From NCBI GenBank assembly GCA_963663405.2, contig CAXXSM010000096.1:1-57221 (forward strand): a stretch of DNA of 57,221 nt. Direction: 5' to 3'. Shown one piece after another: positions 1 through 57,221 of this stretch. Numbering within the stretch: the first letter of the stretch is position 1; every line of letters begins with the position of its first letter. Made by a program: the position numbers and the translations under genes. The notes under the pieces were generated by a model. The model saw only the letters and a program-made list of their open reading frames with translations, was not told the origin of the DNA and did no database searches. The stretch comes from a bacterium. GTDB taxonomy: Bacteria > Hinthialibacterota > Hinthialibacteria > Hinthialibacterales > Hinthialibacteraceae.

Positions 1-137
1 TCATTCTCAGGACTCACGATTACTGGCAATTCCGGTCTGGGAAGTGTTTGGACCTCGACAGGATTGATTATTGGTTGGGATTGAATCGACAACACGCACA
101 AATTAAATACGATAAAAACGACTAAAACATGTCTCAT
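1..137 (-). CDS. N-terminus of a putative secreted protein, truncated by the window edge
   Basis: Read manually, not in the ORF track: GAAGGAG RBS then ATG at 137, giving MRHVLVVFIVFNLCVLSIQSQPIINPVEVQTLPRPELPVIVSPEN, open to position 1, with a hydrophobic signal-like N-terminus. Confidence 0.7.
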   Translation of the reverse strand, partial: MRHVLVVFIVFNLCVLSIQSQPIINPVEVQTLPRPELPVIVSPEN

Positions 138-447
138 TTTTCTCTCCTTCTTCAGCGGCGCCCATTTAAAGCTGTGTAATGAAAGAATCATCAAAACCTG
201 TCACCAGTTCGTTTATAGTATAGGCAATTAGTGCATTTTTGTCCTAAAATAATTAATGGTATCACTGATCGCAAATCCATTTGCGGTCAAGCGTCCAGCG
301 AAGCAGAAACGCTTTTTCTACTCCATTCTTAACCTATCTTTATAAATTCCAGAATCAATAAATTCTATTTTATAATTTACGCATAGCGTCCTTCTGAAAA
401 AATCCTTATAATAACTTTATCTTTGTGGATATCATTAGGAGGAAAAG

Positions 448-1089
448 ATGGAAGTAAATCCAAAGAAAAAATCATTTACCCTCATCGAATTATTAATAGT
501 GGTCGCCATTATTGGAATCCTCGCCGCCATCGCCGTCCCGAATTTCCTAAACGCGCAAACCCGCGCCAAAATCGCGCGAGTACGTGGTGATTTGCAGGCT
601 TTGGGTCTGGCGATTGAAAGCTATCGCATCGATTACAACGATTTTCCTCTCCCACTGCGAAATGGACTTGTTTTGAATACGTACAATCACATCGCCAACT
701 GCATCGAACTCACAACACCCGTTTCGTATATCTCAACCGTCAGCATGGAAGATCCATTCATCCCCAGCCGGTTCTGGAACAATTCAGACCACGCTATCCA
801 TCCGACGTATGTCTACGTCAGTTATCAGGGAGACTGGGGAAAAGTCTGGGGCATGTCGGCGTACGGCGTGGAACTCCATCAGCTGCCCAATGGATTCGGA
901 CTCACTTCGCAAGGCCCAGACGACGCCGATTCAGGCGGTGTACACTACCCATTAAACGTCAAATTCGGAAACGATCTCAACGCCGCGAATTCCCATCTCT
1001 ATCACCCTTCCAACGGCCTGCGCAGCGGAGGAGACATCGTCCGCTTCGGAGGAGACGTGCCAGCCCCCAGCGCCACAGGCGGTGGATGA
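448..1089 (+). CDS. Prepilin-type N-terminal cleavage/methylation domain protein (pseudopilin, GspG-like)
   Basis: KKKS|FTLIELLIVVAIIGILAAIAVPNF N-methylation motif; AGGAGG RBS; C-terminal S.GPD and Y.PSNGL.S.GDI segments typical of this pilin class. Confidence 0.9.
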   Translation: MEVNPKKKSFTLIELLIVVAIIGILAAIAVPNFLNAQTRAKIARVRGDLQALGLAIESYRIDYNDFPLPLRNGLVLNTYNHIANCIELTTPVSYISTVSMEDPFIPSRFWNNSDHAIHPTYVYVSYQGDWGKVWGMSAYGVELHQLPNGFGLTSQGPDDADSGGVHYPLNVKFGNDLNAANSHLYHPSNGLRSGGDIVRFGGDVPAPSATGGG

Positions 1090-1218
1090 TTCGCGATGTA
1101 GCGAATGCGATGATAATAAGACAAATCGGCGTAACTTTATCCCTCCCTAAAAATTTCTTTGTATAATCAATAAAAATGTGATTTTAATCTACTTCGACCA
1201 GAAAAGCAGAGACTGACA

Positions 1219-2358
1219 ATGAAAATCGAACAAATCGAAGCCTTCCCCGTTCATTATCCAACCCGTGGACGGTTTAAATTTCTTGAAACGCCCGATGGAT
1301 CGCGGTGTTCGCGTGACGCGGTTCTCGTGAAAATCACCGCCGATGACGGGACAGTAGGCTGGGGAGAGAGCGTCCCCGTGCCCAAGTGGAGCGACGAAAC
1401 CCTGGAATCAGCCACAGCCGCCATCCGGCGCTATCTTGGACCCGCTTTGATCGGCCACGATCCATTCGATCTAGCAGGCGCTCATGCGATCATGAACAAG
1501 ACGATCTGCCCTATGTTTTCAACCGGCGCTCCGCTTTGTAAAGCCGGTGTGGATATAGCCCTGCACGATCTCGCAGCGAAAAGCGCAGGGCTTTCCCTCG
1601 CGAACCTGTGGGGAACCTCCGATGACGCTGAAATCACCTTCAGCTGGACGCTGAATCCTGCTACGTTAGATGATTTGGATCCCATGATCGAAGAAGGCTG
1701 GCAAAAAGGGTATCGGAATTTCAATGTCAAAGTCGCCCCCGATCCTGCGTTCGACTCCGAATTGTGTAGACGGGTGAAAGACCGTGTTCCCGATGGATTT
1801 CTCTGGGCCGACGCCAATGGAGGATATACTCTCGCTGACGCGTTAAGAGCCGCGCCGAAACTCGCGGACATCGGCGTCGATGTATTGGAAGCCCCGATTC
1901 GCCCCAACCAGATTTCCGGCTACCAACAGCTGAAACGCCAAGGCGCGCTTCCCATCTTGATGGATGAGGGCGTCATCGCGCCACGCGATCTCATTGAGTT
2001 TATCCGTCTGGATATGCTGGATGGCGCCGCGATGAAGCCATCCCGCTGCGGTGGTTTGCTCCCCGCCCGGCGGCAGATCGAGATTCTCTTGGAAGCGGGA
2101 TTGATGTTCCTCGGCAGCGGCCTTTCCGATCCGGATGTGACCTTGGCCGCCTCCCTCGCGCTTTTCGGGGGCTATGGATTGAAATATCCTGCAGCGCTCA
2201 ACGGGCCACAGTTCCTCAATCACAGCGTTATCAAAACACCCTTCCAACCGGAAAACGGAAAGATCAAAATCCCCCAAGGCCCTGGATTGGGAATCGAAAT
2301 AGACGAAGCAAAAATAGAAGAAATTTCAGCGGAGCGGACGATCACAGGCGCCACGTAA
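1219..2358 (+). CDS. Mandelate racemase/muconate lactonizing enzyme family protein (enolase superfamily)
   Basis: G.VGWGE, DIALHDL, DANGG, EAP, DEG and K.SRCGG metal and catalytic motifs. Confidence 0.9.
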   Translation: MKIEQIEAFPVHYPTRGRFKFLETPDGSRCSRDAVLVKITADDGTVGWGESVPVPKWSDETLESATAAIRRYLGPALIGHDPFDLAGAHAIMNKTICPMFSTGAPLCKAGVDIALHDLAAKSAGLSLANLWGTSDDAEITFSWTLNPATLDDLDPMIEEGWQKGYRNFNVKVAPDPAFDSELCRRVKDRVPDGFLWADANGGYTLADALRAAPKLADIGVDVLEAPIRPNQISGYQQLKRQGALPILMDEGVIAPRDLIEFIRLDMLDGAAMKPSRCGGLLPARRQIEILLEAGLMFLGSGLSDPDVTLAASLALFGGYGLKYPAALNGPQFLNHSVIKTPFQPENGKIKIPQGPGLGIEIDEAKIEEISAERTITGAT

Positions 2359-2376
2359 ACCGCATCATCAACGCGA

Positions 2377-3285
2377 TCAATACAACGCCCATTCCCCTAC
2401 ATCCGTCGCGATCCATACTCCATAATTCTCATCGATGAAATCAGAGAAAACCGCGGCGGAATCTTGATTGGCCGTGCGATTGGGATGAGAATCGCCGTCT
2501 TCACCGCCGTATTCAGCGCGCAGGCGGTTGGGATGATCGGGATCATCGCTTGGATACGCGAGGACATCAAACCAATCAAACACAGCGGCGTTATCCAAAC
2601 CGGGATTGGCCTCCAAGTATCCTGCAAGCCATTCGTTTTTCAACCAGTTATTATAGTCCCGCGCGCGTTGCGCTTCCGCGTCGTTAGTCTCATCCGAGGG
2701 ACCATAATTACGCGGTGGCGCAGTCACAGCGATAAATAAGATCTCAGGATGTTCGGCGAAAATTTGTTCCAACGGTTTATAGTCATAACCGTTTCTTGAA
2801 TATGTCCCCGCCGGATCATCATATTTTCGAAACACACTTTTGTAATTCGCCGTCGTTTGCGAGGAACTGAAAGGATCGCCCGGTTCTCTTCCCTCGCTGG
2901 AAATATTGCTGATCGGATAACAGCTTTTAAACATGATGATCGCGTTCCGCCCATCAGCGCAGTCAAAGCTTTCGATCCCCTCCAAATAATCATTAAACCA
3001 AAGAATCCAATGGTTCATATTCGTATTGTCTCCGGGAACTGAACCGAGAGATTCCGGCCTTCCCGAATCGGGAGAAAGAAAATCTCCATAATAAATATCG
3101 TTGACTTCATCAATAAACGACTTTCCTTGCAGCGTTGTGCGAAGCCCTTGTTGAAGAAAATTTTCGCCGCAGGAATGATGAATAAAAACGATATCGTCAT
3201 CCGGCGTCATCTCCTGCGCGCGGCTATTTATTGATAGAAACAACAGTAGGGCCATCAGAGTAAATATAAACGTATGTTTTTTCAT
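2377..3285 (-). CDS. Secreted hypothetical protein (SGNH-like fold suspected) with C-terminal W-x-L-Y motif
   Basis: Signal peptide ending SRA|Q; FIHHSCG, MFKSCYP and GDSHPN motifs; ends TDVGEWALY. Confidence 0.75.
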   Translation of the reverse strand: MKKHTFIFTLMALLLFLSINSRAQEMTPDDDIVFIHHSCGENFLQQGLRTTLQGKSFIDEVNDIYYGDFLSPDSGRPESLGSVPGDNTNMNHWILWFNDYLEGIESFDCADGRNAIIMFKSCYPISNISSEGREPGDPFSSSQTTANYKSVFRKYDDPAGTYSRNGYDYKPLEQIFAEHPEILFIAVTAPPRNYGPSDETNDAEAQRARDYNNWLKNEWLAGYLEANPGLDNAAVFDWFDVLAYPSDDPDHPNRLRAEYGGEDGDSHPNRTANQDSAAVFSDFIDENYGVWIATDVGEWALY

Positions 3286-3337
3286 GGATTCTATACCTCC
3301 ATTTGGTTGAATGACTGGAATTGCGTAAATCGATTGA

Positions 3338-4240
3338 TCAATTCGATTTCAGCGCTTTGGCTTTGTTCCACTGCGCGTAACTTTTCTCGATAAAAGAAGA
3401 GAAGACGTTGGCGGAATCCCTGTTGGCCGTTTGACTGGGATGGGAATCGCCGCTTTCACCGCCATTTTCAGCGCGAAGGCGGTTGGGATGACCGGGGTGA
3501 TCGCTGGGATAGGCGAGAACATCGAACCAATCAAATACCACAACATTATTGAATCCAGGATTGGCTTTATTGTATCCAGAAAGCCATTCGTTTTTCAACC
3601 AGTTATTATAATCACGAGCGCGTTGCGCCTCCGCGTTGTTTGTCCCATCGGATGGCCCGAAATGACGCGGTGGAGCGGTCACAGCGATGAATAGGATTCC
3701 CGGATGTTCGGCGAAAATTTGCTCCAACGGCTTATAGTCATACCCATTTTTTGAATACGTCCCCGCCGGATCTTCGTATTTGCGAAAAACACTCTTATAA
3801 TTTGCCGTCGTTTGCGAAGAACTGAACGGATCGCCCGGCATTTTTCCTTCGCTGGAGATATTGCTGATTGGATAACAGCTTTTAAACATAATGATCGCGT
3901 TCCGGCCATCAGCGCAATCGAATTTTTCGACTCCTTTTAAGTAATCATTAAACCAAAGAATCCAGTGGTTCATATTCGTGCTGTCACCGGGAACCGAACC
4001 GAGAGATTCCGGCCTTCCCGAATCGGGAGAAAGAGCATCCCCGTAATAAATATCATTGACTTCATTAATAAACGATTTCCCTTCCAGTGTGGAACGCAGC
4101 CCTTGTTCGAGAAAATTATTGCCACACGAATGATGGATAAAGACGATATCGTCCTCCGGCGACATTTTCTGCGCGTGTCCTTCCGTTGCGAGAAACAAAA
4201 CCATGGCCATCAAAGTGATGATAAACGTATGTTTTTTCAT
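3338..4240 (-). CDS. Tandem paralog of 2377..3285, lacking the C-terminal motif
   Basis: Start MKKHTF at 4240 after an AGGAGG RBS; long stretches identical to the neighbour; ends YAQWNKAKALKSN. Confidence 0.8.
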   Translation of the reverse strand: MKKHTFIITLMAMVLFLATEGHAQKMSPEDDIVFIHHSCGNNFLEQGLRSTLEGKSFINEVNDIYYGDALSPDSGRPESLGSVPGDSTNMNHWILWFNDYLKGVEKFDCADGRNAIIMFKSCYPISNISSEGKMPGDPFSSSQTTANYKSVFRKYEDPAGTYSKNGYDYKPLEQIFAEHPGILFIAVTAPPRHFGPSDGTNNAEAQRARDYNNWLKNEWLSGYNKANPGFNNVVVFDWFDVLAYPSDHPGHPNRLRAENGGESGDSHPSQTANRDSANVFSSFIEKSYAQWNKAKALKSN

Positions 4241-4389
4241 ATCCTCTCCTCCTAGTTGAATTTTCATTATGATATTGGTTTCAATAAATCGAATGGGCCG
4301 ATCAATCCGATTTTTAGCATTGTGCACAAAGACACTATATTACAAAAACATTAATATGTCATCGGCTTCTTCCTCAAATCACCTGTTCT

Positions 4390-5889
4390 TTATGCCCCAA
4401 GCGTCCCCCGGATAAAGATGGGATTGCTAAACGCCAGCAATTGATCCACCGGACGGCTATAGCGGTATACCTCAAAACGGTACCATTGGATCTCAGACCG
4501 CGCGTATTCGATGAACTTCAAATCACTGTCCCGCAGGGAAGAAAGTGGAGACTCACAATAAATCCCTTGATTCGACTTGATCCGGATAAAAGCCCCCGCT
4601 CCCACGCCATTAACTTGTACGCGCAGCTGGTACGGTTTCCCCACCGGCATACGCAATTCTCCCCCCATCAGCGCTACGCCGGAATTGGACTCCACCCAAA
4701 AACTAATCGCCGCTTCCAACGTCGCGTAACAACGCCCCTGTTTCAACGCGGGAATAATGAATGTTTCGGATACACCCTCTGATAGAACCAGCATTTTCGG
4801 CAGCCGGTCCACCAATGCGGCGCCCATCTCACCATGCGCCCCCTTCCCGCTGATCCCATAAATCCGCCGCTCCTGATTCAACAGCGAATCCCATAGATCG
4901 AACGTTTTCATAATCTCCGGAAACCGCTCTTCCCATAATCCACTCCAAACCTCCAGCAAATCGACGTGCGTCCAGTCCATCCTGTGCGAATTCCACAATG
5001 ACGGCGAACCGCTTGGTACCATGCTGAATGGATGCAACGCGCAGAACAATCCACCTTCAGAATGTGTCTGATAAATAATATCTGCTATCGCGAGTGGACG
5101 GGCGCCTTCAAACCAGCGAATATACTCGCGCGCGCCCAAGAGCAGCGCATGCCCAAAAAACGTCTCAATTTCCTGCCCGGAAAGAATCGAAAGCGGCGGC
5201 GATTCGGGCAGGGAATTCAACGGTGGAAGATCGTGATCCGAAATCGCTAGAAATTGATACCCGATCTCATGATACCGCCGCGCTGTCTCCGCAGGAGATA
5301 ACACGCCCACGCTCCGGCTTGTATGCTCGTGCAATTCTCCTAAATACCATTTGCATTCAGAAGGCTCCACATCCTCCGGTACACAGTCAAACATCAAATG
5401 GATTGGAAACGTTTCAATCTCCTCCGCCGTTTCAATCTGGATGGATAAAGCAGTTGGATTCGTATAGGCGGGGATCAGAACTTTCCACGCGCCCGAACCA
5501 ATGGAGCCCGGCAGGAATCCATCCAAGGCGTACCGCTCCCCAATCTCTTTCCACCCTTGAAACGAAGGATCCCACCGGCCTCGATACACGCCCTCCGCAT
5601 CAAAGATATACAACACGAACGAACGTGACTTCGCATATTGGAACATCGTGCCGATCGTATTCTTTAGAAACGCCTTCTGGACCTCCCCCACACTTGGATG
5701 ATCCGTGTATTGTTCAAACCATTCATTTTCTTCAATGGACTCAACCAACTCTCTCGGCGCCTGGATTTCGCAGAGAATCCGGACACGGCGAACATTCTCC
5801 CTCATTACAAATTCAAAAGAATAAAAACCCGGCAGATCCTCACCGCCAGTGAGTATCCTCTTTTCTAAAAGTGGCCGCCAGTTGGACAT
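4390..5889 (-). CDS. CehA/McbA-like PHP-domain metallohydrolase family protein with divergent metal ligands
   Basis: WYLGELHEHTSRS, AISDHD, GQEIETFFGHA, LHPF, EVWSG and AFSNPIF motifs; start placed at ATG 5889 with an AGGGA RBS. Confidence 0.75.
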   Translation of the reverse strand: MSNWRPLLEKRILTGGEDLPGFYSFEFVMRENVRRVRILCEIQAPRELVESIEENEWFEQYTDHPSVGEVQKAFLKNTIGTMFQYAKSRSFVLYIFDAEGVYRGRWDPSFQGWKEIGERYALDGFLPGSIGSGAWKVLIPAYTNPTALSIQIETAEEIETFPIHLMFDCVPEDVEPSECKWYLGELHEHTSRSVGVLSPAETARRYHEIGYQFLAISDHDLPPLNSLPESPPLSILSGQEIETFFGHALLLGAREYIRWFEGARPLAIADIIYQTHSEGGLFCALHPFSMVPSGSPSLWNSHRMDWTHVDLLEVWSGLWEERFPEIMKTFDLWDSLLNQERRIYGISGKGAHGEMGAALVDRLPKMLVLSEGVSETFIIPALKQGRCYATLEAAISFWVESNSGVALMGGELRMPVGKPYQLRVQVNGVGAGAFIRIKSNQGIYCESPLSSLRDSDLKFIEYARSEIQWYRFEVYRYSRPVDQLLAFSNPIFIRGTLGA

Positions 5890-6166
5890 TGAATCCCTAA
5901 ATAAATACAAATTTTTACTACAATCACAGAAGGAAGAAAGAAACACCATACCATATTTCCACCCTGAATTTTAGTCGTAACACTACCAAAATAGACCAAG
6001 AAATATCATATTTTCATAGATATAACATAATATATTACAAACTATAAATTAAATATTATATGTAATTAAATTAATATATTTTACTATTATTTCTTTCGAT
6101 AATTTGGTATAGTGAATGACGCTCTAACATCTTGGAAGAAGTATTCGCATCGAAAGGAGACGTATC

Positions 6167-7153
6167 ATGCGTAAAATTGGAATGTGGTTCGCTATCGGAA
6201 CTGTGGGCGCGCTCTGCTTTTCGCCAATCGGCGCAACGCAGACGGAGGATGAGTTGCTGGCAGTGGAACAAGAATTTAACGACGCCGTGAACGCTCATGA
6301 TGTTGACAAAATCATGACGTATTTCACGGATGATTCTGTCTACGACTTTGTCCCACAACCACCAGCGATGAATGGAAAAGAAGAAATCACCGCTTTCATT
6401 GAGGGACTCTTCGCAGGGATGCCCGATTTTAACATTGTCGAAAGACACAATCATGTGGCGGGCAATATTCTCGTTAGAGAGGCAGTCCTCCAAGCGACGC
6501 ATTTAGGCGTTTTATCGGGGATCCCTCCCACAGGAAACAGTCTGCAAATTTTACCCTTTCACATTTTTGAGTTTGAAGGGACTCAGGTAAAAAAGTCGAC
6601 TGAATATTTAGATATGCAAAGTCTATTAATCCAGATGGGCGTGATGCCGGCGGCCGAATTACCACCTTTGGAACCTTCATTCACTCTTCCCGATCCTGAA
6701 CCTTCCGGAATATCCTATTTTGAAACAGCGATTGAAAGTGATTCGCGTTGGAATTCCGGAGATTTAAATTCATTTATAAAACTATACCCAGCTGACGCTG
6801 ATTTTCTAATTGCGCCGCTCGGAATTCCATTGGATCGAAGCGCCTATGTCGCGGCGCAGGAAATATATTCAACCGCATTTCCTAACAGAATAATGGAAAC
6901 AGTTCGCAGGATTGATTGCGGTGATGGTTGGGTGGTTACTGAAGTGATTTTCAAAGGAACACATGATGGCCCTTATTTCGGGATTCCTGCAACAGGCCAA
7001 CCATTCGCAGTCAGAGGTGTGAATATCGTGCAAGCGAATGATGATGGATTTGTCACGTATTTACATACTTACTATGATGGGATCACATTGTTAGCTCAAT
7101 TAGGTTTAATGCCAACATCTTCATCTTCAGAAGCATGGGAATTATACAAATAA
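6167..7153 (+). CDS. Secreted protein with two SnoaL-like/ester cyclase domains and C-terminal W-x-L-Y motif
   Basis: Signal peptide; two repeats of FPD/FPN...THxGxxxGIPxTG; ends SSSSEAWELYK; AAGGAG RBS. Confidence 0.85.
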   Translation: MRKIGMWFAIGTVGALCFSPIGATQTEDELLAVEQEFNDAVNAHDVDKIMTYFTDDSVYDFVPQPPAMNGKEEITAFIEGLFAGMPDFNIVERHNHVAGNILVREAVLQATHLGVLSGIPPTGNSLQILPFHIFEFEGTQVKKSTEYLDMQSLLIQMGVMPAAELPPLEPSFTLPDPEPSGISYFETAIESDSRWNSGDLNSFIKLYPADADFLIAPLGIPLDRSAYVAAQEIYSTAFPNRIMETVRRIDCGDGWVVTEVIFKGTHDGPYFGIPATGQPFAVRGVNIVQANDDGFVTYLHTYYDGITLLAQLGLMPTSSSSEAWELYK

Positions 7154-7273
7154 TTTTAACCTCTACATTCATCCCACATTTCCTGCCGATCAATCTCTTC
7201 CGATCCCACAATCCTTAACTAGAATGCTAACATACATCACATCATACTATTCCCTTTCATTAAGCGAGCGCCT

Positions 7274-8755
7274 ATGAATTTTTGGGATCAAATCGCAGCG
7301 GAGAAACATCTATTGGATTACCCTCATTCCCCACATGGGCCGGTGGGGATGATCTATCCAAACGCATACTCGATTGGTATGGCGAGTTTAGGGTACCAGC
7401 AGGTTTACCGGCTGTTCCGGGAAGCGGGCATGGCGGTCGAGCGTTTCTTCTTTGACAAAAAAGGCCGTGAAACGCGCGGTGTGGAAAACCGGTCGCCACT
7501 ATTCCGAATTCCCATTCTGGCCGCTTCCTTCACGTACGAATTGGATTTAATCAATCTATTGAAAATGCTCCTGCGAGGCGGCGTGGAGATCTTATCCGAA
7601 CAACGGGGGGAAGAATTCCCCCTGCTTATCATCGGTGGGCAGGCGGCGTCCAACAATCCACGGCTTCTTGAACGTATCGCCGACGCCGTGGTTCTCGGAG
7701 AAGCCGAGGGTATCATCCCTCCCCTGACCGAAGCCCTCATTCAAACCAAAAACCAATCTCGGCGCGAAAAGTTAGAAACGATCGCGCAAATTCCCCATAT
7801 CTATGTCCCCCTCGTTCATGGAGAATCCGGCGCGGAACGGATACAGCCTTTCAGAATGGACCTATGCAATGCCCCTTCGTGCAACAGCGCAATACTCGCA
7901 AAAAATGACGAATTCGGTGGCGCTCTATTATTGGAATTATCCCGTGGCTGCTCTCATCGATGTAACTTCTGTGTTGTTCATTACCGCAACGGCCCGGCGC
8001 GGTATCGTGAGTATGGATCACTGATCGAGACACTTGAACGGCACAAGGATTCATATCACAAAGTGGGGCTTCTTGGAGCTGCGGTGGCTGGTCATCCTCA
8101 AGTAGAAGAAATCGCTGAATGGATTGTAAAACAAGGAAAACAAGTTTCGATCTCCTCGTTGCGGGTAGAAAAACTCTCCGGGAGCCTGCTCGATTCACTC
8201 CACCGGGGAGGGATGCAAACCCTCACGATCGCCCCCGAAACCGGATCGTTTGAGAGCCGGAAACGATTGCGTAAAGGCATTCAAGATGAGCGGTTCTTTG
8301 AACTGGCGGAACAAGCGGGCAAGCGCGGGTTTCCCAATCTCAAACTCTATTTCCTGATCGGCTGCCCCGAATCCGATCCGATGCGTGAAGCCGAAGAGAT
8401 CGCGCAATTTTCTGAACGAATTAACGAAATTTTTACAAAAAACGGGGGGCGCCGCCTCACCGCAGCCATCTCTCCCTTCGTTCCGAAACCGTATACCCCT
8501 TGGGCCGACGAACCATTCTGGAATCCGAAACAAGTCAAAAAAGCCTCCCGGCTGATCCGGAAATTATTGACATTCCGCGGCAACATTAAAACACCGCCCG
8601 TGAATGTAAAAGAAGCCCGCGCAGAAACCGTTCTCAGCTGGGCAGGTTCCGAAATCACAGAAGAATTGATCCAAATCGCAAGTGGAGACAATCCCCCCGA
8701 ATCCGCATTTATGGATTACGATCTCTCGCGCCTGCAAAGAGACAGCGCCTCTTAA
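7274..8755 (+). CDS. Radical SAM protein with N-terminal B12-binding-like domain
   Basis: YPNAYSIGMASLG N-terminal motif; SRGCSHRCNFC CxxxCxxC; APETG; FVPKPYTP. Confidence 0.85.
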   Translation: MNFWDQIAAEKHLLDYPHSPHGPVGMIYPNAYSIGMASLGYQQVYRLFREAGMAVERFFFDKKGRETRGVENRSPLFRIPILAASFTYELDLINLLKMLLRGGVEILSEQRGEEFPLLIIGGQAASNNPRLLERIADAVVLGEAEGIIPPLTEALIQTKNQSRREKLETIAQIPHIYVPLVHGESGAERIQPFRMDLCNAPSCNSAILAKNDEFGGALLLELSRGCSHRCNFCVVHYRNGPARYREYGSLIETLERHKDSYHKVGLLGAAVAGHPQVEEIAEWIVKQGKQVSISSLRVEKLSGSLLDSLHRGGMQTLTIAPETGSFESRKRLRKGIQDERFFELAEQAGKRGFPNLKLYFLIGCPESDPMREAEEIAQFSERINEIFTKNGGRRLTAAISPFVPKPYTPWADEPFWNPKQVKKASRLIRKLLTFRGNIKTPPVNVKEARAETVLSWAGSEITEELIQIASGDNPPESAFMDYDLSRLQRDSAS

Positions 8756-10916
8756 CGTTTATTCTTATACGCCACAACGCGATCCCAAACAATCTGCGGA
8801 ACAATCCCATGCGCCGCGTCGGTGCAATCACAAATCCAGTTGCTGGGATCAATGGTCTTTCGCCGCTTCTCCATCCGCTTCAGCCGTTTCTCTCCCAACC
8901 GGCTTCGCTCTTTGGCAAGATCGATTTTCGATGAAACCATTTTGCCTTTATTAAACGCATCCGGGTCGAGTAGATCGATCCGCCGTTTGCGCAATCGTAA
9001 ATGCAGCAGATCACCGGTTTGTAAATAGAGAATCCCCCCCTTCCGGAAGGCTTCCGGCGTAACATGTCCCACCGCCGCCCCATAGCTGACGCCGGAATAA
9101 CGCCCATCGCTGATGAGCGTCGTGAATTTCTTCAACACCTGATTGTGATTGATGTGAATCATGGGCGTGAACATCTCCGGCATCCCAAACGCCTCCGGCC
9201 CCTGACCCGCGATGATGACCGCAATCCGTAGAACCTCGTCATCAATCAATCGTTGAAAGAGCGCTTTCTTCGATTTCAATCGTTCAACCGAAGCGTCCCG
9301 TCCACCGCTGTTATGATGGTGAATTTGAATGAACGCCTCTCTGGACAGACGCGTTTTCGCATAGATGGAATCGAGGAGATTCACATTTAATAAATTGGCC
9401 GTCGCCTCTTCCTCATTTTCAAAGTAGACAACTACGGCGGCTTTTTCATCAAACTGATCCAGCTGTTCATCCGGCATCCCGCTGATTTTCACAATGGCGG
9501 TTTCGAAGAAGTTGCCGGTTAACACATCAATCCCACTAATGGCCCGCCGGGGTTTCGACAACGCAATTGGATTCTCTTTCACATTATCAGCGGATACGCG
9601 CTTCTTATTCCGAATCCGCTTCTTCCACGTGAATCCAGCCATCGTCGGCGCGTTTTCAGCGATCGGGATCTTGTTACACCGGAGTTCGTAGAGAATCGTT
9701 CCTATTCCATCAATCCTTCCATCGCAGCATTGCTTCGCGTATTCAAAGATATCACGGCCTTCGGTCAAACTGTAATCAAAAAGATCGGGAACAGGAACTT
9801 GACGGCGGATACGATCGTAGTGTTTCAAGTCGAATCGATACCCAGCATAGATCACCGCCGAAATAAGATGCAGGATCAAGTTTGACGATCCCCCCATCGC
9901 GCTATGGACCCGGACCGCGTTTTCGATATTCTTCACAACAAGGCTTGATACACTATAGTCCGGATCGTTGCAGACGGCGAACAGGGCTTTCACCGCCTCA
10001 TCCACCTGTTCAAACGTAGGCGGTTCAATGAGAAACTCCAATTGAGGATGAACCAGTCCCAAAGCGGAAACAATATGACGGCAGCTGTTCCCCGTGCCGT
10101 TGAACGCGCAGACGCCTCCCTTTGGATGACACGTGTTCACAGCAAGGCGTTTCTCATAATCCTTCTGTTGTTCTATAGTGATCACGCCAGTTTGAACGGC
10201 GCGAGTAAAGACGCCTAGAAACGCCTGGTTGGATGAGCATTGCAAAATATGCCGCAGCGTTAAACGCAGATCGTGCGCGATTGCGCCTTCTCCTTTTACC
10301 TCACAGCGATCCGCCATTTCGAGCAGTTCCGCACGCAGATCATCGGGGATCGTACCACCACGCAGCACATGCGCCGGAGCGAAGGTTGCGAAGACCGGCG
10401 CTTCATCCCGCGCCCGGCGGGTCACATCGAGTGAGGCCAAAGCATTTAACAATGCCGAACGGTGTTTTGTCACATCCTTGAATCACAAACGCGCCATGAT
10501 ACGAATGGCTCTCCATCTGGTTGACCACCGCCGCCGCAGCAAGGCCGCGCGACGCCAGGGAGTAGCACATGCCTTGATTGCTCTGCGCGGTTCCATCACA
10601 CATCACAGGAATACCAAACACAAAAGGAACGCCGCCCCGGTTCCAAATCGCCGCCGCCGCTTTCAACAATGTTTCATGATCCATTACATGCGCGGGATGA
10701 TCGGGCGAGCCGGTAATCACCGCCACAACACGCGGGGCGTTCGCTTCCAGCCGGTCATAGATCTCATTCAAATCAGCGTCATTGGATAGCCCCGCCATCC
10801 GCGCCCGTTCCAACACCATCGCCACACAAATCGGCTCATTCGCCTTTCCCTGCACTTCCCGCGAATAAGGATTCGGTTCCCCGTTCAATTTTTAACTGCT
10901 TCTTTCGTAAACGCAT
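8752..10916 (-). CDS. Dihydroxy-acid dehydratase (IlvD/Edd) family protein, split by two apparent homopolymer frameshifts
   Basis: CDGTAQ..GMCYSL.SR, GCDKT, GGVCAFNGTGNS, MGGSSN, GPEAFGMPEM and SDGRYSG...GHVTPEA motifs; an extra A near 10890 and near 10447 breaks the frame; GGGGAG RBS before ATG 10916. Confidence 0.85.
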
Positions 10917-10977
10917 CGATCTCCCCTAAATTATATATACTCCCCTAGTATAAAACCATAAACTATTGCATGGGTGG

Positions 10978-11005
10978 CAAGGGCAAGGTTTTTCATCTGC
11001 CCTTG
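10978..11005. repeat. REP-like intergenic hairpin
   Basis: CAAGGGCA-N12-TGCCCTTG inverted repeat preceded by GGGTGG. Confidence 0.45.
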
Positions 11006-11134
11006 TATAATTCTAAACCATATTTGAATAGAGCGATAACCGGTATTCCTCTTTTTTCCTTTGAACATAGGGGATAGAGATTGTTTATGAGAGTTTAGAA
11101 AAAGAACTCACTTTCCAGGAGAACAATAAACCAT

Positions 11135-13146
11135 CTAATACATTTCCCAATCAACAACAACATCAGCGCCTGGAATCAATTTCCACTCCCTGAAAACGCG
11201 CGATTGAATAACTATCCGTATTAGAGGACAGAGCCAAGCCCACAAAGACGGGATCTTCCAATGATAGAGTGAATGTATGCGACAAAATCCGATCCCCCGT
11301 TTCCGCGCTGATCGTATAGGCCATAAAGGTATTTCCAGACCGCACAAGTTCTAAATCCCCCTCTTGGTCTGAATTCAAATCTCTCGATGTGCTCGCCGAA
11401 TCCGCGCCTTTGCTTACTCGCCATGAGGTGTATTGCTGCCGGTCGGTGCGGATCAAATTACTATAATGAGCCGAATCAGCGCTCAGTTCATCCCGGATCA
11501 TCAAACCGGTCTTAATCCAAGTCACATCACCGTTATGCGGTTCCAAATCGACATGCGCTTTAAATCTAAAATCACCGCTGTATTGTTTGAACGCGAAATG
11601 GAATCCATCGGCGGTTTCCCAAATTTTCCTTGATCCTCCCACTCGCCGTGATTGTGTATTCCTCCGTCTCTGGATCGAAGAGTGTAATCCCATCGATTGC
11701 GTTAAAACCGATGTCTACGTAACCATCGAATAGACCGGTTGCGGCGCCTAACAGTCATTCAGCGATTTATCTCCCGCCAAAGCGAATCCATCCACCTCTC
11801 CTTCAAACGAAACAGAGCCTCCATCACTCGTTCCCGCCGTAGCGGTATACTGAAGAAAAATTGACGAGTTCGCCTGCGCCGGTACGCTCCATTGAATCAC
11901 ACCCTCACTCTCGATTCCGCTATCGCTGATCTCACTCGCCGCCCATCCTTTGGGAAGTGTTTCCGATACAGTGGCGGTCATCTCGTCCAAACTGGGATTT
12001 TGGATCTCGATCCCCCCCCCCCCCCCCCGTCACTTGAAACGAATCCCCTTCTTGATAGTACGTCCGCGCGCCAAAATGATCCGGCCCCGCGATCACGCGC
12101 GTTCCGACAAGGTTCTGTGATAACGCAACATCGCGGAACGTGGCGATTGAATACCCATCCGTATTCGATGAGAGCGCCAATCCCACATAGACAGGATCTT
12201 CTAAATCGAGTGTAAATGTATTGGCTAAAACGCGCTCGCCGGTTTGCAGGCTTGTATAGTACGCTTCGATGGTTTTATCCCTCCGGACCAGTTCCAATTC
12301 TCCTTCCCAATCAGGATTCATCTTGCCGGAAGTGCTATCGGAGGAACCACTGTCCCATTCCCGCCAAGTCGTATATTGCTGTTTATCCGTGCGTATGAAA
12401 TTACTGAAATGTTTGGAATCGGCTGCGAGATGATCGCGGATCATCAATCCGGTTTTCACCCATTGCGCGTCCCCATCCAATGGATCAAGTTCTATACGGG
12501 CTTTGAAACTGAACGCCCCACTCAATTCTGTAAAGAGGAAATGAAAACCGTCAGCCCGGTCCCAGATATTGCTGCCCGTTGCGGTTAACTCATATTCCCC
12601 CGTGTTGGGATCATACGTCACATAGCCCGGCTGCGGTGTGTCTCCAATATCCTTATGCGCGTCAAAAATCCCCATCGCGGCGCCAACGAATTCAAATTGG
12701 CCGATCCCCACAGGAACCAATTCAAAACCATTGACCGTTCCGCTGAAAGTAATACGGCTCTCTGAATCGCTGGGCGCGGTCAACGTATACTGCACAATTT
12801 TCACACCCGGATTGATAGAGAATTCCCACCGAATGGCACCCTCTGACTCCACTCCTTCATCACTGATATCACTCACTGCCCATCCTATAGGCAGAATTTC
12901 TTCCAACTCCGCCGTCAGAGCGCTGGACGTTGTATTATTCAATTCAATTTCGACGAACAATTGATCGCCCGCCCGGAAAAAATTTTCTACGCCCAAGGCG
13001 CCTGGTCCAGTGACAGCGCGCGTTCCTTCAATCGCCTGCTCCGCGTTTAAATCCATCTCTGATTTCGAAATTTCAAACGCATATACAGAAACGATTCCTA
13101 TAAACTGAAAAGCAAGAGTCCAGACGGCCAACCGGCGTGTATTCAT
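11135..13146 (-). CDS. Secreted protein with a duplicated two-domain unit (Ig-like plus concanavalin/DUF1349-like beta-sandwich) and C-terminal W-x-M-Y motif; four apparent frameshifts
   Basis: ORFs 11932..13200, 11748..11990, 11163..11693 and 11135..11347 join into two homologous halves (E.LP.GWA.S.ISD.G.ESEG.I.W and IW..ADGFHF...KTGLMIRD); reconstructed end GVELIPGADVVVDWEMY; AGGAG RBS before ATG 13146. Confidence 0.8.
12012..12028. repeat. C17 homopolymer (G-run on the coding strand) inside the secreted protein gene
   Basis: Directly visible run of 17 C; it shifts the reading frame. Confidence 0.95.
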
Positions 13147-13342
13147 AACATACACTCCTATGTACAGTGTTCTTTTAATTAATGTATACGATCCATTCAA
13201 TTTTACATGAATTTAGTGAGATCTGTTCCAAAAAAAGCAGATTTTGTCCACATGAATCCTTATAGTACTATAATATTATTTCATCAATAAAAATGCATTG
13301 ATATTAAATTCAAATTATAGACATTTTGAAAGGCAATGACCC

Positions 13343-14336
13343 ATGAAAGATAAACAAACAACACAAGTCACCCGCCGGGATTTGCTCAAAACGGGCCGGA
13401 ACGGTCATTCCCGCGTCGATCGCCGCGTCATCCCTTTTGTCGAATCAAGACGCTTGGCCGTCGGAATCAGCGCTCCCCATGCGCGCGCTGGGACGCACAG
13501 GCGAAAAACTTTCCCTTCTCACACTGGGCACAGCTCACCTGCGTTCCTCGCTCCTAAGCCGGAGCGAAATCAAAAACATCGTTGAACGGGCTTTGGAACT
13601 AGGAGTCAACTCGATCGACACCGCCCCCAATTATGATGATTCCGAAGTCCATCTCGGCGAAGTGTTAAAACCTCATCGCGATAAAATTTTCCTCGCCACG
13701 AAAAATGAAGAAGCCACCTACAAAAGCTGTTGGGCGCTTCTCGAAAAAAGCCTCGAACGGTTGCAAACCGATCACGTTGACTTAGTTTATATCCACAATT
13801 TCGGCGTGGAGTCACGCTTCCCTGATGTCAAGGAAGCGTTAGGCCCCAAAGGGACTCTCGGCGCCTTGACCGAAGCGAAAAAGAAAGGCCTTATCCGCTA
13901 CATCGGCATCTCCGGTCATTTCTATCCCTCCCGCTTCAAACCCGCGCTCGATTGTGATGAGATCGATGTCTATCTCCTGGCGTTGAATTTCGTCGAACGA
14001 TATCAATACAATTTTGAAGAAAAGATCATGGAACCAGCCCTTAAAAAGAATTGCGGCGTTGTGGCGATGAAAACACTCGGTGGAGCGGAAAATTGGAGTC
14101 AAGGAACCGCCCGCTTCGCTGGGGAACACTATGAAACCGCGCTTCGCTATGTTTTGGGACTACCGGGAATTACGACGTTAAATATCGGCGCGCGGAGTGT
14201 CGGCGAGGTCGATCGCGCCGTGCAGACCATCAAAAATTATCAACCATTCTCAGACGAAGAACAGATAAACGTTGAAAAACTTGGTAAAGAACTGGCGAAA
14301 TCCTTGAATCCACTTTTCGGAACCCCCATCACCTGA
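13343..14336 (+). CDS. Tat-exported aldo/keto reductase (one apparent frameshift near 13394)
   Basis: VTRRDLLK twin-arginine signal; removing one G joins it to MRALGRTG, IDTAPNY, LATK, SLERLQTDHVDL and IGISGH AKR motifs. Confidence 0.85.
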
Positions 14337-14509
14337 GCGCAGCGGCACCTTTTAACCTTTTATTACAAAATCATAGATTCACAAAGTCGTTAGCGATCAC
14401 TTTTTTCTATCTTGATGTAGATTTTGTTATCCTTTTTATCAATAATCATCTATAATGGGTCAATCTTGTTATAAAACAGATCACAAGGAAGCAGGATTCC
14501 CCCGAATCC

Positions 14510-15208
14510 ATGAACAAAATCGAACCAATGAATTCCAAGAGCAAATTACCGAAACAAAGCGTGAAACATCAGCGATGTGTCGTATGCGGCAAGAACTTCG
14601 GCTCCTACTACGATGAAGAGATGCGAACCTATCCCCCGTTTCACATAGAAGACGATTCCGATTCGCCCAACAATCGCTGCGAACATTACTTTTACAAGGA
14701 ACTGCTCTACATCTACATGCATCTTCACAATTTGCAAAACAGTGTTTCCATCACCCAATTGGTCAAGGAGCATAGCTGGATCGGTTTGGTAGTCATGAAA
14801 AAAGAAATGTTGATCTGGTGTTTTGAACGCGGTTACCTCAATCTCGATAACTTGAAACGGATCGAGATCCCCGAAACGGTAGACGACACCTTCTCGAATC
14901 TATTCAACACCATCAACTTGAACAACGAGCAGAAACTAACGGAAGCGATCAATGTTTTAAAAGTGGCGCTGCGCTGCATGAAAGACGAATTGAAACCGGT
15001 TCCCCCGGAAGATATCCCCGTCGCGGAAGAAAAATTCGACCGTGGCCCCTCCCGGCTGTTCGATAATATCGACACCTCCCAAATCAAACAACCCACCGAT
15101 AAAAGAGGCATGATCACCACAACCCACACCGGCGCCCGCGATATCGATAAACGAGTCACCGCAGGCGTCAACACCCTCGCCCGCAAACGTCTCGAACGCG
15201 AACGATGA
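14510..15208 (+). CDS. Hypothetical protein with N-terminal CxxC
   Basis: 232-aa ORF, CVVCGK motif, no family recognised. Confidence 0.6.
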   Translation: MNKIEPMNSKSKLPKQSVKHQRCVVCGKNFGSYYDEEMRTYPPFHIEDDSDSPNNRCEHYFYKELLYIYMHLHNLQNSVSITQLVKEHSWIGLVVMKKEMLIWCFERGYLNLDNLKRIEIPETVDDTFSNLFNTINLNNEQKLTEAINVLKVALRCMKDELKPVPPEDIPVAEEKFDRGPSRLFDNIDTSQIKQPTDKRGMITTTHTGARDIDKRVTAGVNTLARKRLERER

Positions 15209-15227
15209 TAGTCACAATTCTTTTTGA

Positions 15228-16604
15228 TTAACTATAAAAGGTAGGATATTCCCCCCCGCTCTCTTCCCGCTGAATCAGAACCGCTAATTCCCTCGCGTGG
15301 TAGTCCCCCCACATCGACGATTCCCCATTCGGGATTTTACTGCCTTCAGGAATATGATCCCATCCATTGGGGCGATGGTAGACGGAATGCAGGATTAAAC
15401 CTTGATGGTTTTCATCGGTGGAAAGATAAGGTTCGTCAAAGAGCGAATCCGCCGTGGTGAAACCCGCTTGATAATAGCGTTTCCCTTCTGCTTCACGGCC
15501 TTTTGTGTTGAGATATTTCCCCAACCGGATCAAGCCCTGCGCCGCGATCGCCGCCGCGGAACTGTCGATCGGCTCATGTTCATTATAGGGATCGGACCGC
15601 TGATTCATGTAGTCACCTAAATAAACCAATCCCGGCGCGCCTGTATCCCAATAGGGGATCCCATCGATGGGCGTATTCTCAATATAGAAGTCCGCTCCCG
15701 CCTGCGCAGCTTCGGTAAACTCCACCAGCAGGTTTTCCTTGCCCCCGTACGGCTCCAGTTCCTCCGCGGAGAAGGTTTCCAAGAATTCCAACTGTTCGGC
15801 GAATCCTGTGATGGCCCACGCGAGGCCCCGCGTCCAGGTGGAGAACGCCGAATAGCCCTGCTGCGTGCTTGGACAGCGGAAGACGCCGGTATGTTCGTTA
15901 AACACAGCCTCGTGCAGACACCGCCCACGAATATCGTAAGAATCGCGCCCCTTCCCATAATAGACATTGAAACGCGCTGTGTTGCGGGCGTGATGGATTA
16001 ACCGTTCTAGCAGGCAGATTGCTTTATCGTTTTCTCCCATCAACACATGCCCCAATCGATGCGCCATCCCCAATGCCCGCAGCGATCGGATCGTATCGAC
16101 AAATAGAGAATGCGGGCCGTTGAACGAATAGATATACCCCAATCCATTCTCCGTCTTCGTCCACCGGGCCGCCTGCGTCGCGCCGGACGCTTTGATCGCC
16201 ATCTCGTAGAAATGCCGCTCCCATTCATTTTCAGGAATCCGGCCTTCGTTCATCAACCGGCGCAGATTTCCATAAGTGGATATATTATTGAATCCGTGAT
16301 CGTGCACACCGATGTGGGTTACATGTGGAGCCATGAGCGCCACGGTGTTCTTCCGCCCAATCTCCAGAAATTCTGGATCGTCCGTGGCGTCAAATTGAAG
16401 AAGCGCCGATCCATATTGAAAGCCCTGGGTCCATTCGGTCCATCCACGGGTAGTGTATTTGCCTTTCACGGTAAAAACCGGCGTTCCCTGGGCTGGATCC
16501 CATTCCTTTTCAATCGATGCGATCTTCCGGGCTGAGAGTTCAAAGAGCCGATTAATTTTTTGGATTAATCCATCCGCTTGCAATTCCTGATTTATAATCA
16601 TCAA
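15228..16604 (-). CDS. Glycoside hydrolase family 88-like (unsaturated glucuronyl hydrolase)
   Basis: WTEWTQGF, HDHGF, STWTRGLAW, PYWD, DSSAAAIAA and WGDY motifs. Confidence 0.85.
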   Translation of the reverse strand: MMIINQELQADGLIQKINRLFELSARKIASIEKEWDPAQGTPVFTVKGKYTTRGWTEWTQGFQYGSALLQFDATDDPEFLEIGRKNTVALMAPHVTHIGVHDHGFNNISTYGNLRRLMNEGRIPENEWERHFYEMAIKASGATQAARWTKTENGLGYIYSFNGPHSLFVDTIRSLRALGMAHRLGHVLMGENDKAICLLERLIHHARNTARFNVYYGKGRDSYDIRGRCLHEAVFNEHTGVFRCPSTQQGYSAFSTWTRGLAWAITGFAEQLEFLETFSAEELEPYGGKENLLVEFTEAAQAGADFYIENTPIDGIPYWDTGAPGLVYLGDYMNQRSDPYNEHEPIDSSAAAIAAQGLIRLGKYLNTKGREAEGKRYYQAGFTTADSLFDEPYLSTDENHQGLILHSVYHRPNGWDHIPEGSKIPNGESSMWGDYHARELAVLIQREESGGEYPTFYS

Positions 16605-16664
16605 ACTCGCTCCTTGCGTTATTTACATTAATCATCGGGGAATTAAACAAACACCGCGCGGGAA

Positions 16665-17846
16665 TCACGACATTTTCTGAACCTCACGCGCAATAACCGC
16701 CGCCGCGTGTTGTAGATCTTCCGTCTTATGCGCGGCGGATATGGTTAGGCGAAGCCGTTCGGTTCCTTCCGGCACGGTGGGAGGGCGGATCGCCAACGCG
16801 ATGATCTTCTCTTCTTCCAAAGCCTTTGCGCACGCCAAGGCTTTCCCACTCCCACCTAAAATGAGGGGAATGATTGGAGTCGGCAAATCAGGCGTCTCCA
16901 ACCCATTGTTATGAAGCGCTTCTCGAAACGTCTGATTGGCGCGTCGCAGTGATTCCATATAAGACGGTTCGGTTCGAATGCGTGTGATGTTGTAATGCGC
17001 CAATCCGGCTAGATAGGGAGACAATCCGGTCGAATAGATAAACGAACGGCAGAAGTTGATTAGATAATCAATGATCTCCCGGCTTGCGCAGATGAATCCT
17101 CCCTGACACCCGATCGCCTTGCTGAGCGTCCCCATCAGGATCACATGTTTCTCCCAAGGCAATTCAAAATGAGACCAGGTTCCCGATCCATTGTTTCCCA
17201 AGACGCCGCTGGCGTGCGCTTCATCCACTACGAGCAGCGCCTCATACTGCTTCGCCAATTCGTTGATCTCTCGCAATGGAGCGAGATCCCCATCCATCGA
17301 AAAGACACCATCCGTGACGATCAGGCGCTTCCTCGGACGCTTGGTTTTTAACAACGTTTCCAAGTCGTCCAGATCATTATGGCGATAGCGGTGCAACGTG
17401 GCGCCGGATAACAAGCATCCATCCACGATCGACGCGTGATTGAGCCGGTCGCTGAAAATCGCGTCGCCTTTCGCGGTGAGTGACGTGAGTAAACCCACAT
17501 TCGTTTGATAGCCCGATGGAAACACCAGAGCCGCTTCCGTCTCTTTCCAATCGGCGAGAATTCGTTCCAACTCTTGGTGCAGAGCGAAATTGCCCGTAAT
17601 CAACCGGGACGCCGCCGCGCCGGGGGGGATGATATCGGCGAGAATTTTTCCCTCTTCGAGAGTAAAAGAATCAGCCGAGAGACCTAGGTAATCGTTCGCG
17701 CAGAGATTGAGATACCGTTCGCGTTCGATCACTACATACCCCGGTTCGATCGTGTCCACGATCCGCATCGAACGATAGAGCCCCCGCTTCTCCGCCTCAA
17801 GCAGTCTCTCTTTAATTTTTTTTGCCCACAAACCTTTTTGTCTCAT
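16665..17846 (-). CDS. bioF: 8-amino-7-oxononanoate synthase
   Basis: NDYLGL, ASRLITG, SDRLNHASIVDG, VFSMDGD, DEAHA, GTLSKA (PLP lysine) and IRPPTVP motifs. Confidence 0.9.
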   Translation of the reverse strand: MRQKGLWAKKIKERLLEAEKRGLYRSMRIVDTIEPGYVVIERERYLNLCANDYLGLSADSFTLEEGKILADIIPPGAAASRLITGNFALHQELERILADWKETEAALVFPSGYQTNVGLLTSLTAKGDAIFSDRLNHASIVDGCLLSGATLHRYRHNDLDDLETLLKTKRPRKRLIVTDGVFSMDGDLAPLREINELAKQYEALLVVDEAHASGVLGNNGSGTWSHFELPWEKHVILMGTLSKAIGCQGGFICASREIIDYLINFCRSFIYSTGLSPYLAGLAHYNITRIRTEPSYMESLRRANQTFREALHNNGLETPDLPTPIIPLILGGSGKALACAKALEEEKIIALAIRPPTVPEGTERLRLTISAAHKTEDLQHAAAVIAREVQKMS

Positions 17847-18077
17847 AAAAATAATCGTAAAGATAACGCGGCGGCGGAAAGAAAATCAATTTAAATCCTA
17901 GATTTCAAATAGAGTTTCCCATTTTCAACCGTCACGTAATCTGTTTTTTTGTATTCATGAATTGTAAAGCATAAATCAATTCTATGTTCAATCTCTATTT
18001 ATACACCCTTGACATCTATTTTCAAATAGAAACCAGTCGATTCTATAGCGATTGACCTCTTCCAAGATCATTTCAAA

Positions 18078-18110
18078 GATAAAGGCCTCATAAAAATGAG
18101 GCCTTTTATC
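18078..18110 (-). terminator. Intrinsic terminator downstream of the S8 protease gene
   Basis: AAAGGCCTCAT-AAAA-ATGAGGCCTTT hairpin about 30 nt past the stop codon. Confidence 0.75.
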
Positions 18111-18136
18111 AACTTGTACGAATGATGGATTGAGTA

Positions 18137-19396
18137 TCAAAAACTTCCAACATTTAGCAACGGTTCGTCATAACCATCTGGGTCACCCGTAAAACCGTTA
18201 TCACTTCCTTGTTGCCACGCTGTAGTCTCTAAGGCGCTATTCACATAATCTTGACTTACACCCTTTGCTAGAAGTAGCGCAACGGCTCCTGTTACATGGG
18301 GCGCCGCCATGCTCGTACCGCTCATCGTCTCATAACCGGCGCCTTTGTAGGTTGAATAAATCCACACACCTGGAGCCGCGATATCCACGCATTCACCATA
18401 ATTGCTAAATGCGGCAAACGTGTCATCGTTATAAGGAACGCCATTACTATCAATAAGATCGAATCCCTCACTTCCAGGAGCCCCATCGGTGTCGGTAATT
18501 GCGGAAACAGTGATGGCTTCAGATACTCGCGCTGGACTGAAATAAGACGCGTCGGACGATTCATTCCCGGCGGCGACAACATAAACAACACCAGCGGCGA
18601 TCGATGCGACAACCGCGTCGTCAAGCGTTTCGCTGATTCCACCTCCCAAACTCATATTAGCCACTTCGATCTCATCGGCGTGATCCGTGACATACTCCAC
18701 TCCCATTATGATATCGGCGACAGATCCCACACCACTTCGATTGAGCACTTTAACGGACCAAATTCGCGCGCCTGGCGCCACGCCAACAACGCCAATAGTG
18801 TTATTACGCGCGGCGGCGATCCCAGCGACGTGAGAACCGTGTCCGTTATCATCCACACCACCAGAAACAGCCTTTCCCCGGCTGATGTAAGTGATTCCTT
18901 TGAAAAAATTCAAATCGGGATGCGTGTCGCTCACACCTGTGTCGATAATGGCGATATCGGCGTCAACGCCATCAAAACCACTGCTAAGCTCAGCGTCGAT
19001 ACGATCGATTCCCGTCGGTAAAACTTGAGGTGGAGGTGGGGTAGGATCGTCTTTGGGAGGCTTAGCGCTAGGTCTATCCGGTTTCCCTTTGATGATAATT
19101 GGTTTTTGTCCATTCGCATACATCAGTTGATTGGGCTCTACATATTTAACTCGTGGATCGTTAGCCATTGCCATCGCAAGACCAGGGGGCATTTCGGCGG
19201 AAAAGCCTTTTAATGCTTTTTGATACACATGCTGCGGTACCGCTCCATTTCCATGAGCGTATTCACTCGCGACTTCGGCGGGATTCACATCATCGTGCAG
19301 GACGACGATATACTCTCCCGGAATCACTTGCGCCCAAACCGGCGCAGTGATTACAATCGACAAGAAAACAATACCTAGTGTGAATCGTTTCATCAT
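18137..19396 (-). CDS. Secreted S8 subtilisin-family serine protease with I9 propeptide
   Basis: Signal peptide; IIDTG, HGSHVAG and GTSMAAPH catalytic triad; GEYIVVL propeptide. Confidence 0.95.
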   Translation of the reverse strand: MMKRFTLGIVFLSIVITAPVWAQVIPGEYIVVLHDDVNPAEVASEYAHGNGAVPQHVYQKALKGFSAEMPPGLAMAMANDPRVKYVEPNQLMYANGQKPIIIKGKPDRPSAKPPKDDPTPPPPQVLPTGIDRIDAELSSGFDGVDADIAIIDTGVSDTHPDLNFFKGITYISRGKAVSGGVDDNGHGSHVAGIAAARNNTIGVVGVAPGARIWSVKVLNRSGVGSVADIIMGVEYVTDHADEIEVANMSLGGGISETLDDAVVASIAAGVVYVVAAGNESSDASYFSPARVSEAITVSAITDTDGAPGSEGFDLIDSNGVPYNDDTFAAFSNYGECVDIAAPGVWIYSTYKGAGYETMSGTSMAAPHVTGAVALLLAKGVSQDYVNSALETTAWQQGSDNGFTGDPDGYDEPLLNVGSF

Positions 19397-19786
19397 GATC
19401 CTTCCTTTCTAAGTGAGAAGCGCCCCATTGCCAAGATAAATCTTGTCCTTTTGGGGCATTCTGGCGCAAGCGCAACGGATGGTTTCTGGAAGGGAAACGG
19501 TATCCACTTACCTATTCCACATTAAATTATCTATATTCTACTTCATTTTTTAACAAATTTGCAAGAGAAAAATGGAAATGTCCGTTTTTTTTACCTTTCA
19601 TATTAAAGAAAGATTAGTGGAATTAATTATTTAAATTCAACAATATCATTGTTGCTAAAGGGTAGATCTGGAAAAGTGATCCTATAACTAGAGAATGTGA
19701 TTTCTTTTCCAAACGCGACTTCGGAGTTGGATATTTTCCCGGAACATTTATAGTACATGGTATCTTATTTCGAAATTGTTACCTCA

Positions 19787-21153
19787 ATGGAAGAACAAAG
19801 AACTAAACAAGCAGCGGCGAATCAAAAACACGCGTCGGCCGTCATCGTCGGACGTCCGAATGTGGGAAAATCAACCCTATTCAATCGGATCATCGGCAAA
19901 CGGGACGCGATTGTCGACGACCAGCCCGGCGTCACCCGTGACAGCAAGTTCAAACAGGCGGAATGGCGGGGTAAAGGATTCTGGCTGGTCGACACCGGCG
20001 GCTTCTTCGGTCCGGACGACGATCCGCTTTCTCCCGCCGTCCAGGAACAGATCGAACGAACCGCCCGTACCGCGTCTGTGTTAATTATGATCCTAGACGC
20101 GCAGACCGGCCCCACACCACTCGACAGCGATGTGCTCGATCTGCTGCGCCGCTTCCATATCCCCATTGTCGCCGCCGTCAACAAGGTGGATAATCCAGCG
20201 GCGGAATGGGAATTGATTGCGCCCTTTTATGAACTTGGATTCAGCGAGATTTTTCCCATCTCCGCGATGCACGGCACGGGCACAGGCGACATGCTGGACG
20301 CGGTCGTAGAATACCTGCCCGATGACGCCCCCTTCGAGCCGGAACCGATCCCTGGAATCGCCATCATCGGCCGACCCAATGTGGGAAAATCAACTCTGCT
20401 GAATGGCTTGTGCGGAACCGACCGCTCGATAGTCTCCCCCATCGCAGGCACAACCCGCGATCCCGTCGATACAGAAATTGAAGTCAACGGGAAACGGTAT
20501 CTTCTGATCGACACCGCCGGAATTCGCCGCCGTGGGAAAATGAGCCAGGGATTGGACCGCTACAGCCTCTTGCGAGCTAAAAAAGCGCTGGACCGCTGCG
20601 ATCTCGCGTTAATGTTGATCAACGCGGAAGAAGGGCTGACCGAAAGTGACGCCGTGTATTCGGCCTCGCCAAAGACGCGGGGAAAGCGGCGATCATTCTC
20701 GTCAATAAATGGGATCTGGTTGAAAAAGATCAGGACAGCGCCGGGACCTTCGCGAAGAATGTCCGTGACGAGGTTCCCTTTCTCCATTACGCGCCGATCG
20801 AGTTCATCTCCGCTTTGACAAAAAAGCGGATTCACCGGATTTTTCCCCACGTGGAAGAGATTCTGGACAATTATTATTTCCGGGTCCCCACAGCGGAATT
20901 GAACACGCTTCTGGAAGGGATTCTGCAAAGGCATCCACCACCCGTCCATCGAGGACAGGCGCCAAGGATCTACTACTGGACTCAGGTCTCCGCCGGGCCT
21001 CCCACATTCATCGCGTTCGTCAGCGACCCGAAGGCTATCCATTTTTCTTACCAGCGTTATCTGATCAACCGGCTGTATGAAACGTTTGAATTTAAGGGAA
21101 CGCCGTTGCGTCTTTTCTTAAAACAGCGGGGAAAAGAGAAACGAAATGACTGA
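19787..21153 (+). CDS. der: Ribosome biogenesis GTPase Der/EngA (one apparent frameshift near 20652)
   Basis: Two GRPNVGKSTL P-loops, DTGG/DTAG, VNKVD; adding one C restores VNKWD and the KH-like C-terminus ending FKGTPLRL. Confidence 0.92.
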
Positions 21154-21778
21154 AGTGGTTTTATTGCTCCTCGCCTATCTGCTTGGTTCGATCCCTTCCG
21201 CCTATCTCGCAGGCAAGTGGGGAAAGGGAATCGACCTGCGCAAGGTCGGAAGCGGCAACTTGGGATTCACGAACGCGCTACGCGCTTTGGGAGTAAAATG
21301 GAGCGTGCCCGTTCTTTTGTTTGACGTCTTAAAAGGATACGTGGCGGTCTGGCTGGCGCAAACGTATTCACCCGGACACGAACTCTTTGTGATCGTCTGC
21401 GGCTTAGTAGCGATCCTTGGCCATAACTGGACAATATTCTTAGGATTTAAAGGCGGCGGAAAAGGCGTGGCCGCTTCCGCCGGCGTATTTTTCGCATTGA
21501 CGCCCATCTGCTTCGCGATCGCGCTGGCCGCATTTCTTGTCATATTAATCACCACGCGATACATGTCCCTGGCGTCCATGACGCTTGGGATTACTCTCGC
21601 GGGCGCAGGAACCTGCTTCCGGTGGGCTGGATCAGATCTGGCGCCATCGATCGAAGTCTACATTTTTTCGGTCATCGCGGCTGTATTAATTGTCATCCGT
21701 CATCAATCCAATATCAAACGGCTGATGACAGGCACAGAAAAGAAATTCGGAGCCAAAGAAGAGGAGAACCAACAATAA
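21146..21778 (+). CDS. plsY: Glycerol-3-phosphate 1-O-acyltransferase
   Basis: YLLGSIP, GSGNLGFTN, GH.W..F.GFKGGGKGVA and RHQSNIKRL motifs; adjacent to der. Confidence 0.93.
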   Translation: MTEVVLLLLAYLLGSIPSAYLAGKWGKGIDLRKVGSGNLGFTNALRALGVKWSVPVLLFDVLKGYVAVWLAQTYSPGHELFVIVCGLVAILGHNWTIFLGFKGGGKGVAASAGVFFALTPICFAIALAAFLVILITTRYMSLASMTLGITLAGAGTCFRWAGSDLAPSIEVYIFSVIAAVLIVIRHQSNIKRLMTGTEKKFGAKEEENQQ

Positions 21779-22519
21779 ATGGATATCATACCAGCAATCG
21801 ATCTGCGGGGTGGAAATGTCGTCCGCCTGCTGCGCGGTGAATACAACCAAGAAACTATCTACTCCAATACCCCCGCTGAAATCGCAAAGAAATGGGAAAC
21901 CGCCGGCGCGGGGATTATTCACTTAGTCGACCTGGATGGAGCCCGTGACGGAGAAATGAAAAACCGTCAGGCGATTCAATCCATCACACAAACTGTCAAT
22001 GTCACAACAGAACTGGGCGGCGGTCTTCGGGATGTGGAATCAGTGGACATGGTATTGGAAAGACTGGGCGTCGGCCGGGCAATCTTTGGCAGCGTTCTCC
22101 TTGAAGCCCCACAAGTGGCAATCGACGCGGCCCAAAAATATCCTCAGCGGATCATTCTCGGCATCGACGCGCGTGATGGAAACATGGCCACACGCGGCTG
22201 GCGGGAAACGAGCGCTATCAAAGCGACTGTATTAGTGCAAGAATTCGCCGCGCATCCCTTCGCCGCCGTGATTTATACCGATATCGCCAAAGACGGCACG
22301 CTCGAAGGTCCGAACTTGGATGCGATCGAAGAAATGGCCGAAGTGTCCCCATTCCCCATTATCGCTTCCGGAGGCATCGGCTCGCTGGACGATATCCGCT
22401 CCGTTTTTGAATTGAATCGCTCCTTGGGTGGTGATAAAATAACGGGGATCATCACAGGGAAAGCGGTCTATGAAGGCAAATTCACCATCGAGCAGGCTAT
22501 CGAAGCGGTAAAATCCTGA
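21779..22519 (+). CDS. hisA: Phosphoribosylformimino-5-aminoimidazole carboxamide ribotide isomerase
   Basis: IIPAIDL.GG.VVRL..G, HLVDLDGA, GGGLR, TDIAKDGTLEGPN and ASGG motifs. Confidence 0.95.
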   Translation: MDIIPAIDLRGGNVVRLLRGEYNQETIYSNTPAEIAKKWETAGAGIIHLVDLDGARDGEMKNRQAIQSITQTVNVTTELGGGLRDVESVDMVLERLGVGRAIFGSVLLEAPQVAIDAAQKYPQRIILGIDARDGNMATRGWRETSAIKATVLVQEFAAHPFAAVIYTDIAKDGTLEGPNLDAIEEMAEVSPFPIIASGGIGSLDDIRSVFELNRSLGGDKITGIITGKAVYEGKFTIEQAIEAVKS

Positions 22520-22523
22520 CTCG

Positions 22524-23246
22524 GTGTTTGAAAGTGACGCGATGGTGAACGTCATTTCCACTCTCTATGGAATCGCGCTGATTCTCGAACTGTTCGCCCT
22601 CCTTCTCGTTGGACGCCTGATTTACAATTCGACGAAACGATTCCGCCGCCATCCCGTCACGAAAGATCGTCTGCGGGCTGGGATGTTTACGCGCGATATC
22701 CTGATGGGAATGAGTTCGCTGATCATTTTTGTTTTCGGGTTGGCGGTGCTCAACTTTGCGATGTTTTTACAGTGTTATCGCGTATTCGCGATGGGGGAAC
22801 CGGTCGCCCGCGTCATTATCACTCCCAGTGACGCTAAAAACGAATTCTCCGTGCAGATCCAGGAACTCGGCCAACCACTCTCCAAGCATGTATCCCCCGA
22901 TTTCCGCGATTATTTCATTAAAGGCGACAAATGGACTGTCGAAGGCAACATCATCCGCTTTCACCCCGCGTTGAATTTATTAGGATTCCGCCCCGTCTAT
23001 GAACTGACGCGAATTCAAGGCGGTTATTTTTCTATTGATGATGAACTTAAAAAAGAACGGACGGTTTATTCCATGGTCGATCGCACATCAGAGAATTGGT
23101 GGGAGTGGATGTACAAAAGCGCCGAGACGATGCCCTTTGTAGATCTAGTCTACGGCTCAGCGGTGTCAAACCGGGGAGATGAAAGCAGCCAGTATATCAT
23201 CACCGTAAGCCCATCCGGCCTATCACTTGAGAAAGTTGACAAATAA
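22524..23246 (+). CDS. Uncharacterised membrane protein (two N-terminal TM helices plus soluble domain)
   Basis: Hydrophobic segments followed by GDKW...YELTRIQG.Y...YGSA; co-oriented with hisA. Confidence 0.65.
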   Translation: MFESDAMVNVISTLYGIALILELFALLLVGRLIYNSTKRFRRHPVTKDRLRAGMFTRDILMGMSSLIIFVFGLAVLNFAMFLQCYRVFAMGEPVARVIITPSDAKNEFSVQIQELGQPLSKHVSPDFRDYFIKGDKWTVEGNIIRFHPALNLLGFRPVYELTRIQGGYFSIDDELKKERTVYSMVDRTSENWWEWMYKSAETMPFVDLVYGSAVSNRGDESSQYIITVSPSGLSLEKVDK

Positions 23247-23298
23247 ATACAGGAGGCGCGGCGAACCACAGCCCCCTGTTCGTTTTTCTTCCTATTTC

Positions 23299-25044
23299 CT
23301 AATTCGTCAAATTCTCAATGAAATACAATCCTGTCTTGCCGCCGGTGACAACATCGATATCACCATCGAAATCGATATCCACCGCCCGTGTGGTCATCCC
23401 TGCGCCGATGTTTTCATCATACGTTAGGATATGTTTTGTAAATTGGGGATCAGGGCCTTTTTCGACTTTGTACCAGAAGAGGCAGAGCGGTTCATGCGCG
23501 CCCGGATCACTGCCGTTATGACCACGATAGCGTTTCCCCGCGATGAGATCTTTCGTTCCATCACCATCCAGATCCACGAAGAGAGGGCAATGAATTTGAG
23601 AATACGTATCGTCAATCGTGTGGGAAATCCAGGCGACCCGCCCGGCGCTGTCCCGTGTTTGCTCCAACCAGTACAAGCCGAAATCATGCGCGTGTCCATA
23701 CACAACATCGGGCAGCCCATCGAGATTCAGATCTTCCACCAGAATAGGCACACCGGAATGCGCGGCGTGGAAATTATTATGTTCGTGCCAAATCCATTGC
23801 TGAGTAGCCGGGCGTAATGGTCCTTCGTACCAGCCGGATGGTGTGATCACGTCGCTTCGGCCATCCCCATTGACATCACCGCAGCCCATGCCGTGCCCGC
23901 GTCCTTCTTTCCCGAAAATCCGCCGTTCAAAACCAGTCTTATTTCTCTCTAAACCGACATACGCGAAATATGCGGGCGGTACCACATCGTTATAGCGATT
24001 TACGAGAATATCCGTCATCCCATCACCATCGACATCACTCCCACAAATCGCCTCGGTCCCCGTCAGATCATTGGCGATGATGTGTTCTTTCCAAAGCCCT
24101 CCCGCTTCACCGGGATTCTCGAACCAGGACATGATAGGTGTAAACCAGCCGCCGGATACGATATCCACCCAGCCGTCACGATTCACATCCATCGCCACTT
24201 CGCCATAGTCGCTCATATATTCGCCCTGAATTTCCACATGGCGCAATTCATGCGGTTTCCAATCCGGGCCTTCGTACCAGCGGGGACCGCAGGTGATATC
24301 GAGTTTGCCATCGCGGTTGATATCACAGACCGTGCAGCCTTCGCTGAGCAGGTTATCCAATTGATGGGCTTTGAAAGCGATCGGTGATTTTTTCGCTTTA
24401 TACTGTGGTTTGAGATCTTTGATCCGGATATTTCTGAATTGGACAACTTGATCTTTCAACGATTCACCGCCATGCACCTGCAGACCGATCCGGCCTTTTT
24501 TCGAACCTTCCAACCGCGCGTCCACAACTTTTTGTTTGTCCAGATACACCACGATATGATCCTTCACACAGATAATGCTCATGGTGTACCATTTGACAGA
24601 CTTATGCAGTTGTTTGCTGGCGGACACATGGCGGAAGATACTGCCCGTCGGGTATTCCTTATCAATATCGCTGATCTGAATTTCGTACCCGTATTGCGAC
24701 GGCCGTCCTTCAATTCCTTTGGGCATACGAATCCCGATCCCGCTGTTGCAGTTTTCCGTCATTTTGAATTCCAGCGCGACAACGAAATCATCCCATTCCT
24801 CATCAGTGAAAAACCAGGAATCCTTGCCTACCGTTTGATCCTGTTTCCCAACTAAGACACCTTTATCGACTTCCCATATCCCCGGCCACTGCATCGTCCA
24901 TCCCGTAAAATCACGGCCATTGAAAATTGGCGTATAGCCATCCTTATCCGTGATCACCAGCGGCTCATCCGCGCCTACAGGCGGTGTGAACAACGAAGCC
25001 AATACCAACACACATACCAAAAGAATTCCTCTGTACATTATCAA
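23299..25044 (-). CDS. Secreted DUF1080 (3-keto-disaccharide hydrolase-like) plus FG-GAP/VCBS repeat protein
   Basis: Signal peptide; IFNGRDFTGW, NSGI, YEIQI and GRIGLQVH; repeated DxNxDGxxD motifs. Confidence 0.85.
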   Translation of the reverse strand: MIMYRGILLVCVLVLASLFTPPVGADEPLVITDKDGYTPIFNGRDFTGWTMQWPGIWEVDKGVLVGKQDQTVGKDSWFFTDEEWDDFVVALEFKMTENCNSGIGIRMPKGIEGRPSQYGYEIQISDIDKEYPTGSIFRHVSASKQLHKSVKWYTMSIICVKDHIVVYLDKQKVVDARLEGSKKGRIGLQVHGGESLKDQVVQFRNIRIKDLKPQYKAKKSPIAFKAHQLDNLLSEGCTVCDINRDGKLDITCGPRWYEGPDWKPHELRHVEIQGEYMSDYGEVAMDVNRDGWVDIVSGGWFTPIMSWFENPGEAGGLWKEHIIANDLTGTEAICGSDVDGDGMTDILVNRYNDVVPPAYFAYVGLERNKTGFERRIFGKEGRGHGMGCGDVNGDGRSDVITPSGWYEGPLRPATQQWIWHEHNNFHAAHSGVPILVEDLNLDGLPDVVYGHAHDFGLYWLEQTRDSAGRVAWISHTIDDTYSQIHCPLFVDLDGDGTKDLIAGKRYRGHNGSDPGAHEPLCLFWYKVEKGPDPQFTKHILTYDENIGAGMTTRAVDIDFDGDIDVVTGGKTGLYFIENLTN

Positions 25045-25155
25045 CTTCCTTTCTAACGTGAATCTAAAAACGTTTCGAGTTAATGCTATCCTATCGCAAC
25101 CCTCCCAACGGTTATAGCCCGAAAGGACCTTATAAAAGACGGTTCATTTAGTCAT

Positions 25156-26433
25156 TCAACGCAGCGCCCGCAATGTATCCTCAAAACGATCTAAAAAAGC
25201 ATCGCAAATCGATTCATCGTGAGCGATCGACAAATAAAGTTTTGTACCCATAGGATTCAAGAAGATTCCACGCTCGAAGAGTCCCAGCGACACACGGCGC
25301 GCGAAGGCGCTGTCTTGATGCTGCGCGCTTCGATAATCCCGAACGGTCCGATCCGTGAAAATCGATTGCGCCAAGGGGCCATCGCCGATGATTGAACCCG
25401 TGATTCCCAGGTCGTTCAACACGGTCTTCATCCCCGATCGAAGATACCGGCCAAGTTCATGCAATCTCTTATACACACCTTCTTGCGATAAGATAGACAG
25501 CGCCGCGCGCGCCGCTGCGGTGGATACAGGATTCCCCCCTAACGTTGACGCGCTCCACACGTATGTGTCAACATGCATTCGGTCTTCACACACAATCCGC
25601 ATGATCTCCCGTCGCCCCCCATACACTCCAATAGGATACCCGCCCCCAAGCGCTTTCCCATACGCGATCAAATCCGGCGTGACGCCATAGTACGTTTGCG
25701 CGCCACCGTAGGCCAAACGGAATCCGGTGACGACTTCATCAAACAGCAAAAGAATTTCGTGTTTCTGTGTGAGATCGCGCAAACCTTGTAAAAATCCCGG
25801 TTCCGGCGATGTGCAACGCTGCAGAGGCTCGACAATCACACCCGCGAGTTCGTCTTTATTTTGTTCGACAATACGCGTCACCGCTTCCAGGTCATTAAAT
25901 GGAGCGATCAAAACGTTCTTCGTCTGCTCTGGATCGCCGCCGGAACAGGTTGGATCGGCGTGAGGATAGTTAGGAGCCGAAATAGGAAATAAACTCGCGG
26001 CGCCGAGATCATGCGCGCCATGATAGGCGCCTTCAAACTTCATTATCTTCGACCGGCGCCGGTATGCGCGAGCGAGCCGGACGCAATACAACGTCGCTTC
26101 CGTGCCAGACGCGCAAAAGCGCATTTGTTCGCACGCTGGACTCAGGCGGATCAGTTCTTCCGCCAATAAAAGCGCGTTTTCATTCACAAAAGCGAAATTG
26201 GACCCAAGTTCACATTGCCGCTTCACCGCGTCAACAACTTGAGGATGGGCGTGCCCAACCAACACCGATCCCCAGCCCATCGAAAAATCCCAAAAACACC
26301 GGCCATGAATATCCCACAATTCACAGCCGTTCCCCTTTTGGATAGCTGTGACGAATTCAGAAGGAAGATTAAATTCCCCATTGGACGAACCTGCGGGAAA
26401 ACAGGTCAAAATACGTTGTTGATCTGTACTCAA
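25156..26433 (-). CDS. Class III PLP aminotransferase, glutamate-1-semialdehyde aminomutase-like
   Basis: SGTEAT, KFEGAYHG, FDEVVTGFR and GKALGGGYPIG motifs; substrate uncertain. Confidence 0.85.
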   Translation of the reverse strand: MSTDQQRILTCFPAGSSNGEFNLPSEFVTAIQKGNGCELWDIHGRCFWDFSMGWGSVLVGHAHPQVVDAVKRQCELGSNFAFVNENALLLAEELIRLSPACEQMRFCASGTEATLYCVRLARAYRRRSKIMKFEGAYHGAHDLGAASLFPISAPNYPHADPTCSGGDPEQTKNVLIAPFNDLEAVTRIVEQNKDELAGVIVEPLQRCTSPEPGFLQGLRDLTQKHEILLLFDEVVTGFRLAYGGAQTYYGVTPDLIAYGKALGGGYPIGVYGGRREIMRIVCEDRMHVDTYVWSASTLGGNPVSTAAARAALSILSQEGVYKRLHELGRYLRSGMKTVLNDLGITGSIIGDGPLAQSIFTDRTVRDYRSAQHQDSAFARRVSLGLFERGIFLNPMGTKLYLSIAHDESICDAFLDRFEDTLRALR

Positions 26434-26453
26434 TCGTTTATCCTTATATCGCG

Positions 26454-27686
26454 TTATTGCACGAGCAAACCGTCAATCCGTTCCGCCAGCGCCACTCCCA
26501 TCCGCCGGTGCCCCTCCGCCGTGTAATGGCATTCATCAACAAATTCCTCACGGAACACGGCTTCCGCCTCAATCGGATCGGTCACGTCTCCCACAATCGC
26601 CGCCCGTCCATCGATCACCGGGATCGAATGCGCCTTCGCCACATCATAGAAAATCATAAAGTAACTTCGCTCACTGCGCAGCACCGATTCCCCAAACAAC
26701 GAACCGGTCGCCCGGTGTTCGGCGAACGCATCCCTGGCTTTTTTCTCGTTCCCGATTTTCTGATAACTCAATCCCAAATAATAACGGCTTTCCGTATACG
26801 ACCGGTTGGGAATCGTGTTGAACGCTTCTTGAATCGTTTCAATGGCTTCCTCTGGATCTCCTTCGTCGTAATACCGGGCGGCCTGCTCCACAAGCCCAAA
26901 CGCGCTGGGATCTTGATAGACCAGCAGGAACACCAATTGAATATCATTGTCCTGACAGATTGAAACCGCTCGCAACAGTTCCTCCCGGAAGGTGTTTTCA
27001 GGCACGCGAGGAAACACCTCATCCAAGGGCGGGGAATTTTCCTTAATTTTCTTGATCTTGCGTTCCCCGATTTCACACAACATGCCAAAGAACATATTGC
27101 TCCACGACAAAACACCCACGAAGCTTCGCAGCCGGGCGATGATGGCAAACGAGCGGGAGGAATCCGGCGCGCGGGTGATAATATAACGCCGGTCGTTATA
27201 TCCCGGCGCGAACACAACCGTATCCGGTTTATATTTCAGCATGCGTTCCAGCTGCGCCCGGCACTGAACCGCCGAGAATCCATGCGTCCCCGCGTTGATG
27301 ACCTCTACATCGCGCCCGCGTTCCCGCAGTTCCTTCTGCAACACGGCGGAATAGGTTTCTTCATTTTCAACGCCGAAGCCATAGGTGCGCGAATCGCCCA
27401 GTGTAACGATGCGAAAATCAGTGGTTTTCCGCACACCGCAATCACGGGGTGTGCGGAATCCGCTTGAACCGGTTTGAATTTTCTCCCCAAACGCCTCACC
27501 CGTATAACCCGTCTTCAAACGCCACAACGTCCGCGTATCCCACCGGAACGCCCGGAAATCCGAATCCCGCTGCGCCGCGTACTTCGCCCCCATCCGGATT
27601 TCCAAACCGATATAACAAAGCAACAAAATCATATAAGCCAACCGCTTTTTCTCTTTCGCGGTCTTCGGGAAAAACGCCATAATCAA
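26454..27686 (-). CDS. Membrane-anchored SGNH/GDSL hydrolase with TPR insertion
   Basis: N-terminal TM; LGDSRTYG, INAG, GYND and DECH blocks; YYLGLSYQKIG TPR-like helix pair. Confidence 0.85.
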   Translation of the reverse strand: MIMAFFPKTAKEKKRLAYMILLLCYIGLEIRMGAKYAAQRDSDFRAFRWDTRTLWRLKTGYTGEAFGEKIQTGSSGFRTPRDCGVRKTTDFRIVTLGDSRTYGFGVENEETYSAVLQKELRERGRDVEVINAGTHGFSAVQCRAQLERMLKYKPDTVVFAPGYNDRRYIITRAPDSSRSFAIIARLRSFVGVLSWSNMFFGMLCEIGERKIKKIKENSPPLDEVFPRVPENTFREELLRAVSICQDNDIQLVFLLVYQDPSAFGLVEQAARYYDEGDPEEAIETIQEAFNTIPNRSYTESRYYLGLSYQKIGNEKKARDAFAEHRATGSLFGESVLRSERSYFMIFYDVAKAHSIPVIDGRAAIVGDVTDPIEAEAVFREEFVDECHYTAEGHRRMGVALAERIDGLLVQ

Positions 27687-27755
27687 TCAATCCAAAAAAT
27701 ATAGTATGAATACATAGGAAATAGATTAGTGGGGGAAGAAGCGGTGGTACAGGGT
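27610..27755. repeat. Direct repeat copy 1 (upstream region and first ~25 codons of the SGNH gene)
   Basis: ATATAAC...GGTACAGGGT, nearly identical to 30647..30791. Confidence 0.95.
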
Positions 27756-27838
27756 TCAGTGGAAAAGCAACGCAAGAGACCGCAATTAAAAAATCCAATA
27801 ACTCAATCGAGGTATTAAAATATATCCAATAATACACG

Positions 27839-30373
27839 CTAATAAAAAATCCAATCTCTCACGGGAACGCATTTTTCGCATTGATATGGATCTATATTCT
27901 TTTGAGGGGAATATGCGATACCTTTGAGCAAGTCAGCTTGAATATCCCATTCCGCTGTGCCCAGTTGTTCACAAAGTATCCCGACATCTTCACAATCAAA
28001 TTCATCCAGGCGATTGTACCGGATGTCCACTGCATCTCCAACTTCAAAAATTTCCAACAAGCCCATTTCACCTAGATCGGTTAGTTCATTGCCGGAACAA
28101 TTCAAATTACTGAGATAATATATACTGTTTAAATCTAACGAGGTCAGCTGATTCCAACTGCAATTGATATGAGTTAGGAAATAAAAACATTCTCTCTGTA
28201 GATCAAGTTGTGTAAGTTGATTATAAGAGCAATCTAGAGATTGCAACCAATTATCGCAAACCCACATATTACTATCATCATCAGGTATCGTGAGTTTTGT
28301 CAGCTGATTATGCGAACAATCAATCTCGTAGAGATAAATGTTGAGGAATACATCCAATTGTGTAAGTTTGTTATCAGAACAATCTAGGACGCGTAAATTC
28401 TTGTTTTGCGATAAATTTAGGGCAGACAATTCATTGGAAGAGCAGTCTAAAGTTTCAAGCGATTTATTGGAAGAAAGACTTAAATTACTCAAATGATTGT
28501 TCGAGATACGCAATTTTTCAATGACTGAGTTGAATGATACATTCAAATCAGTCAACGCATTCGAACTGCAATCAAGCAGAATTAGTTCAGTGTTTTTTGA
28601 CACATCCAAATGGCTCAACGCATTGATTGAACAATCTAAATTCTGCAACAATGGATTATGGGAAACGTCCAAAATAGAGATCTCATTTGTTGCGCAATTG
28701 AGATCTTCTAGAGAGATGTTTTTTGACACATCCAAGTGACTCAGCGCATTGGCTGAACAATCCAAAATCTGTAATAATGAATTTTGGGAAACGTCCAAAA
28801 CAGCAATCTCATTTGTGTCGCAATATATCTGGCTGAGGGTGGGATTATGCGTAACATCTAGATGTTTTATACTATTGACAGCACAGTTTAATCCCAAAAT
28901 CATGGATTGATTAGATAGGTTAAGATCGGTGATTTCGTTTACAGCGCAATTAAGCACAAGGATAGAGGGATTGTTAGATATATCAATGCTTGGCAGTATA
29001 TTTCGGCTACAGTCAAGGATTTCGAGTTTGGAATTATGAGAAATATCCAGTTCTGAGATTAGATTAGAGCGAAATTGCAGGTTGTTTAGTTCTTTATTCT
29101 GAGAAACGTTTAATGACGTTAATCTATTGAACGAACAATCGAGTTTACTTAAATCGGGGTTCTGAGAAATATCTAAATGCGTCAATTCATTATTGGGACA
29201 AGATAGTTCTTCCAAAACTGGATTTTGGGTAACATTGAGTTCGGTCAATTGATTATTTTCACACCAAATTTCCATAAGTTTTTCGTTTTTCGATACATCC
29301 AATTCTAACAATGGATTGCTTTCGCAATAGAGTATCTCCAAAAAGAGATTCTTCGAGACATCCAAGTGGGTAATCTCATTTTTTGAACATGCGATCCTTG
29401 ACAAACTAGTGTTTTGAGAAATATCCAATTCGGTAAGCCGATTGTTGGAACAATCAAGCGTATCAAGGACGGTATTGTTCGATAATTCTAGGTCCGTAAG
29501 GCGATTGCTAGAGCAATTCAAACCCATTAAAACTGTATTATTTGAAATATCCAAGCGTTCGAGCCTGTTGTTTGAACAGTTGAGACTCCACAAATTCGTT
29601 AAATACTCGATGCCGGTCAGATCACTAATTCTTTTTCCCGAACAATCTATATAAAAAAATATTTTGCTCGCTGCTTCTTCGGCAGTGAAAGAACCGCCGG
29701 ATGAAACTTGCATTAATCCCTCAACAAATGTGCGAAATACAGGATCGGGAAAGTTTTCCGGGGTGTTTATATTACCTGGTGACTCTTTTACTTTGTCGGT
29801 CCGCACATACTCCAAAGCGGTAATCGTATTACCTGAACTTTCAACAAGAATCCCCACAACATTGTAATCTTTGTTAAAGCAAGACACGGATTCGCTGATG
29901 AAATTGGGGCAGATGTCTGTTATAGAATGGTCAGTGTCGATTACGTGGGTTTTGCTAGTATCTAAGTTCGTAAAGTTGATACTACTGAGGTAATTTCCGT
30001 CCTCGTCACAAATATTCGAGGTTTTGAACCATCCAACACGAATCACGCCCCGATCATTAAATTGATCCACGATTCGAAAGACCGCTTCCCAAGTATCTCC
30101 CCACTGAAAATCGTTTTCTTTTTGCACCATGAGAATGTGAGATCTCTGCGATCCAACAGGCAAACCCAAGATGGTTGCCTGTAGTCCAAATCTTTCGCAA
30201 CGGCCATCAGCATCAATATCGACAACTGAACCATTACCACTTTTATACACTTTCCAACAGAGTGTACGGTCAGCTGGATCAAATGATCCATTGCAAATTG
30301 CAAAGGAAAAATTGGCTAGTAGTGAAATAAAGATAAGAACGATAAAACTAAAGTAAAATAAAGTCACTTTCAT
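27839..30373 (-). CDS. Secreted leucine-rich repeat protein (21-aa bacterial LRRs) with C-terminal W-x-F-Y motif
   Basis: Signal peptide ending SFA; FPDPVFR cap; more than 20 LxxLDVSxNxxLxxLxCxxN repeats; ends CVPVRDWIFY. Confidence 0.92.
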   Translation of the reverse strand: MKVTLFYFSFIVLIFISLLANFSFAICNGSFDPADRTLCWKVYKSGNGSVVDIDADGRCERFGLQATILGLPVGSQRSHILMVQKENDFQWGDTWEAVFRIVDQFNDRGVIRVGWFKTSNICDEDGNYLSSINFTNLDTSKTHVIDTDHSITDICPNFISESVSCFNKDYNVVGILVESSGNTITALEYVRTDKVKESPGNINTPENFPDPVFRTFVEGLMQVSSGGSFTAEEAASKIFFYIDCSGKRISDLTGIEYLTNLWSLNCSNNRLERLDISNNTVLMGLNCSSNRLTDLELSNNTVLDTLDCSNNRLTELDISQNTSLSRIACSKNEITHLDVSKNLFLEILYCESNPLLELDVSKNEKLMEIWCENNQLTELNVTQNPVLEELSCPNNELTHLDISQNPDLSKLDCSFNRLTSLNVSQNKELNNLQFRSNLISELDISHNSKLEILDCSRNILPSIDISNNPSILVLNCAVNEITDLNLSNQSMILGLNCAVNSIKHLDVTHNPTLSQIYCDTNEIAVLDVSQNSLLQILDCSANALSHLDVSKNISLEDLNCATNEISILDVSHNPLLQNLDCSINALSHLDVSKNTELILLDCSSNALTDLNVSFNSVIEKLRISNNHLSNLSLSSNKSLETLDCSSNELSALNLSQNKNLRVLDCSDNKLTQLDVFLNIYLYEIDCSHNQLTKLTIPDDDSNMWVCDNWLQSLDCSYNQLTQLDLQRECFYFLTHINCSWNQLTSLDLNSIYYLSNLNCSGNELTDLGEMGLLEIFEVGDAVDIRYNRLDEFDCEDVGILCEQLGTAEWDIQADLLKGIAYSPQKNIDPYQCEKCVPVRDWIFY

Positions 30374-30646
30374 TTTTTATCTCCACAGACTCAAATTTTT
30401 ATCTTCGCTAGATACTTTGACAAAAAAATATTTAGACAATAATTCTTTGGGAAATTACCCTATAACTTTAACTCAATACATTTTTTCTCTCTAATTTCTC
30501 CTTTCTTGAATGACGCTCCGCTAAAAAGTCCGTTCTGTGTTTTATCTATTTTTTTCATCCGCTATACATAACATGTCTACCTTAATTTGTAAAGAACATA
30601 ATACTAGATAGTTGTTTTGATAGTATTCAGGATGATTCCCACGTTA

Positions 30647-30791
30647 ATATAACAGAGCAACAAAATCATATAAGCCAACTGCTTTTTTCTTTCGCGGTCT
30701 TCGGGAAAAACGCCATAATCAATCAATCCAAAAAATATAGTATGAATACATAGGAAATAGATTAGTGGGGGAAGAAGCGGTGGTACAGGGT
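30647..30791. repeat. Direct repeat copy 2 (truncated, frameshifted 5' fragment of the SGNH gene)
   Basis: Matches 27610..27755 apart from a few substitutions and a 1-bp indel. Confidence 0.95.
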
Positions 30792-30924
30792 CTAGGAATG
30801 ATCACGTAAAATAGAAAAAGGCATTCAACTTGGATATGTAGTGATCACAAATACAGATTTCAGCCTCCTTCATTTTGGATATATTCAAAATGGATTCTTA
30901 AGAATCAAGATAATGGCTTGATTT

Positions 30925-31149
30925 TCACTGTACGGCGATCGCATCCTTTGGGCAAAAGGAGACACATTCCATGCACCCGCTGCAATCCGACGATAACAGG
31001 GGTACAACTATCCAATCCGCCGCCGCTGCGCCGTATGATCTTTGCTGGCGTGGATAGACGCCAAATACTTTTTCTGGACAGCGGTCCAAACACATCCGGC
31101 ACAGCAGAGGATCTCCACACGCATTCGTATTGATTTGTACCTTCATCAT
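30925..31149 (-). CDS. 4Fe-4S dicluster ferredoxin
   Basis: C.....CRMCLDRCP and CSGCMECVSFCP. Confidence 0.85.
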   Translation of the reverse strand: MMKVQINTNACGDPLLCRMCLDRCPEKVFGVYPRQQRSYGAAAADWIVVPLLSSDCSGCMECVSFCPKDAIAVQ

Positions 31150-31155
31150 TTGTTC

Positions 31156-31956
31156 TCACCAGGGCAAATTGGGGCATTCGTCCCGCGGTTTTAAGGTGAT
31201 CGCGTCATGAGGGCAAGCCTGACGGCAAACCCCACACCCATAACATGATCTCTGATCAATGGTGGTTTTACCGGTGATATTTGAAAATCGCATCGCGCCA
31301 AACTGACATTGGGAAATACATTCCTTACAGCCATTGCACATATCCCAATCCACCTGCGCCACATACTCCGCCCGGAACATGGTTTGCGTCAAATTGGATT
31401 TCACCTGCAGCCGGTACGCCAAACAATCCTGATCGCAGTTGCACAAACCTCCAATATAGGGTGTTTTAAATGTCCAGATAGAATGGACCATCCCCTCCGT
31501 GTCACACGAGCGGATAAACTCTTTGGCCTCCTCTTTCTCGAGGACATCATAGTTATAGTCCGGAAATTCACCCAGCCGCAGTGTTGGATCTACATTGAAT
31601 CCTAAACAATAACGCGCTTCCCGGCCGGTTGTGATACGGCGGCAGACGCAAGGCAGCCGGATTACCGAAGCCGCCAGATTAATCACTTTTTCTGTGTCTT
31701 CCAAAGGAATCACTTGTCCCCAATGATTCTTTTTAGATGTTTTAATTGCGATTTTCCGGATAAAGCGATACAACCATGGGACCTTCCGAATCCCGTCCAA
31801 TTTCGCGATCTTCTGACCGTATTCTTCCTCAAACCGCAAGATGAAGTTCTGCGCGTATTCCTTCCGTCCATCTTGTTCGTAAAGTTCACGCGAATAATTC
31901 CGCATGTCCAAATACCATTTTTTCCCTTCACCGTGCTGATGACAAAATTCACACAT
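31156..31956 (-). CDS. 4Fe-4S binding protein
   Basis: MCEFCHQHG start after an AAGGAGG RBS; PCVCR, LCNC..DC, CNGCKECISQC and CYGCGVCRQACP. Confidence 0.85.
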   Translation of the reverse strand: MCEFCHQHGEGKKWYLDMRNYSRELYEQDGRKEYAQNFILRFEEEYGQKIAKLDGIRKVPWLYRFIRKIAIKTSKKNHWGQVIPLEDTEKVINLAASVIRLPCVCRRITTGREARYCLGFNVDPTLRLGEFPDYNYDVLEKEEAKEFIRSCDTEGMVHSIWTFKTPYIGGLCNCDQDCLAYRLQVKSNLTQTMFRAEYVAQVDWDMCNGCKECISQCQFGAMRFSNITGKTTIDQRSCYGCGVCRQACPHDAITLKPRDECPNLPW

Positions 31957-32103
31957 CAAATACCCTCCTTTCACCGATCCAATCCTATATAGTGTAACCT
32001 GATTTTCCTAAATAAAACGTATTCATCTTCCCCAGTCATTCACTTTACATCAAACGTTTCTGCTCATTATAATGATATATTGTTCAATTCTCTAAGACGA
32101 AAT

Positions 32104-34904
32104 TCAACTGTATGTTCTGTTCGAGTTTTTTAATTTGTCCATCTGTTTTTTCATGCACTCCGGACAAATGCCATGACTGAATTCCGCATCGGAATGCTGG
32201 GAAATATACAATTCCAATTGCGCCCAATAACCTTGATCGTCACGGATCTTTTTGCAAAATGAACAAATAGGAACGATTCCCTTCAATGTCTTAATCTCCG
32301 CTAACGCGTTCTCCACTTCACCCTCTAATTGTATCTGACGAATCCGCATCATCCGGACGCGCCAATAATGCCCGGCGATCAAAAGAGAGACGAAAAACCC
32401 AATGGCAAAAATCCGAAATTCCATCGTCGCCCAAAAGGGAGGCGTAATGACAATACGCAGCGTCGCGCCTTGATTATTCCAGAGTCCATCGTTATTGGAG
32501 CCTTTCACTTGAAAGGTGTAAGCGCCCGGAGATAAATCCGTATAACGCGCAAATCGCCGATGATAATTCCAATTCTCTTCTAGAGGCGTCATCCGGTACG
32601 CGTATTGATTTTTATGCGCTTGCGTATAATTCAAAACGGCAAATTCAAACGAGAGGAAATTCTCTTGATAGGAAAGCGTTATTGGCTCACCATTTGCGAT
32701 GTTAAAGGCGATAGGATAGGATTCATTCAACACATGAAAGGCGGTAATGACAACTGGTGGAACAAAGGAATTATTTGTCAATTCTCCTGGCCAGATACAA
32801 TTCAATCCTTCCCGGCCGCCAAAATACAGTTCTCCTTTTAAACCTTTCAAACAACAATTGGAATTAAATCCCCCTCTCTGCAACCCGTCACTGTGATCGA
32901 ATGTTAGAAATTCAGGTTTTCGAGGATCAAATCTTGAAATCTTACCATTGTCCATACTGATCCATAAATACCCCAACTCATCTTCAAGAATGCCCGTAAC
33001 CACGAAATCCGGTAACCCTTCATCGACGGTATAGTGGGTGAACACCGTCCGATCCGAATTCAACCGGCTTAATCCCTGCTCCGTCCCCAGCCACAACGCA
33101 TTTTCCGGTCTTCAAAAATCGTAAGAACATTATCATTTAGTATACTATTAGAGTCTTCTGGATCGGCTCGATAGACCTCGAACCGGTCTTGGGCGCGATC
33201 GTAACGATTCAAACCACCCGAACTAGTTCCGATCCAAAGAGTATGAGAATGATCTTCACAAATGCAGCGGATAAATCGATCGCTGAGTCCCCGTTGAGAG
33301 CCTTTTTTCGGATTGTATTGTTTGAATGTTTCTGTCTCTGGATTAAAAACACTGAGACCGTATCCTTCGGTGCCGATCCAGAGCAAACCGGTAGAATCCT
33401 CCCGCATCGCGCGAACAACTTCTCCACAAAAACCTCCCGGCCGGTCTGGTTCGTGTGGAAATCGTTGATACACCTGTTTATCCCGTCTAAAACAACAGAG
33501 TGAGGCGTTCAGGTTGAACCAACTCCCCAGCCACAAATTCCCCCTTCGATCTTCACATAATGAAACAACTGTTTTGCTATCGAATCTATGTGAATGAGAC
33601 GAGTCAGGTCCGAAGTTCGTAAAACGCTTGGTTTCCGGATCAAAACGATTTAACCCACCGCCATCCGTTCCGATCCAAATCACGCCATCCCGATCCTGGA
33701 GCAGCGCATATACTCGATTCTCATAAAGGCTCTCCGGATCTTTCGGATTATTCTTGAAGTACTCAAACTGTCCCTGGTTGGGATCGTGATATAGAACACC
33801 GTCATCCAACGTGCCTAACCAGAGCGTTCCAGCGGTGTCCCGGTAAATATCTATTACTGTCTTGATCACATAATTCGGATCCGTTTTCAAGACCAATTTT
33901 ACTGGATAAAATCGTTCGGTTTCCAGGTCCAAAACACAAAGCCCTCCTCCCCGCGTGCCAATCCATAATCGGCCCTCCTCGTCTGGGTATAGACATTGAA
34001 CGATATTACTCGTGATGCTGTTGGGATTCGCTGGATCGCGCCGGAAATACCGGTACGTTCCTTCCACCGGATCGTATCGGTAAAGACCCATATCCCAGGT
34101 TCCATACCAAACAACGCCGGACGATTCAATCCACAACGCTGTGATATCGGGCAGTGGCTCATTGGGCAATTCCACTCCATAATGTTGGACTTTTTGAGTC
34201 ACTGGATTGAATCGTTCCAGCCAACGATTCCCTGTTGGGCCGATCCAGAGATTACCCGATGGACCTTCCGCGAGACAATTCAACTGATCGATCGCAAATG
34301 AAGCCGGATCGTTAGGATCGTGCCGGAATGATTGGAATTCATCCTCCACCGGATCAAACAAATTCAAACCACCCGCAAGAGTTCCGATCCACAAATCTCG
34401 ATTTCGATCGAATAAGATTGATGATACATTATTATTACTAATACTGTTTGGATGAGCGGGATCGTGCAAATAACGGCGAAACACGCCCGTCCGTGGATCA
34501 AAACGGTTCAGTCCATTTTTCGAACCAATCCAAAAAATACCATCATCCCCTTCTACCAGTGTATTTAATTCGTTACACGATATAGAATTTGGATCCCGCC
34601 GGTGATTTTGATAAAGCATACAGTCGATGCCATTAAACTTCGTCAATCCCCGGTCCGTCACGAACCACAGAAAACCGGTTCGATCTTGATAGATCTTACG
34701 AACTTGGTTGCTCGATATTCCCTGATCCATAGTAATCCGATCCACCTGCAAGACCGATGGAACCGGCGAATTCGTTTTGGCCTGCGATTCAAAAATGAAA
34801 AGAGAGAAAACGAAAAGAACGGATATATAAACTGATTGAATTCGGATCAGACTGGAACACTTCGAGAGAAATACGGGATAGAACACAATTCGGACCAAAG
34901 CCAT
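32104..34904 (-). CDS. Beta-propeller (Reg_prop) plus Y_Y_Y membrane sensor with short Cys-rich cytoplasmic tail; one apparent frameshift near 33105
   Basis: Repeated LWIGT..GGL..FD blades; NQYAYRM...YTDLSPGAYTFQVKGSN; PPFWAT plus TM; PICSFCKKIRDD...SHGICPEC. Confidence 0.88.
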
Positions 34905-35007
34905 GCCCCCTTCACAAGTATTCACGAAATGATACAAAGACGCTCCGTAAAGAAATATGATCGAAAACGAAACAGCATAGAATGAAATACGAAATAATAT
35001 CTTCATC

Positions 35008-35102
35008 TATATAAAAATGAATTCCGAGACTCTCTTGTTCGTGATTTCTACCGCGACTCATTTTCATTTGCAGGTTGTGATCTAAATCATGCCGGTTTAT
35101 AC
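35008..35102 (+). repeat. Dispersed palindromic repeat, copy A
   Basis: AAAATGAATT-N31-GACTCATTTTCATTTGCAGGTTGTGATCTAAATCATG; homologous to copies B-D. Confidence 0.8.
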
Positions 35103-35360
35103 AGACTTAGAACAACATCCCAAATACAATATTCACTCAAGTTTCGTCCTGAAGAATCTTTCGCAATGTCCCCCCATAAATGATTAACGCCACAAGAATA
35201 AGGCCTTTTTAGAAGAATATAGCGTTTTTAACATTCTTTTTAAAGAATCAGAATGTGGAACGGTTCTCTTACCAATAAATAAGAATACTCTATTTTTCCG
35301 CTTTGGAGCCGGATTCAAGTTTTTCTTTAGGATTCTTCCCACAAGCCAGCCAAACATCTT

Positions 35361-36239
35361 CTATAGGGTATTTATGTTAGAGAGACGGCATTCAATCCTG
35401 TGGGTTTTAATCCCATTGGATGGAAAGACGGAAATCAAGTGAGTCCGGATATCGTTGCTCAGTTCCCAGGCGGCGATCGGCGTATCCGCCCAAGCTGCAA
35501 TCCAGCACCGGTAGCAATTTTCTTTCATATCCATAATCCAAAAGCGGGGCTCTTCATAATCCGAAAAATGTTGACTCTGTTTTGCGCCCTCGATCGCCAG
35601 CGCTTTTACTTGGTTTATATCACTCTCATACGATACTAAAAACTCGACATGAACCCATTGATACGTATCATGTATCGTACAATTCGTTATCTCTTTGCTG
35701 AGCATTCGATTATTGGGAATAATATACCGCCTCCAGTTCCAGACTTTTAATACAGTGTGTGAAATGGTGATATCCTCGATCGTGCCATACATATCATCGA
35801 TAATCACCGTGTCTCCCACTCGAATGGGCTGCGAAAACGAGATCACGATCCCGGAAATCAAATTCTCGATAAAGGGCCGCGACGCGATTCCAACAATCAC
35901 ACCGGATGCGGCGACGGCGATAGAAATCAACGTCACGGGAAGATGATCGAGCAAAGGAAAAACAAGCGCCAAAACCCAGAGAAGAAATATCGTAAGCAGG
36001 ATCATTTTGCGCAGAATCGAAAAATGACTTTTAACATTCTCCAAAGCCGATTCTTTGGCCTCTTCCATAGGTTGATCGAGTGGTGTCTCTGTCTTGAGTG
36101 ACTCAAATCGCTTCATCCGCCCGATTCGTTTTTTCTTTTGGTTTTCGATCGCATTGATACGCCAATGCGCCCACAAGAAAAACAAGGCGCCGGCAACGCC
36201 CACAATAATTTGGTAAATCACGGTAGAATTGAACATCAA
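35361..36239 (-). CDS. Small-conductance mechanosensitive channel (MscS family)
   Basis: NLISGIVI...PIRVGDTV.I....GTIEDI....T...IIPN motif; TM helices. Confidence 0.88.
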   Translation of the reverse strand: MMFNSTVIYQIIVGVAGALFFLWAHWRINAIENQKKKRIGRMKRFESLKTETPLDQPMEEAKESALENVKSHFSILRKMILLTIFLLWVLALVFPLLDHLPVTLISIAVAASGVIVGIASRPFIENLISGIVISFSQPIRVGDTVIIDDMYGTIEDITISHTVLKVWNWRRYIIPNNRMLSKEITNCTIHDTYQWVHVEFLVSYESDINQVKALAIEGAKQSQHFSDYEEPRFWIMDMKENCYRCWIAAWADTPIAAWELSNDIRTHLISVFPSNGIKTHRIECRLSNINTL

Positions 36240-36587
36240 TCCGGTTCCTTTTACGCGGCAGGATTCTATTGAATATCATAATCCCATATAGCCGATCATG
36301 AAAATGCTTCAACTAAGGAATAAATCCAGAAACGAGCCGGGAAACACGTCTTCTCACACGGCGATTATGAATTCAAGGAAAAAAGCATACGCGGACAGGC
36401 ATCATCTCAATGGATTCAAAGGCGCCAAATGTCCCATCTTCCTTCCCAAAAAGGAAAAATAGATCGCCCTAAAACAATAAAAAGAATTCTAAAGAGAGAT
36501 GAACGGGAAAGGATTTCGAATGCGGATTTGAATGGACTGAACCGATTTATTCCTTCACAGCAACAAATCATTATCTATACAAGTCCA

Positions 36588-37487
36588 TTAATCATTCAAA
36601 TGCCAGGGATCAACAAGCGGAATTGGTGTGGGCAGTGGGATAGGAGTTACGATCCATTTTGAATTCTCAATTACATTCCCTTCCAGGTCCCAATTGATAA
36701 TTTTACCTGTAAAGTGATGATCCTTATACTCATAATATGAATATAGTTTTTTCCCATACGCATACGAAAAAGAAGGACCATCTTGCCGCCCCTTTGAAAA
36801 AATACTAATATTGTGCAATTCACCATTCGTATAGAATTGCGCCAAGACTCCATCCCTTATAACACAATCATCAACAGTTGTGATTTCATTATAAGCGGCC
36901 AATTCACCATCAAATCCAAATTTCAGCCGGGCCATTCGATTCCAATCTTTTTTGTTGATAACATCCAAGTATATGATTCTTCCATTCTGATCTCGTTTCA
37001 AAATCTCATAGGAGTAAAGATTCTTGTTTTTGAACTTTTGAATATTCTCATGGATTGTTTTGAGAAGAGCAATAGATTTTTCATAATAGATTTCAATATT
37101 AAAATCAGGATCAGGATTTTCCAATAGCGGTCTATGCGTAGGAGCCGGATCAGGCGGCCGGTATAAATTTTCCTGTTAAGTTAGTAACTTCTTTTTATTA
37201 ATTCTCTCACTTACCTTCTTGACAGCGGTCTCGTGTGTTCCATCGAGAATAAAATCACTAACATGAAAAATAGGCGCGAATTTAACAAATTCTTGGAATG
37301 ATAGTTGTACAGTATTAGGTTTTGAATGTACATCATCACTGTCTATTTGTAATCCATCATTCGATTGGTTACGTACAACAATAGGTTGTTCACAATTGTT
37401 AGTATATAAATTAAACAAATAGTACGCGCAGGTGAACGTTATTAATACCAAAACGATTAGTGAGATAAGTAAAGCGAGATTTTTCAT
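36588..37487 (-). pseudogene. Membrane-anchored MORN-variant/YwqK-like protein interrupted by an in-frame TAA at 37176-37178
   Basis: ORFs 37176..37487 and 36588..37124 are in the same frame and joined by 17 sense codons (KKLLT*QENLYRPPDPAPTHRPLLENP); DGVLAQFYTNG, GRQDGPSFSY and GKIINWDLEG repeats. Confidence 0.7.
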
Positions 37488-37534
37488 TTTGTTTTCCTGA
37501 TTGAAGAAACAAGGGAGAAGACACTAAATAAAAT

Positions 37535-39174
37535 GGGTGTAACTCGCGCTCCGCGCTATGCAGCCTGTTCCCAGATTTCATTGATCATCTCTCGATATGG
37601 ATATAACTTATGAACGTTTTCTTGAATACGATGGTCTTGGAAAGCCTCCCAATCGTCATTGAGAAAGACGGCTCGCAAGTCCAACATGGCTTGAGCGCCT
37701 TCGGTCCGCCAACGCATTCCTGTTCCTTCCATTCGATCCTTGACTAAGTGACGGCAAGCCCCTTCGACCACCCCACTCCCGATGGGATAGCCAAACGCTA
37801 AATAATAATCATAGCGCATATACTCTCGGTTATTTTCCAAATACGTAATCACGCGCTCCAGCTGTCTCTTTTTCGCCCCCCGCAGACCTCGCTTGGTTCC
37901 CATTTGTCTCAAGCCACCAATCACTCGGCCCACTTGCCCTTCGAGTAAACGAGTCAGACGGAGTTTCACGAATGTTTCCGCTTCTTCACTCCCTTCCGGA
38001 ACGAAACAATAGGCGGCGCTCCACAGGCGTTCCATGACGTGATAAATATCGATGATGCAGACGGTATCGACTTCATAGGCTTCGGCTTTTTTCCACAACG
38101 CCCGTTCCCCGTCCATCAAACAAACGACCGCTTTATTTCCAGCTGCATTCCGGATGTTCAGTTCCTCCGCAAACCATTGGAAGATTCGATCTTTTCCGTT
38201 GCTCTCTTCGCCTTCCATCTCTCTTGTCAGTTCCGCCCGCATCTGTTTGTGGCGCGGAACGGGGCGGTTTGCGCTCTGCTCCTTCCGGAAGATTTCATTC
38301 ACCACGTCCTCCGCCTGACGAGGAAACGGATCGATTGTATACACTGCGCCTACACACGCTTGACGCTTTTTATTCGCCTTTTCTCCTCGTTTCCGTCTCC
38401 CCGGCTCAACCGTCTCTTCCCGCCGCATCGGTACTCCCTTCCCATCCGCCGTGAGAACTAGAATCGAGCCCTCTTCTTCCGCGGCGGGTGTGGGCTGCGC
38501 CCAGCGAAACGCTTCCACCTCTTGCGCCATGGCGCCGTTCATATATTCCAGACTGCGAACCGACTGGCCAATCCCCAATATCCGTTCCAAGGTTTGACTG
38601 GATTGCTGATAAGAGTTTTGCACACAAAACGCCTGCGACCATTCTTGGAGTAAAAAGGAAAAATCACTTTCGGGTAAATTCAGCCGGGCGTCCAACGGAA
38701 CCACCTCATGTTTTTGGCTCTCGCGAGTTCCATAGACCGTTCGGTTAATCATGATTTCACCAAAGACGGATACATACCGCTTTTCGTATTGCGTGTCCAA
38801 GCGGCGTAAGGTTTTCCCGTCCGGCTCAATGGTAGGACCGAGGTCGCCCGTTCCTTGCCGGTCGATCGTCTCTTCCAGCATGATTCGGCCAAGATTCATA
38901 AGACCGCTCCATAGCTCTTTCTCGATTTGATCGATTGGGATTCCGTTTTCGGCTGCTTCTTTCACCTCATTCCACAACGCGGCAAACTGATCTTTCGACT
39001 TGAAAATTTCTCGTTCTTGTTCCATCATCAACCTGGGGCCTCATTTCAGTCAGGATATACATTGTTTTCATGGACTAATGTTATACCTGTTGAGGCCCTT
39101 TTTAACAAGTCATAAATTACACTAACTATAATATAATCAATACTTTATGAAATCGAGCTCCGCGGGTTACACCC
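37535..39174 (-). mobile_element. Complete insertion sequence, ISKra4-family-like (1640 bp)
   Basis: TIRs GGGTGTAACTCGCG (37535-37548) and CGCGGGTTACACCC (39161-39174), 13/14 match; 9-bp TSD AAATAAAAT at 37526-37534 and 39175-39183. Confidence 0.93.
37556..39031 (-). CDS. ISKra4-family DDE transposase
   Basis: ADGKGVPM, MDGERALW, IDIYHVMERLW and PIGSGVVEGACRHLVKDRME.TGMRW motifs. Confidence 0.9.
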   Translation of the reverse strand: MMMEQEREIFKSKDQFAALWNEVKEAAENGIPIDQIEKELWSGLMNLGRIMLEETIDRQGTGDLGPTIEPDGKTLRRLDTQYEKRYVSVFGEIMINRTVYGTRESQKHEVVPLDARLNLPESDFSFLLQEWSQAFCVQNSYQQSSQTLERILGIGQSVRSLEYMNGAMAQEVEAFRWAQPTPAAEEEGSILVLTADGKGVPMRREETVEPGRRKRGEKANKKRQACVGAVYTIDPFPRQAEDVVNEIFRKEQSANRPVPRHKQMRAELTREMEGEESNGKDRIFQWFAEELNIRNAAGNKAVVCLMDGERALWKKAEAYEVDTVCIIDIYHVMERLWSAAYCFVPEGSEEAETFVKLRLTRLLEGQVGRVIGGLRQMGTKRGLRGAKKRQLERVITYLENNREYMRYDYYLAFGYPIGSGVVEGACRHLVKDRMEGTGMRWRTEGAQAMLDLRAVFLNDDWEAFQDHRIQENVHKLYPYREMINEIWEQAA

Positions 39175-39226
39175 AAATAAAATTAATTCATCAGTATCTC
39201 CTCCCATTAAGAATTAAATAATAACT

Positions 39227-40237
39227 TTATTGAATTGTATTTAAATACGGCGCCCATTGTGATGGTGATGGCGCTGTGTTGCCCCAGAGTTCAAAATGAA
39301 AATTTGAAATTGGCGGCAAATCGCCTTTAGCAAAATGCAGTACATTATATGATATATGAACACAATTATTAATAAATACGCTATACGATGTATTTGGATC
39401 ACTTGGATCGTATTCAGAAATTGCTAGCAAGTAATCTACACATTCTTTCATTGTATCTATGTCTACATCAAAACCCGCCCAACCATCAGGAGAGTAAGAG
39501 TCAATCCGTAACTCCCCATCGGATCCGAATATCCCTTCATCGTTTTCAGGATACCAACCATAGGTTGCGCCAATAAAGTTAGTTGAATCACTATAATTTG
39601 CTAATTCAAGTTTAAACCAAGCATGACCAAATAACACTTCATCCTAAGTATATGGATGAAATATACTTGGTATTGCGTTCTTGGAAAACGCCCATATCTT
39701 AATTGTTTCATTATATTTCTCCGCAGTATTCTCTGTTATTGAGCTCATTGGGGTTGAATCACCCGATACAGCGCTTCCACAGGTTCCCGTACAATTAATA
39801 AAACCAAGGTGAGTGCCTGTGACCGTAAATGTTCCAAACCAAAAAATAGTCGCTACAATCCAATGGGGATCAATATATTCATCAATCTGACATAGACTGG
39901 AATCCGATGTGGTCCACGTGCTACCGAGTTCATCGCATGATACCCAATCACGAAGATCCCATAATCCCCACGTTTCGGTATCAGGATCGTACTCATAGGC
40001 GGCGATATCGAACTCGACCTTTAATTCTTCAATCCAATACGCCTCAATCTCAAGAGATTCATTCAACTCGCTCTTGGCCAGAACATTACTTGTATTATAT
40101 TCATATGCCCATACAGAATACGTATCTGGAGTATTACATGGATTTACCGCATAACATTGATTAATAGTAAACACTATTGTTATCAATGAAATACTGAAAT
40201 GAATTATATTTTGGTATTTATAATATGTTTTCGTCAT
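39227..40237 (-). pseudogene. Secreted Cys-rich protein with C-terminal permuted papain-like (His...Cys) domain, interrupted by an in-frame TAG at 39644-39646
   Basis: ORFs 39644..40237 and 39227..39637 are in frame (HPYT*DEVLFGHAW); signal peptide; GHAW, YGWYP and YSVFINNCV motifs; AAGGAGG RBS. Confidence 0.65.
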
Positions 40238-40246
40238 TGCCTCCTT

Positions 40247-41686
40247 CTAACGCAAAGCGTTCTTCTTGTTCTTTTCTTCCATGATGACTTTGTAGCGTTT
40301 CGTTTGACGTCTTTTTTGGAGCCCTTTTTTGAATCCTTCCAAACGTCTTTGTGTGAGTAACACATGGGGCCGGTATTCATTTTCGGGAATATAAAGAAGA
40401 GCGGTATCAATGAGCTGTTCCGCCCGGTCGGTTTCCAGAAACGAAGATTCAATCATCGCCAGCCAATACATGATCTCCGCCGCGCAGTCATCGTTTTCAG
40501 CATATTCGAGCGCAGCCATCAACATATCTTTTGCTAATTGACGTTGCTTTTTCAATGCCTGTAGCGCGCCATACCAAAAGGTGGCCTTGGCCTTCGTTTT
40601 TTGGTCGACCATGTCATTGTCCATTAATTCTAGACAAATCTCTGCGGCTTCATCATTTTTTTCTTCCTCATGTAAACCACGCGCCTTAAAAAAAAGCATG
40701 GGATGGTACAACATAACGTATTTTTCTTTATCTTCTTCTAGGAATGGCAACACTATATCAAATGCATGTTGAAAATAAGCTCCACCGAAGGATTTATTCT
40801 TATGCAAATCACAATCCGAAATGAGATCGCAGACTCTTTTGATATCGTTTAAAACATCCTCTTTACGATCTGGATTCCGATCGATATATTCGTTTAACGA
40901 TTCCTTAAATCCATTCGGATCGTCTTTCAAAATGTAGATCACAGCTTTGTACAAAGGAAAGTTAGCATGATAATCCGAATCAGATTCACTGAATATCTCA
41001 CTGTTTTTATCTTCGTTATCCAAGCATTGCAACGCGCGGGTGTGATCACTATCAAGCGACTTTGAAATAGCGGATAAAGCAGTTTCGATTTCAGGATCGT
41101 TGAATTCGAGTCCGCGGCGCACTGCTGGATATAAATTCACATCTGGATGGTTCAACTTGTAAAGAATGGAGATTTTAAGCACATCCAATGCATCCCCATT
41201 AATCCCGGTTCCCGATTGTTTTAAATCGATTTCCAATTGAAGAGCTTGGTCGAATTCATCGTTTTCAAGCAATATGTCCAGATAAATTCGATCGGCGTTT
41301 TCCCATTGTTGAGATAAAGCGTGTTTAAGAATCGACTCGGAGTTTTCCGCATCACCCATCTTCCAGAGAATCCGCGCCTTGGCTAATTCAAGACGATTCG
41401 CATTCAAGCCTTGTGCGTTTAACCGGTCAATGCTGTTTTCAATTAACTGTAAAGCTTCTTTCTCTTGATTAAGTGAAGAAGAAAATTTTGCCAAGCGTTC
41501 GGCTGATTCATCAATCAGAAATTGATCTTCGCTGGTTTCAAGTGTAATGGAAAAATAATCGTAACGTGCTGATACATCTACATTTTTGTCGTACAACGCT
41601 TTTTCCTTAATTGAATCAATCTCTTGCGCATAACAAACGCAAGCGATTCCTATGAAAATGATACTATAAAACAAACTATTTTTCAT
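40247..41686 (-). CDS. Secreted TPR-like alpha-helical protein
   Basis: Signal peptide ending CYA|Q; LAKARILWKMGD, FWYGAL and MYWLAMI TPR-like helices. Confidence 0.75.
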   Translation of the reverse strand: MKNSLFYSIIFIGIACVCYAQEIDSIKEKALYDKNVDVSARYDYFSITLETSEDQFLIDESAERLAKFSSSLNQEKEALQLIENSIDRLNAQGLNANRLELAKARILWKMGDAENSESILKHALSQQWENADRIYLDILLENDEFDQALQLEIDLKQSGTGINGDALDVLKISILYKLNHPDVNLYPAVRRGLEFNDPEIETALSAISKSLDSDHTRALQCLDNEDKNSEIFSESDSDYHANFPLYKAVIYILKDDPNGFKESLNEYIDRNPDRKEDVLNDIKRVCDLISDCDLHKNKSFGGAYFQHAFDIVLPFLEEDKEKYVMLYHPMLFFKARGLHEEEKNDEAAEICLELMDNDMVDQKTKAKATFWYGALQALKKQRQLAKDMLMAALEYAENDDCAAEIMYWLAMIESSFLETDRAEQLIDTALLYIPENEYRPHVLLTQRRLEGFKKGLQKRRQTKRYKVIMEEKNKKNALR

Positions 41687-42154
41687 TGTTTCATTCCTTC
41701 CAATTTGCGCATTTCAGTAAAATATTTTCAATTTACAACAATTAATTATTCTATTACCTTAATTAGCATCGATTGTTTATTATGCATCCTCCTTTCATAT
41801 AAAAAGAAATATTTCTTTACAACAAAATATGAAGCACAATAGATAATGCAAATATTAATTATTATTGGTAATATCGTATAGATATGTAATTTACGCCGAC
41901 ATAATACAATATAGGTAAATCAAAAAGAATTATCAATACAATTTTTAAAATTTAGTGATTTTTCTAAATATATAAAATAACATATAAGACTATTAATATA
42001 TGAAGAAATTGCATTTTGATTGATAAAGATCACCATTTGCACTGCAAATGATTATCTAAATAATGATTCAGTAATTGATTAAATGTATAAGGAGATAGAA
42101 GAAATGAAAAAGTGTAGAAGTTAAGTAGGTTTCCAATATGAATGAAAGAAAAAT

Positions 42155-42364
42155 CTACGCCGCAAGCGCCTTAATCACCAGAATCGCGCTTAACAAACAG
42201 AGTGGCGCTCCGATCAGAATCAACGGCCCCATACAACATAAACACGCGCCTATACCAAAGAAGATCAATCCCACAAACAAACCTAACAGCCTCCCCATCG
42301 CTTCCAGCAGAAAAACCACCAGTTTTAATGGAGCCAGTAACAATCCCCCCAATACAGACAGCAT
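42155..42364 (-). CDS. Small hydrophobic membrane protein
   Basis: AAGGA RBS; 69 aa, almost entirely hydrophobic; follows the TPR gene. Confidence 0.65.
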   Translation of the reverse strand: MLSVLGGLLLAPLKLVVFLLEAMGRLLGLFVGLIFFGIGACLCCMGPLILIGAPLCLLSAILVIKALAA

Positions 42365-42386
42365 CTCGTAATTCCTTTCACGTTAA

Positions 42387-43487
42387 TTATTTTTCAAGGC
42401 TTTTCTCGATCGCCAGGTTCAGATTTTGGCGGATCCGCGCGTCGTTTTTCCCACGTTTGATCGCGGCCTCGAGGGCATGGATCGCTTCATTATATCGTTC
42501 CACCATCAGATAGCAAACACCGAGATTGTTATAATCATCCGCCGTGCAATTCTCAAGGAGAGTCACCTTTTCCAAGTGAGGCAGCGCTTTCTCCGGCTGT
42601 TTTTCTTTCAAATAGAGCGCGCCGAGTAGACTGTGCATACGCCCCTGGCCAGGCGCGAGTTCCAGGCCTTTCTCCAGACATTCGATCGCTCGATCGTTGT
42701 CTCTGGCTTTGATATATTCGATCCCGGCTTGGAACCACCGGTTTGGATTTTTTGGGTTGATTCGCAGCAGACGGTATTGTTCGGCGAGAGTGTCCTTCCG
42801 CTTCTTCAATTCTTGATAGAGTTTCAATTCCGCTCTGGCTTCCTCCATTTTCTTCTGCAGCGACAACACGCGCCCCAAATCGCGGTGCGGATCAGGATCG
42901 GCCGGATCGAGCAGGATGGCCTTCCGCAACGCCTTTTCGGCCTCTTCGTACTCCTTTTGATTTAAGTGGTATTGACCCAGCCCATAATATCCATTCGGAG
43001 ATTCCGGCGCGGTTTTCACCAGTTCTTCATACACGGCTTTCGCCTCATCATACCGGTGCAATTCCATCAACACGCCCCCCAGCAGATGACGGGGCCGCTC
43101 GTAGCCGGCGTCGGCTTCGATTGCTTTCTCATAGTATTCGATCGCCTTTTCAAAATCCTGTTCCTGGGTTTTGAAGTAGATCCCAATCATCGTCAAGGTT
43201 TCAGCGTGTTTCGGATTAATTTCAACAACTTTGCTGAAGGCTTGATACGCCTCTTCCAATTGATTCAAGCCGATATGCTGTTTCCCCAATCCCAAATACA
43301 ACCGCCAATCACCTGGATTGAGCTCGATCGCTTTCCGGTACCAATCAACCGCCTCTTGATAGAGATACCTCTCTTCCGCCTGATGAGCTTTTTTCAAATA
43401 AAAACTATAATTCACCGGATCACTTGGTTGCGCGAAAGACGCGAGTGAAAAAAACATTAGATAAACGAAAAGAAGGATCCGTATCAT
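42387..43487 (-). CDS. Secreted tetratricopeptide repeat protein
   Basis: Signal peptide; multiple A...Y.KAIELNP TPR units. Confidence 0.9.
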   Translation of the reverse strand: MIRILLFVYLMFFSLASFAQPSDPVNYSFYLKKAHQAEERYLYQEAVDWYRKAIELNPGDWRLYLGLGKQHIGLNQLEEAYQAFSKVVEINPKHAETLTMIGIYFKTQEQDFEKAIEYYEKAIEADAGYERPRHLLGGVLMELHRYDEAKAVYEELVKTAPESPNGYYGLGQYHLNQKEYEEAEKALRKAILLDPADPDPHRDLGRVLSLQKKMEEARAELKLYQELKKRKDTLAEQYRLLRINPKNPNRWFQAGIEYIKARDNDRAIECLEKGLELAPGQGRMHSLLGALYLKEKQPEKALPHLEKVTLLENCTADDYNNLGVCYLMVERYNEAIHALEAAIKRGKNDARIRQNLNLAIEKSLEK

Positions 43488-43768
43488 GAGACAATCTCCA
43501 CCAGAATAGAAACACCGTTATAATACGCTATTTGAACATGCAAATTATTGATCTTACGCAAAAAACAAACGAAGTCGTCATGCAGAACAGGCGTTCCGGT
43601 CGCAAAACAATGGATTTATTTCCTGTATTCTACACGAAAGTAATTTAAAAACGCAACTACTAACCACAATCTCATCGAACCAAAAGAGCTGGCGCACAAG
43701 TAGTCCCAAAACCCACATTTAAGAATTGGCTGGATACGTTGATCTGGTCAAGGATGAGTTGAAAAGAT

Positions 43769-43872
43769 GAGAATTCGTATAAACTATCATGATTGAAATC
43801 ACAACGTGTAAATGAAAATGAGTCGCGGAAGTGTTTGCAAATGAGAAAGTACAGGGGACTCATTTTCATATA
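43769..43872 (-). repeat. Dispersed palindromic repeat, copy B
   Basis: TGAAAATGAGTC-N32-GACTCATTTTCA perfect 12-bp arms, immediately after the hisN stop codon. Confidence 0.85.
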
Positions 43873-43878
43873 AAAGGG

Positions 43879-44640
43879 TTATATTGTGGTGAGAATGTCC
43901 GTCAGGGCGGTGTGGAGGACGCCGTTCGAGGCGAGCGCGTTTTTCATGGTAAGAGACCGGTCTCCATCGAGGCTTGAAAATCGGCCACTGGCTTCTTCGA
44001 CGAGGATCATGAGCGGGGCGGTATCCCAAACGTGCATACTCGATTCATACATCGCATCCGCATCGCCCCGCGCAACGAGCATGAATCCATAACAATCCGA
44101 CCACCCTCGAACAAGACCGCATTCCCGCATCAACCGCAGAAGCGCTTTTTCGCCATGATATTTAAGGATTTTTGGGGCGGTGGTGATTAAAACAGTGGCT
44201 TTGGAAATCGAATCTGTCTCTGAAACCCGGCAGCGCTCACCATTGAAATAGCATCCACCCCCGCTGAATGCCGCGATTGTGTCGCCCAAAGGAGGAAAAT
44301 GAACGGCGCCAACCTGACTTTTCCCATTTTCTTCCAGCGCGATCATTGTTCCATACAATGGCACGCCCCGGATGAATGATTTCGTCCCATCGATTGGATC
44401 GAGAATCCAGCGTTTCCCCGATGTGCCCGGCTTTTCTCCGAATTCCTCCCCCAAGATTCCATCCGCGGGAAAGCGTTTTTCAATCTCGTTTCGAATAAAT
44501 TCTTCAGTAGACCGGTCGGCCACCGTGACGGGGGATTCATCGGCTTTCATTTCAATCTGGATATCTTTTTTGAAATAGTGCAATGTGCCGGCGCCCGCGC
44601 GTTTGGCGAGATCCACCGTGAAATCATAAAGTTCCTTCAT
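43879..44640 (-). CDS. hisN: Histidinol-phosphate phosphatase, inositol monophosphatase family
   Basis: K.DESPVTVADR, GEEFG, WILDPIDGTKSFIRGVPLYGTMI, RGWSDCYG and WDTAP motifs. Confidence 0.8.
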   Translation of the reverse strand: MKELYDFTVDLAKRAGAGTLHYFKKDIQIEMKADESPVTVADRSTEEFIRNEIEKRFPADGILGEEFGEKPGTSGKRWILDPIDGTKSFIRGVPLYGTMIALEENGKSQVGAVHFPPLGDTIAAFSGGGCYFNGERCRVSETDSISKATVLITTAPKILKYHGEKALLRLMRECGLVRGWSDCYGFMLVARGDADAMYESSMHVWDTAPLMILVEEASGRFSSLDGDRSLTMKNALASNGVLHTALTDILTTI

Positions 44641-44754
44641 GAACGCTACCCTCCCTTTCTTTCCATATACAATCAATATGGATCAGTAAATAAATTCCCC
44701 CTTGCGGGCAGTTAGTTGAAGATTGCAATGGAAAGGATTGTAAACAAGCGATGA

Positions 44755-45693
44755 TTAAATCTTCAGTTCTTTCTGCATTTTCAGTTTTTTCGCTTCACGG
44801 GTGAGTTGGTCATTAAAATACTTATATTTACGGGCTTTGACAATTTTTGCCGCTTTTCGTAAGGAGAGACGGGCCTCATTGATAGAGTCGACTTTTTGGT
44901 ACGCTGTCACCAAGTCCAGAAGCGTCACAACCGAATTACTATGCGATTCGAGAGATTTTTCTAAATAGGGGATCGCTTTTTCCGCGTCATTCAAGTTTTC
45001 CAGGTAGGTTTTACCGATGGCGTGATAGGTGTTGGGGAGATGTAATTTCTCTTCGGTTGTGAGTTCCCGTTCATCCGCGATTCGAAGTACCTGCTTGAGA
45101 TAATCGATTCCTTCTTCATATTTTTTCAATTTCCGAATATAAAGCGTGCCGAGATGATGCGCGGCAAAGATATTCTGCGGATTATCCCGTTGCACTTCCC
45201 GCAGCATCTGTTCCGCTTTCTTAACATCACCGCCCAGCCAACCGGGAACATCCCGCAACAAAACCGCATAGCCGACACGGGCCCGTTCACTCGATGGATC
45301 GGCTTGAATCGCTTTTGTGTACAAAGCGTATATTTTCCGCCCTTCCCCGAGCATAGAGAGCTTGGGGGTACCTTTTTTACCCCGCTCCGAGAGAACCCGC
45401 GCCGAGGATTGCGCGAGCCAACAGAGATAATCCGAATTGTCCGGCTCCTGCTCGACACATTGTTTGAAACACGTTTCCGCTTCGGTATATTTCTCATGAA
45501 GAAATAACTCTTTCCCCTCATCAAATAGTTTTTTCGAATTGGAAATGCTTCGTGTTTTTATATCCGCGCAGGCGTATGGGCTAAACAGCAGAACGATCAA
45601 CATCCATTTCAGACACTCACTTCCGGAGTGTTGTTTAAGGCGTAATATCATAGATACCCCCAGATATGGTTTAACAAAAGTGTATTGTATCAC
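44755..45693 (-). CDS. Tetratricopeptide repeat protein, probably exported
   Basis: Hydrophobic signal-like segment then TPR units; VPGWLGGD..KA motif; exact start uncertain. Confidence 0.75.
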   Translation of the reverse strand: MIQYTFVKPYLGVSMILRLKQHSGSECLKWMLIVLLFSPYACADIKTRSISNSKKLFDEGKELFLHEKYTEAETCFKQCVEQEPDNSDYLCWLAQSSARVLSERGKKGTPKLSMLGEGRKIYALYTKAIQADPSSERARVGYAVLLRDVPGWLGGDVKKAEQMLREVQRDNPQNIFAAHHLGTLYIRKLKKYEEGIDYLKQVLRIADERELTTEEKLHLPNTYHAIGKTYLENLNDAEKAIPYLEKSLESHSNSVVTLLDLVTAYQKVDSINEARLSLRKAAKIVKARKYKYFNDQLTREAKKLKMQKELKI

Positions 45694-45916
45694 GCTTCTT
45701 CCCCGTGTGGAACGTCTTACGGAGGAAAGCGATCAATCCCTCACATATTATAGTATCGTAAAGTAAGAATAACGGGCTGGAATACACCGCAATCCTAGGA
45801 GAAAACCAACAAAAATGTTATATAAGTATAAAGATTCGGATTTTATAATGTAAAAGCGCCGCAATATCAATTGAGTCGATGTGTATTTGCGGTGGTTCTT
45901 CATATCTCCAAAAAAC

Positions 45917-45998
45917 GATTAAGATCGCAACGTGTAAATGAAAATGAATCGCGGCAGGATAAGGATTGATAGAGTCTACGAGACTCATTTTTCTATAA
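45917..45998 (-). repeat. Dispersed palindromic repeat, copy C
   Basis: GATCGCAACGTGTAAATGAAAATGAATC-N32-GACTCATTTT, same orientation as copy B. Confidence 0.8.
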
Positions 45999-46070
45999 AA
46001 AAGAAATTATTCCGGTTTGACTCTCGTATTAATGATTGAGTGACAAAAAAGTTATAATCTAGCCAGTCAA

Positions 46071-46172
46071 TTGAAAATGAGTCTCAAGAACTATCTCATT
46101 CGCAAATTCTTCTACGGCTCATTTTTACTTTGTAGGTTATGATCTCAATCATGATGGTTTGGATGAATTCTC
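46071..46172 (+). repeat. Dispersed palindromic repeat, copy D (inverted relative to C)
   Basis: TGAAAATGAGTC-N32-GGCTCATTTTTACTTTGTAGGTTATGATCTCAATCATGATGGTTTGGATGAATTCTC. Confidence 0.8.
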
Positions 46173-46303
46173 TATTCGATCGGCGTTGAGGTTTTTTATT
46201 CATTCCAAAATATCAGGCCTTTCATCTTGCAAGGGCTTTTTAGCTGAAGCATAATGACCGATGTAGTTCTATACAGAATTCGTGAGGAGCGAAATGAGAG
46301 CGA

Positions 46304-47560
46304 TTGGTTTTTTCGATGAAGATATGTGATGTTGTGCAATTTTATAGTCCTCTCGGCGGTGGAGTAAAACGATATTTAAGCGATAAAATGCGTTTTTTCT
46401 CCCAACAAAACGATGTCGAGCACATGGCGATCGTTCCGTCAGATCGCAACGCGGTGACGGTTCATGGTGTGACACGGTTTTATGAAATCCGATCCCCAAA
46501 ACTGATTGGCTCGCAAAGTTACCGCCTGCTAATAAATCGAAAGAAAATCCTTTCAATCATCGGCCAGGAGAGGCCGGACCTCATCGAAGTCGGGGATCCC
46601 TATCGTTCCGCCTGGATCGCCCTGGAAGCCGCTTCTAAGCACAAAATCCCTATTGTCGCATTTTATCATTCAGACTTTCCCCGCGCGTTGGGCCGGACAA
46701 TCAGCCGATTCTGCGGGTATTGGATCGAACAATTTTTATCGCATCGGATTCACCGGTATGTGGTCGACCTTTACAACCGCATGAGCGCCACTGTTGTGGC
46801 CAGCGAACATTTGCATCATGTATTAACTGACTGTGGAATCAAACGATTGGTTCGGATCCCTCTCGGCACGGATATATCCACGTTTCATCCCCATCCACGC
46901 GCGGAGAATCTCCGGAAAGAATTGGGACTCTCACAAGACGATACGTTACTGCTTTTTGTAGGGCGGCTGGCGCGCGAAAAGAATATTCGATCGCTGATCG
47001 GCATGATGGATATCCTGACAACACAGTCCAACGAACAAGGCCGGTATCACCTCCTTGTGGTTGGCGATGGCGAACTGCGCCGGTATATCGAAAAACAAAC
47101 CGCGAAAAGAAATCATTTAACATGGTTCCGCTATTCGGAATCAGCGGAACAATTAGCCACCTGTTACACCGCCGCCGATCTCTTTGTCCATGCGGGTTGC
47201 TGGGAAACATTCGGAATCACCTCCCTTGAAGCGCAGGCGTGTGGAACACGCGTGTTATGTGTACAGGGAGGGGGGCTTGATGAAACGGTCCAGGGAGAAG
47301 AACCGCTCATCCAAGCGAAATCTTCCTCTCCCGAAGATTTAGCGGAAGGGATCCGGCGCATACAACGGCTTCCATCGTATCCGGATTCCGAGACACGCCG
47401 CCACCGAATCGTTGAAAGCTTTTCGATTCATCTCACACTCGAACGATTGCTGGATTTATATAAAAGCCTATTGCGGGAAGAACCCGTCGAACAATTCTCG
47501 ATCGCCACATTGGAGGAAAAAAAGAATGAGTTACGTCATCCGGCCATACTCGCCGGATGA
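46304..47560 (+). CDS. Glycosyltransferase family 4 (GT-B)
   Basis: FYSP.GGGV.RY, FVGRLAREKN and ETFGITSLEAQACG (EX7E) motifs. Confidence 0.9.
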   Translation: MVFSMKICDVVQFYSPLGGGVKRYLSDKMRFFSQQNDVEHMAIVPSDRNAVTVHGVTRFYEIRSPKLIGSQSYRLLINRKKILSIIGQERPDLIEVGDPYRSAWIALEAASKHKIPIVAFYHSDFPRALGRTISRFCGYWIEQFLSHRIHRYVVDLYNRMSATVVASEHLHHVLTDCGIKRLVRIPLGTDISTFHPHPRAENLRKELGLSQDDTLLLFVGRLAREKNIRSLIGMMDILTTQSNEQGRYHLLVVGDGELRRYIEKQTAKRNHLTWFRYSESAEQLATCYTAADLFVHAGCWETFGITSLEAQACGTRVLCVQGGGLDETVQGEEPLIQAKSSSPEDLAEGIRRIQRLPSYPDSETRRHRIVESFSIHLTLERLLDLYKSLLREEPVEQFSIATLEEKKNELRHPAILAG

Positions 47561-48188
47561 CCGGCGAGCTGTCCGGCGGATATGCTGTGAAACCGGCTTC
47601 TCCGGCAATCCCGTCGATCCACTCTTTTGCGATCGGGATGTATTCGCTGATTTTTTTACACGGTACTACACAGATTGGGAACCGGAACATTCACTCGTCG
47701 CAGAATATGATGGGGAAGTGATTGGGTATTTGAACGCCTGTTTTCGATACCGGTATCATTCCTTCGTCATGGCGTTTCTCCTTCCTTTCCTGATCATCCC
47801 AAAAGCAGGTTGGCGGTTTCTCAGCGGCCAATACGATCAAAACAGCCGGGTATTTCTGAAATGGTGTTGTTTCAACGCTTCAAAAGAAACACCCAAAGCG
47901 CCTAAACATTCCGCTCATTTTCACTTTAATTTCCTGCCGGAACACCGCAATACAGGAGCGGGAATACGGTTGCTGAGAGCTTTTGTCAAACTCTTACAGG
48001 AAAAACAGGTGTCTCGTGTATATGGGCAAATTCAAACCGGGAACGACCGCCGTCCCGACCGGGTATTTGAGCGGTTTGGCTTCACGCTGTTTGACCGGCG
48101 CCTAATTACAAAGTTCCAACGCTTTCATGATCGGAACGTCTATGTCTCCACCTTTATCCGGGAAATGGATCAACCGGGCTGGGAATAA
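47526..48188 (+). CDS. GNAT-family N-acetyltransferase
   Basis: IRPY...DR.AV..IC..TG, VAEYDGEVIGY, HFNFLPEHRNTGAG..LL and FERFGF motifs; GGAGG RBS. Confidence 0.8.
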   Translation: MSYVIRPYSPDDRRAVRRICCETGFSGNPVDPLFCDRDVFADFFTRYYTDWEPEHSLVAEYDGEVIGYLNACFRYRYHSFVMAFLLPFLIIPKAGWRFLSGQYDQNSRVFLKWCCFNASKETPKAPKHSAHFHFNFLPEHRNTGAGIRLLRAFVKLLQEKQVSRVYGQIQTGNDRRPDRVFERFGFTLFDRRLITKFQRFHDRNVYVSTFIREMDQPGWE

Positions 48189-48346
48189 ATACGGAACGAA
48201 ATATTGAAATGTGGTGAAATAGTAAAAAACTGGAATCTGAAATAGGAAACAACAGATATTAGTATTGAAAGATATCCACAAACAATACTTGGTTTCATCT
48301 GGAAGCGCCGAACCTGTTTTCTCACAATGTTTGTCATAATCGAATA

Positions 48347-49144
48347 ATGGATTATATAAAAAAAACACATAAAAAAATCAATAAAAAGAAGTACCTTGCC
48401 GTTTCGTTTCACGATTTAGCGCCGCATTCGGAAACGATCTGTGAACAGTTTTTGGAGGATCTTAACAAACTGGGTATTGAACAAATCTCTCTCCTTCTTG
48501 TTCCGGACTGGCATGGCGAGGAACCGATCGAGAGATATCCTGCGTTTATTCGATGGGCGCGGTATTTACGTAAACAAGGGCATGAGATCGTTCTCCACGG
48601 TTATTCACACCGCGCGGATCAAATTCGTGGGAATTGGTATTCTCAAGCAATTGGACGCTACTACACCGCAGGGGAAGGCGAGTTTCAGACCTTGGACTAT
48701 CCGGAAGCGAAAGACAAAATCACTCGTGGAAAACAGATGTTTGACGCCGCCGAATTGCCTGTAGAAGGATTCATTGCGCCGGCATGGCTGCTAAGCAAAG
48801 ACGCCCGGCAAGCCGTCCGCGATGATGGATTTCTTTATACAACCTATTTGATGGAAATCGAGATTCTTGATAGAGAAAAAAAAACGTACGCGCCTACCAT
48901 CGTGTTCAGTTCCCGCAGCGGTTGGCGGCGATGGATCTCTCTCATCTGGACGCGAATCTGGTTTTTCCTTAACCGTAACGAGGAAATTCTGCGTTTGGCC
49001 GTTCATCCCATCGATTTGGAGTACCCAATGATCCGCCTGTCGATTTTATCCATCGCGCGTAAAGCCTTAAAATCCCGGACACCGGTCACTTACGAAGAAT
49101 GGGTCCAGCAAACCACGAGGAATGTCACAAAAGAACTGGTATGA
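48347..49144 (+). CDS. DUF2334 / polysaccharide deacetylase family protein
   Basis: SFHDLAP, HEIVLHGYSH, EGEF, GFIAPAW and LRLAVHP.D motifs. Confidence 0.85.
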   Translation: MDYIKKTHKKINKKKYLAVSFHDLAPHSETICEQFLEDLNKLGIEQISLLLVPDWHGEEPIERYPAFIRWARYLRKQGHEIVLHGYSHRADQIRGNWYSQAIGRYYTAGEGEFQTLDYPEAKDKITRGKQMFDAAELPVEGFIAPAWLLSKDARQAVRDDGFLYTTYLMEIEILDREKKTYAPTIVFSSRSGWRRWISLIWTRIWFFLNRNEEILRLAVHPIDLEYPMIRLSILSIARKALKSRTPVTYEEWVQQTTRNVTKELV

Positions 49145-50263
49145 AACAACCGAATAAATTAACCAGAGCGAAATTGTTACGGTACGCCCTGCAGGGAGTG
49201 GCGCTGGGTGTGCTGGCCGGGATCGCCGTCTTCTTTTATACGCTGAAACCCGAAACGTGGGATTATCTGCGGCAATTTCCGCTGGACTTGGATAATTTTC
49301 CTTTGTGGATTGGTAGGTTTCGCCTGGCTCTGCAATGGCGGCCGGATTATGGTCCTCTCTCACTCACTCGGTCATCCACTCCGATACAAGCAATGCTTGG
49401 CGATCTCTTTATCATCAGAGTTTGGAATCGCTGCCACGCCCGTCGGGATGGGAGGCGCGGTGATCCGTCTGGCCCTGTTGCGAAGAGCCGGAATTTCACT
49501 CGCCCACGGCACATCCATGTTAGCCACCGACGTGGCGCTGGATATCTGCTACTTTCTCCTCCTGCTTCCCCTCGCGATTTACTCCCTAATGCGCAATCAA
49601 AAAATTCTCGCTTTGTTCCAAAAATGGGACAACCGGTCTTGGATTCCGATCCTGATTGGGGCTTTGTTTTTTATCCTATTTATCTATCTGGTTATCCGAT
49701 ACCACCTAATCTGGAGGGGAATCAAAAAAATCGCCGCATGGCCAAAGCTAGATCCGTATCGCTTACCGGCCCGGTTCCGCCTTCTTAAATGGAAACTAAT
49801 CGTAGAAATCCGGCATTTCAAAGAAGGTTTACATATACTCTTCCGTATGCGCCGGTCGGCGGTTCTGATTAATTTCTGCCTGGCGAGTATGCAATGGACC
49901 TGCCGTTACAGCATTCTGCCGCTCATTCTGTACGCGTTTTCATTAATCAACGATCCCATTCCACTTTTCCTGTTGCAGGGATTGTTATTCTCCGCGTCTC
50001 TGCTGTTTGTGCTGCCGGGTGGTGGAGGAGGAGTGGAAATGACAACGGCGTTTATCCTAGGCCTGCTGATTCCCAAAGCGCTGGTCGGGGTTGTGCTCCT
50101 GCTCTGGCGTTTTTTCACCTACCATCTCTACTTGGCGGGAGGAGGCGTCGCCTTCACCCTCGTCTGCGCGTATCTCAATACACTCTTCCCCCCCGCGAAT
50201 GGTATGGAAGAAGATGAGGGGATTACGTTTCAGAACGACGGGAATGTAAAGGTGGAGATTTGA
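49141..50263 (+). CDS. Lysylphosphatidylglycerol synthase TM-domain (UPF0104) flippase-like protein; one apparent frameshift near 49279
   Basis: ATGA overlap with the upstream gene; ATPVGMGG, PGGGGGVE and LLWRFFTYHL motifs. Confidence 0.85.
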
Positions 50264-50310
50264 CTTGGGATAAGCAAATATAACTATGCGGATTCGACAG
50301 ATTGACGCTA

Positions 50311-50444
50311 TTTTGTCTGAATCAGGATTGTCATAATTTAAGGATATTCAGTATGTTAATTCCACACTGGTATCATTCTTTCAAAGATAATATTATTATA
50401 ATCCCAATCATCCTTTTATCCTGTCCATCCTGATTCTGACAAAA
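50311..50444. repeat. MITE/REP-like element with 18-bp terminal inverted repeats between convergent genes
   Basis: TTTTGTCTGAATCAGGAT (50311-50328) and ATCCTGATTCTGACAAAA (50427-50444), one mismatch. Confidence 0.75.
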
Positions 50445-50451
50445 GAAAACA

Positions 50452-50676
50452 TTAATCAATTGAACTAAAACTATCAAAAACTTGATATGAAAATTCCCGC
50501 AAACCAGCACTGGCTTTCGCGTGTTCAATCGTCATGCTGACGATATTTCCCATATTATCGATGTCTATATAGATATTTTCACTGATTTCTTTCGTTTCAT
50601 GGACATCATTTTCCGTAAACTCCAAATGAGCTGTGTCAGTATCTGTGAAATATTTGACTTTCATAACATCACTCAC
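50452..50676 (-). CDS. DUF2283 domain protein
   Basis: MKVKYFTDTDTAHLEF...ETKEISENIYIDID..GNIVSMTIEHA pattern; start overlaps the nikR stop. Confidence 0.8.
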   Translation of the reverse strand: MSDVMKVKYFTDTDTAHLEFTENDVHETKEISENIYIDIDNMGNIVSMTIEHAKASAGLREFSYQVFDSFSSID

Positions 50677-51092
50677 TTCGGAATTTCCGCCCCGGTCGAG
50701 GTAATCACAAGTTCACCATGTTTCACTCCCCGGATTCCGATCAAGCGCCCGGCGAATTGTTGAATGAGACGACCTTCCCCTTGGGCGACGATTACTTCAA
50801 GGCAGTTATGATGATCCAGGTGAACGTGCATGCTGGAAATGACGGACGCTTCGCTGTTGTGTTGCTCTTCGATCATCCGTTCCGAAAGTTCGCGCACATG
50901 GTGATCGTAGAGAATCGTTATTACGCCGACCACTTCCTTATTCTCTTCGACTTCCTGCTGGATAAGTTTGTCCCGGATGAGATCCCGGATCCCTTCCGAA
51001 CGGTTGTTATATCCCTTTTGTTCAAGAAGTTCGTCGAATTGGACAAGCAGTTTTTCGGATAAAGAAACACTGAATCGTACCGCTTCGGGCAT
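50673..51092 (-). CDS. nikR: Nickel-responsive transcriptional regulator
   Basis: RFSVSL...GYNNRSEGIRDLIR ribbon-helix-helix; YDHH; HVHLDHHNCLEV nickel site. Confidence 0.95.
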   Translation of the reverse strand: MPEAVRFSVSLSEKLLVQFDELLEQKGYNNRSEGIRDLIRDKLIQQEVEENKEVVGVITILYDHHVRELSERMIEEQHNSEASVISSMHVHLDHHNCLEVIVAQGEGRLIQQFAGRLIGIRGVKHGELVITSTGAEIPK

Positions 51093-51102
51093 ATCCGGCT
51101 CC

Positions 51103-52981
51103 TTAGAAGTTGATCGTTATAATCCCACCATTATGCAATCCACGAAGAATAAACACGATTCCGATTAACGTAACTAAAATCGGAGACGCGATCTGCAACC
51201 AGCTAAAGGCCCGTTTCTTGGTCACAAACCGGTCCATAAATTTCTTTGCCGTCACCATCATGATACCAATGGCGATTAAAACAGACGCGAGGCCGATACT
51301 GAAAAATACAATTAACGCCATCCCAAACAGCAACCTATGCATGGCGTTCGCCGCCAGAAGAACCACAATCGCTGAAGGACAAGGGACGATCCCTCCCGTA
51401 ATCCCCAACATCAATAAATCCCTCCAGGTGGCGTCGGCGGGAATTTCGTGTGTATGGGTATGGGGACCATGTTCATGGTCAAGATCATGAACGTGATCAT
51501 AAACGTGATCGTGGGAATGATCGTGATGGTGGTCATGGTCGTGATGATGATCGTGGTCATGAGAATGGCCGTGGTCATGATTGTGATCATGATGATGGCC
51601 ATGATTACGATCGTGGGAATGTGTATGCGTCAATTCATGAACGGGAATACCGAGTTCCCCGGCGATTTTAACCCGTTGATAGGCTTGATACCGCCGGGAG
51701 AAACAACGCGATCCCAATCCCAGCGATGAGCAATCCTGACGCGGATTCAATAATCGGGTAAAGCTGATCCGGCAGGATATATTGAGAAAAGTAGAGCGTA
51801 ATGATTCCCATCAGAAACACGCTGGAAACATGAGTCATCGTCACAATGATTCCAAGAAAAATGGCGTGTTGAATCGTGCCGCGCGATCCCACCAGATACG
51901 CCGCCACCACTGTTTTCCCATGTCCAGGTGAAAGCGCGTGGATCGATCCGAAAAAAAACGACAAACCAAGGGCCGTAAGAATAAAGCCGAGGCTCAAATC
52001 CTCCGCCCCGATTAAATTCGCCCACTCGGAATCACTTTGCGAACGTGCATACGCGTCATCCCGGCCTACAAATGTGACTCCTTGAACAGGCGCCGTTGGC
52101 GTTGGTGTAGAGTCAGCTGGCAGTAAAAGCGACATCGAGGCGTCCATCACATTGCGGGGTTGGAGAGCCGCAATCTTCGCCTGTACCTCCTGGTTAGGTT
52201 GAATGGGAGATTTTAGGATGGTATAAACACCCGATTCATCCGGCTCCAAGGGAAATTGCGGGATGGAGAGAGGATCAATCATTCGCAGAGGATCGCTATA
52301 GTCCTCTGGACTTAATGGCTCCTTTGTTTTCACCGAATACGTCAATGAAACGCCCAAACCACTCAGAATAGATACATCCGGCGCCAATGGGAGAGGGATG
52401 GAGCCATCGGCGGCCTTAATATTCTCCGGCAACACGGTCACACCCGGCGCGTTTTTGATCCGGATTTCTCTCACACCGCGAAGATGTGTAAGATTGTCAT
52501 CTTGAAACGAGAATGTGAAATCCCCGATCCGCCGGTTCTCATCGATTTGGAAATAGAACGCCATTTGCAGCTGCAGACACGTCAACGATCCTTGGCCGCG
52601 TGAAAGAATCACATGATTGCGCATCACGGTAAGCGATTGCAGAAGAGATTCCCCGCGTTCATCAAGAAGAGAATAGGTATATTTTGGGAAGAACCGGGTA
52701 GAGATATTGGCTTTATAATTCTCGATCTCTTCCGGCGTCACCCGGTTGTCTCCATCCTGGTCGACATACGCCAATTCGTTGTAAGATGGAATCTCGGCGA
52801 AATCAAGAACATGTTGGATTATTATCCCCCCTGGATGTATTTCTATAATATTATAATGATTGAGTGAAAAATTACCCAAAGGATGAGCCCCAGCGGAAAA
52901 CACCGTGCATAACAATGAGAAAAAAACGAATGCAAATCGAGACATCCCCAAACAATAGAATCTGAATCGAGCCATTATCAT
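51103..52981 (-). CDS. Nickel/cobalt transporter (RcnA/NicO family) with N-terminal periplasmic domain and His-rich loop; one apparent frameshift near 51697
   Basis: AHPLGNFSLNHY N-terminus; DQDGDNRVT EF-hand-like loop; HALSPGHGKT; His/Asp repeat; GITGGIVPCPSA. Confidence 0.88.
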
Positions 52982-53328
52982 CGTACACTTCTTCGATTTA
53001 AAATAATAAATCAGGCTATATCATATTCCTTTTAAAAACAATGGAAAAAGGGATTCACTCTTCTTATTTCTCCTACTTTTCCCACGAAACAATCTATAAA
53101 AACAAATATACTGTAATGAATACGATAGGAATGAATAGAACGGAAGACGAAATATCGCGTATTACTGTTTCTGGCTCTCACTCAGCTTCGATTATTTTAA
53201 ATTCTTTTGGGGTAACTTTTTTTTTGTTTTTTATCCTAACTTCCGCGCTTCCGGGTAATTGCGTTATTTACGGTCTAGCTATAAGGACCGGAAAAAAACA
53301 TTGGAATTAAAAAAAATTGAAAAATAGC

Positions 53329-53381
53329 TTGACACCACAATATGTGGGGGTTATTATTGCCGTCACCTCAATTTGTGGGAT
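53329..53381 (+). promoter_or_regulatory. Sigma70 promoter of nrdJ overlapped by tandem NrdR boxes
   Basis: TTGACA (53329-34), 17 bp, TATTAT (53352-57); boxes CCACAATATGTGGGGG (53335) and CCTCAATTTGTGGGAT (53366), 31 bp apart, resembling acaCwAtATaTwGtg. Confidence 0.8.
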
Positions 53382-53416
53382 TTTAATTAATTTTTCATTA
53401 CTAAGGAGTTTGAGGG

Positions 53417-56224
53417 ATGGCTATTGCGGAATCCAATCGAATTAATACGATGCCCGAGTTTGATCGAGAAGAATCAATGGAAAATATGGAGAAAAAAACC
53501 GGATTGCGTTTCCGCCGTTACTATACGAGGCGGGGAGAAGATCCCTATTCCAAAGTGGAATGGGAGATTCGCGACGCAGTGATTATCGGTGAGGATGGAA
53601 CCGCCGTTTTCGAGCAGAAAAACGTGGAGGTTCCAAAAAGCTGGACCCAGATGGCCACGAATGTGGTGGTTTCAAAATATTTTCGGGGTGAGATCGGAAC
53701 CTCGCAACGCGAAAAAAAGCGTGAAGCAATTGATCTCTCGTGTCGTCAACACAATCGTCTCCTGGGGAGAACGGCAGCAGTATTTCGCTTCTCCAGACGA
53801 TCGAGACGCGTATTGTGATGAACTCAAATATCTCCTGCTTCATCAGCACGCCTCATTCAACAGCCCCGTTTGGTTTAACTGCGGTGTGGAGAAAAATCCA
53901 CAATGTTCGGCCTGCTTTATCAATTCGGTCGAAGATACGATGGATTCCATCCTTTCGCTCGCGAAAACAGAGGGAATGCTCTTTAAGTACGGATCGGGCA
54001 CAGGCACGAATTTTTCCGCGCTGCGATCGTCCAAAGAAAAATTGACGGGCGGAGGAACCGCTTCCGGACCGGTCTCATTTATGAAAGGATACGACGCCTT
54101 CGCCGGAGTCATCAAATCAGGCGGCAAGACACGCCGCGCGGCCAAAATGGTGATTCTGAACGCCGATCACCCCGATATCGTCGATTTTATCCACTGCAAA
54201 GCGCGGGAGGAGAAGAAAGCGTGGGCGTTGATCGACTCCGGATACGACGGATCATTCAACGGTGAGGCGTATGGCTCTGTCTTCTTCCAAAATTCGAACA
54301 ACAGTGTGCGCGTAACCGATGAATTCATGAACGCGGTCAAGAATGATCAAGACTGGCACACCCGCGCAGTCACAAACGGTGAAATATGCGATACCTTCAA
54401 AGCGCGGGAACTAATGAAGATGATCTGCGAATGCGCTCACACCTGCGGTGATCCCGGCCTCCAGTTCGATACGACCGTCAATCATTGGCACACCTGCCCA
54501 AACACGGCGCGCATTAACGCGTCAAATCCCTGCTCCGAATATATGTTCATAAACGATTCGGCCTGCAACCTGGCTTCTCTCAACTTGATGAAATACCTCG
54601 GTGAGGATGGAAATTACGATGTCCAGGGCTATAAACACTCCATTAATATCATCATCACCGCCCAGGAGATTATCGTCGACAACGCCAGTTATCCAACAGA
54701 GCAGATCGAAAAAAACAGCCATTATTTCCGCCCACTCGGATTGGGATACGCGAACCTCGGCGCTCTGCTGATGGTGAATGGACTGCCATACGACAGTGAG
54801 GAAGGCCGGAATTACGCGGCGTGTCTGACATCGATCATGACCGGGCAGGCGTATCTCCAAAGCGCTCGCATCGCCGAAATTTTAGAGCCGTTTGAGGGAT
54901 TCGAGAAAAACCGCGATCCGATGTTGAACGTCATCACCATGCATCGCGAAGCCGCGTATCGCATCGGCCAAAAAGGAGCGCCGGGCTCTCTACGCGGAGA
55001 AGCCACATCCGTCTGGGATCAGGCCTATGAATGGGGAAAAGAACATGGATTCCGCAACGCTCAAGTGACGGTCCTCGCCCCCACGGGCACGATCGGTTTC
55101 ATGATGGATTGCGACACAACGGGGATTGAACCGGATATCGCATTGGTGAAATACAAAAAACTGGTCGGCGGCGGGTGTGTTAAAGATCGTCAATAACACC
55201 GTTCCATCCGTGTTGGATAAATTGGGTTATACAAAAAAAGATCGCGAATCGATCATACAATACATCGATCAACATGACACAATCGAGGGCGCGCCGGATC
55301 TGCAGAAAAAGCACCTTCCGATCTTTGACTGCGCGTTCAAACCAGCGAAAGGGAGCCGGTTTATTCATCACATGGGCCATCTCCGCATGATGGGCGCGGT
55401 CCAGCCGTTCCTTTCCGGCGCCATATCAAAAACAGTCAATATGCCCCACGAAGCAACGGTGGAAGACATCGAAAAAGCCTATATGGAAGCGTGGAAACTA
55501 CAACTGAAATCCGTCGCGCTTTACCGGGACGGCTGCAAACGTACGCAGCCGTTGAACACATCCCTCGACAAAGACAACGGTTTGACAAAACAAACCACAA
55601 CAGCGGTTCAAACCGTTCGTAAACCCTACCGGCGGAGACTCCCAGACGAACGCCAGGCGCTGACCCATAAATTCAACATCAACGGCCATGAAGGTTACAT
55701 CACCGTTGGATTGTACGAAGAAGGAAAGCCCGGTGAGATTTTCCTGACGATGGCGAAAGAGGGAAGCGTGGTGTCCGGATTGATGGATGGATTCGCCACA
55801 GCGATCTCGCTCGCGCTGCAGTATGGCGTGCCGCTTAAAATTCTGGTCAACAAATTCGCACATACCCGCTTTGAACCGTCTGGAATGACTAACAATCCAC
55901 AAATTCTATTCGCCAAATCGATCACCGATTATATCTTCCGCTGGCTCGCTTCGAAATTTCTTAGCGAAGAGGACAAAATCGCGGTCGGCGTCCGTCCTGA
56001 TGGAGCGCCCAGTGAATCGAGTGGACCTATCCCCACCGATCCGGAAGTATTCAATGGACTCACCATAGCCGACGACGCCAATCCATCGCCGGAAACACTC
56101 GACGCGTTCTCCTTCCGCGCGCAGGATGACGCGCCCCCCCTGCTCGGAATGCGGCTCCATCATGATCCGGAACGGTTCGTGTTATAAATGCGTCAACTGT
56201 GGATCAACTAGCGGGTGTTCGTGA
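53417..56224 (+). CDS. nrdJ: Vitamin B12-dependent (class II) ribonucleotide reductase; three apparent frameshifts
   Basis: FNSPVWFN, QCSACFI, NPCSE, CNLASLN, APTGT, GAISKTVN, TSCPD-like domain and terminal C..C...C..CGSTSGCS; frameshifts near 53715, 55174 and 56137. Confidence 0.93.
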
Positions 56225-56250
56225 CCGGTGAGAGTAGGGAGATAGGATTT

Positions 56251-57060
56251 TTATGAATCTGGTTTCGAAGCGTTATTCTCTACATCAACAAGAATCACTT
56301 CAACTCCCGCTTCGCGGATACGTTCGTACATGGCTTCATGCTCTTTACGTGTGTCCGTAATGAGTATATCCGCCCGGTCAAGGTCACAAAGATGACACAT
56401 GGCCCGAACGCCGATTTTACTGTGATCGGCCAGAATTACGATCTTCTCCGCATTCTCCATCATGGCCTGTTCAGTTTCCACCACCAATTCGTTGGAGTAA
56501 TAAAAACTCTCCCCATCAATTCCTCCAACAGAAAGAAACACCCAGTTGGCGTAATACTGGCCGATGCTGGCGCGGGCCTGGGGGCCGATCAGCTGGCCCG
56601 ACTGGGGGTAGAGATGCCCGCCCGAAAGAAACACATCCACAGCGGCTTTCCCACCGAATCGCTTTTCTCCTAATGTAGAAGCGAGATGCAGCGAATTCGT
56701 GATAACGCGCAAGGGAAAATTGGGTAGAAAATCAGTGATATGAAATGTTGTCGTCCCACCGTCCACCATCACGACATCTCCCGGCCGCAGGAGCGTGACC
56801 GCTTTGCGCGCAAGAGCGCGTTTTTCCTTAGCGTGACGCGCTTCGCGCAGAGCGTATGGCGTCATGCCATTGGTCCAGATCTTCTTGCGGCGAATTCCTC
56901 CCCGCGTGCGGTCAACCAGATTTTCCAGCGCCATATCATTGAAATCACGCCGGATCGTAGCGGGGCTTGCGGCAATCAGCGTTACGGCGTCTTCTACGCT
57001 AAGGAATTCGTGTTCATTTAAATGCGCGAGTATCTCGGCGTATCGTTGTTGCTTAATCAT
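56251..57060 (-). CDS. DeoR/GlpR-family transcriptional regulator
   Basis: SPATIRRDF HTH; DGGTTT, VITNSL and LADHSKI sensor-domain motifs. Confidence 0.92.
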   Translation of the reverse strand: MIKQQRYAEILAHLNEHEFLSVEDAVTLIAASPATIRRDFNDMALENLVDRTRGGIRRKKIWTNGMTPYALREARHAKEKRALARKAVTLLRPGDVVMVDGGTTTFHITDFLPNFPLRVITNSLHLASTLGEKRFGGKAAVDVFLSGGHLYPQSGQLIGPQARASIGQYYANWVFLSVGGIDGESFYYSNELVVETEQAMMENAEKIVILADHSKIGVRAMCHLCDLDRADILITDTRKEHEAMYERIREAGVEVILVDVENNASKPDS

Positions 57061-57221
57061 GATTCATTTTGATCGTTCATTTCAAAAGAATAAATAATAG
57101 TTAACATAATTTGATCAGATATCCACTCTTCCATTGTTAAACAAATGTAAAACACAAATTAATGGAAAATAATTGAGAATTTTCTTGATTGATATTGACT
57201 GAAATTGATCGTTCGAATAAA

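Follow-up and report, generated by a model that had tools for sequence, protein, structure and literature searches.

PilK of type IVa pili is reported to have its β-sheet completed in trans by the terminal ~10 residues of PilC/PilY1; this strand addition licenses filament assembly and holds the adhesin on the tip (PMC13533445). In PilC2 of Kingella, W1498 and I1501 of 1,502 residues are described as essential (PMC13711793). Substrates of T2SS, by the account of the PNAS paper, need no strand addition. In type IVb pili, TcpF and CofJ carry a linear export signal that is bound by a minor pilin, and the same source describes substrate recognition by T2SS and type IV pili as poorly understood (PMC10120004).

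Many unrelated exported proteins are known to bear short tags at the C-terminus, namely PEP-CTERM, IPTL-CTERM (TIGR04174), GlyGly-CTERM, and MYXO-CTERM. In these tripartite signals, a motif is followed by a membrane helix and a basic cluster, and an intramembrane protease cleaves the tag; two of them need T2SS for the last step (10.1101/2023.06.07.544157). Hundreds of unrelated exported proteins likewise end in a T9SS type A CTD (TIGR04183, PF18962) or a FlgD-type CTD (PF13860). Such CTDs are folded domains of roughly 70–80 amino acids.

A shared C-terminal tail on exported proteins

The window, i.e., the whole stretch of 57,221 nucleotides analyzed here, was originally predicted to encode four secreted proteins with near-identical ends. 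Three of these are intact ORFs and the only tagged ones among the 48 window ORFs of at least 100 amino acids. The first (2377–3285, minus strand) is a secreted protein of 302 residues and no known family; its tail T-D-V-G-E-W-A-L-Y (2380–2406, stop 2377–2379) scores 21.2 with a PWM of the tail. The second (6167–7153, plus strand; PWM 16.8) is a secreted double SnoaL-like protein (PF07366) ending S-S-S-E-A-W-E-L-Y-K (7121–7150, stop 7151–7153), and the third (27839–30373, minus strand; PWM 14.9) a secreted leucine-rich-repeat protein (PF12799) of 844 residues ending V-P-V-R-D-W-I-F-Y (27842–27868, stop 27839–27841). The fourth is not a single ORF: at 11135–13146 (minus strand) lies a frameshift-broken secreted gene with a weak DUF1349 match, whose first 404 codons occupy one frame, a 183-codon piece the second, and a 71-codon stretch ending ADVVVDWEMY the third. 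Its tail D-V-V-V-D-W-E-M-Y (11138–11164, stop 11135–11137) is real DNA and is part of the protein by reconstruction only. The gene contains a run of 17 G, and assembly indels are plausible because other genes of the assembly are split likewise.

A tandem paralogue of the first carrier (3338–4327, minus strand) is 82–83% identical to it and lacks the tail, so that the two genes form a natural tagged/untagged pair.

The predicted motif, [V/S]-x-[D/E/A]-W-x-[L/M/F]-Y, captured a real tail but was too short: the consensus is [TSV]-x-[VIA]-x-[DN]-W-x-[LIV]-[YFH], nine positions from -5 to +3 around the tryptophan, and at most about one further residue precedes the stop. The PWM detected this tail in 207 of the 6,780 ORFs of the genome under study, compared with 3 hits among 5,909 shadow ORFs and 7 among 30,935 random internal cuts, with the reservation that the matrix was trained on real tails and the nulls were untrained. 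A further 15 ORFs carry the tail with F or Y replacing W, giving a total of 222, or ~3% of the proteome. Tryptophan at C-terminal position -4 occurs in 275 of 6,780 ORFs against ~106 expected; among the 207 PWM tails, 159 have it at -4 and 43 at -5 (202/207), and between two and six residues separate it from the protein end across carriers. Position +1 is mostly E, S, M, or A, position +2 is L, I, or V, and position +3 is Y, F, or H in 187 of 207 tails. Together, these counts confirm that the tail is real and beyond chance.

Tagged proteins fall into 100 sequence clusters with unrelated bodies. By heuristic prediction, a signal peptide is present in 164 of 218 tagged ORFs versus 1,676 of 6,439 others, and the simpler regular expression W.[LMFI][YF].?$ showed the same association with exported proteins (88/1,847 ORFs with a signal peptide, 31/4,933 without). 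Internal membrane helices are rare in carriers (4/203 versus 903/6,454 other ORFs), in agreement with the earlier view that the tail has neither a transmembrane helix nor a basic end. Carriers are also poor in lysine (2.2% versus 4.7% in untagged secreted proteins); SnoaL, LRR, laminin G, and CBM9-like domains occur among them, and their length reaches 3,288 amino acids.

We rejected the BamA β-signal, which marks outer-membrane β-barrels that end in an aromatic residue, as an identity for the tail. The annotated carriers are soluble folds, in line with the earlier statement that they are not β-barrels, and three barrel-like ORFs found in a crude screen are untagged.

Distribution and exchange with known sorting modules

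Every one of the 35 genomes sampled from the phylum (Hinthialibacterota/OLB16) has the tail, one of them as a variant, and it is at background level in 48 of 50 genomes outside the phylum. The exception within the phylum, genome G001, has no match to the strict pattern and instead carries x-x-W-R-[LV]-[YF]. Searches of Pfam, NCBIfam, and the literature found no match for the tail, consistent with its earlier designation as a candidate undescribed signal.

The domain of the 2377–3285 protein occurs in many phyla, where other sorting modules (T9SS, PEP-CTERM, IPTL-CTERM, or dockerin) occupy the tail junction. Among 120 homologues, seven end there in a T9SS/FlgD-type CTD (from Zixibacteria and others), eight in a PEP-CTERM-like sequence, and four in a dockerin-like module. 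This exchange, together with the phylum-wide distribution, supports the original reading, in which the tail sorts or anchors some of the exported proteins and is specific to this lineage, insofar as sequence patterns reveal function.

The tail differs from each of these modules. It lacks the helix and basic cluster of the tripartite signals (and of LPXTG), and a PEP-type regular expression matched nothing in the genome under study; the IPTL-CTERM-type signature of one homologue resembles it by eye. While a T9SS CTD needs SprA/PorV, the tail is nine residues long, none of 16 terminal 30-mers matched PF18962, TIGR04183, or PF13860 (E up to 10), and no T9SS core was found in five genomes: SprA and PorV were each over the cut-off in 0/5, in a search limited by the 82% completeness of the genome under study and by a silent SprA control. 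The sole SprA hit is a repeat protein, and the PorV-like hits, which G001 has as well, are small barrels. Matches to BamA, PilT, and six to nine secretins were over the cut-off in all five genomes.

A minor pilin that lacks its last strand

The original prediction named no machinery for the tail; we identified a candidate reader, encoded outside the window. This is a giant GspK/PilK-like minor pilin (G000:C143:47821-58257, minus strand), hereafter giant K, of ~1,770–2,320 amino acids where intact and frameshift-split in the genome under study and in G001. It occurs in all 35 phylum genomes, including G001, as the single strong match per genome in 26 genomes of the order, and always within an H-I-J-K minor-pilin cassette, the identity of which derives from weak NCBIfam hits in gene order (GspH, PilV/GspI, GspJ, and GspK, plus Verru_Chthon D/B/C/A).

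In all 35 C-termini, the penultimate strand of the pilin sheet is directly followed by the end of giant K, and the last strand is absent. Ordinary GspK paralogues of the same genomes continue with a short loop and the last strand, P-E-I-R-Y-W-K-V-I-R (...IRYWKVIR). From the ‘xxS’ anchor to the C-terminus there are 28–30 residues in 26 of 29 giant K rows and 39 in 15 of 17 scored GspK rows, and the two anchor regions align with an hhalign probability of 97.9% over 26 columns. A predicted model of the giant K C-terminal part matched GspK (3ci0_K) only at Z 4.6 (rmsd 2.4, 61 aligned), among unrelated rows. Giant K shares with T2SS GspK (NF037980, PF03934; PDB 3ci0) a pilin N-terminus without Glu5, a helix-hairpin-helix region, and two strands before the end; in contrast, GspK supplies the last strand itself and is four to five times shorter in the same genomes. 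The giant K of G003 scores 28 bits against NF037980, below the cut-off of 130. We therefore regard giant K as PilK-like in its putative role and not as a GspK equivalog.

The tail resembles the strand that giant K lacks. Hydrophobic fractions at positions -3, 0, +2, and +3 are 0.86, 1.0, 0.95, and 0.78 in the tail and 1.0, 1.0, 0.78, and 1.0 in the GspK strand, and one GspK (L144) ends Q-I-I-D-W-K-V-I-R. The pattern [VIA]xxWx-hydrophobic-hydrophobic, which was picked after inspection of the data, matches 9 of 11 GspK ends and 169 of 222 tails, compared with 547 of 36,927 W sites inside proteins. This likeness is modest, at about the 90th and 80th percentiles of internal-W 9-mers; the trained PWM places ten W-type GspK ends at percentiles 20–93.

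Comparison with PilC/PilY1 and proposed mechanism

The closest described counterparts of the tail are the C-terminal β-strands (Cβ) of PilC/PilY1 and MshQ (partners PilK/PilX). These, too, span the final ~10 residues of proteins with a signal peptide and combine a conserved W with a hydrophobic residue at W+3 (PMC13533445; PMC13711793). The W and W+3 register of the tail is that of W1498/I1501 in Kingella PilC2 (PMC13711793), and a PilK-type protein without a last strand and the H-I-J-K order are common to both. Three differences stand out. A genome encodes one or two dedicated β-propeller adhesins of the PilC/PilY1 type, whereas here ~220 unrelated proteins carry the tail and no PF05567 (PilY1) match was found in five genomes, where the positive control was silent too. 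The PilC/PilY1 consensus is W-R-E-hydrophobic, while the tail reads V-x-D/N-W-x-L-Y without W-R-E, although the G001 variant has R at +1. Finally, unlike type IVa PilK, the protein here is ~2,000 amino acids long with T2SS-type helix-hairpin-helix repeats, and that it binds the tail is suggested by analogy.

In our model, the tail probably serves as a plug-in address through which many different proteins are loaded onto a single pilus-like export machine. Tagged proteins would be exported by Sec (by Tat in at least one case), fold in the periplasm, and insert the tail into giant K to supply the missing strand. The completed giant K would then be recognized by I-J, and the growing filament would carry the tagged protein through a secretin, after which the protein would either stay on display as an exchangeable tip (PilT motors are encoded) or be released. 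We consider the chances about even that the tip complex of a type IV filament reads the tail as a donor β-strand, with the cargo riding on or capping the filament. Points in favor include the terminal register of the tail, strand-less giant K in every phylum genome (also in G001 with its variant tail), the secretin, BamA, and PilT matches without a T9SS core, and, as described below, the lack of gene 5 in family f6 and the pilin-like neighbors of tagged genes. More tentative, and on balance doubtful, is the extension that each of ~200 folded proteins completes the initiation complex, such that the filament is built only with cargo. Several considerations count against the model, among them gene 5 (below), the modest likeness of tail and GspK strand, the lack of W-R-E, the frameshifts in giant K of two genomes, and the low-scoring structural match. 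One tip takes one protein per assembly round, and deep burial of a strand suits retention over bulk secretion. Moreover, genome G063, outside the phylum, encodes a strand-less K with a single secreted protein after it, the end of which reads I-K-V-F-E-R-E, and 245 ORFs in 375 kb of that genome show no enrichment of W at -4/-5; a strand-less K without tail expansion speaks against reading of the tail by giant K. Since giant K and the tail share one phylum, their co-occurrence amounts to roughly one independent event.

Alternative explanations

A secreted protein encoded next to giant K could alone account for the missing strand. This gene 5 (G000:C143:46431-47750) follows giant K in the pilY1/mshQ position and is full-length in 27 of 35 phylum genomes, with a weak syntenic hit in G027. 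Its product ends T-N-L-Y-F-K/R-E-R-L-x, the only PilC-like end ([LIVR][YFS][WF][RK]E) among the ORFs of the genome under study; this end is as near the GspK strand (91st percentile) as the tail is and is unlike the tail itself (6th–11th percentile), and the predicted model leaves the C-terminus free at low confidence (residues 424–439). If gene 5 were the ready, dedicated donor for giant K and alone served it, the tail could be an export signal for another pilin or secretin part (~95 pilin-like proteins, an ordinary T2SS cluster, and a secretin are available) or for a channel. The genome does contain three further ordinary T2SS-type clusters and other secretin loci. The pilin-like family (PF07963; 95 members, one of them in the window at 448–1089, plus strand) lies beside tagged genes at ~2.5 times expectation, with a same-strand member adjoining 12 of 222 tagged genes versus 4.4 expected (p ~0.002), an adjacency that also fits the donor-strand model. 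TcpF and CofJ set a precedent: like the cargo proposed here, they pair a short linear peptide with a tip minor pilin to move a periplasmic protein across the outer membrane, but their signal is N-terminal, serves one substrate per system, meets a homotrimeric TcpB tip, and is cleaved on export (PMC10120004). We nevertheless consider this explanation unlikely, if a serious one. Gene 5 was not found in any of the seven family f6 genomes, all of which keep strand-less giant K and tails, the hydrophobic pattern of the tail matches the missing strand at all four positions, and for 210 of the 222 tagged genes neither direct neighbor is a pilin-like gene on the same strand. Under the donor-strand model, gene 5 may be a default cap for the same slot of giant K.

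Other explanations place the tail outside filament assembly. We judge it improbable that the tail works like a dockerin, as a docking label by which already exported proteins are held to a scaffold or S-layer at the surface. Dockerin-like modules occupy its place in some homologues, none of 15 proteins matching a dockerin regular expression is tagged, and the genome has 11 cohesin matches. Yet the tail equally replaces routing signals, inspection of the 45 largest ORFs by eye revealed no scaffold with many copies of a receptor domain, and the tight spacing between tail and stop fits a terminal strand that becomes buried. The case for a protease or transpeptidase site, either a helix-less IPTL-CTERM-like signature or what is left of a T9SS CTD linker, draws on one homologue (P0022; n = 1, by eye) that ends at the same junction in I-P-A-V-S-E-W-G-V-V, near V-S-D-W-x-L, followed by a membrane helix and basic residues. 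With TIGR04174 over the cut-off in 0/35 genomes, SprA and PorV models below theirs, and a tail free of helix and basic cluster, we give it little credence. PDZ ligands often end in aromatic residues, as the tail does, so a periplasmic quality-control or retention mark, e.g., for a PDZ protease, was also weighed; the low lysine content of the carriers, their domain types, the great length of some, and the outer-surface sorting modules of their homologues make this highly improbable.

Implications and related tails

If filaments are indeed built only with cargo, T2SS-like export or exchangeable tip display would be directed by a linear signal that is both short and transferable. A nine-residue tag and a named strand-less candidate acceptor form a pairing testable with synthetic peptides and may provide a portable export or display signal. 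Through the tail, the outer-surface proteome of this uncultured, polysaccharide-degrading phylum would also become readable in sequence data.

A narrow literature search found no description of another tail, x-L-P-L/V, that resembles the one studied here in being short, membrane-free, and located at the same junction, but has a different consensus without W. By regular expression, it ends 20 of the 120 homologues, several from Anaerolineae (Chloroflexi) records. Such short membrane-free tails could, if cargo-licensed filaments exist, be read by other strand-less PilK proteins.

A C-Terminal Tryptophan Tail on Exported Proteins

The original prediction held that four secreted proteins in the window share a C-terminal W-x-[LMF]-Y tail. 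The endings match as written on the three intact genes (2377-3285, 6167-7153, and 27839-30373); the fourth gene, 11135-13146, lies in pieces over three frames, so that its tail is present in the DNA and joined to a protein by reconstruction only. Housekeeping-type genes, which we take to include those for the Der GTPase and ribonucleotide reductase, are split over two overlapping frames at 8752-10888, 19757-21153, 32104-35006, 49099-50263, 51103-52981, and 53589-56187. These splits point to indel errors in the assembly.

Only 3 of the 48 window ORFs of at least 100 aa carry the tag, and the survey was extended to the whole assembly (G000; 8.44 Mb, 82% complete), with ORFs and signal peptides called by in-house heuristics. 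Tryptophan occupies position -4 in 275 of 6,780 ORFs, compared with approximately 106 expected. An iterated matrix converged on the consensus [TSV]-x-[VIA]-x-[DN]-W-x-[LIV]-[YFH], which is present on 207 ORFs; for comparison, the matrix scored 3 hits in 5,909 shadow ORFs and, among internal cuts, 7 in 30,935. Phenylalanine or tyrosine replaces the tryptophan in 16 additional ORFs, of which one (C145:7796, 151 aa) was left out as likely noise, giving 222 tagged proteins (carriers) in total. The 207 tryptophan carriers form 100 clusters, and 72 of these consist of a single protein.

The tag is restricted to exported soluble proteins. The enrichment check called for by the original prediction was run, and a heuristic signal peptide was found in 164 of 218 carriers versus 1,676 of 6,439 other ORFs; of the 54 carriers in which none was found, 17 directly adjoin an upstream ORF on the same strand. 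Internal membrane helices are rare (4 of 203 carriers versus 903 of 6,454 others). Three carriers have a lipobox-like match and one, C53:75756-77210, begins by eye with a twin-arginine-like leader. Three large secreted paralogues in the same assembly (C83:29734-35265, C92:20664-26012, and C148:2751-7424) have a two-tryptophan end, L-T-W-x-x-x-W-x-x-M, that scores under the tag threshold.

The Tail Interchanges With Known Sorting Modules

The domain of the 2377-3285 protein is widespread, with 442 homologues, and the best 120 of these were classed by regular expression according to the C-terminal type at the same junction. The tryptophan tail occurs in 10 and a Chloroflexi-type xLPL tail in 20, alongside PEP-CTERM-like ends (8), T9SS/FlgD-type C-terminal domains (7), dockerin-like ends (4), and an IPTL-like end (1); the other 70 have none of these types. 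The same pattern of swapping by phylum was observed in the named loci. Because different sorting modules occupy one junction in homologous proteins, sequence comparison indicates that the tail is itself an interchangeable module for sorting. The tandem paralogue 3338-4327 has no tail. The secreted domain encoded at 2377-4327 matches no Pfam or NCBIfam family, contains invariant H-H-S-x-G, K-S-C, and S-H-P motifs, and is probably a hydrolase. Chloroflexi homologues (L051, L059, L067, L070; P0080, P0095, P0104, P0113) have a short membrane-free end resembling Y-L-P-L-V/I-x-R, for which our literature search found no description; this is possibly another undescribed sorting tag.

Known sorting families did not account for the tail. 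Sixteen terminal 30-mers gave zero sorting-family matches in Pfam and NCBIfam at E-values up to 10, TIGR04174 was below cut-off in all 35 genomes sampled from the phylum Hinthialibacterota (OLB16), and a 24-residue tail query gave no usable match in the ESM Atlas. A locus search found no loci related to 6167-7153. In the tests applied, the tag differed from T9SS C-terminal domains, IPTL-CTERM, the BamA signal, and tripartite signals, as these last are outlined in 10.1101/2023.06.07.544157. T9SS was rejected as the tail reader, with SprA and PorV below cut-off in 5/5 genomes. No description of the tail was found in the literature, in a search of main texts largely confined to papers open without subscription. 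The tag is a real sorting signal and apparently an undescribed one.

Distribution of the Tail

Genomes were surveyed with the DNA pattern V/I-x-D/N-W-x-L/I/M-Y/H-stop, using the reversed pattern as a control. Within the phylum, 34 of 35 genomes contain 3-50 matches each, compared with 0-5 for the reversed pattern. The sole exception is G001, whose tail is of a variant form (V/I-x-x-W-R-L/V-Y/F); this genome is thereby ruled out as a tag-free control. A relaxed pattern did not rise above noise in G027 (42 versus 33) and G029 (32 versus 29). Homologues of the 2377 protein led to 50 further genomes, of which 48 had 0-5 matches and two had 26 and 27; there was no match in one Hydrogenedentota and one Anaerolineales genome. 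The SURF_12 record has 22 matches, and PMC9324843 places this organism in OLB16, i.e., Hinthialibacterota.

A Giant Minor Pilin Lacks Its Last Strand

As PMC13533445 shows, PilC/PilY1 uses its final ~10 residues to complete the sheet of PilK in trans, which licenses assembly of the pilus, whereas the T2SS subunit GspK supplies its own last strand. In PilC2, a protein of 1,502 residues, W1498 and I1501 are described as critical in PMC13711793. Strand addition by PilC/PilY1 implies that a K subunit should exist that lacks its own last strand, and we therefore sought such a protein. The original prediction could identify no machinery within the window, and the candidate reader lies outside it, at G000:C143:47821-58257 on the minus strand (L161), where genes H, I, J, and a giant GspK/PilK-like K follow in that order. 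The giant K protein (~2,200 aa) is rich in acidic D-x-D-x-D-G repeats and has a lamin-tail-like domain; the H-I-J-K cassette is kept across the phylum and distantly resembles the Verru_Chthon cassette.

Giant K is present in 35/35 phylum genomes. It is split by a frameshift in G000, intact in most members of the order (~2,130-2,320 aa), and ~1,770-1,820 aa long in f6, a family of seven genomes. All C-termini read stop after the second-last strand, typically at Q-R-K-L-E-T-V-Y-Q-R, while ordinary GspK paralogues run on (D-R-G-x-x-x-P-x-I-R-Y-W-K-V-x-R). From a shared anchor to the C-terminus there are 28-30 residues in 26 of 29 giant K rows, and 36-39 in the remaining three, where the loop is longer, compared with 39 in 15 of 17 scored rows of ordinary GspK. 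Giant K is not a GspK equivalog. Foldseek with its C-terminal model (mean pLDDT 63) returned zero matches at E-values up to 0.001, and ordinary GspK matched only helix-hairpin-helix proteins among solved structures.

The hydrophobic positions of the tail (-3, 0, +2, and +3) track the missing GspK strand, and one GspK terminus reads I-I-D-W-K-V-I-R. However, sequence likeness between the tail and the GspK strand reaches only the ~80th-90th percentile of internal tryptophan sites, and the trained matrix does not single out GspK ends (percentiles 20-93). Co-occurrence of giant K and the tail counts approximately once, since both share one ancestry.

Other Candidate Strand Donors

The gene directly after giant K, gene 5 (C143:46431-47750; L161:4435-5751), occupies the position of pilY1 and mshQ. 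Its conserved, secreted product has a free C-terminus ending T-N-L-Y-F-K/R-E-R-L-x, dissimilar to the tail; it matches no Pfam family and combines a pair of β-domains with a P/T linker plus a free C-terminal strand. Gene 5 is likely a stand-in for MshQ/PilY1 and could be the sole strand donor for giant K. A full-length copy is found in 27 of the 35 genomes and a weak match in G027, but none was detected in the seven genomes of f6, all of which keep giant K and the tails. In five of these seven, a DNA pattern for gene-5-like ends gave the same count as its control and carries no weight either way.

Beyond the phylum, weak K-family matches occur in 12 of 48 genomes, most with their own last strand. 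In G063, the gene after a giant strand-less K encodes a secreted protein that ends I-K-V-F-E-R-E, and the tail is not enriched among 245 ORFs sampled; this is a case of a strand-less K with a likely dedicated donor. At this locus (L277:1-9951; G063:C126), the donor candidate is 983 aa long, has no Pfam match and a PilC-like strand at its end, and precedes pilM-like genes. Giant strand-less K proteins also occur in further lineages, and P0140, P0141, P0167, P0177, and similar proteins form a second GspK-like group of this kind (~880-1,110 aa). Sorting 149 K-family proteins by regular expression into short and long ends left 31 unassigned and misplaced several as judged by eye; counts from that split are excluded here.

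Proposed Mechanism and Alternatives

By analogy with PilC/PilY1, we judge the chances about even that the tail is a strand donated by cargo to giant K for filament-mediated export or display. Folded periplasmic cargo would insert its tail into giant K, the completed sheet would be recognized by I-J, and the growing filament would take the cargo through a secretin, either to display on a retractile tip or to release; gene 5 may serve as a default cap. If so, the working mode would resemble that of the PilC/PilY1 terminal strand, although the carriers are not PilC/PilY1 members, and that of the TcpF export signal described in PMC10120004. The tag is now paired with a testable acceptor.

The envelope offers other possible readers. 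G000 encodes three T2SS-type clusters with ordinary GspK, one Tad cluster, one PilM-Q-like cluster, and 110 pilin-like ORFs; secretins gave 6-9 matches and PilT was above cut-off in 5/5 genomes, and BamA was present in those tested. Twelve of the 222 tagged genes directly adjoin a same-strand gene of a 95-member pilin-like family, compared with 4.4 expected. An enrichment test across all neighbor families yielded mostly duplicated loci. That another pilin or a secretin reads the tail is a distinct but lesser prospect, at roughly one chance in four. A docking label for a scaffold seems improbable, a processing site more so, and a mark for periplasmic quality control is the most doubtful.

Window gene 448-1089 is one of the 95 pilin-like paralogues, which have at least 31 matches in each phylum genome. 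At G000:C18:25076-35127 and C38:18629-27827, secretin genes adjoin chaperone-like and fimbrial-subunit-like genes rather than T2SS genes, one locus also having an FG-GAP/VWA protein. At G000:C125:18409-22661, the gene for a 1,020-aa secreted protein bearing cohesin and dockerin is followed immediately downstream by that of a small outer-membrane barrel, which weakly matches the PorV family.
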